Source of the DNA: Ostrea edulis
Taxonomy: Eukaryota
NCBI RefSeq assembly: GCF_947568905.1
Contig: NC_079168.1
Span: 32,736,001 to 32,800,000, forward strand
Direction: 5' to 3'
Length of the DNA stretch: 64,000 nt
This document shows, one piece after another, positions 1 to 64,000 of this stretch. Positions within the stretch are counted from its first letter, which is position 1, and each line of letters opens with the position of its first letter. The notes under the pieces were generated by a model. That model was not told the origin of the DNA and searched no databases. It worked only from the letters and a program-made list of their open reading frames with translations. Both the position numbers and the translations under genes were made by a program.

Positions 1-595
1 GGAATTATTGTAAGTTAAAGTTTACCGTTTGATTCCGAGCCCGATCAAATTTTAATACTTTTTCAAAACAAACTACTAATAATCGGGATCGGGATGCCAT
101 AAATCTTCAATACATTTAATGTTTTCTGGTCAAAATATCGCTAAAATACCAAATACTTTTGACAAATATTGCACTTTTATTTTATAATCATCTTTATTTA
201 AGTGGTATACATACAAATAAACAATTGAATTGCATTAAATATTGAAATTTTACTAGCGTACTCCAAAGTACTCTAACGTACTCTGTTTAGTAGTACCCCA
301 CTTTTATCTGTAAGTTTTGAGCAACAACAGCAAATAGCAATAACAGAGTGCGATCGAGTTTGTTATTCGCAGTTAACACGCATGACACGGCGAGGTGAAA
401 ATGTAGGTACTGTTAGTTATCTTCACCTTTCATAAGGTGGTTATGGTTTTCCATACATATCTATAAATACTTGCAATGTAAATAAAGTCGCATAACATTA
501 AACTTTGTTATCAGGTTATATCGATTAATAGTACTCGTGCAAAGTATTTCTATTGACATCCCTGTACGCTTAAACTGTGATTTTCATTTTCACAG

Positions 596-610
596 AAATC
601 ACTTTTACCT
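596..610 (+). other. Putative 15-nt 5'UTR micro-exon of the 772 TRIM gene
   Basis: ttttcattttcacAG|aaatcacttttacct|GTAAGT; downstream pyrimidine tract with AG at 756-757 or 768-769 just before the ATG at 772. Confidence 0.4.
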
Positions 611-771
611 GTAAGTTTTGAGCAACAACAGCAATTAGCAATAAGTCAATGAATATCAATTTATATTGTCGATCGGGTTTATTATTCGCAGTTAACACGC
701 ATGACAGGGCGAGGTGAAAATTTAGGTACAGGTACTTTCGTTTTAATTTCATCGAAGACACATGTACAGAC

Positions 772-2694
772 ATGGCCACATCGAGTGAACGCGAGGAAGA
801 GAACTTCGGATTAAAAGTGTGCTGTATTTGTTTTGAACATTACAAGACTCCGAGATGCTTGCCGTGTTCACACTCGTTCTGTGAGGCCTGTTTATCAGCT
901 CACATCCAGTCGTCATGTTCTGATTGTAATCCTCCACTAGGATTTCCATGTCCCCTCTGTCAAGTTTTCGTCCCGGCACCCGGGAGGTTTGCTCAGTATT
1001 CGTTCAAAGACTGGGCCAGGGTCTTCCCAGAAAATAAATTCCTCGCTTCCATCGCTGTGAATGATGTCAGTTTGACATCCATTCCCTGTCATCCCTGTAA
1101 AGAAGATGGAGAAGATGCGCGGGGAACTAGCTGGTGCGTGGAGTGTTCCGATGTTCTGTGTGATGAGTGTGTTAAGTGTCACCGGAGGTCCCGCCCTTCT
1201 CGTCATCACGAGGTAGTCTCACTCACTAATATATCCGGGACGCTCTCACAGAAGTACCCAGGACTAGAGAACTGTGAGACTCACGGGGGTCGAAAAATTG
1301 AAGTGTTTTGTGAAAATCACCTCGCTCCGTGCTGTTCTCTTTGTGTTATTAAAGAACATGGCGGTTGTTCCAGCCTCTGTCACATAGAGGAAGCTGCCGA
1401 GAAACTCCTAGAAAACGATAATGTCAAGAATTTACAGGATGATGTAGAGAAATTATGTACAGCGATAGAGGGATTAATAAAAGGAGAGAGAGTTAACATC
1501 GATGAGATTGACAATACCTCTGACAGATTTACAAAAGAAATATCAGACACAACAGCGGCAATCATCCAAGCTGTTAAGAATTCAGAAGAAACACATTTGG
1601 ATGAACTTGCAAAATCGTGCAAAGAATCAAAATGCAAACTTGAAAAATCAATTAAATGTTATGAACAAAGACTACAATATCTTCGGTATTCGAAAAAAAT
1701 ATCACAGAGGAATTGTGCAAGTGTAAAAAATCCGAAAATCTGCTCTGTTTTGTCATACAGTAAAATGAGACATATTTATGAAAATTTGAAAAGATTGGAC
1801 TACACACAACTAAAAATATCTGTAAAAACTGAATTACACGACGACGTACAAAAGCTAATTAATTTACCTTGCTTAGCAGCAATCACCACGGCTGAACACC
1901 AAACCCCTGATATGCTATATATTTGGATCAAAGTAAAGAACGCTGAAGTAAAAATAGTTTCTGAATTCAAGGTTGATGGTGCCGACTTGTTCGGTGGAGT
2001 TTTCCTTCAGAATGATCAATTATTACTGGCGGATTCTTCAGGTAATAAATGTGTACTATGCAGCATGGATGGTGTTATTCTGCACATTATATCTACAGAT
2101 GGAAGTCCGTGGGGGGTTTGTGCCATTGGAGAAAATGAAGTTCTTGTTGGACTCGCTGATGACAGAAAAATATTAAAACTATCTCATTCACTTAAAAACT
2201 TACAAACCATACAAGTTGATTGTATGTGTTATGGAATATCGACATTTGGAAATACGATTGCCATAGGAACTCGTGATTCTGTTCAAACATTTGACAGTAA
2301 TTTTCAGAGGGTCAGATACTCAAATGATTTATCTTATACTGATGATGTAGCAGTCGATGATGAGGAAAGCGTCATTTACTCTAGTTACAGTACGTCGACA
2401 GTCAGAAAAGTAGACAGAAAGGGAAACATCTTATTCACTTACAGTCATGAAGAATTAAAAAAGCCATGTGGACTAACAGTAGACAGGGTGGGGAATATAT
2501 ACGTAATTGGCAAATACAGCAACAATGTCCACATATTGTCTAGGAGTGGTGAGGTCGTGAGAATTCTGAACGGAGTGGTGACGAGCCCGGAATGCATTAA
2601 CATCCAGGAGGGTGGAAACAGATTCTTTGTCGGTGAGGCAGGAGGGATAGTGAAAATATTTGAATTCAAATGGAAAAAAGAAATGAATGGTTAA
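772..2694 (+). CDS. TRIM protein (RING-Bbox1-Bbox2-coiled coil-NHL-like propeller), divergent member, intronless CDS
   Basis: 640-aa ATG ORF. C3HC4 RING (CCICFEHY..CSHSFC..C..CPLC), B-box1 (CHPC..CVECSDVLCDEC..H..H), B-box2 (CETH..FCENH..CC..C..H), heptad-rich region, then NHL-like repeats (PWGVC, CYGIS, PCGLTVDRVGNIYV). Confidence 0.93.
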   Translation: MATSSEREEENFGLKVCCICFEHYKTPRCLPCSHSFCEACLSAHIQSSCSDCNPPLGFPCPLCQVFVPAPGRFAQYSFKDWARVFPENKFLASIAVNDVSLTSIPCHPCKEDGEDARGTSWCVECSDVLCDECVKCHRRSRPSRHHEVVSLTNISGTLSQKYPGLENCETHGGRKIEVFCENHLAPCCSLCVIKEHGGCSSLCHIEEAAEKLLENDNVKNLQDDVEKLCTAIEGLIKGERVNIDEIDNTSDRFTKEISDTTAAIIQAVKNSEETHLDELAKSCKESKCKLEKSIKCYEQRLQYLRYSKKISQRNCASVKNPKICSVLSYSKMRHIYENLKRLDYTQLKISVKTELHDDVQKLINLPCLAAITTAEHQTPDMLYIWIKVKNAEVKIVSEFKVDGADLFGGVFLQNDQLLLADSSGNKCVLCSMDGVILHIISTDGSPWGVCAIGENEVLVGLADDRKILKLSHSLKNLQTIQVDCMCYGISTFGNTIAIGTRDSVQTFDSNFQRVRYSNDLSYTDDVAVDDEESVIYSSYSTSTVRKVDRKGNILFTYSHEELKKPCGLTVDRVGNIYVIGKYSNNVHILSRSGEVVRILNGVVTSPECINIQEGGNRFFVGEAGGIVKIFEFKWKKEMNG

Positions 2695-3913
2695 TTGTGA
2701 ACTCACGAGGTGTTGCCATATCCTGTATACCGTGTCCGTTACAGAAAAGTGAATATATATATAGTACTGTCTCTCATTGTGAAGCATTCTTCACCTTTAT
2801 TTCATCTGATATCTGTAAATGATTATCACGCATTAAAAAGATGTTATACAAGATTTTTTTTGTTTGATAAACTTTTGATATACTTGTAAATGTGGGAGGA
2901 TTTGAAGTATTGGGTAGTTATAAATTACCAGATTTTCATTTGTACTCACTTTAATTTTCGTCCCTTTCGGAACTGTTTGTGCCAAGTTTGGTATAAATTG
3001 CCTGATTAGTTCTCGTGATCTAAAATGTGGTAATTTTACGCCAATAATGACAGACAATGTACACGTAAATATCACCTTAGTCATCAGACTGTTTCATTGA
3101 AAGTGTCATCAAATAAAAATTCAGTGCATGCGCGTGTTTTTGGATTATTTGATTTAACCATGTCGATATATTACAGGTGTTTAGATATAACTAAAAGATA
3201 AATTTCAAAAGATTTCAATGAAAAACGCAAAAATAGGAGTTGGTCCAAAATCAGAAGTCTTAAACAGTGCACGTGTATATACGTACATACGTATGCGTCT
3301 CGGCACTATTCGTCATCCTACATCTTAGGTTCTTCTTGTTTGAACATGTTTTACTGTATAGTGCATACAAATGGATTAGATACAAGTGCCTGCAACTTAA
3401 TAATCCTCTCCAATGTACTTGAATACATTGAATATATAAATTAGAAAACTGTCATACAAACGTTTTAGAATTCAACTATATTTTTGAAAATTATATATGC
3501 TAATTCAAAACCTAAAAGAATCTCTAAGGTGGTTTTGTACAGAGGGGGAAATTCTGTTCAAATGCGTCGATTCCCATTGACAAGCAGTGAGTATATTTTG
3601 ATTATAAACCTGCAGGGCATATTTAAATTTCCTATTGTGACACGGTACTGATTATATTACCCATTGTCTATAGTTCTGACCAACTGCACTGAGAACAAAT
3701 ATTTTGGACCGCAAATAAGAAGGTTTTTATACCTGGAGTATGATCATCTAGTAAACGTGAGACAGTAACACAACAATCTTTAAACAGGTTGGGAACACTT
3801 CCCCTATAGCGAGATATTATCGCGAAAACGCGATTATCCCTCTTTAGCGAGAGTAAATATATCCCGTACAACCAAGAAAAACACTCTAGCAGTACACCTC
3901 ATCGTGTTTCATT

Positions 3914-4125
3914 CATCCGTGGCCGAGTGGTTAGAGCATCGCGCTCAAAATCACACGGCCTCTCACCTCTGTCGGCGCGGGTTCGAATCCCGCTCGCGCC
4001 GATAAGTGAGAAAATTTCCCAGTTTACTTTCGGAAGTTCGGTGGTCTCTTCCACCAATAAAAACTGAGCGCCACCAGATAACTGAAAAATTGTTGAGTGT
4101 GGCGGAAAACATTAAATCAATCAAT
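3914..4125 (+). mobile_element. tRNA-derived SINE
   Basis: A box TGGCCGAGTGG, B box GGTTCGAATCC, a body that does not close a tRNA cloverleaf, and an (atca)-like tail. Confidence 0.7.
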
Positions 4126-4145
4126 CTTCGTGTTTCACGTGAAAA

Positions 4146-4308
4146 GATATGGGTGTGTCCGGTCGACATGAGGTGCTTACTCCTCCTATGTGCCTAATCC
4201 CATCTCCGGTATATACAGGGGTCCGTGTTTGCCTTACTTTTAATTTTGTATGCCTTATACATATAGGAGTTAAGAGATCGATCACTGTTCGATTTCTTCA
4301 CCTTTGCA
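4146..4308 (+). mobile_element. 3' fragment of Penelope-like retroelement (same family as 22322-23061)
   Basis: Aligns by eye to the 3' UTR at 22900-23061 (gtccgtgtttgcc...gatcactgttcg..ttcttcacctttgca). Confidence 0.75.
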
Positions 4309-4371
4309 TTTCTTAAATTGTAACTTGAAACAGTTGCAGTAGTTTGGGCTATATAGACCGTGGGCTTCTGT

Positions 4372-4450
4372 TTTTGGATAGCTCAGTGGTTAGATCACCT
4401 GACTACTTAATACATAGTAATGCAGAGGTCCCGGGTTCGATTTTCGGTCA
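4372..4450 (+). mobile_element. tRNA-derived SINE head
   Basis: TAGCTCAGTGG A box and GGTTCGATT B box with a non-tRNA spacer. Confidence 0.55.
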
Positions 4451-4862
4451 ACCATTTTACGAGGTGACTTAGTCGACGTCAAGTTCAAGATGGCTGTCCG
4501 TCGATTTATTTTGATTTTCACTTTTACCAATTTTCTTGAATATCACAAACATCTCACACCATACAAAGAAAGACAACTTTACTATATTGCGGTCTGATAT
4601 GAAAGAAATTGTAATTTCAAAAAATGGTGTCGAAAATTACCAATTTCTGATTTGTTTACTTTTATCCATTCGCTATAAAACAGAGTTCAGGAGGGGTTAA
4701 ATATTTCTTCTGAAAATAGATGTTTTTAACTAAGAGAAAAACTCTGTTTATCATCATTGTGTTATTAGTCATTCTATTGTTATTATATAATGCTAAGAAG
4801 GTATTCATCCGATAACTAGGCTGTTCTGTATGTTTTGGTTATTGAAGGAATCTGGGAAGAAA

Positions 4863-5047
4863 TTGTTAGGCCGTTCTTAGCACACTGATTTTGACTACGG
4901 ATAACTCCGTTTACCTCATCAAGATATAGGGCTCATGGTGGGTGTGACCGGTCGACAGGGGATGCTTACTTCTCCTAGGCACTTGATCACACCTCTGGTA
5001 TATCCAGGGGTCCGTGTTTGCCCAACTTTTTATTTTGTCTTGCTTAA
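4863..5047 (+). mobile_element. 3' UTR fragment of Penelope-like retroelement, cut off at a TTAA site
   Basis: Matches 22835-23015 (gccgttc..gcacactgattttgact..cctctggtatatccagggg). Ends at ttaa|aggacacatcgc, a possible Kolobok-like left end whose partner end I could not find. Confidence 0.7.
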
Positions 5048-7590
5048 AGGACACATCGCATGTTTTTAAACTTTTTAATTTTTTCAGCAAAATTAATTCA
5101 TTTCATGCCTAAAACTACTTTACGTGTGTTTTAAATGAAACAGTTTGCGTAGTTTTCGAGTTTGAAAGCGATGAAATTCAAATCTTGCGATATGCATATT
5201 TTCTTCGATATTTTACGCGCCATTATCTGTGACGTCATATGCGACCTCGAGCGAGACGATTTGAAAACAGTTGTTAGCCATTTCATAAACAGATTAGATT
5301 TAATTGACAAACAAACAATTATCACATTAACGGCTTGTAAATAACACTGCATTAGGGTGTTTTGTGCCGTTTAAGGGTGTACTTGCTGTCCGTAGAGAGG
5401 ATTTGGACTATGTTTTCTTCAATTTTCGAAGGAAGGTGTGAGGGACAAGACGTAAATACTTTTTGTCGGCACAACGACTTAAAAAACCCTTAAACGAATT
5501 ATTTCTGAACATGTTTTGAAATCAATAGTATATAACCATGATTAAACCAAATCTAAACATGCGTATAGAATATTCAGAAACCCATGGCCGACCAGTCTCA
5601 TTTCAAATGATTTGTTGTTTTATTGTTTAAAAATAATTACTTTGATTAAACATTGATTCAGAACTCCTGGTCCAAATTATGTAACTTCGGCACATGCCCC
5701 TGGCGTGAAATTCATACGCGACTTCTGTGCGCACTGTGTATATAATATACCTACATGTATTTACGCAGATAGATATTAAAGTTTAATAAAATATTCAAGA
5801 TTTGAGAGCAATTTATTTGATTTGTATGTATAAATAATTCAAACTCAATGAATTATTCTCTTCAGTCTGAATATTATGCTATCATAATTTTGTTGTATGA
5901 TAAAATATTGGTAACAGCAATAAACCTTTATTGTATGTCCTGAGCTATAAATTTCATAAATTTGAATAGTAATTTTTTCTTCATTATTGGGACTGAAAAG
6001 TTTCAAAATGCTGAAAGAATTTAATCCCACATACACGCGCGCCTCAAAAGACTGATGCATGGAATGGGATCATACACGCATGTACTTGAGTAGTATAAAT
6101 TTATTAAACACCTAACGATAAAAATTTATAGTACACCTTTATAGCTGCATTAGGAACTGACCCAAGGACATATGGTCAAGTTCAAGGTTTTTATGTCACA
6201 CAGCTCCGACGGAAGACCTCTCGTTGCTTTGCAACGAGCTTTGCTCTAGTTTAATTATATATATATATGTCACAATGTAGGAATTCACTGTCGGTTTCGT
6301 TCTTGCTTTTACGGAACAGAAGGCTGTCATCTCAACTATGAACATTGGCGATTTACTTGATTTGTGTCTACAGTTTTTATTCAATGATGATCATGAGGAT
6401 TTGTGATAAAGTTGAAATTAATCACACATTTCGTGAAATTAAACTGGGGGATGATATTGACCTGGCCGCGGGTCTTTATCTCGTGAATTTTGATTTGAAC
6501 TTCCCCAATTTAAACAAGGAATGTTTTGAAATTGTCAGGTGGTGATCAATAATTTATTTACACAGCACAGTTTTGAGTGAATAAAGAAACTTGAACTTGA
6601 AAATTTGCAAATTATGGTTCCGCCCACTGGTGCATCTCCAGTTATTATACACCGGCTTTTTATAGAAGGAAAACACCACAGCCATGATACAAATATAAAT
6701 ACATATATCCATTTCTAGAATGGTTTTCATAGTATTGTTGCATTGATTTGTACCTAAGGATAACCCATGAAAGCTCACGTGCTTATTTCCAATGGAGAAT
6801 GAACGAATTTTCTTATTACTTGCTGGTTACTTCTAAACTGAGACATGCAGACATTGTATTTGTCTCCGATATAAATCTGCTGAAAACATTGAAAACGAAA
6901 TTAGAATCTCGTGTATGCATATACAAGTATATACTGAATTAAACAGTAAAACCATCACATACAATGAGACATCGGTCAAATGGAATATTTTCACAATGGA
7001 CTTCTCGTCATCATGTTACACGGCGAAGTGCCATAAATGAGCCAATTTTTATTTATTTTACTATATGATTAATTGAAAACAACCACTTTTCTAACTCCTT
7101 TTTATAAACTTATCAATATTCCATTATAGTAACCTTTACACCATTAACAACACTTGTAAATATCTACAGATTGTGTTTCAGTGTCTTACCCACTAAACAA
7201 CTCTTCACATATCAAATGAATGTAAGAACATTACACTCGGGGTTTTCGTTCCACTCTTACAAAAGGTTATATAAGGAAATGGAATGCTAAAAGTTGATGA
7301 TAAAGTTTCTTTTGTCATATTTCTGCAATTGTTGTTAAAAGAACTCAGAATGGTTTGAACAACCAATTTAGCTTAAAACATGAAAGTTGACTCATTTAAG
7401 GCATCAGTCCTATTGTCTGTTCATCGGTTTTGAATGACGTTTGTTTTTTGCTTTTTTTTCCCAGTAAAACCGATGTTATCCCTTGTATTTTTTCGGGTGT
7501 TTTTCTTTTTCCTTTTTTTTTTTTTTTTGGTTGTGTTTTCACCTTTGTACCATCTTCGCTAGACAAGGGTTGTCGGTCCACTCCGCTCCA

Positions 7591-7772
7591 CATAAAACCC
7601 TTGTCTAGCGAAGATGCCTAAATGTATACAATCCAAAATGTGAGTGTAAGGAACGATAACTCTGGGTAGAGACTAGCTACAGTGAATAATTGCATCGGGT
7701 TCAAAATTACAAATCAATTTCAAACAAACAACTCAACTTTCGTTTTGATTTCGTGCTAAAGCAGAGAAGGTT
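7591..7772 (+). promoter_or_regulatory. Putative core promoter, short non-coding exon 1 and ~120-nt 5'UTR intron, repeated in each paralog
   Basis: CATAAAA at 7591 (TATAAAA at 31821 in another unit), GTGAGT donor at 7640 (also 19090, 33308, 45449, 53042, 60785), pyrimidine tract tttcgttttgatttc and an AG just upstream of each ATG. Confidence 0.5.
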
Positions 7773-9638
7773 ATGGCCACTTCCACTTCAAACATCCATT
7801 GTGATTTGACGGTATGTTCTATTTGTTTGGAACATTACAAATCACCAAGGTATTTACTGTGCACACACACTTTCTGTCATCCGTGTCTACTGTCACACAT
7901 CAAGTCGTCGTGTGCGGACTGCAGTCTACCGCTCGGATTTCCATGTCCGCTGTGTAGAACATTCGTCTCCGCGCTTGGTAATGTTGCCCAGTTCACTCCA
8001 GAAGAATGGGCAGGCAGATTTCCAGAAAACCAATTGATGAGTTCCGTTGCAAATCAATGCGAGCCTTGTGACATTGGTGGAGACAACAAACCTGCTAGTG
8101 GTTGGTGCAGAGACTGCTCCGAGGCTTTGTGCGAGGAGTGTCTTCACAGTCACAAAAAATTCAAACGTTCTAGAAATCATGAAATAGTTCCTCTCACTGT
8201 AGGGGCTATTCCTTCTACTTCTACCCCATCACTGGAGATGTGCGAGGATCATGAGGGGCGAAAAATTGAAATGTTTTGTGAAATTCATCTCGCACCATGT
8301 TGTGTCCTCTGTGTTACAACAGAACACGGTAAATGTAAAAGCATTTGTTTGATAGAGGAAGCGACCGATAAAGTAATAAAACCTGGGAAAGTAAAACGCT
8401 TGCGAGATGATGTCGATCGACTTGAAGTCATGTTAGAAAAGGTTATTACTGAAGAGAAAGCCAACATCAAAGAAGTTGAAGATGTAGCCGAGAAGTTAGG
8501 AAACGAAATTTCGGGAGCAAAAGCAGCCATTATTGAAACTGTAACAAAGCTGGAGGAACAACATTTAAACGAAGTAGGAAAAGCAACCAAAGATGCTAAA
8601 GCAAAGCTTCAAAAATCAATCAACACTTTCGAACAGAGGCACTGTTATCTTCGCCATTGGAAAGAAATACTCGGGAAAAATCTATTCACTGATGGGTCAC
8701 CAAAAACAATTGTCGCATTGTCTTATACCAAAATGGAACGAATATTTCAAACTTTGAGAAAAATGGAAATGTCTCGGCTCAAAATTCGAATTCAAGCCAA
8801 GATACAAGATGACGTTAAGAAATTGATGAAGTTACCTTTGCTTGCAGAAATTACCACGAATGAACACAAAAGTCCTGTAATGCTAGATGAAATTGATATA
8901 GAAAATGCTGAAATCAAAAAGATTTCTGAATTTACAATTGATGGTGCTGATTTCAGAGGAGGGGTTTATCTCCAGAATGGGGAATTAGTACTGGCTGATT
9001 ATTCTAAGAGCAGACTCATTCACTGTAGAACAGATGGGGAGATTCTGAGAGAGGTGCCTCTACAAGGTTCTCCATGGGACATTTGTGTCAACGAAGAAAA
9101 TGATATTTATGCAACACTTCCTGCAGAAAAGAAAATTTTAGTTATAAGTATTGATACATTCAACACAACAAAAACTGTTGAAGTTGATATGGAGTGCTAT
9201 GGAATATCGCAGTCAGGCAACACTATTGCAATAGGTGGTTTAACTGTTCTAGAAGTATTAAGCGCGGATTTTCAAAAATGTAGTCGTTCAAGTGATGTAG
9301 AAAAATTGTACGATGTAGCAGTAGATATGGCGGAAAATATCATTAATTCGAGTTACACCAGACACAAAGTCTGGAAACAAGACAGAGGGGGAAATGTCTT
9401 GTTTACATACAGTGATGCAGAATTACAACGTCCATATGGATTAACAGTGGACAGGGTTGGAAATCTATATGTGAATGGTAACCTCAGCAACAATATACAC
9501 ATACTCTCACAGACCGGTAAAAAGTTAAGAATTCTGAATGACGTGAAGAAGCCACAGTGTATTAAATTCCAGAAGACGTACAGATTCTTTGTCGGTGAGG
9601 CAGGGGGACGGGTGAAAATATTTGAATTTATTGCATGA
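7773..9638 (+). CDS. TRIM (RING-Bbox-Bbox-CC-NHL-like), array member
   Basis: 621-aa ATG ORF with complete RING (CSIC..CTHTFC..C..CPLC), both B-boxes, coiled coil and propeller repeats. Confidence 0.93.
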   Translation: MATSTSNIHCDLTVCSICLEHYKSPRYLLCTHTFCHPCLLSHIKSSCADCSLPLGFPCPLCRTFVSALGNVAQFTPEEWAGRFPENQLMSSVANQCEPCDIGGDNKPASGWCRDCSEALCEECLHSHKKFKRSRNHEIVPLTVGAIPSTSTPSLEMCEDHEGRKIEMFCEIHLAPCCVLCVTTEHGKCKSICLIEEATDKVIKPGKVKRLRDDVDRLEVMLEKVITEEKANIKEVEDVAEKLGNEISGAKAAIIETVTKLEEQHLNEVGKATKDAKAKLQKSINTFEQRHCYLRHWKEILGKNLFTDGSPKTIVALSYTKMERIFQTLRKMEMSRLKIRIQAKIQDDVKKLMKLPLLAEITTNEHKSPVMLDEIDIENAEIKKISEFTIDGADFRGGVYLQNGELVLADYSKSRLIHCRTDGEILREVPLQGSPWDICVNEENDIYATLPAEKKILVISIDTFNTTKTVEVDMECYGISQSGNTIAIGGLTVLEVLSADFQKCSRSSDVEKLYDVAVDMAENIINSSYTRHKVWKQDRGGNVLFTYSDAELQRPYGLTVDRVGNLYVNGNLSNNIHILSQTGKKLRILNDVKKPQCIKFQKTYRFFVGEAGGRVKIFEFIA

Positions 9639-9892
9639 AATTGTCATCGAGTGATTGCTGAAATGAAAGTTGAAGGTCTCCTTCTGAATTTTGGTGTGAA
9701 TTCGAAAGACACAAAAACATGCATATTTTTTCTTTTTTCAATTGATCATCTGTATGTATTCATTGTAGTTTCCTAAATGATCCTATATATGGAGTATAAA
9801 ACGGAAATAAAACTATACACAGAATGTTCTTACTTTCATTCTATTGAGATGATAGAAGTTTATCGCGGAAGTACAAGTGAATATAAGGAATT

Positions 9893-10290
9893 TAGCTGCC
9901 CCCCTCCAGGAGTCACCCAGGTGACCTATTGCTATTATTCTTCGTCCGTCATCAATTGTGCGTTAAGATTTAAACAATTTGAACTTCTTCGTGATAGCTA
10001 CCCTTTCAATTCTTTTGAAATTTTGTATATGAAGCACCTTTGGTATGGGGTGGCTTAAACTTTAAATTTTCCGGTCCTACACCCTCGGGGCCCTTAGGAT
10101 CAAGGCGAAAACTGCCACAAATTGACCAATATTCACAAATCGTCTGAGTTCTCTACAACTGCACAGGTGTAAGACAAACTGCATAGTCATGCAGGGCAGG
10201 AATTCGAGGCTTCTACTAAAATTGTAAATTTCATAATCTCTGGGGTAGAGGTTCTGACTCCGGGGCAGGGCCAAGTTATATAGAACCAAC
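9893..10290. mobile_element. Helentron-like non-autonomous remnant in the TRIM 3' flank (copies ~21820, ~37030, ~47685, ~55290, ~63015)
   Basis: cacccaggtgacctattgctat...tcgtccgtc head and ctactaaaattgtaaatttcat...ggggtagaggttct body, which I recognise as resembling abundant bivalve Helentron-like repeats. Family assignment is from memory only. Confidence 0.4.
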
Positions 10291-10336
10291 TAGTATGTAC
10301 TACATCACAAGTCTAGAAATCCTTTACATCTCCCTC

Positions 10337-12237
10337 CAGGGATGGGGTAATTGAAAAATGTAATTGTAATTAGCTGTATTTTTAAAATACATTTTTATAA
10401 AGTAATTGGATGTATTTGTAAATGACTTTGCTTTTAATTACAAGTAATTGAATAAATACATTCCAAAAGAGTCAAGTATTTTCATTTACATTTTTTATTC
10501 AAACTTAAAAGTCTGATAATGATGGAATGAAAGTGTCTGATAATAATGGTGTTAAACGTTTACTGTTTGTCATGGGGTGTTTATGCAATAATTAGATGTC
10601 TATTTACTTGATGCAGCATGGCCACAGTGCCCAGAGGGCTATAGGTGAAGGGCTAATTGTGTTCAGGTGTGCATACCCAAGTACAAAGACACAAGTAGAA
10701 AAAGTACCCAAGCCAGAGTTCACTTCATTCAGATAATTTAGAATTAAACATGACTTAAAATGTACTGAATGAATTTGATGTCCCAGAAAATGCATATGGA
10801 AATGGCCTACATTTTTGCAGTTACTCCCCTTACACCGGAAGTTGAGGGCGCGCTTACGATTGCGGTCCTAAGCGTATAGTAAAGCTTACGTTACCAAATT
10901 CTATAGTATACCAAGTTTTAACAGGTTGTAGTATATCTATGACAAAAACAAGGTTTAATTTCTTTGATTTCATGGAGAAAACCTTTTAAAGTATGCACTT
11001 CGTCAAATTATTGGAGGAGGGGGTGTTATAGATGTATTTGAGAGAGAGAGAGAGAGAAGTTGACTTTATCAATAATGCCTAAAATTTCTTGACAAGTAAA
11101 TTTAAAAAAATAAATAAATAAAAATAAATAAATAATAATAATGATGATAATCCAAAGTTCAAGAAGGAAGGCGGCAAGGGTTGATCTTTCAGTTCCATTC
11201 ATTGGTTAAATTTTACATTTCCACTACCATTCACGACAATGCTGGGTTTTTTTTAAAGAGGGGGGGGGTCTATCCGACTATAGATTTATATCTGTACGTA
11301 AATATAATGTAACGATAACAGGAGGCAGACCCATTGTTGCTACAAGCCTGATGATTGTTTTTGTGCTCATTTGAGCAATTGAAGTGCAAGAAGAGGTACA
11401 AGTTGATGTACACAATATCTAATTTTCAAAAGACACACGCGAAAAAAAATATTTTAACTAAAATATTACACTAGAGATACCAATTCAAGATAATTAACAT
11501 GCGTTATTTATTGGCACCTAGTGTACATTTAGCAACAAGTAGTGTTGTTCAGTGTGAAACGATAAATTGATAATGTACATGTATGCGTTGGGGGGGGGGG
11601 TTGTGAGTGTCTGTATTGGTTGTCGAAAATATTGATAAAAATTAATAATGAAGAATTGCTGATATACTAAGGACATCATGATTCTGATCTAAAGAAATCG
11701 AGGACTAGGTAATATTTACATACTTTATTACATCATGACCATACATTGCTTGCTAGAAAACCTCACAAGGGACACATATAAATGTAATTAGTAAAATAAT
11801 TGGTTCAATTATACCATTTTTAAGTCATTATACTTCATCTTAGAAAAATGTCTTAACTGGCAATTGATTGCAATCAAAAATTGTAAATCTTCTATTTATT
11901 CCTTATATGACACCGTCAACTGAGGACCGCAATTTACTGCGCGCCCTCTGTAATCAGGGGAAAATAACTCGCATATCGTTATGAAAAATGTAGGCCATTT
12001 CAAAGACTTTCCTTTAAGCAGAATCCCTCAAAATCATAGCAGGCTTGACGGTCAAGTCTTCAAAGACATGTTGAAATAAACTTCAGTAACTGAAATGTAT
12101 TTAATTATATTCTTCAAAGTAATTTAGAGTAATTAATTACATTGGTTAAAATCAATGTAATTAAAAGTAATTGACAAAATCATCAATATAATTTAAAATA
12201 TCTAATTACATTTTTAATGTAATTGACCCCATCCCTG
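10337..12237. mobile_element. hAT-like MITE (contains a nested MITE)
   Basis: TIR CAGGGATGGGG...CCCCATCCCTG with 8-bp TSD tct(c/t)cctc. Empty site catcttcct seen in the flanks after 21588 and 62784. Confidence 0.8.
10808..11992. mobile_element. Unclassified MITE nested in the hAT-like element
   Basis: Inverted ends tacattttt/aaaaatgta plus subterminal inverted motif gagggcgcgc..attgcggtcct. Flanked by ggcc on both sides; sister units show the empty site aaatagccattt. Confidence 0.65.
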
Positions 12238-12255
12238 TCTTCCTCTGTACAAAGA

Positions 12256-12435
12256 ACCAACCATAGCAGTAACATGTACTGATCAACCAACCATAGCAGT
12301 AACACGTACTGATCAACCAACCATAGCAGTAACATGTACTGATCAACCAACCATAGCAGTAACATGTACTGATCAACTAACCATAGCAGTAACATGTACT
12401 GATCAACCAACCATAGCAGTAACATTTACTGATCA
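12256..12435. repeat. 30-bp minisatellite (aaccaaccatagcagtaacatgtactgatc), ~6 copies
   Basis: Direct tandem repeats with no spacers. Confidence 0.95.
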
Positions 12436-12779
12436 AGAAAACAATTTGTTGAAATATTCATTACTTTATTACTGTGTTGTGCTGCTTGCACAGAATTTTA
12501 AAAAAAATTCACAAATTAAATTAAACCAAAAAAAACAGCCTGATTGACAGAGACCTACATTTCATACTTGAAGAAAAACAAATTACTCTATTAACAAACA
12601 AATTACTACATCTTCAATAGATGGTAAGCTTATAATGATAATTTATGAGCCCTTACTTTCATATTTCAATTAATTGCATCATAGGGCCACATTCTAGAAC
12701 AAAATAAGAAGTGCACATGCAGGCACACAGCCAGGAGTATATGGATTTCCCATAATGGTTGTCATTTTTGGAAATGTTA

Positions 12780-13944
12780 TCACCTTTGAATTAGAACGCT
12801 TTGTCCGATATAGTATTGCGTTATGTGACGACACAATTGAATCTGTTTGTAATACAATTGCGAAATGCAACAGAAACTCTCATTGGTCCATATGTATAAG
12901 TCCGCCCAAATTCCCTTATACGGGAGTAGTCAGCATTTGAAAACACGACGGCCAGATGGAAACAAACTTCAAAGGAAGAAAGAGAAGAAGTTGTATTCTT
13001 GTGTTGTTGTCTTATAAATTTAATATAAAAAAAATCCTAACATATTTTCCTACTATACTTGTGTCCAAACATACCTTCAAATATTTATTAAAGCCCCATA
13101 CGACCCAAAAAACTCACAGCTTTTGATTTCGTTGACGTAACCATGTTAGGTAGCCAGTCAATTCGAATCCCGGTTCATTTCCATACTAGCACAAAAGCGT
13201 CTAGATGTGTACTAATACCCCACAAATATTTTAAATAATATATCATCCCAGTTCCATTAAATGATAATTATTCAAATAGCTAAACTCACGGCAATGCGGC
13301 TTTCATTAGTCTGGGCGGCCGCGCCGGCCGGTCTCCATCTAAAGGGCTTATGTAGCATTTTCGTTAATCAAGAGCTTATTTTACCTTTACAAAAACTATA
13401 TGTTTTAATTATTCGTGTTGATAATAAATGAAAGCGAATACATAACTTACAACCAATTTTATGAATAGATACCAATAGCAACAGAGTTCGAATTGACCGG
13501 TTACCTAACATGGCTACGTCAACAAACGAAATCATTTGAAGCTGTGAGTTTTCGGGTCGTGTGTGTCTTTAATGAATATATGTTTGGACACAAGTATAGT
13601 AGGAAAATATGAAGATTTTTTAAATATTGAATTTACGAGACAGCAACAAAAGAATACACCAATATTAGGCCTCAACCGTGCGCAGCTTTTTGTGAACCGT
13701 AAATCGAAGATTTTTATAAAAGGTGGATCTGTAGCTCTCTGTTCCGTCATAATATTTTTTTCAGAGAGCTACAGTTTTCCAGTTAATAATTTTCTAGTCC
13801 GTCCACCTGAATTCGCTCGAGAAAGTGGGCGGGCTGTAAACGGCCAATGAAAACATGTCATTCAAACTGTTCAATCGTCTCATTCAATTGTGTCGTCACA
13901 CAACGCAATACTATATCGGGTAAAGCGTTCTAATTCAAAGGTGA
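12780..13944. mobile_element. Foldback-type non-autonomous DNA element with long inverted repeats
   Basis: ~63-bp TIRs (tcacctttgaattagaacgcttt...) and inner inverted arms ~12990-13195 / ~13490-13660. Absent from sister units (aaatgttaaagg), probable TA TSD. Confidence 0.75.
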
Positions 13945-14378
13945 ATTGCGATAAAGGATTTTATTCCTAACTATATGAAATAAGAGCTTTGATAGAAACA
14001 GATTGTGGGTAAAAATAAATACCCCAATAACATAACTACTAAAGATAAATAAAAATAATTAATTTTCCAATAATTTTTATTGGATAGCATTAAACAATTT
14101 TTAATGCAGTGTGCAAATGCACCCCTCTGCTTAAAAGGGTTTGTACTATTCTCTCTCTCTCTCTCTCTTGCACTCTCTTTCTGAAATTTTTTCCAATGGA
14201 GTCTAATTTTTCAGTCTCACAGTACCAATATATTAAACTCCCCATCCAAATGAATTGTGAAGTCACTTAACTGCAGATGATCGAGTGAGTGACTACCAGT
14301 CACAATGGTTCAGTGTAATTATTGATATTGCTCAGCGCTTCAACTCAAACGAAGTCAATTACAATCTATACAGTGTAA

Positions 14379-15066
14379 AGGAAGTGAACATGAAAATGTG
14401 ACAAAGGGTTTAAATTTGTCATTATAATGAATTCTGAAAATCATTAAGATGTAGCTTTCTTTAGTAGGGAGATATTTCATAAAGATTAATTAATTTTTTC
14501 AATCCTTGGGAGCTGCCATATTGAAAAAATTATTACCTCCCTGCTGGGTTATCTCTTAGCATCCACTAGAGGGCAACACTGATGCTGATGTCAGTAGGAC
14601 ACATTGTGCATTTTTGGCACATTGTAAGCATCAACGTTAAAATGTCATTAGCAGAAAGTGAATTAAATATGGGATATCAGTTTGAACCTGATGTTACAGA
14701 AGAAGAAATGGTTTCTCAGAATAATTTTTCATTACCAGCAATTGATTTTAATGAGAGAGGAATTATGTACATTCAAGGGGTGTCTTTGTTGTCATGAGTT
14801 TGAACATTTTGTGTCAGATTACATGGATATACACATAAAGTGCGGTTCTCTAAACCCATATTTTGACATGGTGTGTCCAATTCCTGTTATAATTGATACA
14901 GCTTACATTTATCCATGGATTTATGTATCCAGAGAGGAAGGGTCTCAGATGACTTTGATAACAACTTGTTAAACAAGTAAGAAAAACACGAAAATGAAAT
15001 ATACCTTCTGTATTCACATGTATTAAAATCTAAACATAACATGGCATTTGTGTGTAAATATTTCCA

Positions 15067-15110
<44 letters not shown>

Positions 15111-15923
15111 ATAGAATACAGTAACAATTCTGTTGCAGGCATGCTATCAAGATTTATGGCCTACAGACAGTTTATCAAATAGGTCAGACGCGATCAGCCT
15201 CTAGGGGAAATCAGAGTAGTTTTAATTTACTCTCATTTGTTGTGACATAAATTAAGGGAGCATTTCCTAAAGAGCACTGCAATTATAAAGGATTTCTTAA
15301 AACCTCAGACTTTGATACAGATTCTGAATAAGTAATTTTTATTAGTGTAAATAAATAATATAACTGTAAATTGCATCTCCGAAATTATCTGTGGTCCACG
15401 TACATCAATTATTATAAAATATATAATTTATATGCCTATATTGCAGTACTTTTATGACACAGTCACCTTAATTATCTCCAAATATTTTAAAATCTAATAA
15501 AATTAATTGATTTGGAATCTTGAAATATAACAGTACTAGTGCTTCTGAGTAAGTTCAGAAGTTGGAGTAGCTGGAGATATTTTGTGGGAGTGTTTTCTTC
15601 TTCTTTTTTTTTAATACATTGTAATTAGATTTGATTTCAATTCTTTTTGCTCCAAAACCTTATCCATCAATTCTAATGTGAATCCATAAATTTCTGCTGT
15701 ATAATAGTGACCCAGTCAACAACAGCAATGTGTCTCATCTACGTCAGAGCACAGATGCATACTGGGAAATAATGGATGACCTCCATAAACCTTTAACTTA
15801 GAGTTTTTAATTGATCAAATCTCGTAATAGGAACAAGCAAATTAGATTGAGGTCACACTATTCAGTTTCAGGAGGTCTTTTAAATTTATTATGCAACAAA
15901 TATTTTTTTCATGTTCACTTCCT
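14379..15923. mobile_element. Kolobok-like non-autonomous DNA transposon
   Basis: Perfect 18-bp TIR AGGAAGTGAACATGAAAA, TTAA-type TSD (gtaa/ttaa), empty site cagtttaaatacag in sister units. Decayed ORF pieces (GYQFEP; GCLCCHE..PYFDMVC) resemble the P2RX7-C-like accessory protein of Kolobok elements. Confidence 0.75.
15070..15106. repeat. (AC)n microsatellite
   Basis: Direct reading. Confidence 0.95.
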
Positions 15924-16022
15924 TTAAATACAGTTACTGACAAAAATAACAGTCTAAATGACGATGATAAATTATATGACAAAAATGATTAACTATAAAA
16001 CGATAATCTATATGACGATGAA

Positions 16023-16099
16023 TTATATGGGTGGTCTCTCAGACTCCAGCATGGTGGCGCTGTTGATGATTGCTGTGGTGGATATGATGAAGACGTAAC
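16023..16099 (-). CDS. VPS33B: VPS33B-like terminal coding exon, copy A (in-frame 6-nt deletion)
   Basis: ttgacAG|GT TAC GTC TTC... gives GYVFIISTTAIINSATMLESERPPI*, similar to the VPS33B C-terminus GYRFIFLTTAVTNSARLME. Confidence 0.8.
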
Positions 16100-16162
16100 C
16101 TGTCAACAGAGAAAATCGGTATTTTAGAACTGTAGTTAACTGTGACACGAAGGGAGAAAATG

Positions 16163-16237
16163 CAACGGACCAGACCGGGATTCAAATCCAGGCTCTTTAA
16201 ATCTCTGGTCAGGTGCTCTACAAACTGAGCTAGCTAA
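16163..16237 (-). mobile_element. tRNA-derived SINE head in the VPS33B-like last intron (copies ~24025, ~42477, ~50012, ~57825)
   Basis: Minus strand reads TAGCTCAGTTTGTAGAGCACCTGACC...GATTTGAATCCCGG (A box and degenerate B box). Confidence 0.65.
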
Positions 16238-16284
16238 CCTGTCTGACTCTCACAATACAAAGAAACTTTTCATTTACCCCTTAT

Positions 16285-16680
16285 GCAAACTAGATGTATC
16301 TGAGCGACATGAATAAGGACATGTCTAAGGGCCATAACTCTGTCAACAGTCATCCAACTGCCCCCATATACGTACTTGACAATGATGTATTTATATCCCA
16401 GATTTCAATTCAAAATGTCCCTGTATGATGGAGATAATGAATGGAAACTGAATTGTTAAAAACTTTTCAAAAGTCCAAGGGGTCCAACTTTTCCAATTTT
16501 AATCCACTAGAACAAAATACAAACTTGACCTGGATATTTTCAGGATGTAATCTATATACCAAATTTCATTTCAAAATATTCATGTATGACCAAAGTGATA
16601 AGCAGAGACTTTGAATTGTTTGAAATTTTCTTGACACAAGGGGCATAACGACAGGATGGAAATGGGTAACTATATATACA
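16285..16680. mobile_element. Old Helentron-like element with diverged internal repeats (copies ~24160, ~42600, ~50137, ~57950)
   Basis: aagggccataact / aacttgacct..gat repeat motifs typical of bivalve repeat-bearing non-autonomous elements. Classification by recognition only. Confidence 0.4.
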
Positions 16681-17551
16681 CACTAAAGTATATTATATAA
16701 TATGTATTGATTGTGGATCAGATCATCAAACGAAAGGGATGTGTCCTAATTCGCTCCCTAGAAAACATTGATTAGCAAGGCAGAACATGGTATTTGCAGG
16801 GTAAATAATTTTGTAGATTTAGTGTAGTTTTAGTGCTAGTGTTATTTGAGTGTCTTTAGCCATCTGATGAATTTAAAGAAAACACAATGTATGTTATATT
16901 ATTATTATTGTAAGTTATTTCATTTGTCCTGAGCAAGAGATGGGTCATTTCAAATACAGTAAAACACGGTTATAGCAAACCTTCAGGGCCAGCCAAAAAC
17001 AGTTCATTATAACCAAACTTCGTTATATCCAGTGAATTTTTCGTTATTTTCTTACCATAAGGGAATAGGTATTACTCCGCAATAAACGTTAATTCGTTAT
17101 AAACGTGTTTTACTGTACCTTAACTAATGTTTCAATGAACAGAAATCTCATCCATGTCTTAGAATAGAATTTCATCTGTAGTAACAAAACACAGTCTACT
17201 CTACTTATAATGAAGCCAACTATATTGAACTTACAGTTATATTGAAGTATAAATAAATCCCAAATAACATTATTTATATAGTTTAACATCGTTTATATTA
17301 AACTTTCAATATAATGAACACTTCAAGTTGTTCCCTGAATTTTAATTTATCTAGAGTAGACTGTATGCAAGACAAAATGCAAATGTACGTGTCAAACAAA
17401 CCAATCAATACCACAGTAATTACAAAGTAATCAGGATTTAGATCTCATATCAATTTATTACAGTTTACTAACAAAAATGCCAGGTTTAATCTGAAAGAAA
17501 TCTGTCTTTTTCATAAATGTGAGCTTTACAAATGTTAAAACTATTTCTCAC

Positions 17552-17662
17552 CTTGGAGTTTACCGAGGAATCGGAGGGCCGCTATTTCAGAGTGAGTACA
17601 ACCTCCCAAGAAATAGACGAGGACAACTTTACTGACCGGGCGATCTTGTCGTGCTGATTTAC
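17552..17662 (-). CDS. VPS33B: VPS33B-like penultimate coding exon, copy A
   Basis: 111 nt, phase 1-1, ttgacAG|...|GTGAG. Encodes KSARQDRPVSKVVLVYFLGGCTHSEIAALRFLGKLQG, containing the Sec1/Vps33 C-terminal motif FLGGCT.SEI.ALRFLG. Confidence 0.85.
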
Positions 17663-18104
17663 CTGTCAAGTCAATAACAAAATTATCACAAATCTACCAT
17701 GCCACAAGGAATACTAGTCCTAAGGAAATGTATTTTACATTTGTTTCTCTTGACAACTGTGCTTATTTTTATTTAGTATGGTTTACTGTAGACCTGGTAA
17801 TTCAGAAATACATTCCTTTTATAAAGAATTGCGATGTAAATGTTTTTCTCCTTTCAAGAATTTTCCCAAGAATGGAAATATTGACATTTTTATATTAGAT
17901 GAAATTTCTTCATCTACCTTAAAATCCAAAATTACAAGATACACAGTACCAAGGTATAACTGTTGCCAAGTTTGAACCTGGAAGATAGAATAATCAGTAA
18001 ATTTCAAATTTCCTATTTTTCATGTTATACAAAAATAATGAAAGTTGTGATATTGGAGCGAACACGCGAATATCGCATACATACAGTCATGTGACATACA
18101 TTTA

Positions 18105-18180
18105 CACACAGTACATACATGAGGTGCAACACACACAGTACATATATATGAGGTACCACACACAGTACATACATGAGGAT
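18105..18180. repeat. ~22-26-bp minisatellite (cacacacagtacatacatgaggt), short form (also ~44435, ~52012, ~59797)
   Basis: Direct reading. Confidence 0.85.
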
Positions 18181-18370
18181 ATCCCATGAAAGCTCACGTG
18201 CTTATTTCCAATGGGAAATGAACGAATTTTCTTTTTGGTTGTTGGTTACTTCGGAACAAAGACATGCAATCATTGTATAGGTCTCTAATACAATATGCCT
18301 AAAACATTGAAAACGAAATTAGAATCTCGTGGATGCATATATAAGTATATACTGAAATAAATAGTAAACA

Positions 18371-18400
18371 ATGCAAGGTGAAGATAACGAACAGTGATAC
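18371..18400 (-). mobile_element. ~30-bp extreme 3' stub of the Penelope-like element (also ~44730, ~52304, ~60063)
   Basis: caatgcaaggtgaagataacgaacagtgat is the reverse complement of the element end atcactgttcgttatcttcaccttgca. It replaces accatcacatacaat seen at ~6950 and ~28787. Confidence 0.7.
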
Positions 18401-19220
18401 ATTGGTCACATGAAATATTTTCCCAACTGATTTCTCGTCATCATCTTATATACATGTACAGTGTCGTGCCATATTTTACTATATACAATGTAATTCATTG
18501 AAAACAACCACTTTTCTAAATCCTTTTTTATAAACTTATCAATATTCCATTATACTAAGTTTTACACCATTAACATCTACAGTTTGTGGTTTTAGTGTCT
18601 TACCCACAAAACAACTGTACACATATCATATGAATGTAAGAACACCACACTCAAGGTTTTCGTTTAACTCTTATATACAAAGGATTATATAAAGAAATGA
18701 AATGCTAAAAGTTGATGTTAAAGTTTCTTTGGTCATATTTCTGTAATTGTTAGTAAAAGAACTCAGAATGATTGCTTAAACAAAGAATATTTTTCAATTT
18801 AGCGAACATGAAAGTTGACACATTTATGGCACCACTCTGTACATCAGTCCTATATTGTCTGTTCTTTGAATGGGTTTTCTTTCCCCAGCAAAACCTATTT
18901 TATCCCATGTATTTTTTCTTCAGCTTGGAATGGCGGTTTTTGTATCCATTAAAACTGATTTTATCCCATGTATCATTTTTTAAGTTGTGTTTTCATCTTT
19001 GTTGTATCTTCACTAGATAAAGGTTTTTTGTCCACTACGCTCCCCATAAAACCCTTGGCTAGTGAAGATGCCTTTGTACAGCCCAAAATGTGAGTGTAAG
19101 GAACGATAACTCTGGGTAGCTAGCTACAGTGAATAATTATATCGGACTCAAAATTACAAATTGATTTCAAACAGTTCAACTTTCGTTTTGATTTCGTGCT
19201 AAAGCATGATTTAGGACGTT

Positions 19221-19748
19221 ATGGCCACTGTCACTTCAAACACCCATTCTGATATGACGGTATGTTCTATTTGTTTGGAACGTTACAAATCACCAAGGTA
19301 TTTACTGTGCACACACACTTTCTGTCATCCGTGTCTACTGTCACACATCAAGTCGTCGTGTGCGCACTGCAGTCTACCGCTCGGATTTCCATGTCCACTG
19401 TGTAGAACGTTCGTCTTCGCGCCTGGTAATGTTGGCCAGTTCACTCCAGAAGAATGGGCTGACAGATTTCCAGAAAACCGATTTATGAGTTCCGTTACAA
19501 ATAAATGCGAGCCTTGTAACATTGATGGAGACGACAAACCTGCTAGTGGTTGGTGCAGAGACTGCTCCGAGGCTTTGTGCGAGGAGTGTCTTCAGTGGCA
19601 CAAAAAATTCAAACGTTCTAGAAATCATGAAATAGTTCCTTTCACTGAAGGCGCTATTCCTTCTACTTCTACCTCCTCACTAGACATGTGCGAGGATCAC
19701 GAGGGGCGAAAAATTGAAATGTTTTGTCACTTCAAACATCCATTGTGA
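19221..19748 (+). pseudogene. Truncated TRIM ORF (RING, B-box1, partial B-box2), 5' part of a frameshifted chimeric locus
   Basis: 175 aa; follows the 60916-type sequence to ...IEMFC, then reads out of frame HFKHPL* after the junction at 19727/19728. Confidence 0.85.
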
Positions 19749-21588
19749 TTTGACAGTCTGTTCTATTTATTTGGAACATTACAAATCACCAAGGTATTTA
19801 CCGTGCACACACACTTTCTGTCATCCGTGTCTACTGTCACACATCAAGTCGTCGTGTGCGGACTGCAGTCTACCGCTCGGATTTTCATGTCCGCTGTGTC
19901 GAACGTTCGTCTCCGCGCCTGGTAATGTTGGCCAGTTCACTCCAGAAGAATGGGCAGGCAGATTTCCAGAAAACCGATTTATGAGCTCTGTTGCAAATCA
20001 ATGCGAGCCTTGTGACATTGATGGAGACGACAAACCTGCTAGTGGTTGGTGCAGAGACTGCTCCGAGGCCTTGTGCGAGGAGTGTCTTCAGTGGCACAAA
20101 AAATTCAAACCTTCTAGAAATCATGAAATAGTTCCTCTCACTGAAGGGGCTATTCCTTCTACTTCTACCCCATTACTGGACATGTGCGAGGATCATGAGG
20201 GGCGAAAAATTGAAATGTTTTGTGAAAGTCATCTCGCACCATGTTGTGTCCTCTGTGTTACAACAGAACACGGTAAATGTAAAAGCATTTGTTCGATAGA
20301 GGAAGCGACCGATAAAGTAATAAAACCTGGGAAAGTAAAACGCTTGCGAGATGATGTCGATCGACTTGAAGTCATGTTAGAAAAGGTTATTACTGAAGAG
20401 AGAGCCAACATCCAAGAAATCGAAGATGTAGCCGACAAGTTAGGGGAAGAAATTTCGGGAGCGAAAGCAGCCATTATTGAAACTGTAACAAAGCTGGAAG
20501 AACAACATTTAAACGAAGTAGGAAAAGCAACCAAAGATGCTAAAGCAAAGCTTCAAAAATCAATCAACAATTTCGAACAGAGGCAATGTTATCTTCGCCA
20601 TTGGAAAGAAATATTCGGGAAAAATTTATTGACTGATGGGTCACTAAAAACAATTGTCGCATTGTCTTATACCAAAATGGAACGAATATTTCAAACTTTG
20701 AGAGAAATGGAAATGTCTCAGCTCAGATTTGGAATTCAAGCCAAGATACAAGATGACGTTAAGAAATTGATGAAGTTACCTTTGCTTGCAGAAATTACCA
20801 CAAATGAACAAAAAAGCCCTGTAATGCTAGATGAAATTGATATAGAAAATGCTGAAATCAACGTGATTTCTGAATTTACGATTGATGGTGCTAGTTTTAC
20901 AGGAGGGGTTTATCTCCAGAATGGGGAATTAGTACTGGCTGATAATATAAACAAGAAACTCGTTCACTGTAGAACAGATGGGGAGATTCTGAGAAAGATG
21001 CCTCTGCGAGGTTCTCCTTGGGATATTTGTGTCAACGAAGAAAATGATATTTATGTAACACTTCCAAAAAAAAAAGAAAAAGTTTTGGTTATTAGTATTG
21101 ATACATTCAACACAACAAAAACTGTTGAAGTTGATATTGAGTGCCGTGGAATAACACAGTCAGGCAACACTATTGCATTAGGTTCTATAAATGTTCTAGA
21201 AGTATTAAGTGCGGGTTTTCGAAAATGTAGGAGTTCAAGCGATGTAAAAGGATTGTACGATGTAGCAGTAGATATGGAAGAAAATATCATTTATTCGAGT
21301 TACTCCAAACACAAAGTCTGGAAACAGGACAGAGAAGGAAATGTCTTGTTCACATACAGTGATACAGAATTACAACATCCATACGGATTAACAGTGGACA
21401 GGATTGGGAATATATATTTGAATGGTAACAGCAGCAACAATATACACATACTCTCACAGACCGGTAAAAAGTTAAGAATTCTGAATGACGTGAGGGAGCC
21501 ACAATGTATTAAATTCCAGGAGAACACGCACAGATTCTTTGTCGGTGAGGCAGGGGGACGGGTGAAAATATTTGAATTTATTGCATGA
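19714..21588 (+). pseudogene. Downstream TRIM reading frame with no natural start (RING C->Y; first in-frame ATG at 19981 would give a RING-less protein)
   Basis: The track start at 19714 is TTG. Sequence resumes at nt 12 of a 34910-type CDS (CSIY, LGFS, PLLDM) and continues as 60916-type (ERAN, NNFEQ, ASFTGG, DNINKK). Confidence 0.8.
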
Positions 21589-22321
21589 AACTTTCACCGA
21601 GTGATTGCTGAAATGAAAGTTGAAGGTCTCCTTCTGAATTTTGGTTTGAAGTCAAAAGACAGAAAGACAATAACATGCATATTTTTTCTTCTTTCAATTG
21701 ATCATACTGTATTTACTCATTTGATATATAAAACGGAAATAAAATTATAGACAAAATTTTCTTACTTTATTCTAATGAGATATGTTTTATCTCGGAAGTT
21801 CATTTGAATGTAAGGAATTAGGCCCCCCTCAGTCATTCAGGTGACCTATTGCTATTGTTCTGCATCCACCATCATCCATTGCATTTTGAACTTCTTGATA
21901 GCTACCGGATAAACCTTCCAATTCTTTTGAAATTTTGTATATGAAGCACCTTAGGGATGGAGTGGCATAAACTGCAAGTTTCAGGACTCCTGCACCCCCG
22001 GCCACTTGGGGACAAAACTACCATAAATTGACCAATTTGCAAGTCCTCTCTACAACTGCACACGTGCAAGAAAAACTGCATAGTTATGTAGGGCAGGAAT
22101 TCGAGGCTTCTACTAAAATTGTAAATTTCATGATCTCTGGGGTAGGGGTTCTGACTCTAGGGCAGGGCCAAGTTAAATAGAACCAACTTGTATGTACTAC
22201 ACCATAAGTTTATAGGTTCTTTACATCTTCCTATGCACAAAAAACAAGTAACATTTTCTAATATAAAAAATCTGTTTTTTAAAATATTCATTACTTTATT
22301 ATTGTGTTTTATTGTGCTGCT

Positions 22322-23061
22322 GAGAGAAAAAATCTCTCGATGTGGCCTTCAATTCGACATTTCGATATATCGATGACGTTTTGTCTATTAACAATAATAA
22401 CTTTCATTCATATGTCGATTTGATATATCCCTGTGAGCTCGAAATAAAGGACACCACAGAGTCGTCCATTTCTGCTTCATACTTAGATATTTTATTGAAA
22501 GTAGACATTAACGGCAAACTTATAACTCAACTGTATGACAAACGGGATGATTTCAGCTTCTCCATCAACTTCCCATATTTATGTAGCAATATTCCATTAT
22601 CACCTGCATATGGTGTTCATATATCTCAACTGATTCGATATGCAAGAGCTTGTTCTGCGTATAGTCAGTTTTTAAATCGAGGCAAGCTACTGACAAACAA
22701 TTTGATGGTACAGGGGTTTCAACAGTCTCGATTGAAGTCAGCATTTCGCAAATTCTATGGTCGTTATAACGATCCCGTGCGTCAATACAACCTATCATTG
22801 GGTCAAATACTGTCTGACGTGTTTCATACGGATTGTTAAGCCGTTCCTGGCACACTGATTTTGACTGCGGATAACTCCGTTTACCTGATCAGGATATAGG
22901 GCTCACGGCGGTTGTGACCGGTCAACAGGGGATGATTACTCCTCCTAGGCATCTGATCCCACCTCTGGTATGTCCAGGAGGTCCGTGTTTGCCCAACTAT
23001 CTATTCTGTATTGCTTATAGGAGTTATGAGATTGATCACTGTTCGTTATCTTCACCTTGCA
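22322..23061 (+). mobile_element. 5'-truncated Penelope-like retroelement (RT C-terminus and 3' UTR; resembles the Naiad/Chlamys type)
   Basis: FRYIDD, SYLD and LYDKRDDF..NFP..SNIP..AYG..SQLIRYARAC motifs. ORF stops at 22839 with no downstream endonuclease; no TSD; 3' end cttgca coincides with the target sequence. Confidence 0.75.
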
Positions 23062-23544
23062 CAGCATTTTTGAAAGTTTTACAATCAAACTAAAAAACAG
23101 TTTGATAAACATAAACCTGCATCTCACACTTGAAGAAAAACAATTAAAACAACTTACAATTGATGTTAAACTTATAATGATGATTTATAAGTCATTACTT
23201 TCATATTTCAATTGATTGCATCATAGGGCCACATTCTAGAAAATAACAAGTACATAACATATGCAGGCACAGAGCCAGGAGTATTCAGAGGGATGTATGA
23301 ATCCTTTGGATTTCCCATAATGGGTGCCATTTTTGGAAATGTTAAGGGTTTTGATCCCTAACTATATGAATAAAAGCCTTCATAGAAAACAGATTGAGGA
23401 TAAAATTGTACACCCCAATAGCATACTATTAATGGTAACTACAGATAAATATATATACTATTTTCCAATATTTTTATTGGATAGTGTTAAACACTTTTCA
23501 AAGCAGAGTATGAATGCACCCCTCTCCTTAAAAGGGCTTGTGCG

Positions 23545-23547
<3 letters not shown>

Positions 23548-23602
<55 letters not shown>
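23548..23602. repeat. (CT)n microsatellite
   Basis: Direct reading; shorter at ~14150 and ~57362. Confidence 0.95.
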
Positions 23603-23606
<4 letters not shown>

Positions 23607-23714
23607 ACTCTCTTTCTGGAATTTATTTTGCAATCGTGAGTCCAACTTTTCAGTCAGTACCAATATATTAATTTCCCTGTTCAAATGAATTGTGAAGTCA
23701 CTTAACTGGAGTTA

Positions 23715-24000
23715 AATCACTGAATAACTACCAGTCACAATGGTTCAGTAACTGTAGATAAATCACTGAGTAACTACAGTCACAATGGTTCAGTAACTGT
23801 AGATAAATCACTGAGTCACTACCAGTCACAATGGTTCAGTAACTGTAGATAAATCACTGAGTCACTACCAGTCACAATGGTTCAGTAACAGTACATAAAT
23901 CACTGAGTAACTACAGTCACAATGGTTCAGTAACTGTAGATAAATCACTGAGTCACTACCAGTCACAATGGTTCAGTAACTGTAGATAAATCACTGAGTG
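23715..24000. repeat. ~46-bp minisatellite (aaatcactgagtcactaccagtcacaatggttcagtaactgtagat), ~6 copies
   Basis: Direct tandem repeats; ~3 copies at 49545-49685 and a single unit in other repeats. Confidence 0.9.
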
Positions 24001-24782
24001 ATTAACTGTGACAAGAAGAGAGAAAATGCGACGGACCAGACCGGGATTCCAATCCGGGTACCTTGAATCTCTGGTCAGGTGCTCTATCAGCTAAGCTGGC
24101 TAACCTGTCTGACTCTCACAATACAAAGAAACTTTTCATTTACCCCTTATGTAAACTAGATGTATCAGAGCGACATGAATACCCCGTCTAAAGGCCATAA
24201 CTCTGCTAAAAATTATCCAACTGCCCCATATACATTTTTGACCATGTTGTATTTATATCCCAGATTTCAATTCAAAATTTCCCTGTATGACGGAGATAAT
24301 GAATGGAAACTGAATTGTTAAAAAAAATTCAAAGTTCAAGTGGCTCAACTTTTCCAAAACTTATTTGACTAGAACAAAATATAAACTTGACCTAGATATT
24401 TTCAGGATGTAATTTATAATTATATACCAAATATTATTTCAAAATGTTCATGTATGGCCAAAGTGATAATTAAATGGAGACTTTGAATTGTTTGAAATTT
24501 TCTTGATTCAAGGAGCATAACTGTCAAAAATCATTCAACCAGTAAACCAAACAAATACATGACCTTGATATTCTTATGATGTATCTATATACAAAATTTC
24601 AGTTGAATATGTGCATCTGTCGCAGAGATAATGAATTGAAAACTTAATTATGACAGAAGGGTGGGAATGGGTATATAACTACATATATACACAAATGTAC
24701 ATGATTGTAGGTCAGTCCATTAGACAAAAAGGATGTGTCCTAATTCTCTCCCTAGAAAACAGTGATTAACAAGCCAAAAACA

Positions 24783-25823
24783 ACAAGAGATGTTTGTAAA
24801 ATACATATGCCCCCCATGGTGCAAAATTGAAAAGGGTTACACACACACACATCATTTAATTGAGAGTAGTATCATCAATTCAAAATATTGAGCAGACAAT
24901 ATCTTCTTATGTCAAGAGTGGATTGACCATGTGACCTAAAAATCAATAGGGGCCGTCAACTCCTGAAGATGTACCAGTGTACCAAGTATGATGTCTGTCA
25001 AGCAAAGGATTCTCAAGATATTGAGCAGACAGTATATTCCAATATCCAGTTTCACCCTTGACCTTTGACCATGTGATCTGAAAATCAATAGGGGTCATCT
25101 TCTCCTGAAGATGTACCAGTGTACCAAGTTTGATGTCTGTCAAGGAAAGGGTTCTCAAGATATTGAGCGGACAGTATATTCCTATGTGAGTTTGACCCTT
25201 GACCTTTGACTATGTGACCTCAAAATCAATAGGTGTCATCTCCTGATGATGTACCATTGTACCAAGTTTGATGTCTGTCAAGCACAGGGTTCTCAAGATA
25301 TTGAACAGACAGTATATTCCTATGTCCAGTTTGACCATTAACCTTTGACCATGTGACTTCAAATTCAATAGTGGTAATCTTCTCCTGAAGATGTACCACT
25401 GTACCAAGTTTGATGTCTGTCAAGCTAAGGATTCTTGAGACATTGAGAGGTTAATTTATTCCTATGTCCAGTTTGACCTTTGACCATGTGACCTCAAAAT
25501 CAATATGGGTCATTTACTTCTTACGATGTACCACTGTACCAAGTCTGATGTCTGTCAAGCAAAGGGTTCTCAAGATATTGAGTGGACAGTATGTTCCTAT
25601 GTCCAGATTAGATTGACCCTTGACCTTTAACCTTTTGACCTGAGAAACAATAGGGGACCTCTTCTTTTCATAACCAACCAACATATGAAATATCTTTACG
25701 ATCAAGTGAATGGTTCTCAAGATATTGAGCGGACAACATGTGGTATACCGACCGACCGACCTACCGATCGACCGACCGACAGGTGCAAACCAATATGCCC
25801 CTGTTCTTTGAAGGCGGGCATAA
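24783..25823. mobile_element. Helentron-like non-autonomous element with internal ~140-bp tandem array and (gacc)n microsatellite
   Basis: acaagag..atgcccccc start, ctcaagatattgag recurring every 135-147 bp (~6 copies), atatgcccct..gggcataa hairpin end. Absent at the equivalent site near 50735. Confidence 0.75.
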
Positions 25824-26525
25824 TAAATATGTAATTTGCAGAGTAAGTAATTTTGTAGATTTAGTGTGGTTTTAGTGCTAGTGTTATTTGTGTGTATTAG
25901 TCATTTTATTTCATTTGTCCTGAGGAAGAAACGGGTCGTTTCAAATACAGTAAAACATGGTTGTAGCAAACCTTCAGGGCCAGCCAAAAACAGTTCATTA
26001 TAACCTCGTTATATCCAATGAATTTTTCGTTATTTTCTTATCATAGGGAATAAGTATTACTCCGCAATAAACGTGAATTCGTTATAAACATGTCTTACTG
26101 TACCTCAACAAAATACACAGTTTGAATGTTTCATTGTACAAAAATCTCATCCATATTTTAGAATGACATCTGTAGTTACAAAACAAAGTCTACACTTATA
26201 TTGAAGTTACTTACATTGAACTATCTGTTATATTAAAGTATAAATAAACCCCTGGATAATATATTATATATATAGTTCAACATCGGTTACAATAAACTTT
26301 GGATATAATGAATACTTCAGGTCGTTCCCTGAATATTGATTTATTTAAAGTAGACTGTATTCAAGACAAAATACAAATGTACGTGTCAAACGAACCAATC
26401 AATACCACAGTAATTACAAATAATTCAGGATTCAGATCTCATATCAATTTATAACAGTTTTAATCCGAAAGAAATCTGTCTTTTTCATTAATGTGAGCTT
26501 TACAAATGTTAAAACTATTTCTTAC

Positions 26526-26636
26526 CTTTGAGTTTACCGAGGAATCGGAGGGCCGTTATTTCAGAGTGAGTACAACCTCCCAAGAAATAGACGAGGACAA
26601 CTTTACTGACCGGGCGATCTTGTCGTGCTGATTTAC
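26526..26636 (-). CDS. VPS33B: VPS33B-like penultimate exon, copy B (its terminal exon is deleted)
   Basis: 111 nt, AG/GTAAG intact, encodes ...FLGGCTHSEITALRFLGKLKG; differs from copy E by 1 nt. Confidence 0.8.
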
Positions 26637-27109
26637 CTGTCAAGTCAATAACAAAATTATCACAAATCTACCATGCAATATAACTCTCCTTACCACAAGG
26701 AATATCAGTCCAAGGGAAATGTATTTTACATTTGTTTCTCTTGACAACTTATTCTTATTTGGTATGGTGTACTGTAGATCTGGAAATTCAGAGATGCATT
26801 CCTTTTATAAATAATTGCGATGTAAATGTTTTCCTCCTTTTACATTTTGGTGGATGTTCCTTTCACAAGTTTTCCCAAGAATGGAAATTTTGACATTTTT
26901 ATATTAAATGAAATTTCTTCATCTGCCCTAAAATCCTAAATTACCACATACACAGTGGCAAGGTATAATTGTTGCCGAGTTGGGAGAGGGAATAATGAGG
27001 CAATTTCAAATTTCCTATTTTTCATGTAATACAAAAATAATGAAAGTTGTGTGATATGGGAACGAATACGCGAATATCGTGTACATACAGTCATGTGACA
27101 TTATACATT

Positions 27110-28312
27110 TACACACAGTACTTACATGAGGTACCACACACAGTACATACATGAGGTGCCACACACAGTACATACATGACGTACCACACACACACTACAT
27201 ACATGAGGTACTACACACACACAGTACATACATGAAGTGCCACACACAGTATATACATGAGGTACCACACACACACTACATACATGAGGTGCCACACACA
27301 GTTCATACATGAGGTAACACACACGCAGTACATACATGAGGTATCACACACACAGTACATGCATGAGTTACCACACACAGTACATACATGAGGTATCACA
27401 CACACAGTACATGCATGAGTTACCACACACGGTGCATACATGAGCTACCCTACACACACAGTACATACATGAGTTACCACACACAGTACATACATGAGGT
27501 ACCACACACAGTACATACATGAGGTACCACACACACACTGTACATGCATGAGGTACCACACACAGTGAAAACATGATGTACCACACACACAGTACATGCA
27601 TGAGGTACCACACACAGTACATAATGAGGTACCCCACACACAGTACATAATGAGGTACCACATACAGTACATAATGAGGTACCACATACAGTACATAATG
27701 AGGTACCACACACTGTAAATAATGAGATAACACACACTGTAAATAATGAGGTACAACATTCTAGAATTCTATAATATCATTTAAATTATTGACCTTTATG
27801 TATAAGTGTCATGTGGGCGAAGCGCCATTGTATTGAACAGAACTTTTAACGAAACAGGTACCAAATAAAAAGTTGCGCTCCGCTCAATCTTCTGAGAGTT
27901 GCTACATTGTTCCTTTTAACAGGCGTAAAACTTTCAGTGATAGAAGTTTCGGAACCATTGGTCTGAGACTGTGGAACAGTTTACCGGCTGAAATAAGACA
28001 GTCCAAATCTTTACACACTTTTAAAGCCAAATTGAAAACACATTTGTTTAGACAGTTTTAATGTACATGTTTTTAGTTTAGTATATGTAGAGTGTGTTTG
28101 CATGTATATGATGTATTGTTTATTCTTTTAAAGCTTTTTATATTATGCATGTACAACGCCATTGAATACTTTGTGTAAAATTAGGCGTTAAATCAAATAA
28201 AAACAGTTTCAGTTTTCACACACACAGTACATACATGAGGTGCCACACACACAGTGAATACATGAGGTGCCACACACACAGTGAATACATGAGGTGTCAC
28301 ACATACAATACA
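27110..28312. repeat. Expanded cacacacagtacatacatgaggt minisatellite interrupted by a LINE fragment
   Basis: Roughly 25 or more imperfect copies at 27110-27745, resuming at 28216-28312. Confidence 0.9.
27873..28215 (+). mobile_element. Short 3' fragment of an L2/CR1-like LINE
   Basis: RKTFSDRSF..LWNSLP..IR..FKAKLKTHLF* ORF2 C-terminus, 3' UTR ending aataaaaacagtttcagttt. Confidence 0.75.
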
Positions 28313-28964
28313 TATATGGAATATGCTGAAATTGTCAGGTGGTGTTCAATAATTTCTTCACGCAGCAGTTTTGAAAATTTGAAAATTATGGTTCCGTCCA
28401 CTGATGCATCTCCAGTTATTGTACACCGGTGTTTTATAGAAGGAAAACACCACAGCAATGGTACAAATATAAATACATATATCCATTTCTAGTATGATCT
28501 TAAAATATTATGCAATTTAAATCACACTAGAAATTTGACCTAAATAAACACATAGTGGTTATCACAGTATCGTGGCATTTATTTACACCTAAGGGTAACC
28601 CATGAAAGCTCACGTGCTTATTTCCAATGGTGAATGAACGAATTTTCTTATTAGCCGCTGGTTACTTCTAAACTGAGACATGCAAACATTGTATATGTCT
28701 CTTATATAAATATGCTGAAAACATTGAAAACGAAATTAGAATCTCGAGTATGCATATACAAGTATATACTGAATTAAATAGTAAAACCATCACATACAAT
28801 GATACATCGGTCAAATGGAATATTTTCACAATGGGCTCCTCGTCATCATGTTACATACAGCATAGTCCCATAAATGAGTCATCTTTTATTTATTTTACTA
28901 TATAATTAATTGAAAACCACCACTTTTCTAAATCCTTTTTATAAACTTATCAAGATTCAATTAT

Positions 28965-30930
28965 CTTCAATCTTCAATTATTCAATTACAGAGCTTTGCC
29001 TGTACATCATTGTTCCGGAACCCTCGCAAATAAATTTGGAGATTTTTTTCTCGGATAATATCCAAACCATCAGGGTAAACTTGTGCAATAACAACAGCAT
29101 GAATACTATAGATCCATTCTATGCTGATGTTCAATTTGATGCAGAACGGCTATGCAATTTCAGTTTAGTAACAGAATCTGAAGTTCGCATGATCATCTCA
29201 TCGGCTTCATTAAAATCATGTGAAATTGATCCAATCCCTACAACACTTCTGAAACCCATTTTAGAATCTGTGCTACCTATTTTTGCAGAAATAGTGAACA
29301 AATCTTTGAATGAATGTATATTTCCATCTTCCTTCAAAGAAGCCAATGTACGTCCGTTATTAAAGAAAGCAGGATTGGAGCCAGACTCGTTACGGAACTA
29401 CAGACCTGTCTCAAACCTCTCATTTCTTTCCAAAATTTTGGAAAGAGTGGTATCAGCTCGCATAGGGCACCATATAGATTCAAACAACCTAAATGACGTG
29501 GCCCAGTCTGCATATCGTCCTTGTCACTCAACAGAAACAGCTCTTCTAAGGGTACACCACGATATTGTGACAGCATTGCATAAAGGTTCTTGTGTTGCCT
29601 TGGTGATGCTAGATCTTTCAGCAGCTTTTGATGTTATAGACCATCAAATTCTCATTAAGCGACTGGAGGTATCATTTGGTATTACTGGTGCAGCACTTAC
29701 ATGGATCAAATCTTACTTAATTGGTCGTAGTCAGAAAGTGGTTGTAGGAACTGCAAAGTCTAAGGACTTTCTGCTTCCATATGGAGTGCCCCAAGGGTCA
29801 GTTCTGGGACCAAGACTTTATGCAATGTTTGCAAAACCGATTGGTGAAATCTGCCGCAGACATCATATCATGTATCATTGCTATGCTGACGATACCCAGG
29901 CATACTTAGTTTTTAGACCTACAGATACATGGAATGCTATCTCATCGCGGCTACAGGAATGCTTAGCAGATATAAAATCTTGGATGAACGTCAACCTGCT
30001 GAAATTAAACGAAGAAAAAACTGAATTTATAGTGTTTACTTCGAAACATTCAAACGTTTCACCATCTTTTCAACTGTCTTTTGGAAATACCACTGTTTCC
30101 AACTCGGACTGTGTTCGAAACCTTGGTGTTTTCTTCGACAGTGTACTTTCTTTTAAAAATCATATTAGTTCCATCTCTTGTTCTTGTTATTATCATCTAC
30201 GAAATATTGCACGGATTCGTTCTTTCATCAATGATGACGCCTGCAAGACACTTGTATGTTCTCTTGTGTTATCACGCTTAGACTATGGAAATGCACTATT
30301 TAAAGGGCTACCCCAAACAGATCTGAGCAGGCTACAGACAATCCAAAACTCAGCAGCTCGACTTGTTGCCCGGGTCAGAAAGCATGACCATATATCACTG
30401 CTGCTTGTGTCCTTGCACTGGCTTCCAGTTGATTCCCGTGTTGAATACAAGATTTTACTACACACATACAAGGCACTAAACGGATTGGCACCGGCCTATA
30501 TCATCGACCTCATCACTGTGTACGAACCAAAACGATCTCTGCGTTCATGCAATTCACGATTGCTAGAAAAAACCCGCGTTCGTACAAAGACCTATGAAGA
30601 TCGAAGGTTTGATGTAACAGCTGCCACACTATGGAACAGTTTACCGATAGACATCCGTTCGTGTGGCACTGTCAAAAGTTTTAAGACAAACCTCAAAACA
30701 TCTTTTTAGAAAATCTTATAACCATATTTTGTAATATATTCTTTTTTAAAGTAAAGGCTGGTTTGTCGCATGAACTCGTAATGTTTAAATTGTTTTATTT
30801 TATTTGGATGTTATATTTTATGCTCTGATTAATCTTATCATGTTTTACATTTTACATTTTTAAAGCGCTTAGAGTAATTACAAATTATATAATGCGCTAT
30901 ATAAATGCCGCACATTATTATTATTATTAT
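28965..30930 (+). mobile_element. 5'-truncated L2/CR1-like LINE with uninterrupted RT frame (stop at 30709)
   Basis: NYRPVSNLSFLSKILE, DLSAAFD, GVPQGSVLGP and YADD motifs; (att)n tail. Empty site caatta(t/g)agtaac at ~7125 and ~52482. Confidence 0.9.
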
Positions 30931-31247
30931 AGTAACCTTTACACCATTAACAACACTTGTAAATATCTACAGATTGTGGTTTCAGTGTCTTACCCACTTA
31001 CTAGTAACAACTGTACACATATTATATGAATGTAAGAACACCACACTCAAGGTTTTCAAAAGGTTATATAAAGAAATGGAATGCTAAAACTTAATGTTAA
31101 AGTTTCTTTGGTCATATTTCTGCAATTTAGTTGGTAAAAGAACTCAGAATGATTGTTCAAACAAAGGATATTTTTCAATTTAGCACAAAACATGAAAGTT
31201 GACTCATTTTATGGCACTACGCTGTACATTTACAGTCCCTATATTTT

Positions 31248-31658
31248 CAGGGGCGGATCCATGAATTGCGGTTACGGGGGACGCCACTTTATGAGGCAGG
31301 GGGTCTGGAGGCCGCTATGAGACCCCAGTGGGTCTTATAGATCTGGATTTTAAAGATTTTATAGGACTTGAAATATGTCTCCTATTTTAGTCATCTGTAA
31401 TATTTTCTATCCTTTTTTATAAGGTGGAATTAATAAAATTACGCAAATTTTAGGGTTTTTCGAAAGAATTAAGTTTTTCCAATCAAGTAATTCAAGAAAT
31501 CAACAGATTTTGTCATTTATTTCTCCGGGAGTGGAAGAAATTATTGCTTCTTTTATCGTTTAGTACATTTTTCTAAACAAGATACCACGATTTACCTTAA
31601 ATTTGAAAATTTTAGGGGGAGGCACCGACTCCCCCCTCCCCCCTTAAATTCGCCACTG
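31248..31658. mobile_element. MITE with CAG(G/T)GGCG termini
   Basis: caggggcggat...aattcgccactg; absent from sister promoters (cctatattgtctg). Confidence 0.7.
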
Positions 31659-31856
31659 ATTGTCTGTTCTTCGGTTTTTAATAGCGTTTTTTCCTCAGTA
31701 AAACTTATTTTATCCCATGAATTTTTTCGGGCAGGTTTTTTTTTTTTTTTTGGTTTTTTTTTGCGTTTTCACCTTTGTATCATCTTTGCTAGACAAGGGT
31801 TTTCGGTCCACTCCGCTCCCTATAAAACCCTTGGCTAGCGAAGATGCCTTTGTACA

Positions 31857-33294
31857 GGTTACTGACTACTAATTTTACCCCTATTTCATTGCAGTAGTCT
31901 GAAGTTCCTCTTTGTTCTTATATACAGCAAGATTACGACTTTTAAGTTAAAAGTTCCACCATTTGGAAACAACTTCTCCCTCACAAACAAGGGAATATGT
32001 TGCACACATTGAACAGTCTCCAGTATAGCACAGATCAGTGGCCTCAAGGACTTTAGGTAAGAAATCATTCATCTTCTGCAGGTCTCTGTCAAACTTGTTC
32101 CAAGGAGCCATGTTTTTCTTAAACATGTTGGTGAGTAGAGTAGTAGTACTTCTTTTGGCAGATTCAGACATTGATACCTTGAATTCTCTTAGCTCACCTA
32201 TATTTATACTTAATGTTTGGTAATCTTAGAATGGCATCTTGCACATATCTATGACAGTTTTAATGTGACCAGGCATAACCCAGCATGACCAGTAAGTGTC
32301 ACATCCTGATAATGGCTGATGTGGTCCTGTTTGCTTATCTGCTTACAGCTAAGGGATTACATGTAATCTATTTTCATTGACTTTTACTGTTGTTTTTTAC
32401 AGCTAATATAATGCAGAATTTCTAAATATTTTTTCTTATGTAAATTTCCATCGTTAAATATTTTATTTTAGACATTTTTAAAGAAACTTTACCATATTTG
32501 GGGTTAACTTTTCAAAAATATCTTAAGAATATATATATCTACATTATTGATCAAAGATGTTATCCTAATTAAGTAAAGGGGATATGTATACAATATATAA
32601 AAATAATTGGTAAGAAATATATTGCAGCATATGTCATATGTGAGCATTTCAAAATGGTGTATTGTGTGTCTGATGCTTATTCCATCCTCTGTTTTAGGAG
32701 AATCCAACTCATCACTTCAAAGGGCCATAACTCTGCTGTTGAGAGTACCAATCCAATGAAACTTTATAGGGATGTTTAGTATGACTGCAGGAGTTTCTGT
32801 GCCGAGTTTCATGAAAATCAATCAAACAAGGTTTATGTCTTTATTAGGTTACAGACTACTAATTTTACCCCTATTTCATTGACCACGCAAGTATAGTGCC
32901 TGTTTATAAATGGAGGTTTTTTCTTTAAAATTCTTGGGGATGTATGTGGGGTGGATTTGTGTTATTATAGGACATGGATGGAAAGAAGAGGGTCTGAATT
33001 TTTAAAAAATATAATAATGGGAAATTCTGCTCTTAAGTGTGTAGTAGGAAGGGTGTAAATAGGCCATTGTTTACCTGCTTCTCAAAGGGAAAGGGAAATA
33101 TGCAGGGTAGGGGTTACTTGCGGTGTCATAACAGGACTTGTGTGCGGTGGATTTTCCTGAGATTCACAAATATTTTTGGACTTGAACTGCTCTAAGTCTG
33201 TACCAAATTTCTGGTAAGTTGAGGCGGTGGAATTTTTATATTAATTTTTATGTTATAAAGGAATGTATAGCAAAATAATTGGTAGTCTGTGTCC
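31857..33294. mobile_element. Unclassified DNA element inserted in the putative exon 1 of the 34910 TRIM gene
   Basis: taca direct repeats, imperfect TIR (ggttactgactactaatt / reverse complement ggacacagactaccaatt), left end repeated internally at ~32845. Minus-strand fragment CYTGDCSMC..SLVC may be a transposase remnant. Confidence 0.6.
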
Positions 33295-33400
33295 TACAGT
33301 CCAAAATGTGAGTGCAAGAAACGATAACTCTGGGTAGAGACTAGCTACCGTGAATAATTACATCGGGTTCAAAATTACAAATCGATTTCAAACACCTGAG

Positions 33401-34852
33401 GGTAAGCGGTAAATGCAGTACGGCCGAAACCTGAATGCCGAAAGCCGAGAGTCCCGGATAGCGATTTTTTCGAGTTTTCTCTCTTAATAATTGATAGAAT
33501 GACATCAAACTTATTATGATAACTGTTTGTGACCTATTAAACAAAAATCATATAACTTTTTTCTGGGAATCCTGTAAAGAAGATAATGAACCAGAGTTTT
33601 CGGATACCAAAAAGCGGTAAATCTAGTACGTTTTATAAATGCCGAAACCCGAACACGGTCGCCGGTCTTTTGATCTACCGAAAGTCCGCGTTTTAGCATT
33701 ATAGACAATATTGAATTAGACTGAGTTCTAGATATCTACGGTAACTTAAATAAATCGCAATTGCATATATGGTGCATTTATTTGTGCATTTTATTGTATC
33801 ACCCTACATATTATTTATAATTATACATGTGTAGTTCAGACACTTTTTTGCAATATATCAATCCACTTTGATATATATACCCTATAAATAGTGTGCTTCT
33901 TTTTAAACTTCGGTTGTTGAAGCATATTCGTTACTGAATTAATTGAATAATTTTATAATTTAATTATTATTTTGATGCAGTGTAGGCTACTAATGCATAC
34001 GAAGTGTGATTTAAAGTAATCATATGTACATGTAATTTATATGTAATTCATCGAAGAAGAACGACAAATTTTAATATTATCATTCTATCTTCAAGACGAT
34101 TAACGACTGTACTATCATATTTCCCTTTTCTTTCTTAATCAAAATGACAAAATATTGTAAAAGCACACTTTTGGGGTTACATTATTTACTTTACTTTCTT
34201 TAATTTATTAAATTACTTTATTTAATTTCTTTACTTTCGGAGTTTAAATTTTTATTCAAAATAACATGAATGGGTGAATGGGGAACCTTCGCGTGGTTAG
34301 AGCTGGGAAACGGAATCAATGGTTAATGTTGTAATCATGACTAATTACCGACAGACATCCTCAACTATCGTTTTCCATGTAAGCGTACGCTGTTTAGGTA
34401 CGACTTTACCAAACTAAGGAGATCTACTTGTTCCGATTAAAACAAGAATACAATTACAAAATACAGCAGTTTTTATTATTCTGTGTTGTGAAATAATGAT
34501 AGAAAGATGAAATGTAGTCTTAATCAATAACATTTGCATGAATATGATTACTTAAAACCCAGTATTTACAAGGGGCTGTGGGAATCGGTCAGTGTCTTCG
34601 ACCGTGTTTGGGTTCCGACATTTATAAAACGTACTAGATTTACCGCTTTTTGGCAGGTGAGAACTCTGGTTTGGTATTTTTGTAAAAGAATTCTCAGAAA
34701 AAAAATTATGCTCTTTATGTACCTAAGTTACAAACAGTAACCTCTGCAAATTAAATGTTATTACATGCAGCATTAAGAGAGAAAACTCGAAAAAATCGCT
34801 ATCCGGGACTTTCGGCATTCGGGTTTCGGCCGTACTACATTTACCGCTTACC
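33401..34852. mobile_element. MULE (Mutator)-like non-autonomous element
   Basis: Perfect 9-bp TSD acacctgag, GG...CC termini and ~250-bp TIRs. Confidence 0.85.
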
Positions 34853-34909
34853 ACACCTGAGGCTCAACTTTCGTTTTGATTTCGTACTAAAGGATAGATC
34901 TAGGACATT

Positions 34910-36775
34910 ATGGCCACTGTCACTTCAAACATCCATTGTGATTTGACAGTCTGTTCTATTTATTTGGAACATTACAAATCACCAAGGTATTTACCGTGCA
35001 CACACACTTTCTGTCATCCGTGTCTACTGTCACACATCAAGTCGTCGTGTGCGGACTGCAGTCTACCGCTCGGATTTTCATGTCCGCTGTGTCGAACGTT
35101 CGTCTCCGCGCCTGGTAATGTTGGCCAGTTCACTCCAGAAGAATGGGCAGGCAGATTTCCAGAAAACCGATTTATGAGCTCTGTTGCAAATCAATGCGAG
35201 CCTTGTGACATTGATGGAGACGACAAACCTGCTAGTGGTTGGTGCAGAGACTGCTCCGAGGCCTTGTGCGAGGAGTGTCTTCAGTGGCACAAAAAATTCA
35301 AACCTTCTAGAAATCATGAAATAGTTCCTCTCACTGAAGGGGCTATTCCTTCTACTTCTACCCCATTACTGGACATGTGCGAGGATCATGAGGGGCGAAA
35401 AATTGAAATGTTTTGTGAAAGTCATCTCGCACCATGTTGTGTCCTCTGTGTTACAACAGAACACGGTAAATGTAAAAGCATTTGTTCGATAGAGGAAGCG
35501 ACCGATAAAGTAATAAAACCTGGGAAAGTAAAACGCTTGCGAGATGATGTCGATCGACTTGAAGTCATGTTAGAAAAGGTTATTACTGAAGAGAAAGCCA
35601 ACATCCAAGATATCGAAGATGTAGCTGACAAGTTAGGGGAAGAAATTTCGGGAGCGAAAGCAGCCATTATTGAAACTGTAACAAAGCTGGAGGAACAACA
35701 TTTAAACGAAGTAGGAAAGGCAACTAAAGATGCTAAAGCAAAACTTCAAAAATCAATCAACACTTTCGAACAGAGGCAATGTTATCTTCGCCACTGGAAA
35801 GAAATACTCGGGAAAAATTTATTCACTGATGGGTCATCAAAAACAATTGTCGCATTGTCTTATACCAAAATGGAACGTATATTTCAAACTTTGAAAGAAA
35901 TGGAAATGTCTCAGCTCAGATTTGGAATTCAAGCCAAGATACAAGATGACGGTAAGAAATTGATGAAGTTACCTTTCCTTGCAGATATTACCACGAATGA
36001 ACACAAAAGCCCTGTAATGCTAGATGAAATTGATATAGAAAATGCTGAAATCAAAGCGATTTCTGAATTTACGATTGATGGTGCTGATTTTACAGGAGGG
36101 GTTTATCTCCAGAATGGGGAATTAGTACTGGCCGATAATAAAAACAAGAGACTTATTCACTGTAAAACAGATGGGGAGATTCTGAGAGAGGTGTCTCTGC
36201 AAGGTTCTCCATGGGACATTTGTGTCAACGAAGAAAATGATATTTATGTAACAATTCCTAAAGAAAAGAAAATTTTAGTAATTAGTATTGATACATTCAA
36301 CACAACAAAAACTGTTGAAGTTGATATTAAGTGCCATGGAATAGCACAGTCAGGCGACACTATAGCAATAGCTGGTTTAACTATTCTAGATATATTAAGC
36401 ACGGATTTTCGAAAATGTAGGAGTTTAAGGAATTTACAAGGTATGTACGATGTAGCAGTAGATATGGGGGAAAATATCATTTATTCGAGTGACACCACAC
36501 ACAATGTATGGAAACAAGACAGAGAAGGAAATGCCTTGTTCACATACAGAGATACAGAATTACAATATCCATATGGATTAACAGTGGACAGGGTTGGAAA
36601 TGTATATGTGAATGGTAACCTCAGCAACAATATACACATACTCTCACAGACTGGTAAAAAGTTAAGAATTCTTAATGACGTGAAGAAGCCACAGTGTATT
36701 AAATTCCAGAAGACGTACAGATTCTTTGTTGGTGAGGCAGGGGGACGGGTGAAAATATTTGAATTTGTTGTATGA
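34910..36775 (+). CDS. TRIM array member with RING Zn-ligand substitution (CSIY)
   Basis: 621-aa intact ATG ORF with all domains; second RING Cys is Tyr (TAT). Confidence 0.88.
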   Translation: MATVTSNIHCDLTVCSIYLEHYKSPRYLPCTHTFCHPCLLSHIKSSCADCSLPLGFSCPLCRTFVSAPGNVGQFTPEEWAGRFPENRFMSSVANQCEPCDIDGDDKPASGWCRDCSEALCEECLQWHKKFKPSRNHEIVPLTEGAIPSTSTPLLDMCEDHEGRKIEMFCESHLAPCCVLCVTTEHGKCKSICSIEEATDKVIKPGKVKRLRDDVDRLEVMLEKVITEEKANIQDIEDVADKLGEEISGAKAAIIETVTKLEEQHLNEVGKATKDAKAKLQKSINTFEQRQCYLRHWKEILGKNLFTDGSSKTIVALSYTKMERIFQTLKEMEMSQLRFGIQAKIQDDGKKLMKLPFLADITTNEHKSPVMLDEIDIENAEIKAISEFTIDGADFTGGVYLQNGELVLADNKNKRLIHCKTDGEILREVSLQGSPWDICVNEENDIYVTIPKEKKILVISIDTFNTTKTVEVDIKCHGIAQSGDTIAIAGLTILDILSTDFRKCRSLRNLQGMYDVAVDMGENIIYSSDTTHNVWKQDREGNALFTYRDTELQYPYGLTVDRVGNVYVNGNLSNNIHILSQTGKKLRILNDVKKPQCIKFQKTYRFFVGEAGGRVKIFEFVV

Positions 36776-37437
36776 GGTTATTACCTGATTGCTGAATTGA
36801 AAGTCGAAGGTCTCCTTCTGAATTTTTGTCTGAAGTCAAAAGACACAAAAACATGCACCTTTCTTTCTTCTTTCAATTGATCATACTGTATGTACTCATT
36901 ATAGCCTCCTAAATGATCCTATATATGGAGTATAAAACGGAAATGAAATTATACACAAAATGTTCTTACTTTCATTTTAATGAGGTGATAAAAGTTTATC
37001 TCGGAAGTACGTGTGAATATAAGGAATTTAGCTGCCCCCACCCCAGGTGACCTATTGCTATAATGCTATTATTCTGCGTCCATCATCAATTGCGTGCCAA
37101 CATTTAAACAATTTGAACTTCTTGATAGCTACCCTTCCAATTCTTTTGAAATTTGTATATGAAGCACCTTTGGAATAGGGTACATGGCATAAGCTGTAAA
37201 TTTTAGGGTCCTACACCTTCGGAGCCCTTAGGAGCAGGGCAAAAACAGTCAAATATCGACCAATATTCCCAAATCTTATCTACAACTGCACAGGTGTAAG
37301 AAGAACTGCATAATCATGCAGGGCAGGAATTCGAGACCTCTACTAAAATTGTAAATTTCATGATCTCTGGGGTAGAGGTTCTGACTTCAGGGCGGGGGCA
37401 AATAAAATAGAACCAACTAATCCTTTACATCTTCCTC

Positions 37438-38158
37438 CAGGGATGGGGTATTTGAAAAATGTAATTGTAATTTGCTGTATTTAAATACATTTTTATAAAG
37501 TAATTGGATATATTTGTAATTGACTTTGATTTCAATTACAAGTAATTGAATGTATTTAAATACATTTTTTAAAAAGTCAAGTATTTTAAATTATATTTTT
37601 AATTCAAACTGAAAATGATGGAATGAAAGTGTCTGATAATAATGGTGTTAGACTACTCGACTGTTTGTCATAGGATGTTTATGCAATAATTAGATGTCTC
37701 CCTATGTCTATAAACTTGATGCAGTGTGGCCACAGTGCCCAGGGCTATAGGTAAAGGGCTAATTGTGTTCAGGTGTTCACCCCTCTCATACCTGCAGTAC
37801 AAAGACACAAGTAAAACAAAAATACCCGAGCAGGAGTTCACTTCATTCAGATATTACATTTAGAACTAAACATGACTTTTAAATGTACTGGATGAATTTG
37901 ATGTCCTAGAAAATGCATCTGGAAATAGCCATTTTTTTTAGCAGAATTTTAATCCCTCAAAAAGCTTGAAGACAAATCATAGCAGGCTTTACGGTCAAGT
38001 CTTCCAAGACATTTTGAATTAAACTTAAGTAATTGAAATGTATTTAATCATATTCTTCAAAGTAATTTAGAGTAATTAAATACATTGATTAAAATCATTG
38101 TAATTGCAAGTAATTGACAAAATCATCAATATAATTTAAAATATTTAATTACATTTTG
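37438..38158. mobile_element. hAT-like MITE copy (right TIR mostly deleted)
   Basis: tcttcctc|cagggatgggg ... tg|tcttcctc. Confidence 0.7.
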
Positions 38159-38174
38159 TCTTCCTCTGTACAAA

Positions 38175-38476
38175 GAACCAACCATAGTAGTAACATGTAC
38201 TGATCAACCAACCATAGCAGTGACATTTACTGATCAACCAACCATAGCAGTAACATGTACTGATCAACCAACCATAGCAGTAACATGTACTGATCAACCA
38301 ACCATAGCAGTAACATGTACTGATCAACCAACCATAGCAGTAACATGTACTGATCAACCAACCATAGAAGTAACATGTACTGATCAACCAACCATAGCAG
38401 TAACATGTACTGATCAACCAACCATAGCAGTAACATGTACTGATCAACCAACCATAGCAGTAACATGTACTGATCA
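38175..38476. repeat. 30-bp minisatellite, ~10 copies
   Basis: Same unit as at 12256. Confidence 0.95.
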
Positions 38477-38633
38477 AGAAAACAATTTGTTGAAATATTC
38501 ATTACTTTATTACTGTGTTGTGCTGCTTGCACAGAATTTTTTAAAAAAATCACAAATTAAATTAAACCAAAAAACAGCCTGATTGACAGAGACCTACATT
38601 TCATACTTGAAGAAAAACAAATTACTCTATTAA

Positions 38634-41600
38634 GGTAGTACTCTACATCGTCATAATGGCTGACTTCCTTTAAAAACATGGATGAAAAAATCGATATCAG
38701 CAATATTTAACTTTTCCTTTTCCATTTAAGTACCTAGCCGAGTAGCTCAGTAGGTTAGAAGTACAAGTTGATATTGAAAAATATGAAGCAATCAAACAAG
38801 AATTGTCAGATTTTGAAAATGAAAAGTGTCAGGGTGCAATACTTAGATCAAAAGCACAGTGGGCAAATGAATCAGATAAATGCACGAAATATTTTTTGAA
38901 TTTAGAAAAACGAAGACAAGAATCAAATTCAGTAAAAGAATTGTTGAGTGACACAGAAGAAATAAAGAAGGATATTGATTCAATTTTAGAAATAGAGTAC
39001 AATTTCTATTCTAACTTATATTCATCAGTGCGAATTGACTATGAAAGTAAGGCACAGTTTTTGTCATATGTGAATAGAAAAATTGAAGGAAATGTGTGAA
39101 AGGGATATTAACAAAGAAGAAATTGAAACTGCAATCAAGGAAATGGCTAATAATAAAAGCCCAGGATCTGATGGGTTGACTGTTGAATTTTATAAAATGT
39201 TTTTACCACAATTAAGAGATATTCTACTCAATTTATTTAAAGAAATTAACAGAAAACAAACGATGTCTAACTCTATGAAAATGGGTGTTATTACGTTGTT
39301 ATACAAGAAGAAAGGAGATAAGAAATTGTTGAAAAACTGGAGGCCTATAAGCCTTTTAAATGTAGATTATAAGATAATAGCAAGAGTTATGGCAAATAGA
39401 CTGAAACAGGTATTACCAAATATTGTGTCTGAAACACAGACTTGTTGTATAATAGGAAGAGATATTGCAGATACTCTAGTTAGCATTAGAGATGTGATTG
39501 ATATGGTAGAGATGGATAATTTAGAGGGTTATGTGGTTAAAATTGATCAGGAAAAAGCTTTTGATAGAGTGAGTCATGAGTATTTACTTGATGTATTAGA
39601 AGTATTTGGTTTTGGAACCCAATTTAGAAAATGGGTACATATATTTTATACGGATATATACAGTAATGTAAAGTGTAATGGACATTTAACTAAATATTTT
39701 CCTATTAAAAATTCTGTTAGAGAAGGTTGTCCAATATCTGCATTATTATATGTTTTATCAACAGAACCTCTGAATTATGTCATGAAACAAAATACAGTAA
39801 TAAGAGGTATTCCAATACCAATGTCAGAAAAGAATGGGTTGATGTTGCAACATGCTGATGATACTACAATGACAGTGTGTGACAAAAATTCTGTTTTTGA
39901 AGTTTTCAAAGTATTTGACATGTATGAAAAAGCATCTGGTGCCAAAATAAACATTCACAAGTCTGAAATAATGTGTATAGGAACTGGTAGAAGTTTTGAA
40001 CAGGAAAAGATATCATTGAGTGTTTCTGAGACAAGTGTCATGAAAATTCTTGGTATTTATTTTGGCAAAAATGGAGTAGAGTGTGAAAATTTAAATTGGA
40101 GAGACAAAGTTAGAAACATTAGGCAAACTCTTAATTTATGGAGACAGAGATCCTTAGCAGTTCAAGGTAGAGCCACTTTAATTAATACCTTGTTTATGTC
40201 TAAATTATGGTACTCATTGTCAGTTATATCGATTCCACAATGGGCTAGAGACAGTATTCAAAAGGAGTGTACCAATTTTTTATGGAATTTTGGCTCACAC
40301 TTGGTATCTTATAAAACAATAATTGGTGAAAAACACAATGGTGGTTTGAAAATAGCTGATATCTATCTAAAAATGTTATCATTTAGACTAAAGTTTCTTG
40401 CAAAGCACTTTTGTTGTAATAAAGATTTTCTGTGGAAACATATTTTTAGATATTTCCTATCAAAGATTCAAAATTTAGGAGCAGGAATGGAAATATTTTT
40501 ACTACAGTTTAAGAAAACAGATTTTGAGGGTCTACCACAGTTTTACAATGAATTATTTTGTGCATGGTATTCCATATAAGATTATATCATTGTTACAGAA
40601 AAAGAAAATGATGTTTTTAATTATTGTCTGTTTTTTAATCCGAAAGTACAAAGAAGAAACAAAATGTTGAATTGGAAAGATTTTATTAGTGCTAGTATTA
40701 CACATGTCAAGGATATTTCATATGAAGTAATTCCGGGATTTTTACCAATATCATGTATTGTGGAGATTTTTCAAGAACAAAATTCAGAGGTAAATGTCTC
40801 ACTGATTACAAAAAATTATAAGGATTTGTTATTATCTATTCCAGAAGAATGGAAAAATTATGTTCATGAAAATGAGTACAAAAGAACATGCTTTCAGCCA
40901 AATTTTGATATTTCATATAGAGATCAAAGGATAGTGTTCCAATCCGGTACAGTACAAATATTTTATAATTTGTTAGTTCAAAAAATGTTTCAAGAACCGG
41001 TGTCAAATATTTATTGACGAGATAAACTTGATATGAATGATAAATCATCCATTGAAAAGCGATGGGAAACGGTATGGGTGTTATAAAAAACACCAGATAT
41101 TCCTGAACTGGATTTCAAAATTTTTCACAATATTATATTTACATATGAGAAACTTTTTAAGATAGGGAAGTCTGATTCTAAAATATTTCCAATTTGTATG
41201 CTAGAATGCGAGGATATAATGCATTTATTTATTAGATGTAAAGAGTTGGCTGAATTTAAGAACAATTTTGTTATTTATCATCTTGAATCGTTATTGAAAG
41301 ATTGTGAAAGTGATGTTTTTAACAGATTAAACTTTGAAGAAATATTCATGACAGCATTACATAAGGGTATCAAAAACGTGAATGTATTTTTTGTAAATTA
41401 TTTTATATCAGTATGCAGATTTTGTATTTATAGAAGAAGACAGATTTTTTTGCAAAGTGAAAAGAAAATTGATATTGAAAGGCTTTGTAGATATACATTG
41501 AGACATTACATTTCATATAACCATTATCAATTGACTGTTTTAGAAAAGAAAATGAACCTGTTTAAAAAGTTTTTCTTACATAGAAATCCTCTATTGAAAG

Positions 41601-42093
41601 AAACAGAGGGAATATTATTGTTCATATTTTAGATACAAAGTGTTTTAAATGTGATTGTAACTGATGATTAGTCTGTGATATCTGTTTAAATGTTAATCAA
41701 TAAAAGAGAAAACAAAAAGGACGTAGAATTTAAAGGGTAAAAAAGAAGTCATCTTTTTTTAACGACCGGGTTCGAATCCCTCACGGGCACAGGATTTCTT
41801 TTTTCAATATTACGTTTTCCATCTAGATTTTTTTCTTAATATCAAACACACTTGCAATGTACTGAGTTTGAAATAAAATCCCAACCTAGAAAAAAAAAAG
41901 AATGCCGACTGCTGAACTGTAGGTCGCAGGTTCGAGTCCAGCAGGGGTTTTAAATTTTTTTCAGATTACCTTCTACTAAAACTGTATTTTTTGACAAAAT
42001 GAAGTAAATTTGAAAATTTTCAACTTCAAAATATTGTTGTACATATCCTCCACTTTTCATCCACATCAAATACCTCTGGTGTAGCATACCTCC
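38634..42093. mobile_element. TTAA-flanked (Kolobok-like) non-autonomous element carrying a tRNA-like sequence; hosts the Tx1-like LINE
   Basis: ttaa|ggtagtactctacatc ... ggtgtagcatacctcc|ttaa. tRNA-like halves at 38737-38760 and 41900-41947 flank the LINE. Confidence 0.55.
38761..41899 (+). mobile_element. 5'-truncated, decayed Tx1/L1-clade LINE (ORF2)
   Basis: GAILRSK..W..E..TKYFLNLEK, NKSPGSDGL, NWRPISLLNVDYKI, DQEKAFDRVSH, HADD and C-terminal C..E...HLF..C motifs. Frameshift near 39090 and several stops; AATAAA at ~41699 and ~41874, poly(A) at 41890-41899. Confidence 0.88.
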
Positions 42094-42133
42094 TTAACTA
42101 CAGTTCTAAAATACCGATTTTCTCTGTTGACAG

Positions 42134-42216
42134 GTTACGTCTTCATCATAGCCACCACAGCAATCATCAACAGCGCCACCATCCTGGAGTCTGTCATGGA
42201 GAGACCACCCATATAA
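42134..42216 (+). pseudogene. VPS33B: VPS33B-like terminal exon, copy C, inverted relative to its partner exon
   Basis: ttgacAG|GTTACGTC...ATATAA on the + strand (GYVFIIATTAIINSATILESVMERPPI*), inside an inverted segment 42094-42455. Confidence 0.85.
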
Positions 42217-43868
42217 TTCATCGTCATATAGATTATCGTTTTATAGTTAATCATTTTTGTCATATAATTTATCATCGTCATTTAGACTGTTATTTTTGTC
42301 AGTAACTGTATTTAAAGGAAGTGAACATGAAAAAAATGTTTGTTGCATAATAAATTTAAAAGACCTCCTGAAACTGAATAGTGTGACCTAAATCTAATTT
42401 GCTTGTTCCTATTACGAGATTTGATCAATTAAACACTCTAAGTTAAAGGTTTATGTGACAAGAAGGGAGAAAATGCAACGGATCAGACCGGGATTCAAAT
42501 CCGGGCTCTTTAAATCTCTGGTCAGGTGCTCTACAAACTGAGCTAGCTAACCTGTCTGACTCTCACAATACAAAGAAACTTTTCATTTACCCCTTATGCA
42601 AACTAGATGTATCTGAGCGACATGAATAAGGACATGTCTAAGGGCCATAACTCTGTCAACAGTCATCCAACTGCCCCCATATACGTACTTGACAATGATG
42701 TATTTATATCCCAAATTTCAATTCAAAATTTCCCTGTATGATGGAGATAATGAATGGAAACTGAATTGTTAAAAACTTTTCAAAAGTCCAAGGGGTCCAA
42801 CTTTTCCAATTTTAATCCACTAGAACAAAATACAAACTTGACCTGGATATTTTCAGGATGTAATCTATATACCAAATTTCATTTCAAAATATTCATGTAT
42901 GACCAAAGTGATAAGCAGAGACTTTGAATTGTTTGAAATTTTCTTGACACAAGGGGCATAACGACAGGAAGGAAATGGGTAACTATATATACACACTAAA
43001 GTATATTATATAATATCTATTGATTGTGGATCAGATCATCAAACGAAAGGGATGTGTCCTAATTCGCTCCCTAGAAAACATTGATTAGCAAGCCAGAACA
43101 TGGTATTTGCAGGGTAAATAATTTTGTAGATTTAGTGTAGTTTTAGTGATAGTGTTATTTGAGTGTCTTTAGCCATCTGATGAATTTAAAGAAAACACAA
43201 TGTATGTTATATTATTATTATTGTAAGTTATTTCATTTGTCCTGAGCAAGAGATGGGTCATTTCAAATACAGTAAAACACGGTTATAGCAAACCTTCAGG
43301 GCCAGCCAAAAAACAGTTCATTATAACCAAACTTCGTTATATTCAGTGAATTTTTCGTTATTTTCTTACCATAAGGGAATAGGTATTACTCCGCAATAAA
43401 CGTTAATTCGTTATAAACGTGTTTTACTGTACCTTAACAAATGTTTCAATGAACAGAAATCTCATCCATGTCTTAGCAGAATAGAATTTCATCTGTAGTC
43501 ACAAAACACAGTCTACTCTACTTATAATGAAGCCAACTATATTGAACTTACAGTTATATTGAAGTATAAATAAATCCCAAATAACATTATTTATATATTT
43601 TAACATCGTTTATATTAAACTTTCGATATAATGAACACTTCAAGTTGTTCCCTGAATTTTGATTTATATAGAGTAGACTGTATGCAAGACAAAATACAAA
43701 TATACGTGTCAAACAAACCAATCAATGCCACAGTAATTACAAAGTAATCAGGATTTAGATCTCATATCAATTCATTAGAGTTTACTAACAAAAATGCCAG
43801 GTTTAATCTGAAAGAAATCTGTCTTTTTCATTAATGTGAGCTTTACAAATGCTAAAACTATTTCTCAC

Positions 43869-43979
43869 CTTTGAGTTTACCAAGGAATCGGAGGGCCGCT
43901 ATTTCAGAGTGAGTACAACCTCCCAAGAAATAGACGAGGACAACTTTACTGACCGGGCGATCTTGTCGTGCTGATTTAC
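43869..43979 (-). CDS. VPS33B: VPS33B-like penultimate exon, copy C
   Basis: 111 nt, AG/GTGAG intact, open frame. Confidence 0.8.
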
Positions 43980-45578
43980 CTGTCAAGTCAATAACAAAAT
44001 TATCACAAATCTACCATGCAATATAACTTTCCTTACCACAAGGAATACTAGTCCTAAGGAAATGTATTTTACATTTGTTTCTCTTGACAACTGTGCTTAT
44101 TTTTATTTAGTATGGTTTACTGTAGATCTGGTAATTCAAAAATACATTCCTTTTATAAAGAATTGCGATGTAAATGTTTTTCTCCTTTCACGAATTTTCC
44201 CAAGAATGGAAATTTTGACATTTTTATATTAGATGAAATTTCTTCATCTACCTCAAAATCCAAAATTACAAGATACACAGTACCAAGGTATAACTGTTGC
44301 CAAATTTGAACCTGGAAGATAGAATAATCAGTCAATTTCAAATTTCCTATTTTTCATGTAATACAAAAATAATGAAAGTTGTGATATTGGAGTGAACACG
44401 CGAATATCGCATTCATAGTCATGTGGCATACATTTACACACAGTACATACATGAGGTGCAACACACACACAGTACATACATGAGGTGCAACACACCCAAT
44501 ACACATATATGAGGTACCACACACAGTACATACATGAGGATATCCCATGAAAGCTCACGTGCTTATTTCCATGGGAAATGAACGAATTTTCTTTTTGGTT
44601 GTTGGTTACTTCGGAACAAAGACATGCAAACATTGTATAGGTCTCTAATACAATATGCCTAAAACATTGAAAACGAAATTAGAATCTCGTGGATGCATAT
44701 ATAAGTATATACTGAAATAAATAGTAAACAATGCAAGGTGAAGATAACGAACAGTGATACATTGGTCACATGAAATATTTTCCCAACTGATTTCTCGTCA
44801 TCATCTTATATACATGTACAGCGTCGTGCCATATTTTACTATATACAATGTAATTCATTGAAAACAACCACTTTTCTAAATCCTTTTTATAAACTTATCA
44901 ATATTCCATTATACTAAGTTTTACACCATTAACATCTAGAGTTTGTGGTTTTAGTGTCTTACTCACAAAACAACTGTACACATATCATATGAATGTAAGA
45001 ACACCACACTCAAGGTTTTCGTTTAACTCTTATATACAAAGGATTATATAAAGAAATGGAATGCTAAAAGTTGATGTTAAAGTTTCTTTGGTCATATTTC
45101 TGTAATTGTTAGGAAAAGAACTCAGGATGATTGCTTAAACAAAGAATATTTTTCAATTTAGCGAACATGAAAGTTGACACATTTATGGCACCACGCTGTA
45201 CATCAGTCCTATATTGTCTGTTCTTTGAATGGGTTTTCTTTCCCCAACAAAACCTATTTTATCCCATGTATTTTTTCTTCGGTTTGGAATGGCGGATTTT
45301 TTATCCAGTAAAACTGATTTTATCCCATGTATCATTTTTTAAGTTGTGTTTTCATCTTTGTTGTATCTTCACTAGATAAAGGTTTTTTGTCCACTACGCT
45401 CCCCATAAAACCCTTGGCTAGTGAAGATGCCTTTGTACAGCCCAAAATGTGAGTGTAAGGAACGATAACTCTGGGTAGCTAGCTACAGTGAATAATCATA
45501 TCGGACTCAAAATTACAAATTGATTCAAATAGTTCAACTTTCGTTTTGATTTCGTGCTAAATCATGATTTAGGACGTT

Positions 45579-47447
45579 ATGGCCACTGTCACTTCAAACA
45601 CCTATTGTGATATGACGGTATGTTCTATTTGTTTGGAACGGTACAAATCACCAAGGTATTTACCGTGCACACACACTTTCTGTCATCCGTGTCTACTGTC
45701 ACACATCAAGTCGTCGTGTACGGACTGCAGTCTACCGCTCGGATTTCCATGTCCACTGTGTAGAACGTTCGTCTCCGCGCCTGGTAATGTTGGCCAGTTC
45801 ACTCCAGAAGAATGGGCAGACAGATTTCCAGAAAACCGATTTATGAGTTCCGTTACAAATAAATACGAGCCTTGTGACATTGATGGAGACAACAAACCTG
45901 CTAGTGGTTGGTGCAGGGACTGCTCGGAGGCTTTGTGCGAGGAGTGTCTTCAGTGGCACAAAAAATTCAAACCTTCTAGAAATCATGAAATAGTTCCTCT
46001 CACTGAAGGGGCTATTCCTTCTACTTCTACCTCCTCACTGGACATGTGCGAGGATCACGAGGGGCGAAAAATTGAAATGTTTTGTGAAAGTCATCTCGCA
46101 CCATGTTGTGTCCTCTGTGTTACAACAGAACACGGTAAATGTAAAAGCATTTGTTTGATAGAGGAAGCGACCGATAAAGTAATAAAACCTGGGAAAGTAA
46201 AACTCTTGCGAGATGATGTCGATCGACTTGAAGTCATGTTAGAAAAGGTTATTACTGCAGAGAAAGCCAACATCCAAGAAATCGAAGATGTAGCCGACAA
46301 GTTACGGGAAGAAATTTCGGGAGCGAAAGCAGCCATTATTGAAACTGTAACAAAGCTGGAGGAACAACATTTAAACGAAGTAGGAAAAGCAACCAAAGAT
46401 GCTAAAGCAAAACTTCAAAAATCAATCAACACTTTCGAACAGAGGCAATGTTATCTTCGCCATTGGAAAGAAATACTCGGGAAAAATTTATTCACTGATG
46501 GGTCACCAAAAACAATTGTCGCATTGTCTTATACCAAAATGGAACGAATATTTCAAACTTTGAGAGAAATGGAAATGTCTCAGCTCAGATTTGGAATTCA
46601 AGCCAAGATACAAGATGACGTTAAGAAATTGATGAAGTTACCTTTGCTTGCAGAAATTACCACAAATGAACACAAAAGCCCTGTAATGCTAGATGAAATT
46701 GATATAGAAAATGCTGAAATCAACGCGATTTCTGAATTTACGATTGATGGTGCTAATTTTACAGGAGGGGTTTATCTCCAGAATGGGGAATTAGTACTGG
46801 CTGATCATAAAAACAAGAGACTCGTTCACTGTAGAACAGATGGGGAGATTCTGAGAAAGATGCCTCTGCAAGGTGCTCCATGGGATATTTGTGTCAACGA
46901 AGAAAATGATATTTATGTAACACTTTCTAGAGGAAAGAAAATTTTAGTTATTAGTATTGATGCATTCAACACGACAAAAACTGTTGAAGTTGATATTGAG
47001 TGCCGTGGAATAGCACAGTCAGGCAACACTATTGCAGTAGGTTGTATAAATGTTCTAGACGTATTAAGTGCGGATTTTCGAAAATGTAGGAGTTCAAGCG
47101 ATGTAAAAGGATTGTACGATGTAGCAGTAGATATGGAGGAAAATATCATTTATTCGAGTTACACCAAACACAAAGTCTGGAAACAGGACAGAGAAGGAAA
47201 TGTCTTGTTCACATACAGTGATACAGAATTACAACATCCATATGGATTAACAGTGAACAGGATTGGGAATATATATGTGAATGGTAAAGGCAGCAACAAT
47301 ATACACATACTCTCACAGACCGGTAAAAAGTTAAGAATTCTGAATGACGTGAGGGAGCCACAATGTATTAAATTCCAGGAGAACACGCACAGATTCTTTG
47401 TCGGTGAGGCACGGGGACGGGTGAAAATATTTGAATTTATTGCATGA
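45579..47447 (+). CDS. TRIM array member (B-box1 first Cys->Tyr)
   Basis: 622-aa ATG ORF; RING intact; NKYEPC instead of NKCEPC. Confidence 0.92.
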   Translation: MATVTSNTYCDMTVCSICLERYKSPRYLPCTHTFCHPCLLSHIKSSCTDCSLPLGFPCPLCRTFVSAPGNVGQFTPEEWADRFPENRFMSSVTNKYEPCDIDGDNKPASGWCRDCSEALCEECLQWHKKFKPSRNHEIVPLTEGAIPSTSTSSLDMCEDHEGRKIEMFCESHLAPCCVLCVTTEHGKCKSICLIEEATDKVIKPGKVKLLRDDVDRLEVMLEKVITAEKANIQEIEDVADKLREEISGAKAAIIETVTKLEEQHLNEVGKATKDAKAKLQKSINTFEQRQCYLRHWKEILGKNLFTDGSPKTIVALSYTKMERIFQTLREMEMSQLRFGIQAKIQDDVKKLMKLPLLAEITTNEHKSPVMLDEIDIENAEINAISEFTIDGANFTGGVYLQNGELVLADHKNKRLVHCRTDGEILRKMPLQGAPWDICVNEENDIYVTLSRGKKILVISIDAFNTTKTVEVDIECRGIAQSGNTIAVGCINVLDVLSADFRKCRSSSDVKGLYDVAVDMEENIIYSSYTKHKVWKQDREGNVLFTYSDTELQHPYGLTVNRIGNIYVNGKGSNNIHILSQTGKKLRILNDVREPQCIKFQENTHRFFVGEARGRVKIFEFIA

Positions 47448-48127
47448 AACTTTCACCGAGTGATTGCTGAAATGAAAGTTGAAGGTCTCCTTCTGAGTTT
47501 TAGTTTGAAGTCAAAAGAAACAAAGACAATAACATGCATATTTTTTCTTCTTTCAATTGATCATACTGTATTTACTCATTTAATATATAAAACGGAAATA
47601 AAATTATAGACAAAATGTTCTTACTTTATTCTATTGAGATGATAGAAGTTTATCGCGGAAGTACAAGTGAATATAAGGAATTTAGCTGCCCCACTCCCAG
47701 GAGTCACCCAGGTGACCTATTGCTATTATTGTTCGTCCATCATCAATTGTGCGTTAAGATTTAAACAATTTGAACTTCTTCATGATAGCTACCCTTTCAA
47801 TTCTTTTGAAATTTTGTATATGAAGCACCTTTGGGATGGGGTGGCTTAAACTTTAAATTTTCCGGTCCTACACCCTCGGGGCCCTTAGGATCAAGGCGAA
47901 AACTGCCACAAATTGACCAATATTCACAAATCTTCTGAGTTCTCTACAACTGCACAGGTGTAAGACAAACTGCATGGTCATGCAGGGCAGGAATTCGAGG
48001 CTTGTACTAAAATTGTAAATTTCATGATCTCTGGGGTAGAGGTTCTGACTCCGGGGCAGGGCCAAGTTATATAGAACCAACTAGTATGTACTACATCACA
48101 AGTCTAGAGATCCTTTACATCTCCCTC

Positions 48128-48834
48128 CAGGGATGGGGTAATTGAAAAATGTAATTGTAATTAGCTGTATTTTTAAAATACTTTTTTATAAAGTAATTGG
48201 ATGTATTTGTAATTGACTTTGCTTTTAATTACAAGTAATTGAATAAATACATTCCAAAAGAGTCAAGTATTTTCATTTACATTTTTTATTCAAACTTAAA
48301 AGTCTGAAAATGATAGAATGAAATTGTCTGATAATAATGGTGTTAGACTGTTTTACTGTTTGTCATGGGGTGTTTATGCAATAATCAGATGTCTATTTAC
48401 TTGATGCAGCATGGCCACAGTGTCCAGGGCTATAGGTGAAGGGCTAATTGTGTTCAGGTGTGCACCCCTCTCATACCTGAGTACAAAGACACAAGTAGAA
48501 AAAGTACCCAAGCCAGAGTTCACTTCATTCAGATAATTTAGAATTAAACATGACTTAAAATGTACTGAATGAATTTGATGTCCCAGAAAATGCATCTGAA
48601 AATTTCAAAGACTTTTCTTTAAGCAGAATCCCTCAAAAAGCTTGGAAGACAAATCAAAGCAGGCTTGACGGTCAAGTCTTCCAAGATATTTTGAAATAAA
48701 CTTAAGTAATTGAAATGTATTTAATTATATTCTTCAAAGTAATTTAGAGTAAAATTACCATGGTTAAAATCAATGTAATTGCAAGTAATTGACAAAATCA
48801 TCAATATAATTAAGAGTAATTAACCCCATCCCTG
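48128..48834. mobile_element. hAT-like MITE copy
   Basis: Same TIR and 8-bp TSD as 10337-12237, without the nested MITE. Confidence 0.78.
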
Positions 48835-49840
48835 TCTTCCTCTGTACAAAGAACCAACCATAGCAGTAACATTTACTTATTAAGAAAACAATTTGTTGAA
48901 ATATTCATTACTTTATTACTGTGTTGTATTGCTTGCACATAATTTTAAACATTTTCACAAATCAAACCAAAAATCAGTTTCATCAACAGAGACCTACATT
49001 TCACACTTGAAGAAAAACAATTACTCTATCAACAAACAACTTACTACATCTACAATAGATGGTAAGCTTATAATGAAAATTTATGAGCCATTACTTTCAT
49101 ATTTTAAATAATTGCATCATAGGGCAACATTCTAGAACAAAATAGGAAGTGCATATGTAGGCACAGAGCCAGGAGTTTTCAGAGGGGTGTGTGAATCCCT
49201 TGGATTTTCCTTAATGGTTTTCATTTTTGGAATGTTAAGGGTTTTTATCCCTAACTATATGAAATAAGAGATTTGATAGAAAACAGATTGTGGGTAAAAA
49301 TGAATACCCCAATAACGTAATGATAACTACTAGAGATAAATAAATATACTATTTTCCAATATTTTTTATTGGATAGTATTAAACAATTTTCAACGCAGTG
49401 TACGAATACACCCCTCTGCTTAAAAGGGCTTGTGCGATTCTCTCTTGCACTCTCTTCCTGGAATTTTTTGCAATCGGAGTCTAATTTTTCAGTCTGACAG
49501 TACCAATATATTAAACTCCCATCCAAATGAATTGTGGATAGTCACTTAACTGTAGATAAATCACTGAGTAACTACCAGTCCCAATGGTTCAGTAACTGGA
49601 GATAAATGACAGAGTCACTACCAGTCCCAATGGTTCAGTAACTGGAGTTAAATCACTGAGTGACAACCAGTCACAATGGTTCAGTGTAATTATTGACATT
49701 GCTCAATGCTTCACTCAAACGAAGTCACTTACAATCTATACAGTTTAAATACAGTTATTGACAAAAATAACAGTCTATATGACGATGATAAATTATATGA
49801 CAAAAATGATTAACTACATAACAACAATCTATATGATGAA

Positions 49841-49923
49841 TTATATGGGTGGTCTCTCCATGACGGACTCCAGCATGGTGACGCTGTTGATGATTGCTGT
49901 GGTGGCTATGATAAAGACGTAAC
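49841..49923 (-). CDS. VPS33B: VPS33B-like terminal exon, copy D
   Basis: 83 nt, AG acceptor, GYVFIIATTAIINSVTMLESVMERPPI*; minus-strand AATAAA at 49365-49370. Confidence 0.82.
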
Positions 49924-51446
49924 CTGTCAACAGAGAAAATCGGTATTTTAGAACTGTATAGTTAACTGTGTATTTTAGAACTGTACTTAACTGTGACAAG
50001 AAGGGAGAAAATGCAACGGATCAGACCGGGATTCAAATCCGGGCTCTTTAAATCTCTGGTCAGGTGCTCTACAAACTGAGCTAGCTAACCTGTCTGACTC
50101 TCACAATACAAAGAAACTTTTCATTTAACCCTTATGCAAACTAGATGTATCTGAGCGACACGAATAAGGACATGTCTAAGGGCCATAACTCTGTCAACAA
50201 TCATCCAACTGCCCCATATACATACTTGACAATGATGTATTTATATCCCAGATTTCAATTTAAAATTTCCCTGTATGACGGAGATAATGAATGGAAACTG
50301 AATTGTTTAAAATATTTCAAAAGTCCATATGGCTCAACTTTTCCAAAAATTATTCGACAAGAACAAAATACAAACTTGACCTGGATATTTTCAGGATGTA
50401 ATCTATATACCAAATTTCATTTCAAAATCTTCATGTATGACCAAAGTGATAAGCAGATACTTTGAATTGTTCGAAATTTTCTTGATACAAGGAGCATAAC
50501 TCTGTCAAAAATCATTCAACCAGTAAACCAAAACAAAAACATGACCTGGATATTCTTATGATGTATCGATATACCAAATTTCAGTTGACTATGTGAATCT
50601 ATCGGAGAGATAATGAATTGAAAACTTAATTATGACAGAAGGGTGGGAATGGGTATATAACTACATGCAGTATATACATACAGCCCATTTCGACAAAAAG
50701 AATGTGTCCTAATTTGCTCCCTAGAAAACAGGGATTAGCAAGCCAAAAATAATAAACATGGTATTTACAGGGTAAATGATTTTGCAGATTTAATGTAGTT
50801 TTAGTGCTAGTGTTATTTGTGTGTCTTTAGCCGTCTTATTTAATTTGTCCCGAGCAAGAGACGGGTCGTTTTAAATACAGTAAAACATGGTTATAGCAAA
50901 CCTTCAGGGCCAGTCAAAAACAGTTCATTACAAGCAAACTTCGTTATATCCAATAAGTTTTTCGTTATTTTTTTATCCTAGGGGAATGAATATTACTCCA
51001 CAATAAACGTGAATTCGTTATAAACATTTTTCCTGTACCTCAACAAATGTTTCAATGTAGATAAATCTCATCCGTGTCTTAGCAGAATTTCATCTGTAGT
51101 CACAAAACACAGTCTACTTCACTTATAACGAAGCCACCTATATTGAAGTATAAATAAATCCCAAATAATATTATTTCTTTTAACATCGGTTACAATAAAC
51201 TTTGGATATAATGAATACTTCAGGTCGTTCCCTGAATATTGATTTATTTAAAGTAGACTGTATTCAAGACAAAATGCAAATGTACGTGTCAAACAAACCA
51301 ATCAATACCACAGTAATTACAAATAATTCAGAATTACATCTCGTATCAATTCATTAGAGTTTACTAACAAAAACCCAGTTTTAATCCGAAAGAACTCTGT
51401 CTTTTTCATAAATGTGAGCTTTACAAATGTTAAAACTATTTCTCAC

Positions 51447-51557
51447 CTTTGAGTTTACCAAGGAATCGGAGGGCCGCTATTTCAGAGTGAGTACAACCTC
51501 CCAAGAAATAGACGAGGACAACTTTACTGACCGGGCGATCTTGTCGTGCTGATTTAC
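51447..51557 (-). CDS. VPS33B: VPS33B-like penultimate exon, copy D
   Basis: 111 nt, AG/GTGAG intact, open frame. Confidence 0.82.
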
Positions 51558-53157
51558 CTGTCAAGTCAATAACAAAATTATCACAAATCTACCATGCAAT
51601 ATAACTCTCCTTACCACAAGGAATACTAGTCCTAAGGAAATGTATTTTACATTTGTTTCTCTTGACAACTGTGCTTATTTTTATTTAGTATGGTTTACTG
51701 TAGATCTGGTAATTCAGAAATACATTCCTTTTATAAAGAATTGCGATGTAAATGTTTTTCTCCTTTCACGAATTTTCCCAAGAATGGAAATTTTGACATT
51801 TTTATATTAGATGAAATTTCTTCACCTACCTTAAAATCCAAAATTACAAAATACACAGTACCAAGGTATAACTTGCCAAATTTGAACCTGGAAGATAGAA
51901 TAATCAGTCAATTTCAAATTTCCTATTTTTCATGTAATACAAAAATAATGAAAGTTGTGATATTGGAGTGAACACGCGAATATCGCATTCATAGTCATGT
52001 GGCATACATTTACACACAGTACATACATGAGGTGCAACACACACAGTACATACATGAGGTACTACACACCCAATACACATATATGAGGTACCACACACAG
52101 TACATACATGAGGATATCCCATGAAAGCTCACGTGCTTATTTCCAATGGGAAATGAACGAATTTTCTTTTTGGTTGTTGGTTACTTCGGAACAAAGACAT
52201 GCAAACATTGTATAGGTCTCTAATACAATATGCCTAAAACATTGAAAACGAAATTAGAATCTCGTGGATGCATATAAAAGTATATACTGAAATAAATAGT
52301 AAACAATGCAAGGTGAAGATAACGAACAGTGATACATCGGTCACATGAAATATTTTCCCAACTGATTTCTCGTCATCATATTATATACATGTACAGCGTC
52401 GTGCCATATTTTACTATATACAATGTAATTCATTGAAAACAACCACTTTTCTAAATCCTTTTTATAAACTTATCAAGATTCAATTAGAGTAACTTTTACA
52501 GCATTAACAACACTTGTAAATATCTACAGTTTGTGGTTTTAGTGTCTTACCCACTAAACAACTGTACACATATCATATGAATGTAAGAACACCACACTCA
52601 AGGTTTTCGTTTAACTCTTATATACAAAGGATTATATAAAGAAATGAAATGCTAAAAGTTGATGTTAAAGTTTCTTTGGTCATATTTCTGTAATTGTTAG
52701 TAAAAGAACTCAGAATGATTGTTCAAACAAAGAATATTTTTTCAATTTAGCGAACATGAAAGTTGACACATTTATGGCACCACGCTGTACATCAGTCCTA
52801 TATTGTCTGTTCTTTGAATGGGTTTTCTTTCCCCAGCAAAACCTATTTTATCCCAAGTATTTTTTCTTCGGTTTGGAATGGTGGGGTTTTTTTTTATCCA
52901 GTAAAACTGATTTTATCCCATGTATCATTTTTTTAGTTGCGTTTTCATCCTTGTAGCATCTTCACTAGATAAGGGTTTTCGGTCCACTCCGTTCCCCATA
53001 AAACCCTTGGCTAGTGAAGATGCCTTTGTACAGCCCAAAATGTGAGTGTAAGGAACGATAACTCTGGGTAGCTAGCTACCGTGAATAATTACATCGGGCT
53101 CAAAATTACAAATTGATTTCAAAAAATTCAACTTTTGTTTTGATTTCGTGCTAAAGC

Positions 53158-55038
53158 ATGATTTACGACGTTATGGCCACTGTCACTTCAAACATCCATT
53201 GTGATTTGACGGTATGTTCTATTTGTTTGGAACATTACAAATCACCAAGGTATTTACCGTGCACACACACTTTCTGTCATCCGTGTCTACTGTCACACAT
53301 CAAGTCGTCGTGTGCGGACTGCAGTCTACCGCTCGGATTTCCATGCCCGCTGTGTAGAACATTCGTCTCCGCGCCTGGTAATGTTGGCCAGTTCACTCCA
53401 GAAGAATGGGCAGACAGATTTCCAGAAAACCAATTCATGAGTTCCGTTGCAAATCAATGCGAGCCTTGTGACATTGGTGGAGACAACAAACCTGCTAGTG
53501 GTTGGTGCAGAGACTGCTCGGAGGCTTTGTGCGAGGAGTGTCTTCAGTGGCACAAAAAATTCAAACGTTCCAGAAATCATGAAATAGTTCCTCTCACTGA
53601 AGGGGCTATTCCTTCTACTTCTACCCCATCACTGGACATGTGCGAGGATCACGAGGGGCGAAAAATTGAAATGTTTTGTGAAAGTCATCTCGCACCATGT
53701 TGTGTCCTCTGTGTTACAACAGAACATGGTAGATGTAAAAGCATTTGTTCGATAGAGGAAGCGACCGATAAAGTAATAAAACCTGGGAAAGTAAAACGCT
53801 TGCGAGATGATGTCGATCGACTTGAAGTCATGTTAGAAAAGGTTATTACTGCAGAGAAAGCCAACATCCAAGAAATTGAAGATGTAGCTAACAAGTTAGG
53901 AGAAGAAATTTCGAGAGCAAAAGCAGCCATTATTGAAACTGTAACAAAGCTGGAGGAACAACATTTAAACGAAGTAGGAAAAGCAACCAAAGATGCTAAA
54001 GCAAAACTTCAAAAATCAATCAACACTTTCGAACAGAGGGAATGTTATCTTCGCCATTGGAAAGAAATACTCGGGAAAAATTTATTCACTGATGGGTCAC
54101 CAAAAACAATTGTCGCATTGTCTTATACCAAAATGGAACGAATATTTCAAACTTTGAGAGAAATGGAAATGTCTCAGCTCAGATTTGGAATTCAAGCCAA
54201 GATACAAGATGACGTTAAGAAATTGATGAAGTTACCTTTGCTTGCAGAAATTACCACAAATGAACACAAAAGCCCTGTAATGCTAGATGAAATTGATATA
54301 GAAAATGCTGAAATCAACGCGATTTCTGAATTTACGATTGATGGTGCTAATTTTACAGGAGGGGTTTATCTCCAGAATGGGGAATTAGTACTGGCTGATC
54401 ATAAAAACAAGAGACTCGTTCACTGTAGAACAGATGGGGAGATTCTGAGAAAGATACCTCTGAAAGGTTCTCCATGGGATATTTGTGTCAACGAAGAAAA
54501 TGATATGTATGTAACACTTCCTAAAAAAAAGAAAGTTTTAGTTATTAGTATTGATACATTCAACACAACAAAAACTGTTGAAGTTGATATTGAGTGCCGT
54601 GGAATAGCACAGTCAGGCAACACTATTGCATTAGGTTGTATAAATGTTCTAGAAGTATTAAGTGCGGATTTTCGAAAATGTAGTTCAAGCGATGTAACAG
54701 GATTGTACGATGTAGCAGTAGATATGGAGGAAAATATCATTTATTCGAGTTACACCAAACATAAAGTCTGGAAACAGGACAGAGAAGGAAATGTCTTGTT
54801 CACATACAGAGATACAGAATTACAATATCCATATGGATTAACAGTGGACAGGGTTGGAAATATATATGTGAATGGTAAAAGCAGCAACAATATACACATA
54901 CTCTCACAGACTGGTAAAAAGTTAAGAATTCTGAATGACGTGAGGGAGCCACAGTGTATTAAATTCCAGGAGAACACGCACAGATTCTTTGTTGGTGAGG
55001 CAGGGGAACGGGTGAAAATATTTGAATTTGTTGTATGA
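53158..55038 (+). CDS. TRIM array member (start at 53158 or at the paralog-equivalent ATG 53173)
   Basis: 626-aa ORF with all Zn ligands intact and a 3-nt deletion in the propeller (CSSSDV). Confidence 0.92.
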   Translation: MIYDVMATVTSNIHCDLTVCSICLEHYKSPRYLPCTHTFCHPCLLSHIKSSCADCSLPLGFPCPLCRTFVSAPGNVGQFTPEEWADRFPENQFMSSVANQCEPCDIGGDNKPASGWCRDCSEALCEECLQWHKKFKRSRNHEIVPLTEGAIPSTSTPSLDMCEDHEGRKIEMFCESHLAPCCVLCVTTEHGRCKSICSIEEATDKVIKPGKVKRLRDDVDRLEVMLEKVITAEKANIQEIEDVANKLGEEISRAKAAIIETVTKLEEQHLNEVGKATKDAKAKLQKSINTFEQRECYLRHWKEILGKNLFTDGSPKTIVALSYTKMERIFQTLREMEMSQLRFGIQAKIQDDVKKLMKLPLLAEITTNEHKSPVMLDEIDIENAEINAISEFTIDGANFTGGVYLQNGELVLADHKNKRLVHCRTDGEILRKIPLKGSPWDICVNEENDMYVTLPKKKKVLVISIDTFNTTKTVEVDIECRGIAQSGNTIALGCINVLEVLSADFRKCSSSDVTGLYDVAVDMEENIIYSSYTKHKVWKQDREGNVLFTYRDTELQYPYGLTVDRVGNIYVNGKSSNNIHILSQTGKKLRILNDVREPQCIKFQENTHRFFVGEAGERVKIFEFVV

Positions 55039-55723
55039 GGTTATTACCTGATTGCTGAATTGAAAGTTGAAGGTCTCCTTCTGAATTTTTGTCTGAAGTC
55101 AAAAGACACAATAACATGCACCTTTCTTCTTTCAATTGATCATACTGTATGTACTCATTATAGCCTCCTAAATGATCCTATATATGGAGTATAAAACGGA
55201 AATGAAATTATACACAAAATGTTCTTACTTTCATTTTAATGAGGTGATATAAGTTTATCTCGGAAGTACATGTGAATATAAGGAATTTAGCTGCCCCCAC
55301 CCCCAGGGAGTCACCCAGGTGACCTATTGCTATTATTCTGCGTCCATCATCATCAATTGCGTGCCAACATTTAAACAATTTGAACTTCTTGATAGCTACC
55401 CTTCCAATTCTTTTGAAATTTGTATATGAAGCACCTTTGGGATGGGGTACATGGCATAAGCTGTAAATTTTAGGGTCCTACACCTTCGGGGCCCTTAGGA
55501 GCAGGGCAAAAACAGTCAAATATCGACCAATATTCCCAAATCTTATCTACAACTGCACAGGTGTAAGAAGAACTGCATAATCATGCAGGGCAGGAATTCG
55601 AGACCTCTACTAAAATTGTAAATTTCATTATCTCTGGGGTAGAGGTTCTGACTTCAGGGCGGGGGCAAATAAAATAGAACCAACTAATATGTCATAAGTC
55701 TAGAGATCCTTTACATCTTCCTC

Positions 55724-56462
55724 CAGGGATGGGGTAATTGAAAAATGTAATTGTAATTTGCTGTATTTAAATACATTTTTATAAAGCAATTGGATATATT
55801 TGTAATTGACTTTGCTTTCAATTACAAGTAATTGAATGTATTTAAATACATTTTATAAAAAGTCAAGTATTTTAAATTATATTTTTAATTCAAACTGAAA
55901 ATGATGGAATGAAAGTGTCTGATAATAATGGTGTTAGACTGATCTACTGTTTGTCATAGGATGTTTATGCAATAATTAGATGTCTCCCTATGTCTATAAA
56001 CTTGATGCAGTGTGGCCACAGTGCCCAGGGCTATAGGTGAAGGGCTAATTGTGTTCAGGTGTTCACCCCTCTCATACCTGCAGTACAAAGACACAAGTAA
56101 AAAAAAAAAATACCCGAGCAGGAGTTCACTTCATTCAGATAATTTAGAACTAAACATGACTTTTAAATGTACTGGATGAATTTGATGTCCTAGAAAATGC
56201 ATCTGGAAATAGCCATTTTTTAGCAGAATTTTAATCCCTCAAAAGGCTTGAAGACAAATCATAGCAGGCTTCGCGGTCAAGTCTTCCAAGACATTTTGAA
56301 ATAAACTTAAGTAATTGAAATGTATTTAATTATATTCTTCAAAGTAATTTAGAGTAATTAAATACATTGATTAAAATCATTGTAATTGCAAGTAATTGAC
56401 AAAATCATCAATATAATTTAAAGTATTTAATTACATTTTCAATGTAATTGACCCCATCCCTG
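55724..56462. mobile_element. hAT-like MITE copy
   Basis: tcttcctc TSD on both sides, CAGGGATGGGG TIR. Confidence 0.8.
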
Positions 56463-56479
56463 TCTTCCTCTGTACAAAG

Positions 56480-56810
56480 AACCAACCATAGCAGTGACAT
56501 TTACTGATCAACCAACCATAGCAGTGACATTTACTGATCAACCAACCATAGCAGTAATGTGTACTGATCAACCAACCATAGCAGTGACATTTACTGATCA
56601 ACCAACCATAGCAGTGACATTTACTGATCAACCAACCATAGCAGTAACATGTACTGATCAACCAACCATAGCAGTAACATTTACTGATCAACCAACCATA
56701 GCAGTGACATTTACTGATCAACCAACCATAGCAGTAACATGTACCGATCAACCAACCATAGCAGTAACATTTACTGATCAACCAACCATAGCAGTGACAT
56801 TTACTGATCA
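56480..56810. repeat. 30-bp minisatellite, ~11 copies
   Basis: Same unit as at 12256, with g/a and t/g variants. Confidence 0.95.
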
Positions 56811-57679
56811 AGAAAACAATTTGTTGAAATATTCATTACTTTCTTACTGTGTTGTGCTGCTTGCACAGAATTTTGAAAAATTTCACAAATTAAATTAAAC
56901 CAAAAAACAGCCTGATTGACAGAGACCTACATTTCACACTTGAAGAAAAACAAATTACTCTATTAACAAACAAATTACTACATCTACAATAGATGGTAAG
57001 CTTATAATGATAATTTATGAGCCCTTACTTTCATATTTCAATTAATTGCATCATAGGGCCACATTCTAGAACAAAATAAGAAGTGTACATGCAGGCACAC
57101 AGCCTGGAGTATATTCAGAGGGGTGAGTGAATCCTTTGGATTTCCCATAATGGTTGTCATTTTTGGAAATGTTAAAGGATTTGATCCCTAACTATATGAA
57201 ATAAGAGCTCTGATTGTGGGTAAAAATAAATACCCCAATATCATAACTACTAAAGATAAATAAAAATAATTAATTTTCCAATAATTTTTATTGGATAGCA
57301 TTAAACAATTTTTAATGCAGTGTGTGAATGCACCCCTCTGCTTAAAAGGGTTTGTGCTATTCTCTCTCTCTCTCTCTTGCACTCTCTTTCTGAATGTTTT
57401 TCCAATCGGAGTCTAATTTTTCAGTCTCACAGTACCAATATATTAAACTCCCCATCCAAATGAATCGTGAAGTCACTTAACTGCAGATGATCGAGTGAGT
57501 GACTACCAGTCACAATGGTTCAGTGTAATTATTGATATTGCTCAGCGCTTCAACTCAAACGAAGTCACTTACAATCTATACAGTTTAAATACAGTTACTG
57601 ACAAAAATAAGTCTAAATGACGATGATAAAGTATGACAAAAATTATTAACTATAAAACGATAATCTATATGACGATGAA

Positions 57680-57762
57680 TTATATGGGTGGTCTCTCCAT
57701 GACAGACTCCAGCATGGTGGCGCTGTTGATGATTGCTGTGGTGGCTATGATGAATACGTAAC
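57680..57762 (-). CDS. VPS33B: VPS33B-like terminal exon, copy E
   Basis: 83 nt, GYVFIIATTAIINSATMLESVMERPPI*; minus-strand AATAAA at 57287-57292. Confidence 0.85.
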
Positions 57763-59229
57763 CTGTCAACAGAGAAAATTGGTATTTTAGAACTGTAGTT
57801 AACTGTGACAAGAAGGGAGAAAATGCAACGGACCAGACCGGGATTCAAATCCGGGCTCTTTAAATCTCTGGTCAGGTGCTCTATAAACTGAGCTAGCTAA
57901 CCTGTCTGACTCTCACAATACAAAGAAACTTTTCATTTAACCCTTATGCAAACTATAGATGTATCTGACTCTGAGCGACATGAATAAGGGCATGTCTAAG
58001 GGCCATAACTCTGTCAACAATCATCCAACTGCCCCCATATACGTACTTGACAATGATGTATTTATATCCCAAATTTCAATTCAAAATATCCCTGTATGAC
58101 GGAGATAATGAATGGAAACTGAATTGTTAAAAACTTTTCAAAAGTCCAAGGGGTCCAACTTTTCCAATTTTAATCCACTAGAACAAAATACAAACTTGAT
58201 CTGGATATTTTCAGGATGTAATCTATATACTAAATTTCATTTCAAAATATTCATGTATGACCAAAGTGATAAGCAGAGACTTTGAATTGTTCGAAATTTT
58301 CTTGACACAAGGGGCATAACGACAGGATGGAAATGGGTAACTATATATACACACTAAAGTATATTATATAATATGTATTGATTGTGGATCAGATCATCAA
58401 ACGAAAGGGATGTGTCCTAATTCGCTCCCTAGAAAACATTGATTAGCAAGGCAGAACATGGTATTTGCAGGGTAAATAATTTTGTAGATTTAGTGTAGTT
58501 TTAGTGCTAGTGTTATTTGTGTGTCTTTAGTCATCTGATGAATTTAAAGAAAACACAATGTATGTTATATTATTATTATTGTATTATCTTATTTCATTTG
58601 TCCTGAGCAAGAGACGGGTCATTTCAAATACAGTAAAACACCGTTATAGCAAACCTTCAGGGCCAGCCAAAAAACAGTTCATTATAACCAAACTTCGTTA
58701 TATCCAGTGAATTTTTCGTTATTTTCTTACCATAAGGGAATAGGTATTACTCCGCAATAAACGTGAATTCGTTATAAACGTGTTTTACTGTACCTTAACA
58801 AATGTTTCAATGAACAGAAATCTCATCCATGACTTAGCAGAATAGAATTTCATCTGTAGTCACAAAACACAGTCTACTCTACTTATAATGAAGCCAACTA
58901 TATTGAACTTACAGTTATATTGAAGTATAAATAAATCCCAAATAACATTATATATATAGTTTAACATCGTTTATATTAAACTTTCGATATAATGAACACT
59001 TCAAGTTGTTGCCTGAATTTTAATTTATCTAGAGTAGACTGTATGCAAGACAAAATACAAATGTACGTGTCAAACGAACCAATCAATGCCACAGTAATTA
59101 CAAAGTAATCAGGATTTAGATCTCATATCAATTCATTACAGTTTACTAACAAAAATGCCAGGTTTAATCTGAAAGAAATCTGTCTTTTTCATGAATGTGA
59201 GCTTTAGAAATGTTAAAACTATTTCTCAC

Positions 59230-59340
59230 CTTTGAGTTTACCGAGGAATCGGAGGGCCGTTATTTCAGAGTGAGTACAACCTCCCAAGAAATAGACGAGA
59301 ACAACTTTACTGACCGGGCGATCTTGTCGTGCTGATTTAC
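59230..59340 (-). CDS. VPS33B: VPS33B-like penultimate exon, copy E
   Basis: 111 nt, AG/GTGAG; visible in the ORF track at 59219..59452 as KVVLVYFLGGCTHSEITALRFLGKLKG. Confidence 0.85.
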
Positions 59341-60915
59341 CTGTCAAGTCAATAACAAAATTTATCACAAATCTACCATGCAATATAACTCTCCTTACCA
59401 CAAGGAATATCAGTCCAAGGGAAATGTATTTTACATTTGTTTCTCTTGACAACTGTGCTTATTTTTATTTAGTATGGTTTACTGTAGATCTGGTAATTCA
59501 GAAATACATTCCTTTTATAAAGAATTGCGATGTAAATGTTTTTCTCCTTTCACGAATTTTCCCAAGAATGGAAATTTTGACATTTTTATATTAGATGAAA
59601 TTTCTTCATTTACCTTAAAATCCAAAATTACAAGATACAGAGTACCAAGGTATAACTGTTGCCAAATTTGAACCTGGAAGATAGAATAATCAGTCAATTT
59701 CAAATTTCCTATTTTTCATGTAATACAAAAATAATGAAAGTTGTGATATTGGAGTGAACACGCGAATATCGCATTCATAGTCATGTGGCATACATTTACA
59801 CACAGTACATACATGAGGTGCAACACACACAGTACATATATATGAGGTACCACACACAGTACATACATGAGGATATCCCATGAAAGCTCACGTGCTTATT
59901 TCCAATGGGAAATGAACGAATTTTCTTTTTGGTTGTTGGTTACTTCGGAACAAAGACATGCAAACATTGTATAGGTCTCTAATACAATATGCCTAAAACA
60001 TTGAAAACGAAATTAGAATCTCGTGGATGCATATATAAGTATATACTGAAATAAATAGTAAACAATGCAAGGTGAAGATAACGAACAGTGATACATTGGT
60101 CACATGAAATATTTTCCCAACTGATTTCTCGTCATCATCTTATATACATGTACAGTGTCGTGCCATATTTTACTATATACAATGTAATTCATTGAAAACA
60201 ACCACTTTTCTAAATCCTTTTTTATAAACTTATCAATATTCCATTATACTAAGTTTTACACCATTAACATCTACAGTTTGTGGTTTTAGTGTCTTACCCA
60301 CAAAACAACTGTACACATATCATATGAATGTAAGAACACCACACTCAAGGTTTTCGTTTAACTCTTATATACAAAGGATTATATAAAGAAATGAAATGCT
60401 AAAAGTTGATGTTAAAGTTTCTTTGGTCATATTTCTGTAATTGTTAGTAAAAGAACTCAGAATGATTGCTTAAACAAAGAATATTTTTCAATTTAGCGAA
60501 CATGAAAGTTGACACATTTATGGCACCACTCTGTACATCAGTCCTATATTGTCTGTTCTTTGAATGGGTTTTCTTTCCCCCAGCAAAACCTATTTTATCC
60601 CATGTATTTTTTCTTCAGCTTGGAATGGCGGTTTTTGTATCCAGTAAAACTGATTTTATCCCATGTATCATTTTTTAAGTTGTGTTTTCATCTTTGTTGT
60701 ATCTTCACTAGATAAAGGTTTTTTGTCCACTACGCTCCCCATAAAACTCTTGGCTAGTGAAGATGCCTTTGTACAGCCCAAAATGTGAGTGTAAGGAACG
60801 ATAACTCTGGGTAGCTAGCTACAGTGAATAATTATATCGGACTCAAAATTACAAATTGATTTCAAACAATTCAACTTTCGTTTTGATTTCGTGCTAAAGC
60901 ATGATTTAGGACGTT

Positions 60916-62784
60916 ATGGCCACTGTCACTTCAAACACCCATTCTGATATGACGGTATGTTCTATTTGTTTGGAACGTTACAAATCACCAAGGTATTTAC
61001 CGTGCACACACACTTTCTGTCATCCGTGTCTACTGTCACACATCAAGTCGTCGTGTGCGCACTGCAGTCTACCACTCGGATTTCCATGTCCACTGTGTAG
61101 AACGTTCGTCTCCGCGCCTGGTAATGTTGGCCAGTTCACTTCAGAAGAATGGGCTGACAGATTTCCAGAAAACCGATTTATGAGTTCCGTTACAAATAAA
61201 TGCGAGCCTTGTAACATTGATGGAGACGACAAACCTGCTAGTGGTTGGTGCAGAGACTGCTCCGAGGCTTTGTGCGAGGAGTGTCTTCAGTGGCACAAAA
61301 AATTCAAACCTTCTAGAAATCATGAAATAGTTCCTTTCACTGAAGGGGCTATTCCTTCTACTTCTACCTCCTCACTGGACATGTGCGAGGATCACGAGGG
61401 GCGAAAAATTGAAATGTTTTGTGAAAGTCATCTCGCACCATGTTGTGTCCTCTGTGTTACAACAGAACACGGTAAATGTAAAAGCATTTGTTCGATAGAG
61501 GAAGCGACCGATAAAGTAATAAAACCTGGGAAAGTAAAACGCTTGCGAGATGATGTCGATCGACTTGAAGTCATGTTAGAAAAGGTTATTACTGAAGAGA
61601 GAGCCAACATCCAAGAAATCGAAGATGTAGCCGACAAGTTAGGGGAAGAAATTTCGGGAGCGAAAGCAGCCATTATTGAAACTGTAACAAAGCTGGAAGA
61701 ACAACATTTAAACGAAGTAGGAAAAGCAACCAAAGATGCTAAAGCAAAGCTTCAAAAATCAATCAACAATTTCGAACAGAGGCAATGTTATCTTCGCCAT
61801 TGGAAAGAAATATTCGGGAAAAATTTATTGACTGATGGGTCACTAAAAACAATTGTCGCATTGTCTTATACCAAAATGGAACGAATATTTCAAACTTTGA
61901 GAGAAATGGAAATGTCTCAGCTCAGATTTGGAATTCAAGCCAAGATACAAGATGACGTTAAGAAATTGATGAAGTTACCTTTGCTTGCAGAAATTACCAC
62001 AAATGAACACAAAAGCCCTGTAATGCTAGATGAAATTGATATAGAAAATGCTGAAATCAACGTGATTTCTGAATTTACGATTGATGGTGCTAGTTTTACA
62101 GGAGGGGTTTATCTCCAGAATGGGGAATTAGTACTGGCTGATAATATAAACAAGAAACTCGTTCACTGTAGAACAGATGGGGAGATTCTGAGAAAGATGC
62201 CTCTGCGAGGTTCTCCATGGGATATTTGTGTCAACGAAGAAAATGATATTTATGTAACACTTCCAAAAAAAAAGAAAGTTTTAGTTATTAGTATTGATAC
62301 ATTCAACACAACAAAAACTGTTGAAGTTGATATTGAGTGCCGTGGAATAGCACAGTCAGGCAACACTATTGCATTAGGTTCTATAAATGTTCTAGAAGTA
62401 TTAAGTGCGGATTTTCGAAAATGTAGGAGTTCAAGCGATGTAAAAGGATTGTACGATGTAGCAGTAGATATGGAAGAAAATATCATTTATTCGAGTTACT
62501 CCAAACACAAAGTCTGGAAACAGGACAGAGAAGGAAATGTCTTGTTCACGTACAGTGATACAGAATTACAACATCCATATGGATTAACAGTGGACAGGAT
62601 TGGGAATATATATTTGAATGGTAACAGCAGCAACAATATACACATACTCTCACAGACCGGTAAAAAGTTAAGAATTCTGAATGACGTGAGGGAGCCACAA
62701 TGTATTAAATTCCAGGAGAACACGCACAGATTCTTTGTCGGTGAGGCAGGGGGACGGGTGAAAATATTTGAATTTATTGCATGA
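60916..62784 (+). CDS. TRIM array member
   Basis: 622-aa intact ATG ORF with all domains. Confidence 0.93.
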   Translation: MATVTSNTHSDMTVCSICLERYKSPRYLPCTHTFCHPCLLSHIKSSCAHCSLPLGFPCPLCRTFVSAPGNVGQFTSEEWADRFPENRFMSSVTNKCEPCNIDGDDKPASGWCRDCSEALCEECLQWHKKFKPSRNHEIVPFTEGAIPSTSTSSLDMCEDHEGRKIEMFCESHLAPCCVLCVTTEHGKCKSICSIEEATDKVIKPGKVKRLRDDVDRLEVMLEKVITEERANIQEIEDVADKLGEEISGAKAAIIETVTKLEEQHLNEVGKATKDAKAKLQKSINNFEQRQCYLRHWKEIFGKNLLTDGSLKTIVALSYTKMERIFQTLREMEMSQLRFGIQAKIQDDVKKLMKLPLLAEITTNEHKSPVMLDEIDIENAEINVISEFTIDGASFTGGVYLQNGELVLADNINKKLVHCRTDGEILRKMPLRGSPWDICVNEENDIYVTLPKKKKVLVISIDTFNTTKTVEVDIECRGIAQSGNTIALGSINVLEVLSADFRKCRSSSDVKGLYDVAVDMEENIIYSSYSKHKVWKQDREGNVLFTYSDTELQHPYGLTVDRIGNIYLNGNSSNNIHILSQTGKKLRILNDVREPQCIKFQENTHRFFVGEAGGRVKIFEFIA

Positions 62785-63516
62785 AACTTTCACCGAGTGA
62801 TTGCTGAAATGAAAGTTGAAGGTCTCCTTCTGAATTTTGGTTTGAAGTCAAAAGACAGAAAGACAATAACATGCATATTTTTTCTTCTTTCAATTGATCA
62901 TACTGTATTTACTCATTTGATATATAAAACGGAAATAAAATTATAGACAAAATTTTCTTACTTTATTCTAATGAGATATGTTTTATCTCGGAAGTTCATT
63001 TGAATGTAAGGAATTAGGCCCCCCTCAGTCATTCAGGTGACCTATTGCTATTGTTCTGCATCCACCATCATCCATTGCATTTTGAACTTCTTGATAGCTA
63101 CCGGATAAACCTTCCAATTCTTTTGAAATTTTGTATATGAAGCACCTTAGGGATGGAGTGGCATAAACTGCAAGTTTCAGGACTCCTGCACCCCCGGCCA
63201 CTTGGGGACAAAACTACCATAAATTGACCAATTTGCAAGTCTTCTCTACAACTGCACACGTGCAAGAAAAACTGCATAGTTATGTAGGGCAGGAATTCGA
63301 GGCTTCTACTAAAATTGTAAATTTCATGATCTCTGGGGTAGAGGTTCTGACTCTAGGGCAGGGCCAAGTTAAATAGAACCAACTTGTATGTACTACACCA
63401 TAAGTTTATAGGTTCTTTACATCTTCCTATGCACAAAAAACAAGTAACATTTTCTAATTTAAAAATCTGTTTTTTAAAATATTCATTACTTTATTATTGT
63501 GTTTTATTGTGCTGCT

Positions 63517-64000
63517 GAGAGAAAAAATCTCTCGCTGTGGCCTTCAATTCGACATTTCGATATATCGATGACGTTTTGTCTATTAACAATAATAACTTTC
63601 ATTCATATGTCGATTTGATATATCCCTGTGAGCTCGAAATAAAGGACACCACAGAGTCGTCCATTTCTGCTTCATACTTAGATATTTTATTGAAAGTAGA
63701 CATTAACGGCAAACTTATAACTCAACTGTATGACAAACGGGATGATTTCAGCTTCTCCATCAACTTCCCATATTTATGTAGCAATATTCCATTATCACCT
63801 GCATATGGTGTTCATATATCTCAACTGATTCGATATGCAAGAGCTTGTTCTGCGTATAGTCAGTTTTTAAATCGAGGCAAGCTACTGACAAACAATTTGA
63901 TGGTACAGGGGTTTCAACAGTCTCGATTGAAGTCAACATTTCGCAAATTCTATGGTCGTTATAACGATCCCGTGCGTCAATACAACCTATCATTGGGTCA
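63517..64000 (+). mobile_element. Penelope-like retroelement fragment, same insertion as 22322-23061 (runs off the window)
   Basis: Near-identical sequence and identical 5' junction. Confidence 0.8.

What the first reader, a model, noticed from the sequence alone, without database searches (positions are those of the whole stretch)
772..62784. TRIM-NHL-like paralog array with variation concentrated in recurring propeller loop positions
Seen: among the six close paralogs the B-boxes and coiled coil are nearly invariant, while equivalent spots in successive propeller blades differ radically. Examples: LAD[YSKS/NINK/NKNK/HKNK], L[Q/R/K]G[S/A]PW, T[LPAE/LPKK/IPKE/LSRG]K, C[Y/R/H]GI, [IGGL/LGSI/IAGL/VGCI/LGCI], SS[YTR/YSK/DTT/YTK]H, LQ[R/H/Y]PYG, NG[NL/NS/KG/KS]SN, V[KK/RE]PQ. 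Known: in NHL domains (Brat, LIN-41/TRIM71, TRIM56) such loops form the ligand- or RNA-binding top face, and lineage-specific TRIM expansions such as fish finTRIMs show diversifying selection on the C-terminal sensor domain. Inference: a diversified innate-immune sensor/E3 repertoire, with charge changes suggesting nucleic-acid or viral ligands.
Basis: partly seen in the sequence, partly recalled or inferred. Interest (0 to 1): 0.7.

Follow-up and report, generated by a model that had tools for sequence, protein, structure and literature searches.

The report
Oyster TRIM-NHL array with hypervariable top face
An oyster chromosome carries seven tandem, intronless RING/B-box/coiled-coil/NHL-propeller genes whose recent copies differ mainly in the loops on the ligand-binding face of the propeller, at a rate about twice neutral; this looks like a diversifying recognition repertoire, but an immune role is untested.

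Summary
The window (oyster chromosome OX387708.1, assembly GCA_947568905.1) has seven + strand intronless RING-Bbox1-Bbox2-coiled-coil-NHL ORFs: six close copies (86-97% aa identity) and one at 49%.

These loops form the top surface that binds RNA in Brat.

- **Concentration:** nonsynonymous changes fall in these 58 codons more than in any of 237 circular shifts of the labels; synonymous changes do not.
- **Rates:** omega is 2.3 for top loops (95% CI about 1.5-3.6) against 0.58 for the rest of the propeller and about 0.5 for the RBCC.
- **Test:** omega_top=1 is rejected (LRT 9.5-20, p 0.002 to 6e-6). This holds across trees, three-taxon subsets and codon-frequency models, and exceeds a parametric bootstrap.
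- **Limits:** the signal is lost if all multi-nucleotide codon columns are removed. There are only six sequences, and they show gene conversion.

"RBCC nearly invariant" is overstated: 17% of columns vary. One copy is disrupted, two carry a RING Cys-to-Tyr change and one a B-box1 Cys-to-Tyr change. The top-loop net charge is about neutral, so the nucleic-acid inference is unsupported. The scan noted a similar RING-less array elsewhere in this genome.

The parts
772..2694 (+). Copy Z: divergent RING-Bbox-CC-NHL paralogue (640 aa, 49% identical to the others)
   Evidence: ORF; weak Pfam RING and B-box hits; aligned in A1
7773..9638 (+). Copy A: intact 621-aa RBCC-NHL gene; propeller encoded at about 8913-9635; most divergent propeller of the six
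   Evidence: All zinc ligands present. Private changes are N21:S3 in the RBCC and N12:S2 in the top loops
19221..19748 (+). Copy B, 5' fragment: ATG-initiated RING-Bbox1 ORF (175 aa) that ends in a stop at the duplication junction
   Evidence: Sequence read; 496-nt tandem duplication 19229-20223; Pfam RING and B-box hits
19714..21588 (+). Copy B, main ORF: no ATG at its start and RING C18Y. Its 5' part (nt 88 to about 560) is identical to C and the rest nearly identical to F. Probably a disrupted or chimeric gene
34910..36775 (+). Copy C: 621-aa ORF with RING C18Y; shared upstream homology starts only about 46 bp before the ATG; divergent propeller (about 36050-36772)
45579..47447 (+). Copy D: 622-aa ORF used as the structural reference; B-box1 first Cys replaced (C96Y); propeller residues 381-620 = nt 46719-47438
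   Evidence: AF2 model with propeller pLDDT above 90. NHL fold matches TRIM2, Thin, Brat, TRIM3, Mei-P26 and Lin41. Pfam RING 29 bits, B-box 36 bits, NHL 25 bits
53158..55038 (+). Copy E: intact ORF (626 aa from 53158; the family-type start MATVTS is at 53173); propeller about 54313-55035
60916..62784 (+). Copy F: intact 622-aa ORF, last of the array; propeller about 62056-62781; 98.6% identical in DNA to B over 3 kb

Best explanation
This is a young tandem array of intronless RING-Bbox1-Bbox2-coiled-coil-NHL (TRIM-NHL-like, no filamin domain) genes in an oyster. It evolves by duplication, unequal crossing-over and gene conversion.

The conserved N-terminal RBCC would be the shared dimerising E3/effector module. 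The six-bladed NHL propeller would be the recognition module.

Amino-acid replacements accumulate about twice as fast as synonymous changes in the B-C and D-A loops that build the top (ligand-binding) face. The strands, the bottom loops and the RBCC stay below the neutral rate. So the paralogues are being pushed apart in what they bind: diversifying selection on target specificity, with gene exchange reshuffling loop variants between copies.

Shown here: the architecture, the fold, the location of the variation, the rate heterogeneity, omega_top>1 under standard models, recombination, and lesions in three copies.

Inferred: that the top face binds the ligand (by analogy with Brat, LIN-41 and TRIM2/3), that the ligands are pathogen-derived, and that the intact copies (A, E, F) are active E3 ligases.
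For: **Architecture and fold**
- Pfam RING, B-box and marginal NHL hits.
- AF2 gives a long helix at 204-303 and a six-bladed propeller at 381-620 with pLDDT above 90.
- The best Foldseek hits are NHL domains of TRIM2, Thin, Brat, TRIM3, Mei-P26 and Lin41, with TM 0.75-0.78 on the target.

**Location of the variation**
- All nine reader examples, and 34/58 top-loop columns, vary.
- Circular shift: 0 of 237 shifts reach the observed value for N changes; there is no enrichment for S changes.
- 'Top' is defined as the b-c and d-a loops, and this surface is the RNA-binding platform of Brat (PMC4015489).

**Rates**
- Tree-free pN/pS: top 1.93, bottom 0.77, strands 0.41, RBCC 0.56.
- pN_top/pS_NHL is 1.73, p=0.009; with events collapsed it is 1.56, p=0.03.
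- ML fixed partition: omega_top 2.3 against 0.58, LRT 13.6, p=2e-4. Alternative trees give LRT 11.7. Recombination-proof triplets give 9.5-12.3. Four codon-frequency models give 11.9-20.4. The profile CI is about 1.5-3.6.
- Parametric bootstrap under omega_top=1: maximum LRT 6.7 and maximum omega 1.61 in 70 replicates.
- M1a against M2a: propeller p=0.0012; RBCC not significant.

**Selection for function**
- All coding indels are in frame, and strands stay constrained.

**Same ranking in relatives**
- M. gigas tandem triplet: 1.2-1.5 (top) against 0.3-0.7 for the other classes.
- C. virginica: 0.7 against 0.25-0.30.
- Outgroup L002: 0.7-0.9 against about 0.2-0.3.
- Column entropy in distant oyster homologues: top 1.70, bottom 1.24, strands 1.12 bits.

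**Gene exchange**
- Mosaic nearest neighbours; PHI-like test p=0.0005 for the CDS and p=0.025 for the NHL.
Against: - There are only six sequences from one assembly, and they have recombined.
- If every column with a multi-nucleotide codon difference is removed, omega_top falls to 1.33 and is not significant. Multi-nucleotide or micro-conversion events could therefore inflate omega. The A-specific loop 410-413 has 7 changes in 12 nt.
- omega is raised in all classes within the array (RBCC 0.5 against 0.2-0.3 in deeper comparisons). This shows general relaxation in young duplicates.
- omega_top is not significantly above 1 in M. gigas and is below 1 in deeper comparisons.
- Three of the six copies carry lesions: B is disrupted, B and C have RING C18Y, and D has B-box1 C96Y.
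- The top-loop net charge is about 0, not positive.
- There is no expression, ligand or immune evidence for these genes.
Confidence: 0.6

Rival explanations
1. Birth-and-death decay plus mutational artefact. The copies are redundant young duplicates under relaxed constraint, and some are already dying. The top loops are simply the least constrained residues (omega approaching 1). The apparent excess over 1 comes from multi-nucleotide mutations or short conversion tracts being counted as several independent replacements on very short branches.
For: - omega is raised everywhere in the array (RBCC about 0.5-0.6) against 0.2-0.3 in deeper comparisons.
- Lesions are present in B, C and D.
- Private changes in A's RBCC are N21:S3.
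- The LRT is lost when multi-nucleotide codon columns are dropped.
- omega_top declines with divergence: 2.3, then 1.2-1.5, then 0.7-0.9.
- There is a clustered 7-in-12-nt change in loop 410-413 of A.
Against: - Relaxation alone cannot exceed 1, and the CI is about 1.5-3.6.
- The signal survives removal of the two densest clusters (LRT 6.6, p=0.01) and collapsing each codon to one event (ratio 1.56, p=0.03).
- 12 of 58 top-loop sites have three or more states among six sequences, many with non-conservative replacements. Only 6 of 180 other propeller sites do, and most of those are conservative swaps such as I/L/V.
- Strands stay constrained and all indels are in frame.
- The RBCC control shows no M2a signal despite stronger recombination.
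Confidence: 0.25
2. Diversification is real but not immune. The paralogues partition endogenous targets (mRNAs or proteins, as for Brat, LIN-41 and TRIM2/3) or police transposable elements, and the top face tracks those targets.
For: - Canonical TRIM-NHL proteins are post-transcriptional regulators that use the top face (PMC4015489).
- The array sits among LINE reverse-transcriptase ORFs.
- No immune evidence was obtained for these genes.
Against: - Endogenous targets rarely drive omega>1 among very recent tandem copies.
- The top face is not electropositive.
- There is no filamin domain, and the family is oyster-specific and fast-turning-over.
- In C. gigas the TRIM multigene family is prominent among OsHV-1/POMS resistance-associated genes, which favours a defence context.
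Confidence: 0.12
3. Assembly artefact: some 'paralogues' are uncollapsed haplotypes placed in tandem, so part of the variation is allelic.
For: B and F are 98.6% identical over about 3 kb, and 97% identical over a further 3.8 kb upstream. This is within the range of oyster heterozygosity (my own knowledge).
Against: - B has its own 496-nt duplication and a C-like 5' end.
- The other copies differ by 4-10% and have different flanks and TE insertions.
- The key signal comes from A, C and the D/E/F group, not from the B-F pair. Triplet tests exclude B.
Confidence: 0.03

Closest known systems
Fish finTRIM and primate TRIM5alpha
   Same: RBCC effector module with a variable C-terminal recognition domain; tandem lineage-specific copies; replacements focused in surface loops of one face with omega>1; gene exchange between copies.
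   Different: The sensor here is a six-bladed NHL beta-propeller, not B30.2. The host is a mollusc. No viral target, induction or restriction has been shown. Several copies have lost zinc ligands.
Canonical TRIM-NHL proteins: Brat, Mei-P26, LIN-41/TRIM71, TRIM2, TRIM3, TRIM32, Thin
   Same: RING/B-box/coiled-coil plus NHL propeller. These NHL domains are the best structural matches. The variable loops correspond to the top surface used for RNA binding in Brat.
   Different: Only about 17-20% sequence identity in the propeller. No filamin/Ig domain between the coiled coil and the NHL. The top-loop net charge is about neutral rather than positive. The canonical proteins are single-copy, slowly evolving developmental regulators, whereas these are a fast-evolving tandem family.
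Oyster TRIM multigene family (annotated TRIM45/56/71/Midline-1-like in Magallana gigas, Crassostrea virginica and Saccostrea)
   Same: Direct homologues at 41-53% identity with the same length and architecture. They also lie in tandem arrays. In C. gigas the TRIM family is associated with POMS/OsHV-1 resistance.
   Different: No paper in the searched library describes concentration of the variation, or omega>1, on the NHL top-face loops. This particular close cluster appears confined to this locus of this genome.

Membership tests
TRIM/RBCC proteins | N-terminal C3HC4 RING with all eight zinc ligands | tested here: met
   Met in A, D, E, F and in the B 5' fragment (Pfam zf-C3HC4 24.5-29 bits against a cutoff of 21). 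Not met in the B main ORF or in C, where the second ligand is replaced (C18Y). C18 is nearly invariant in 25 homologues.
TRIM/RBCC proteins | One or two B-boxes followed by a coiled coil | tested here: met
   Pfam zf-B_box 30-36 bits against a cutoff of 24.1, with two stretches in C, D, E and F. AF2 predicts a continuous helix at 204-303, at low pLDDT as expected for a monomer model of a dimeric coil. D lacks the first B-box1 Cys (C96Y).
TRIM-NHL subfamily (class VII: TRIM2/3/32/71, Brat, Mei-P26) | C-terminal six-bladed NHL beta-propeller | tested here: met
   AF2 gives six four-stranded blades with pLDDT above 90. The top Foldseek hits are TRIM2, Thin, Brat, TRIM3, Mei-P26 and Lin41 NHL domains, E 1e-18 to 1e-14. 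The Pfam NHL repeat is marginal at 19.6-27.3 bits against a cutoff of 20.
TRIM-NHL subfamily (class VII) | Filamin/Ig domain between the coiled coil and the NHL (present in TRIM2/3/71, absent in TRIM32) | tested here: not met
   No Pfam filamin hit. Residues 304-380 are short helices and coil at low pLDDT.
TRIM-NHL subfamily (class VII) | Electropositive RNA-binding top surface | tested here: inconclusive
   The net charge of the 58 top-loop residues is -4 to +1, and that of the bottom loops is -6 to -9. This is a crude count without coordinates.
Diversifying TRIM sensor repertoires (finTRIM/TRIM5-like) | Lineage-specific tandem expansion | tested here: met
   Seven copies in 62 kb on one strand. 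The closest relatives outside the array are at most 71% identical (L002) and 53% (Saccostrea). There are parallel arrays in M. gigas and C. virginica.
Diversifying TRIM sensor repertoires (finTRIM/TRIM5-like) | Positive selection focused on ligand-binding loops of the C-terminal domain | tested here: met
   omega_top is 2.3 (CI about 1.5-3.6). LRT p ranges from 2e-4 to 0.01 across variants, and the observed value exceeds the bootstrap. Caveat: the result is not robust to removing all multi-nucleotide codon columns.
Diversifying TRIM sensor repertoires (finTRIM/TRIM5-like) | B30.2/PRY-SPRY sensor domain | tested here: not met
   No SPRY or PRY hit. The C-terminal domain is an NHL propeller.
Diversifying TRIM sensor repertoires (finTRIM/TRIM5-like) | Induction by virus or interferon-like signalling, or direct restriction activity | not testable with these tools
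Only family-level literature from C. gigas is available.

The most novel reading that the evidence does not exclude
Oysters use NHL-propeller TRIMs as a TRIM5/finTRIM-like germline repertoire of pathogen-recognition E3 ligases. Specificity is written in the top-face loops and is reshuffled between tandem copies by gene conversion. RING-dead members (C18Y) act as decoys or regulators. This would be an invertebrate restriction-factor system that converged on the vertebrate logic with a different sensor fold.
Probability: 0.3. Interest if true: 0.75.

Novelty: new variant of a known kind. Interest (0 to 1): 0.55.

Why it matters
Bivalves lack adaptive immunity, and they suffer mass mortalities from viruses and protozoan parasites. 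Their genomes hold large TRIM families whose roles are almost entirely unknown.

Suppose the specificity-determining surface of one such family is the NHL top face, and that it is under diversifying selection. That would give concrete residues to test for ligand binding. It would also give a rationale for reading copy-number and loop variation at such arrays as candidate resistance loci. Finally, it would be a second, independent sensor fold for the 'conserved RBCC plus fast-evolving sensor' design known from vertebrate TRIM5 and finTRIM.

If the signal is instead only relaxed constraint, the locus is an ordinary birth-and-death gene cluster.

Tried and rejected
- **Frameshift-compensation** as the cause of multi-residue loop differences: rejected. 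The codon alignment shows point substitutions and only in-frame indels.
- **Locally higher mutation or ancestry depth in the loops:** rejected. Synonymous changes are not enriched in top loops (pS 0.195 against 0.217 for the whole propeller).
- **Tree misspecification by recombination:** addressed with alternative topologies and three-taxon subsets, and with an RBCC control that shows no M2a signal.
- **Codon-frequency model dependence:** four models give the same result.
- **LRT miscalibration of my own GY94 code:** the parametric bootstrap gives a 7% type I rate at 3.84 and a maximum of 6.7.
- **NEB site posteriors from M2a:** uninformative. Every variable site gets a posterior above 0.99 at this low divergence, so no site list is claimed.
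- **Extending the family within the genome by protein word search:** found only the window's own copies, then at most 71% identity. The array ends after F.
- **Literature searches** for oyster or bivalve TRIM-NHL positive selection: nothing specific found.
- **Model coordinates:** not available to scripts. The face assignment therefore rests on strand order, not on computed solvent exposure.

Full report
**What is there**

The window has no N. It carries nine ORFs of 200 aa or more, all on the + strand. Seven of them are 621-640-aa proteins with a RING, two B-boxes, a long helix and a C-terminal propeller. Two are LINE-type reverse transcriptases at 28910-30709 and 39083-40579.

Copy F is an exact match to a gene on OX387708.1 of assembly GCA_947568905.1. 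From memory I take this assembly to be Ostrea edulis. The closest named homologues are oyster proteins annotated TRIM45/56/71/Midline-1-like, at 41-53% identity.

The six close copies are:
- A, 7773-9638
- B, 19714-21588
- C, 34910-36775
- D, 45579-47447
- E, 53158/53173-55038
- F, 60916-62784

They are 86-97% identical in protein. Copy Z (772-2694) is 49% identical. The array ends after F: no further copy lies in the next 10 kb, where a Sec1-family gene is called on the other strand. The duplication unit includes more than 1 kb of upstream and about 1 kb of downstream DNA at 88-98% identity.

**State of the copies**

A, E and F have every conserved zinc ligand.

B is disrupted. A 496-nt tandem duplication (19229-20223, 94% identity) leaves an ATG-initiated RING-Bbox1 ORF (19221-19748) that runs into a stop at the junction. 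It is followed by a main ORF that has no ATG.

B and C carry Tyr in place of the second RING cysteine (C18Y). D carries Tyr in place of the first B-box1 cysteine (C96Y). Both positions are nearly invariant among 25 homologues. C shares upstream homology with the others only from about 46 bp before its ATG.

**Structure**

I made an AlphaFold2 model of copy D from a 25-sequence alignment. It has pLDDT above 90 over residues 381-620. It shows six four-stranded blades. The N-terminal strand (381-388) closes the last blade.

Foldseek ranks the NHL domains of TRIM2, Thin, Brat, TRIM3, Mei-P26 and Lin41 first, with target TM 0.75-0.78. There is no filamin domain.

I took strand a of each blade to be the strand after the P-x-G motif, as in the Pfam NHL repeat match at 433-448.

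Loedige et al. define exactly these loops as the top surface of an NHL propeller. They show that it is the RNA-binding platform of Brat (PMC4015489).

The face assignment is therefore topological: alternate loops of an antiparallel meander lie on opposite faces. It is supported by the D-A loops being the longest.

**Is the concentration real?**

Yes.
- Variable amino-acid columns: 64/383 in the RBCC against 71/237 in the propeller (p=1e-4).
- Columns with three or more states: 4 against 17.
- Within the propeller: 34/58 top-loop columns vary, against 12/47 bottom-loop and 25/133 strand columns (p=1e-7).
- Rotating the class labels around the domain: none of 237 shifts puts as many nonsynonymous changes (52.2 of 96.2) into 'top'. 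The 6.8 synonymous changes there are unremarkable.

'Nearly invariant RBCC' is an overstatement, because 17% of RBCC columns vary.

**Selection**

Pairwise NG86 values are dN 0.02-0.055 and dS 0.03-0.09 in the RBCC, against dN up to 0.10 and dS up to 0.145 in the propeller. Part of the contrast is therefore deeper ancestry of the propeller.

The copies are mosaics. Nucleotides 88 to about 560 of B are identical to C, and the rest is nearly identical to F. D follows F and then E. A PHI-type test gives p=0.0005 for the CDS and p=0.025 for the propeller.

I therefore used three approaches.

1. **Tree-free minimum-change counts.** pN/pS is 1.93 in top loops, 0.77 in bottom loops, 0.41 in strands and 0.56 in the RBCC. 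Against the pooled synonymous rate of the propeller, pN_top is 1.73-fold higher (p=0.009). It is 1.94-fold higher for loop cores. It is 1.56-fold higher when each codon change is counted once (p=0.03).

2. **A GY94 fixed-partition likelihood of my own.**

| Analysis | Result |
|---|---|
| Six taxa, best tree | omega_top 2.3, rest 0.58, LRT against omega_top=1 = 13.6 (p=2e-4) |
| Two alternative trees | LRT 11.7 |
| Three-taxon sets (A, C plus D, E or F), which have only one topology | LRT 9.5-12.3 |
| Four codon-frequency models | LRT 11.9-20.4 |
| Profile interval | omega_top about 1.5-3.6 |
| Parametric bootstrap under omega_top=1 (70 replicates) | maximum LRT 6.7, maximum omega 1.61 |

3. 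**Site-class models.** M1a against M2a gives p=0.0012 in the propeller. It gives p=0.02-0.05 in the triplets. The RBCC control shows nothing despite its stronger recombination.

The differences are point substitutions, not compensated frameshifts. All coding indels are in frame.

**Limits of the selection claim**

- Dropping loop 410-413 leaves LRT 9.1. In A this loop has seven changes in 12 nt.
- Also dropping 505-512 leaves LRT 6.6 (p=0.01).
- Dropping every column with a multi-nucleotide codon difference leaves omega_top at 1.33, not significant. That is a harsh filter. It does show that multi-nucleotide or micro-conversion events could inflate the estimate.
- omega is raised in all classes inside the array (RBCC about 0.5) compared with deeper comparisons.

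| Comparison | omega_top | Other classes |
|---|---|---|
| Outgroup L002 (a 71%-identical full-length gene on a JGI contig) | 0.7-0.9 | 0.2-0.3 |
| Three tandem M. gigas paralogues | 1.2-1.5 (not significant) | 0.3-0.7 |
| Four C. virginica copies | 0.7 | 0.25-0.30 |

The ranking, with top loops three- to five-fold faster than everything else, is therefore general in this oyster family. Column entropy in distant homologues also shows it. A rate above neutral is demonstrated only for the young array in this window.

**Function**

Top loops have net charge -4 to +1 and bottom loops -6 to -9. The positive top surface described for RNA-binding NHL domains is not evident on this crude measure.

An immune role is plausible but indirect. 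In C. gigas the TRIM multigene family makes up about a third of the differentially expressed multigene-family genes that distinguish POMS-resistant oysters. TRIM genes are also among the OsHV-1 selection outliers (PMC6971885, PMC9437489).

**Verdict**

My preferred reading (about 0.6) is a young, recombining tandem family in which the ligand-binding face of the NHL propeller is under diversifying selection while the RBCC module is kept. Some members are decaying or RING-dead.

The main rival (about 0.25) is relaxed constraint plus multi-nucleotide mutational artefact.

The design parallels finTRIM and TRIM5 but uses a different sensor fold. I found no description of this in the searched literature. 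I therefore rate it a new variant of a known kind. A first-stage note (s1-279243, untested here) reports a similar RING-less TRIM-NHL array elsewhere in this genome.

Noticed in passing
window 19221-20223: A 496-nt tandem duplication of the 5' end of copy B creates a 175-aa RING-Bbox1 ORF that stops at the junction. It leaves the main ORF without an ATG. The two halves have different paralogue affinities: the upstream half is F/D-like, and the downstream half is identical to C for about 470 nt.
   Followed up: partly
window 7825 (A-type numbering C18) in copies B and C; residue 96 of copy D (about 45864): Otherwise near-invariant zinc ligands are replaced by Tyr: RING C18Y in B and C (shared through a recent conversion tract) and B-box1 C96Y in D. 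These may be RING-dead or misfolding variants, or early pseudogenisation.
   Followed up: partly
window 28910-30709 and 39083-40579: Two + strand ORFs carry Pfam RVT_1 reverse-transcriptase domains (E 2e-30). They are LINE-like elements inserted between array members. They were listed with TTG starts, so they are probably 5'-truncated or degraded.
   Followed up: no
window 12255-12436, 38176-38477, 56480-56811: The same 30-bp minisatellite (6-11 copies, 94-97% matches) lies downstream of copies A, C and E. It is part of one version of the duplication unit. Other tandem arrays lie at 23703-23999 (46 bp), 24923-25665 (142 bp) and 27111-27758 (25 bp).
   Followed up: no
L001 6765-21869 (window about 57680 onward, minus strand): A Sec1-family gene model on the opposite strand spans copy F. 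The last array member may therefore sit inside an intron of, or overlap, a neighbouring gene model.
   Followed up: no
L005 4319-6240 (Crassostrea virginica CM130319.1): In the homologous C. virginica array (at least 190 kb, 23.27-23.46 Mb), one copy is split into two abutting ORFs of 308 and 331 aa. This suggests a frameshifted pseudogene, consistent with birth-and-death turnover.
   Followed up: no
L002 235-2118 (JGI metagenome contig Ga0438279_0016420): A 3-kb contig in a JGI metagenome carries a full-length 627-aa member of this family, about 70% identical. It is presumably oyster DNA in an environmental sample. It was used here as the outgroup.
   Followed up: partly
window 7773-9638 (copy A, RBCC part): Private changes in copy A's RBCC are 21 nonsynonymous to 3 synonymous. 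The effector half of this otherwise intact copy therefore evolves at or above the neutral rate, while its propeller strands stay constrained (6:5).
   Followed up: partly

What the first reader, a model, noticed from the sequence alone, without database searches (positions are those of the whole stretch)
16023..59340. Hidden minus-strand array of VPS33B-like 3'-terminal exon cassettes interleaved with TRIM genes
Seen: five copies of a 111-nt phase 1-1 exon (17552, 26526, 43869, 51447, 59230), all with intact AG/GT and no stops. There are also four copies of an 83-nt terminal exon (16023 with an in-frame 6-nt deletion, 42134 inverted, 49841, 57680) and a conserved minus-strand AATAAA downstream. 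Spliced, they give ...KVVLVYFLGGCTHSEI(A/T)ALRFLGKL(K/Q)GYVFIIATTAIINSATMLESVMERPPI*. Known: this matches the C-terminus of VPS33B, the Sec1/Munc18 protein of endolysosomal trafficking complexes. Inference: the body of the gene lies to the right of the window. The copies could act as alternative 3' ends giving VPS33B C-terminal variants, or they could be passengers of the TRIM expansion. Copies B and E differ by 1 nt in 111 while their flanking introns carry many indels. My count of exon changes is about 5 synonymous and 5 non-synonymous, too few to prove selection.
Basis: partly seen in the sequence, partly recalled or inferred. Interest (0 to 1): 0.85.

Follow-up and report, generated by a model that had tools for sequence, protein, structure and literature searches.

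The report
Duplicated VPS33B tail exons among TRIM genes
In the flat oyster, repeated tandem copying of an immune-type TRIM gene dragged the last two exons of the neighbouring trafficking gene VPS33B along, leaving mostly idle exon copies kept alike by copy-to-copy sequence exchange, not a proven set of alternative protein ends.

Summary
Five copies of a 111-nt exon and four of the terminal exon lie at the stated coordinates. Spliced, they give the exact C-terminus of Ostrea edulis VPS33B (Sec1 family). However, the native exon pair (G) and one more 111-nt copy (F) also lie outside the window, so there are seven and five copies in all.

The copies are passengers. Each sits in a 7.6-9 kb tandem unit built around an opposite-strand TRIM gene. 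Homology to the native intron starts only 390-430 nt upstream of the 111-nt exon.

That exon is far less diverged than distant flanks (1.5% against 11-13%). Third codon positions and adjacent intron are equally conserved, and recombination breakpoints cluster there. Between oyster genera the same positions vary freely. This points to gene conversion, not coding selection.

Terminal exons are lost (B, F), inverted (C) or carry a 6-nt deletion (A).

Public RefSeq models already include a Thr-variant isoform reaching cassette E. The RNA I could lay did not assign transcripts to a copy. One small RNA contig suggests the inverted exon is spliced in frame onto a TRIM transcript.

I found no paper on this, and the scan had not noted it before.

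The parts
59230..59340 (-). 111-nt penultimate VPS33B exon, copy E (Thr variant; has a synonymous T at exon position 41 seen in no other copy)
   Evidence: its translation equals RefSeq isoforms X2/X4; an RNA contig matches it at 115/115 nt
57680..57762 (-). 83-nt terminal exon with stop, copy E; identical to the native terminal exon G outside the window
   Evidence: the recorded VPS33B gene range ends here (L001 53049)
51447..51557 (-). 111-nt exon, copy D (Ala variant; identical to C)
49841..49923 (-). terminal exon, copy D: four changes from G/E, one of them Ala to Val
43869..43979 (-). 111-nt exon, copy C (Ala variant)
42094..42455 (+). 362-bp inverted segment of unit C. It carries the terminal exon (42134-42216, Met to Ile) with its acceptor and 3' UTR on the plus strand
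   Evidence: 42094-42455 matches 16139-15784 in reverse at 97%, and 42454-42800 matches 16141-16487 forward;
26526..26636 (-). 111-nt exon, copy B (Thr variant, gtaaga donor; identical to the outside copy F). No terminal exon follows
17552..17662 (-). 111-nt exon, copy A (Ala variant, Lys to Gln at the last codon)
16023..16099 (-). terminal exon, copy A: 77 nt, in-frame loss of Val-Met, plus Ala to Ser
59341..59730 (-). the part of unit E still homologous to the native VPS33B intron; the duplication junction lies about 390 nt upstream of the exon
   Evidence: G upstream aligns to E, D and F only over the last 390-430 nt
60916..62784 (+). single-exon TRIM gene (622 aa; RING and B-box domains, weak NHL match) of the unit that holds cassette E. 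It lies inside the annotated VPS33B gene range
53158..55038 (+). TRIM gene between cassettes E and D
45579..47447 (+). TRIM gene between cassettes D and C
34910..36775 (+). TRIM gene upstream (plus strand) of the inverted terminal exon. It is the only paralogue with a G|GTAAGA donor, at 35951/35952
19221..21588 (+). TRIM locus between cassettes B and A, with an internal 5' duplication (the subject of a separate first-reader note)
7773..9638 (+). last TRIM gene of the closely related series. Its unit starts at 6751 and holds no VPS33B exon

Best explanation
The exon copies are by-products of the tandem expansion of a TRIM gene that originally lay tail to tail just downstream of VPS33B in Ostrea edulis.

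The duplicated unit is 7.6-9 kb. It runs from about 400 nt upstream of VPS33B's penultimate exon, through the terminal exon and the opposite-strand TRIM gene, to about 1.2 kb upstream of the TRIM start codon. Each round of duplication therefore carried the last two VPS33B exons along. The native pair (G) and one more copy (F) lie right of the window. E, D, C, B and A are successively more distal copies inside it.

Unequal crossing-over and gene conversion between units then kept a roughly 290-nt island around the 111-nt exon nearly identical in all copies. The rest of each unit drifted and the terminal exons decayed.

Most copies are probably not used to make VPS33B protein. Only the nearest cassette (E, possibly with F's exon) is a candidate for a minor read-through 3' end, and it would change a single residue (Ala591Thr).

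Shown: the copies, their unit boundaries, the mosaic pattern, the decay, and the single cassette in two other oyster genera. Inferred: that conversion, not selection, keeps the exon alike, and that distal copies are silent.
For: Location and extent:
- L001 from O. edulis chromosome OX387708.1 overlaps the window exactly.
- VPS33B exons for residues 1-553 lie at L001 10001-24501. The native pair lies at about L001 29411-31093, and F's 111-nt exon at 42410-42520.
- TBLASTN with nine VPS33B proteins finds only the last two exons in the window.

Unit structure:
- Self-alignment shows 7.6-9 kb units containing the TRIM genes.
- Homology to the native intron starts 390-430 nt upstream of the exon.

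Other oysters:
- Saccostrea cucullata has one cassette followed by opposite-strand TRIM genes. Crassostrea virginica has one cassette, and no TRIM match in the 10 kb fetched after it.
- Magallana gigas has separate partial VPS33B duplications starting at about residues 291 and 490, again with TRIM genes between them.

Conservation island:
- Mean divergence among the four old lineages is 1.5% in the exon, 3.1% at -110..-1, 5.4% at +1..+65 and 10.6-13.5% further out.
- Variable columns: 4/111 in the exon against 144/625 in far flanks (Fisher 1e-7). Third codon positions 2/36 (p 0.012). Proximal intron 10/157 (p 5e-7).
- Between genera the same exon has 14-25 synonymous codon differences out of 36, at most 3 non-synonymous, and the flanking introns show no evident similarity in the alignment.

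Recombination: 709 of 3003 informative site pairs fail the four-gamete test. Copies D, E and G change partner groups between -124 and +170.

Decay: no terminal exon in B or F, a 362-bp inversion in C, a 6-nt deletion in A, and non-synonymous changes in A, C and D.

Young pair E/A: exon divergence of 3/111 is at or above the flank divergence of 1.8%.
Against: - All seven 111-nt copies keep their frame and both splice sites.
- RefSeq isoforms X2/X4 carry the Thr variant that the reference has only in F, E and B, and the recorded gene range ends at E's terminal exon. Some read-through use of E is therefore modelled publicly.
- An mRNA contig in run X1 matches exon E at 115/115 nt, including its private synonymous T.
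- Conversion and nucleotide-level selection cannot be fully separated with seven copies from one haplotype.
- The RNA evidence consisted of assembled contigs from other individuals. It cannot show that distal copies are silent.
Confidence: 0.7

Rival explanations
1. The copies are working alternative last-exon cassettes. VPS33B transcription reads past the native poly(A) site and through the antisense TRIM genes. The third-from-last exon then splices to one of several downstream exon pairs, giving C-terminal variants (Ala/Thr, Lys/Gln, Ala/Val, loss of Val-Met).
For: All 111-nt copies are intact with identical splice-site contexts. The exon plus about 100 nt of proximal intron is conserved, a pattern also seen around regulated alternative exons. 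RefSeq X2/X4 carry the Thr variant and the recorded gene range reaches E's terminal exon. A spliced mRNA contig carries E's exact exon.
Against: Only E, D and A have a usable terminal exon, and A's is damaged. The variants differ by only one or two residues. Third positions and introns are conserved as much as coding positions, whereas between genera they are free to vary. The cassette array is absent from the 10 kb fetched downstream of VPS33B in S. cucullata and C. virginica. The mRNA contig's terminal exon and UTR do not match cassette E, so its E-like exon probably sits at the native position in another haplotype.
Confidence: 0.17
2. The cassettes are transcribed on their own as short spliced, polyadenylated non-coding RNAs running divergently from each TRIM promoter. 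In this case they matter, if at all, for TRIM regulation and not for VPS33B.
For: Each exon pair lies head to head with a TRIM gene, about 1.6 kb from its start codon. M. gigas databases hold a 66-residue model made of just these two exons (P0330). An RNA-library contig lies on E's 3' region without any VPS33B body (run X2).
Against: No transcript start was observed. The X2 contig may be an ordinary VPS33B 3' UTR or DNA carry-over. Contigs cannot show starts or strand.
Confidence: 0.08
3. The array is an assembly artefact, for example haplotypes laid in tandem.
For: The two-unit blocks F-E and B-A are 97-98.6% identical, which is within the range of oyster heterozygosity.
Against: The window has no gaps. 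The blocks are separated by 35 kb of distinct units and retroelement insertions. Units differ by up to 13%. Contigs of a separate public run of unrecorded type (X5, most likely DNA) cover the stretch and show both variants at exon position 82.
Confidence: 0.03

Closest known systems
Partial gene copies carried as passengers in tandem segmental duplications, kept alike by gene conversion (concerted evolution of tandem arrays)
   Same: The copy boundaries follow the duplication unit and not the gene. Only the 3' end is copied. Units are mosaics with many four-gamete failures. Some copies are truncated, inverted or deleted.
   Different: The copies lie downstream on the same strand as the intact parent gene. 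They keep perfect splice sites, so they sit where read-through transcripts could use them. Public gene models already do so for one of them.
Tandemly duplicated alternative or mutually exclusive exons
   Same: Repeated homologous exons in one orientation within one annotated gene range, with the same phase and length.
   Different: Those exon sets are old, differ in protein sequence, and in the well-studied cases are conserved between species (from general knowledge, not tested here). Here the copies are nearly identical and separated by whole genes on the other strand. They are missing in two other oyster genera and are conserved at silent sites too.
RefSeq gene models XP_056021791-XP_056021794 (O. 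edulis VPS33B-like isoforms X1-X4)
   Same: X2/X4 end in exactly the peptide encoded by cassette E. X1/X3 end in the peptide of the native pair G.
   Different: The models distinguish only the Ala/Thr pair and a 10-residue optional segment. They neither show nor explain the other five 111-nt copies.
Magallana gigas VPS33B locus (L002)
   Same: Partial VPS33B copies alternate with opposite-strand TRIM genes downstream of the intact gene. Public models include a 952-residue product and many isoforms.
   Different: The duplicated part is much longer, starting from about residue 291 or 490. The breakpoints differ, so the events look independent.

Membership tests
VPS33B (Sec1/Munc18 family), C-terminal coding exons | Sequence match to the C-terminal end of the Sec1 domain | tested here: met
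   Pfam PF00995, E 4e-13, profile 522-575 of 575. Human VPS33A structure 4bx9, E 1.8e-9 over residues 541-595.
VPS33B (Sec1/Munc18 family), C-terminal coding exons | Closer to VPS33B than to VPS33A | tested here: met
   All the full-length hits whose names I looked up are called VPS33B: lamprey, tick, Lingula. The O. edulis protein is 50% identical over its full length to Lingula VPS33B. It scores 314 bits against human VPS33A. This rests on source names and scores; no tree was built.
VPS33B (Sec1/Munc18 family), C-terminal coding exons | Lies on the same strand downstream of the gene body and is joined to it in mRNA | tested here: inconclusive
   Same strand and order are shown. A spliced contig joins the upstream exon to an E-identical exon, but its 3' part is not E-like. 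No copy-specific assignment was possible.
Alternative last-exon or mutually exclusive exon array | Intact splice sites and compatible phase in every copy | tested here: met
   Met for all seven 111-nt copies. For the terminal exon only G, E, D and A qualify; it is lost in B and F and inverted in C.
Alternative last-exon or mutually exclusive exon array | Transcripts that use different copies | tested here: inconclusive
   RefSeq isoforms differ at Ala/Thr. The laid contigs come from other individuals and mix copy marks.
Alternative last-exon or mutually exclusive exon array | Protein-level constraint on the copies (deficit of non-synonymous relative to synonymous change) | tested here: not met
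   Five synonymous against five non-synonymous changes, plus one in-frame deletion. Third positions are as conserved as the rest (2/36 variable against 23% in far flanks).
Alternative last-exon or mutually exclusive exon array | Array shared by related species | tested here: not met
   S. cucullata and C. virginica have one cassette within the 10 kb fetched downstream. M. gigas has duplications with other boundaries.
Passenger gene fragment of a tandem duplication | Copy ends coincide with the ends of the duplication unit | tested here: met
   Homology to the native intron begins 390-430 nt upstream of the exon. Units include the TRIM gene.
Passenger gene fragment of a tandem duplication | Exon divergence equal to flank divergence | tested here: not met
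   Not met for the 111-nt exon in old pairs (1-2% against 9-12%). This is explained here by conversion. It is met for young pairs (E/A/C) and roughly met for the terminal exon.

The most novel reading that the evidence does not exclude
The array is a real, lineage-specific set of alternative 3' cassettes. VPS33B transcripts read through antisense TRIM genes to reach them, so 3'-end choice and TRIM expression interfere with each other. In addition, the inverted copy has been captured as an in-frame last exon of a TRIM transcript, giving a TRIM protein with a VPS33B tail. Partial VPS33B copies have arisen next to TRIM genes in two oyster lineages, probably independently.
Probability: 0.12. Interest if true: 0.6.

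Novelty: new member of a known kind. Interest (0 to 1): 0.33.

Why it matters
- It is a clean example of how a fast-expanding immune-type gene family (TRIM) can scatter splice-competent pieces of an essential neighbouring gene.
- It shows how gene conversion can make such pieces look selected.
- It warns annotators and RNA-seq users that the Ala/Thr 'isoforms' of oyster VPS33B may be mapping effects of allelic variation among near-identical exon copies.
- If the TRIM-to-VPS33B-tail splice is real, it would be a small case of exon capture after inversion.
- None of this changes what is known about VPS33B function.

Tried and rejected
- Further VPS33B exons in the window: none found with nine query proteins.
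- Contig behind the 93-residue model P0003 (92% identical to the exon peptide): not on record.
- Short O. edulis transcript-derived VPS33B fragments that might carry copy-specific residues: none found.
- Isoforms X2 and X3, and the 621-residue TRIM at 34910: not on record. I therefore could not tell whether the recorded range 10001-53049 belongs to isoform X1 or to the whole gene.
- Earlier scan notes on VPS33 or Sec1: none.
- Papers on VPS33B in oysters: one unrelated review. The O. edulis genome paper mentions TRIM proteins only among genes up-regulated in infected oysters.
- tRNA search over the array: nothing.
- Protein-level selection as the cause of exon conservation: rejected, because silent positions and adjacent intron are conserved too.
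- Assembly artefact: rejected (see rival explanations).
- My global alignment of the terminal-exon regions misplaced some exon columns. For that exon I rely on direct comparison.
Full report
**1. Observation**

Reading the minus strand at 15900-17800 shows the first exon pair exactly as described. BLASTN of that pair against the window finds five copies of the 111-nt exon at 17552, 26526, 43869, 51447 and 59230, at 97.3-100% identity. It finds four copies of the terminal exon: A, D and E on the minus strand and C on the plus strand. Printing each copy with its borders shows an AG acceptor, a GT donor, phase 1-1 and no stop in all five. Terminal exon A has a 6-nt in-frame loss. The window has no N.

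**2. What the exons are**

- The spliced 63-residue peptide matches the last 54 positions of Pfam Sec1 (E 4e-13).
- It matches residues 541-595 of human VPS33A (E 1.8e-9).
- A full scan of 1.84 billion representative proteins gives 493 hits. All the full-length hits whose names I looked up are called VPS33B: lamprey, tick, Lingula.
- A TRIM ORF of the window identifies the chromosome: it is 100% identical to a protein on a 94,306,699-bp contig.
- Lingula VPS33B finds 'VPS33B-like isoform X1 [Ostrea edulis]' on that same contig.

**3. Where the gene is**

The locus of that protein (L001, OX387708.1 32783680-32846728, reversed) overlaps the window base for base. The mapping is L001 = 110729 minus window coordinate.

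- Exons for residues 1-553 lie at L001 10001-24501, which is 22-37 kb beyond the window's right end.
- A native penultimate exon (G, 29411-29521) and terminal exon (about 31011-31093) follow.
- Then come a TRIM gene, another 111-nt exon without a terminal exon (F, 42410-42520), the TRIM gene at window 60916, and cassette E.
- In the window itself nine VPS33B proteins hit nothing but the two last exons.

The window, however, holds only the distal five of seven copies.

**4. Public models**

The four RefSeq isoforms differ by an optional 10-residue segment and by Ala or Thr at residue 591.

- Ala is encoded by G, D, C and A. Thr is encoded by F, E and B.
- The recorded range ends at L001 53049, which is window 57680, the stop of cassette E.
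- A Thr isoform must therefore use F or E plus E's terminal exon.
- Only X1 is on record in the position index, so I cannot say whether that range belongs to X1 or to the gene as a whole.

**5. Origin**

Self-alignment shows tandem units of 7.6-9 kb at 84-98% identity. Each holds a plus-strand single-exon TRIM gene with RING, B-box and a weak NHL match.

- Homology of the units to the native VPS33B intron begins only 390-430 nt upstream of the 111-nt exon.
- In Saccostrea cucullata the single cassette is followed by opposite-strand TRIM genes.
- Crassostrea virginica has one cassette, and no TRIM match in the 10 kb fetched after it.
- Magallana gigas has its own partial VPS33B duplications, starting at about residues 291 and 490, again alternating with TRIM genes.

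The simplest history is tail-to-tail neighbours, then tandem duplication of a unit whose edge fell inside VPS33B's second-to-last intron.

Later events within the window:
- a two-unit block duplication (F-E to B-A, 97-98.6%);
- two reverse-transcriptase insertions;
- a 362-bp inversion in unit C;
- a 6-nt deletion in A.

**6. Is the exon under selection?**

Pairwise, the 111-nt exon differs at 0-3 sites, while flanks differ by 1.4-12%. Among the four old lineages (G, F, E, D) mean divergence is:

| Region | Divergence |
|---|---|
| exon | 1.5% |
| -110..-1 | 3.1% |
| +1..+65 | 5.4% |
| farther out | 10.6-13.5% |

Variable columns are 4/111 in the exon against 144/625 in far flanks (Fisher 1e-7). 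Third codon positions (2/36, p 0.012) and proximal intron (10/157, p 5e-7) are low as well.

Between oyster genera the same exon shows 14-25 synonymous codon differences out of 36, at most three non-synonymous, and flanking introns with no evident similarity in the alignment. The native exon therefore has strong protein constraint and no silent-site or intron constraint. The island in the O. edulis copies has the opposite signature.

The alignment is also a mosaic:
- 709 of 3003 informative site pairs fail the four-gamete test.
- D groups with E/C/A upstream and with F/B downstream.
- E carries an F/B-type patch from -79 to +80.
- G changes partners across the exon.

I conclude that repeated conversion or crossing-over centred on the exon explains the conservation. 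This is an inference. Seven copies of one haplotype cannot exclude some selection.

The terminal exon shows no such excess conservation: 2-4 differences in 77-83 nt against about 4-8% in its flanks. It also collects Ala to Ser, Ala to Val, Met to Ile and the Val-Met loss.

In the young pair E/A the exon differs at 3/111 against 1.8% in the flanks.

**7. RNA**

Only assembled contigs of small runs were available.

Run X1:
- It is labelled RNA by guess, and comes from another individual or label.
- A 1875-nt contig joins the upstream exon (its loose end equals L001 24471-24500) to a 111-nt exon identical to E over 115 nt. The match includes E's private T at position 41.
- Through a GT..AG intron at the predicted sites it continues into a terminal exon.
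- That terminal exon has two synonymous differences from E/G, and its UTR is of the D/A/C type.
- The contig is thus a mosaic of copy marks. It most simply comes from a haplotype whose native exon carries the E-type letters.

Run X5, of unrecorded type but most likely genomic DNA, has no contig with E's T at position 41. Copy-specific SNPs of the reference are therefore unsafe markers. The RefSeq Thr isoform could be such an allelic effect.

**8. A side finding: a possible TRIM-VPS33B chimera**

In RNA run X3 a 195-nt contig (depth 5) matches the inverted terminal exon and its UTR. Every difference from E is the one expected for copy C. At the exact acceptor it continues into 21 letters that match, with two mismatches, a site inside all six closely related TRIM ORFs of the window.

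Only the TRIM at 34910-36775, the one upstream of the inverted exon on the plus strand, has G|GTAAGA at that point; the others have GTTAAG. The contig has the extra G that this donor predicts. Splicing 35951 to 42134 is in frame. It would give 347 TRIM residues, then Gly, then 26 residues of VPS33B tail.

This rests on one small contig, and the two mismatches are unexplained.

**9. Verdict**

The VPS33B identity and gene position are right.

The copies are passengers of the TRIM expansion, homogenised by conversion. Use as alternative VPS33B ends remains unproven. At most it is plausible for the nearest cassette, where it would change one residue.

The kind of event is well known.

Noticed in passing
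window 34910-36775 and 42134-42216; junction 35951/35952 to 42133/42134: An RNA-library contig (run X3, 195 nt, depth 5) joins TRIM coding sequence to the inverted VPS33B terminal exon at its acceptor. Only this TRIM paralogue has a G|GTAAGA donor there. The fusion is in frame (374 residues). Two of the 21 TRIM letters do not match the reference.
   Followed up: partly
window 28910-30709 and 39083-40579 (+): Two ORFs with reverse-transcriptase domains (RVT_1, E about 1e-30). These retroelement insertions lengthen the spacing between cassettes B and C.
   Followed up: partly
window 42094-42455: A 362-bp segment is inverted in place relative to unit A (15784-16139). One breakpoint abuts a tRNA-like repeat in the intron. 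Homology to the other units stops at 42094.
   Followed up: partly
window 57770-57917 and 58584-58731; also about 16140-16250: Short interspersed repeats lie in the intron between the two exons. One looks tRNA-derived, but ARAGORN calls no tRNA. Contig depth there is hundreds of times that of neighbouring bins in both DNA and RNA runs.
   Followed up: no
all 111-nt copies, e.g. window 59261-59263; L001 29411-29521: All seven O. edulis copies encode His in the motif GGCT-x-SEI. The other oysters and animals examined have Tyr, and human VPS33A has Phe.
   Followed up: no
L002 (Magallana gigas OY970750.1) 22101-42821: M. gigas has three 111-nt exon copies and repeated blocks of VPS33B exons (from about residues 291 and 490) alternating with opposite-strand TRIM genes. 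Public models include a 952-residue VPS33B and fragments of 66-227 residues.
   Followed up: partly
window 19221-21588: The TRIM locus has a duplicated 5' part: 19229-19727 is 94% identical to 19725-20223, and residues 1-169 occur twice. It is the subject of a separate first-reader note.
   Followed up: partly
window 772-2694 (+): A more distant TRIM paralogue (48% protein identity to the others) sits at the left edge of the array, beyond the last unit of the closely related series.
   Followed up: no
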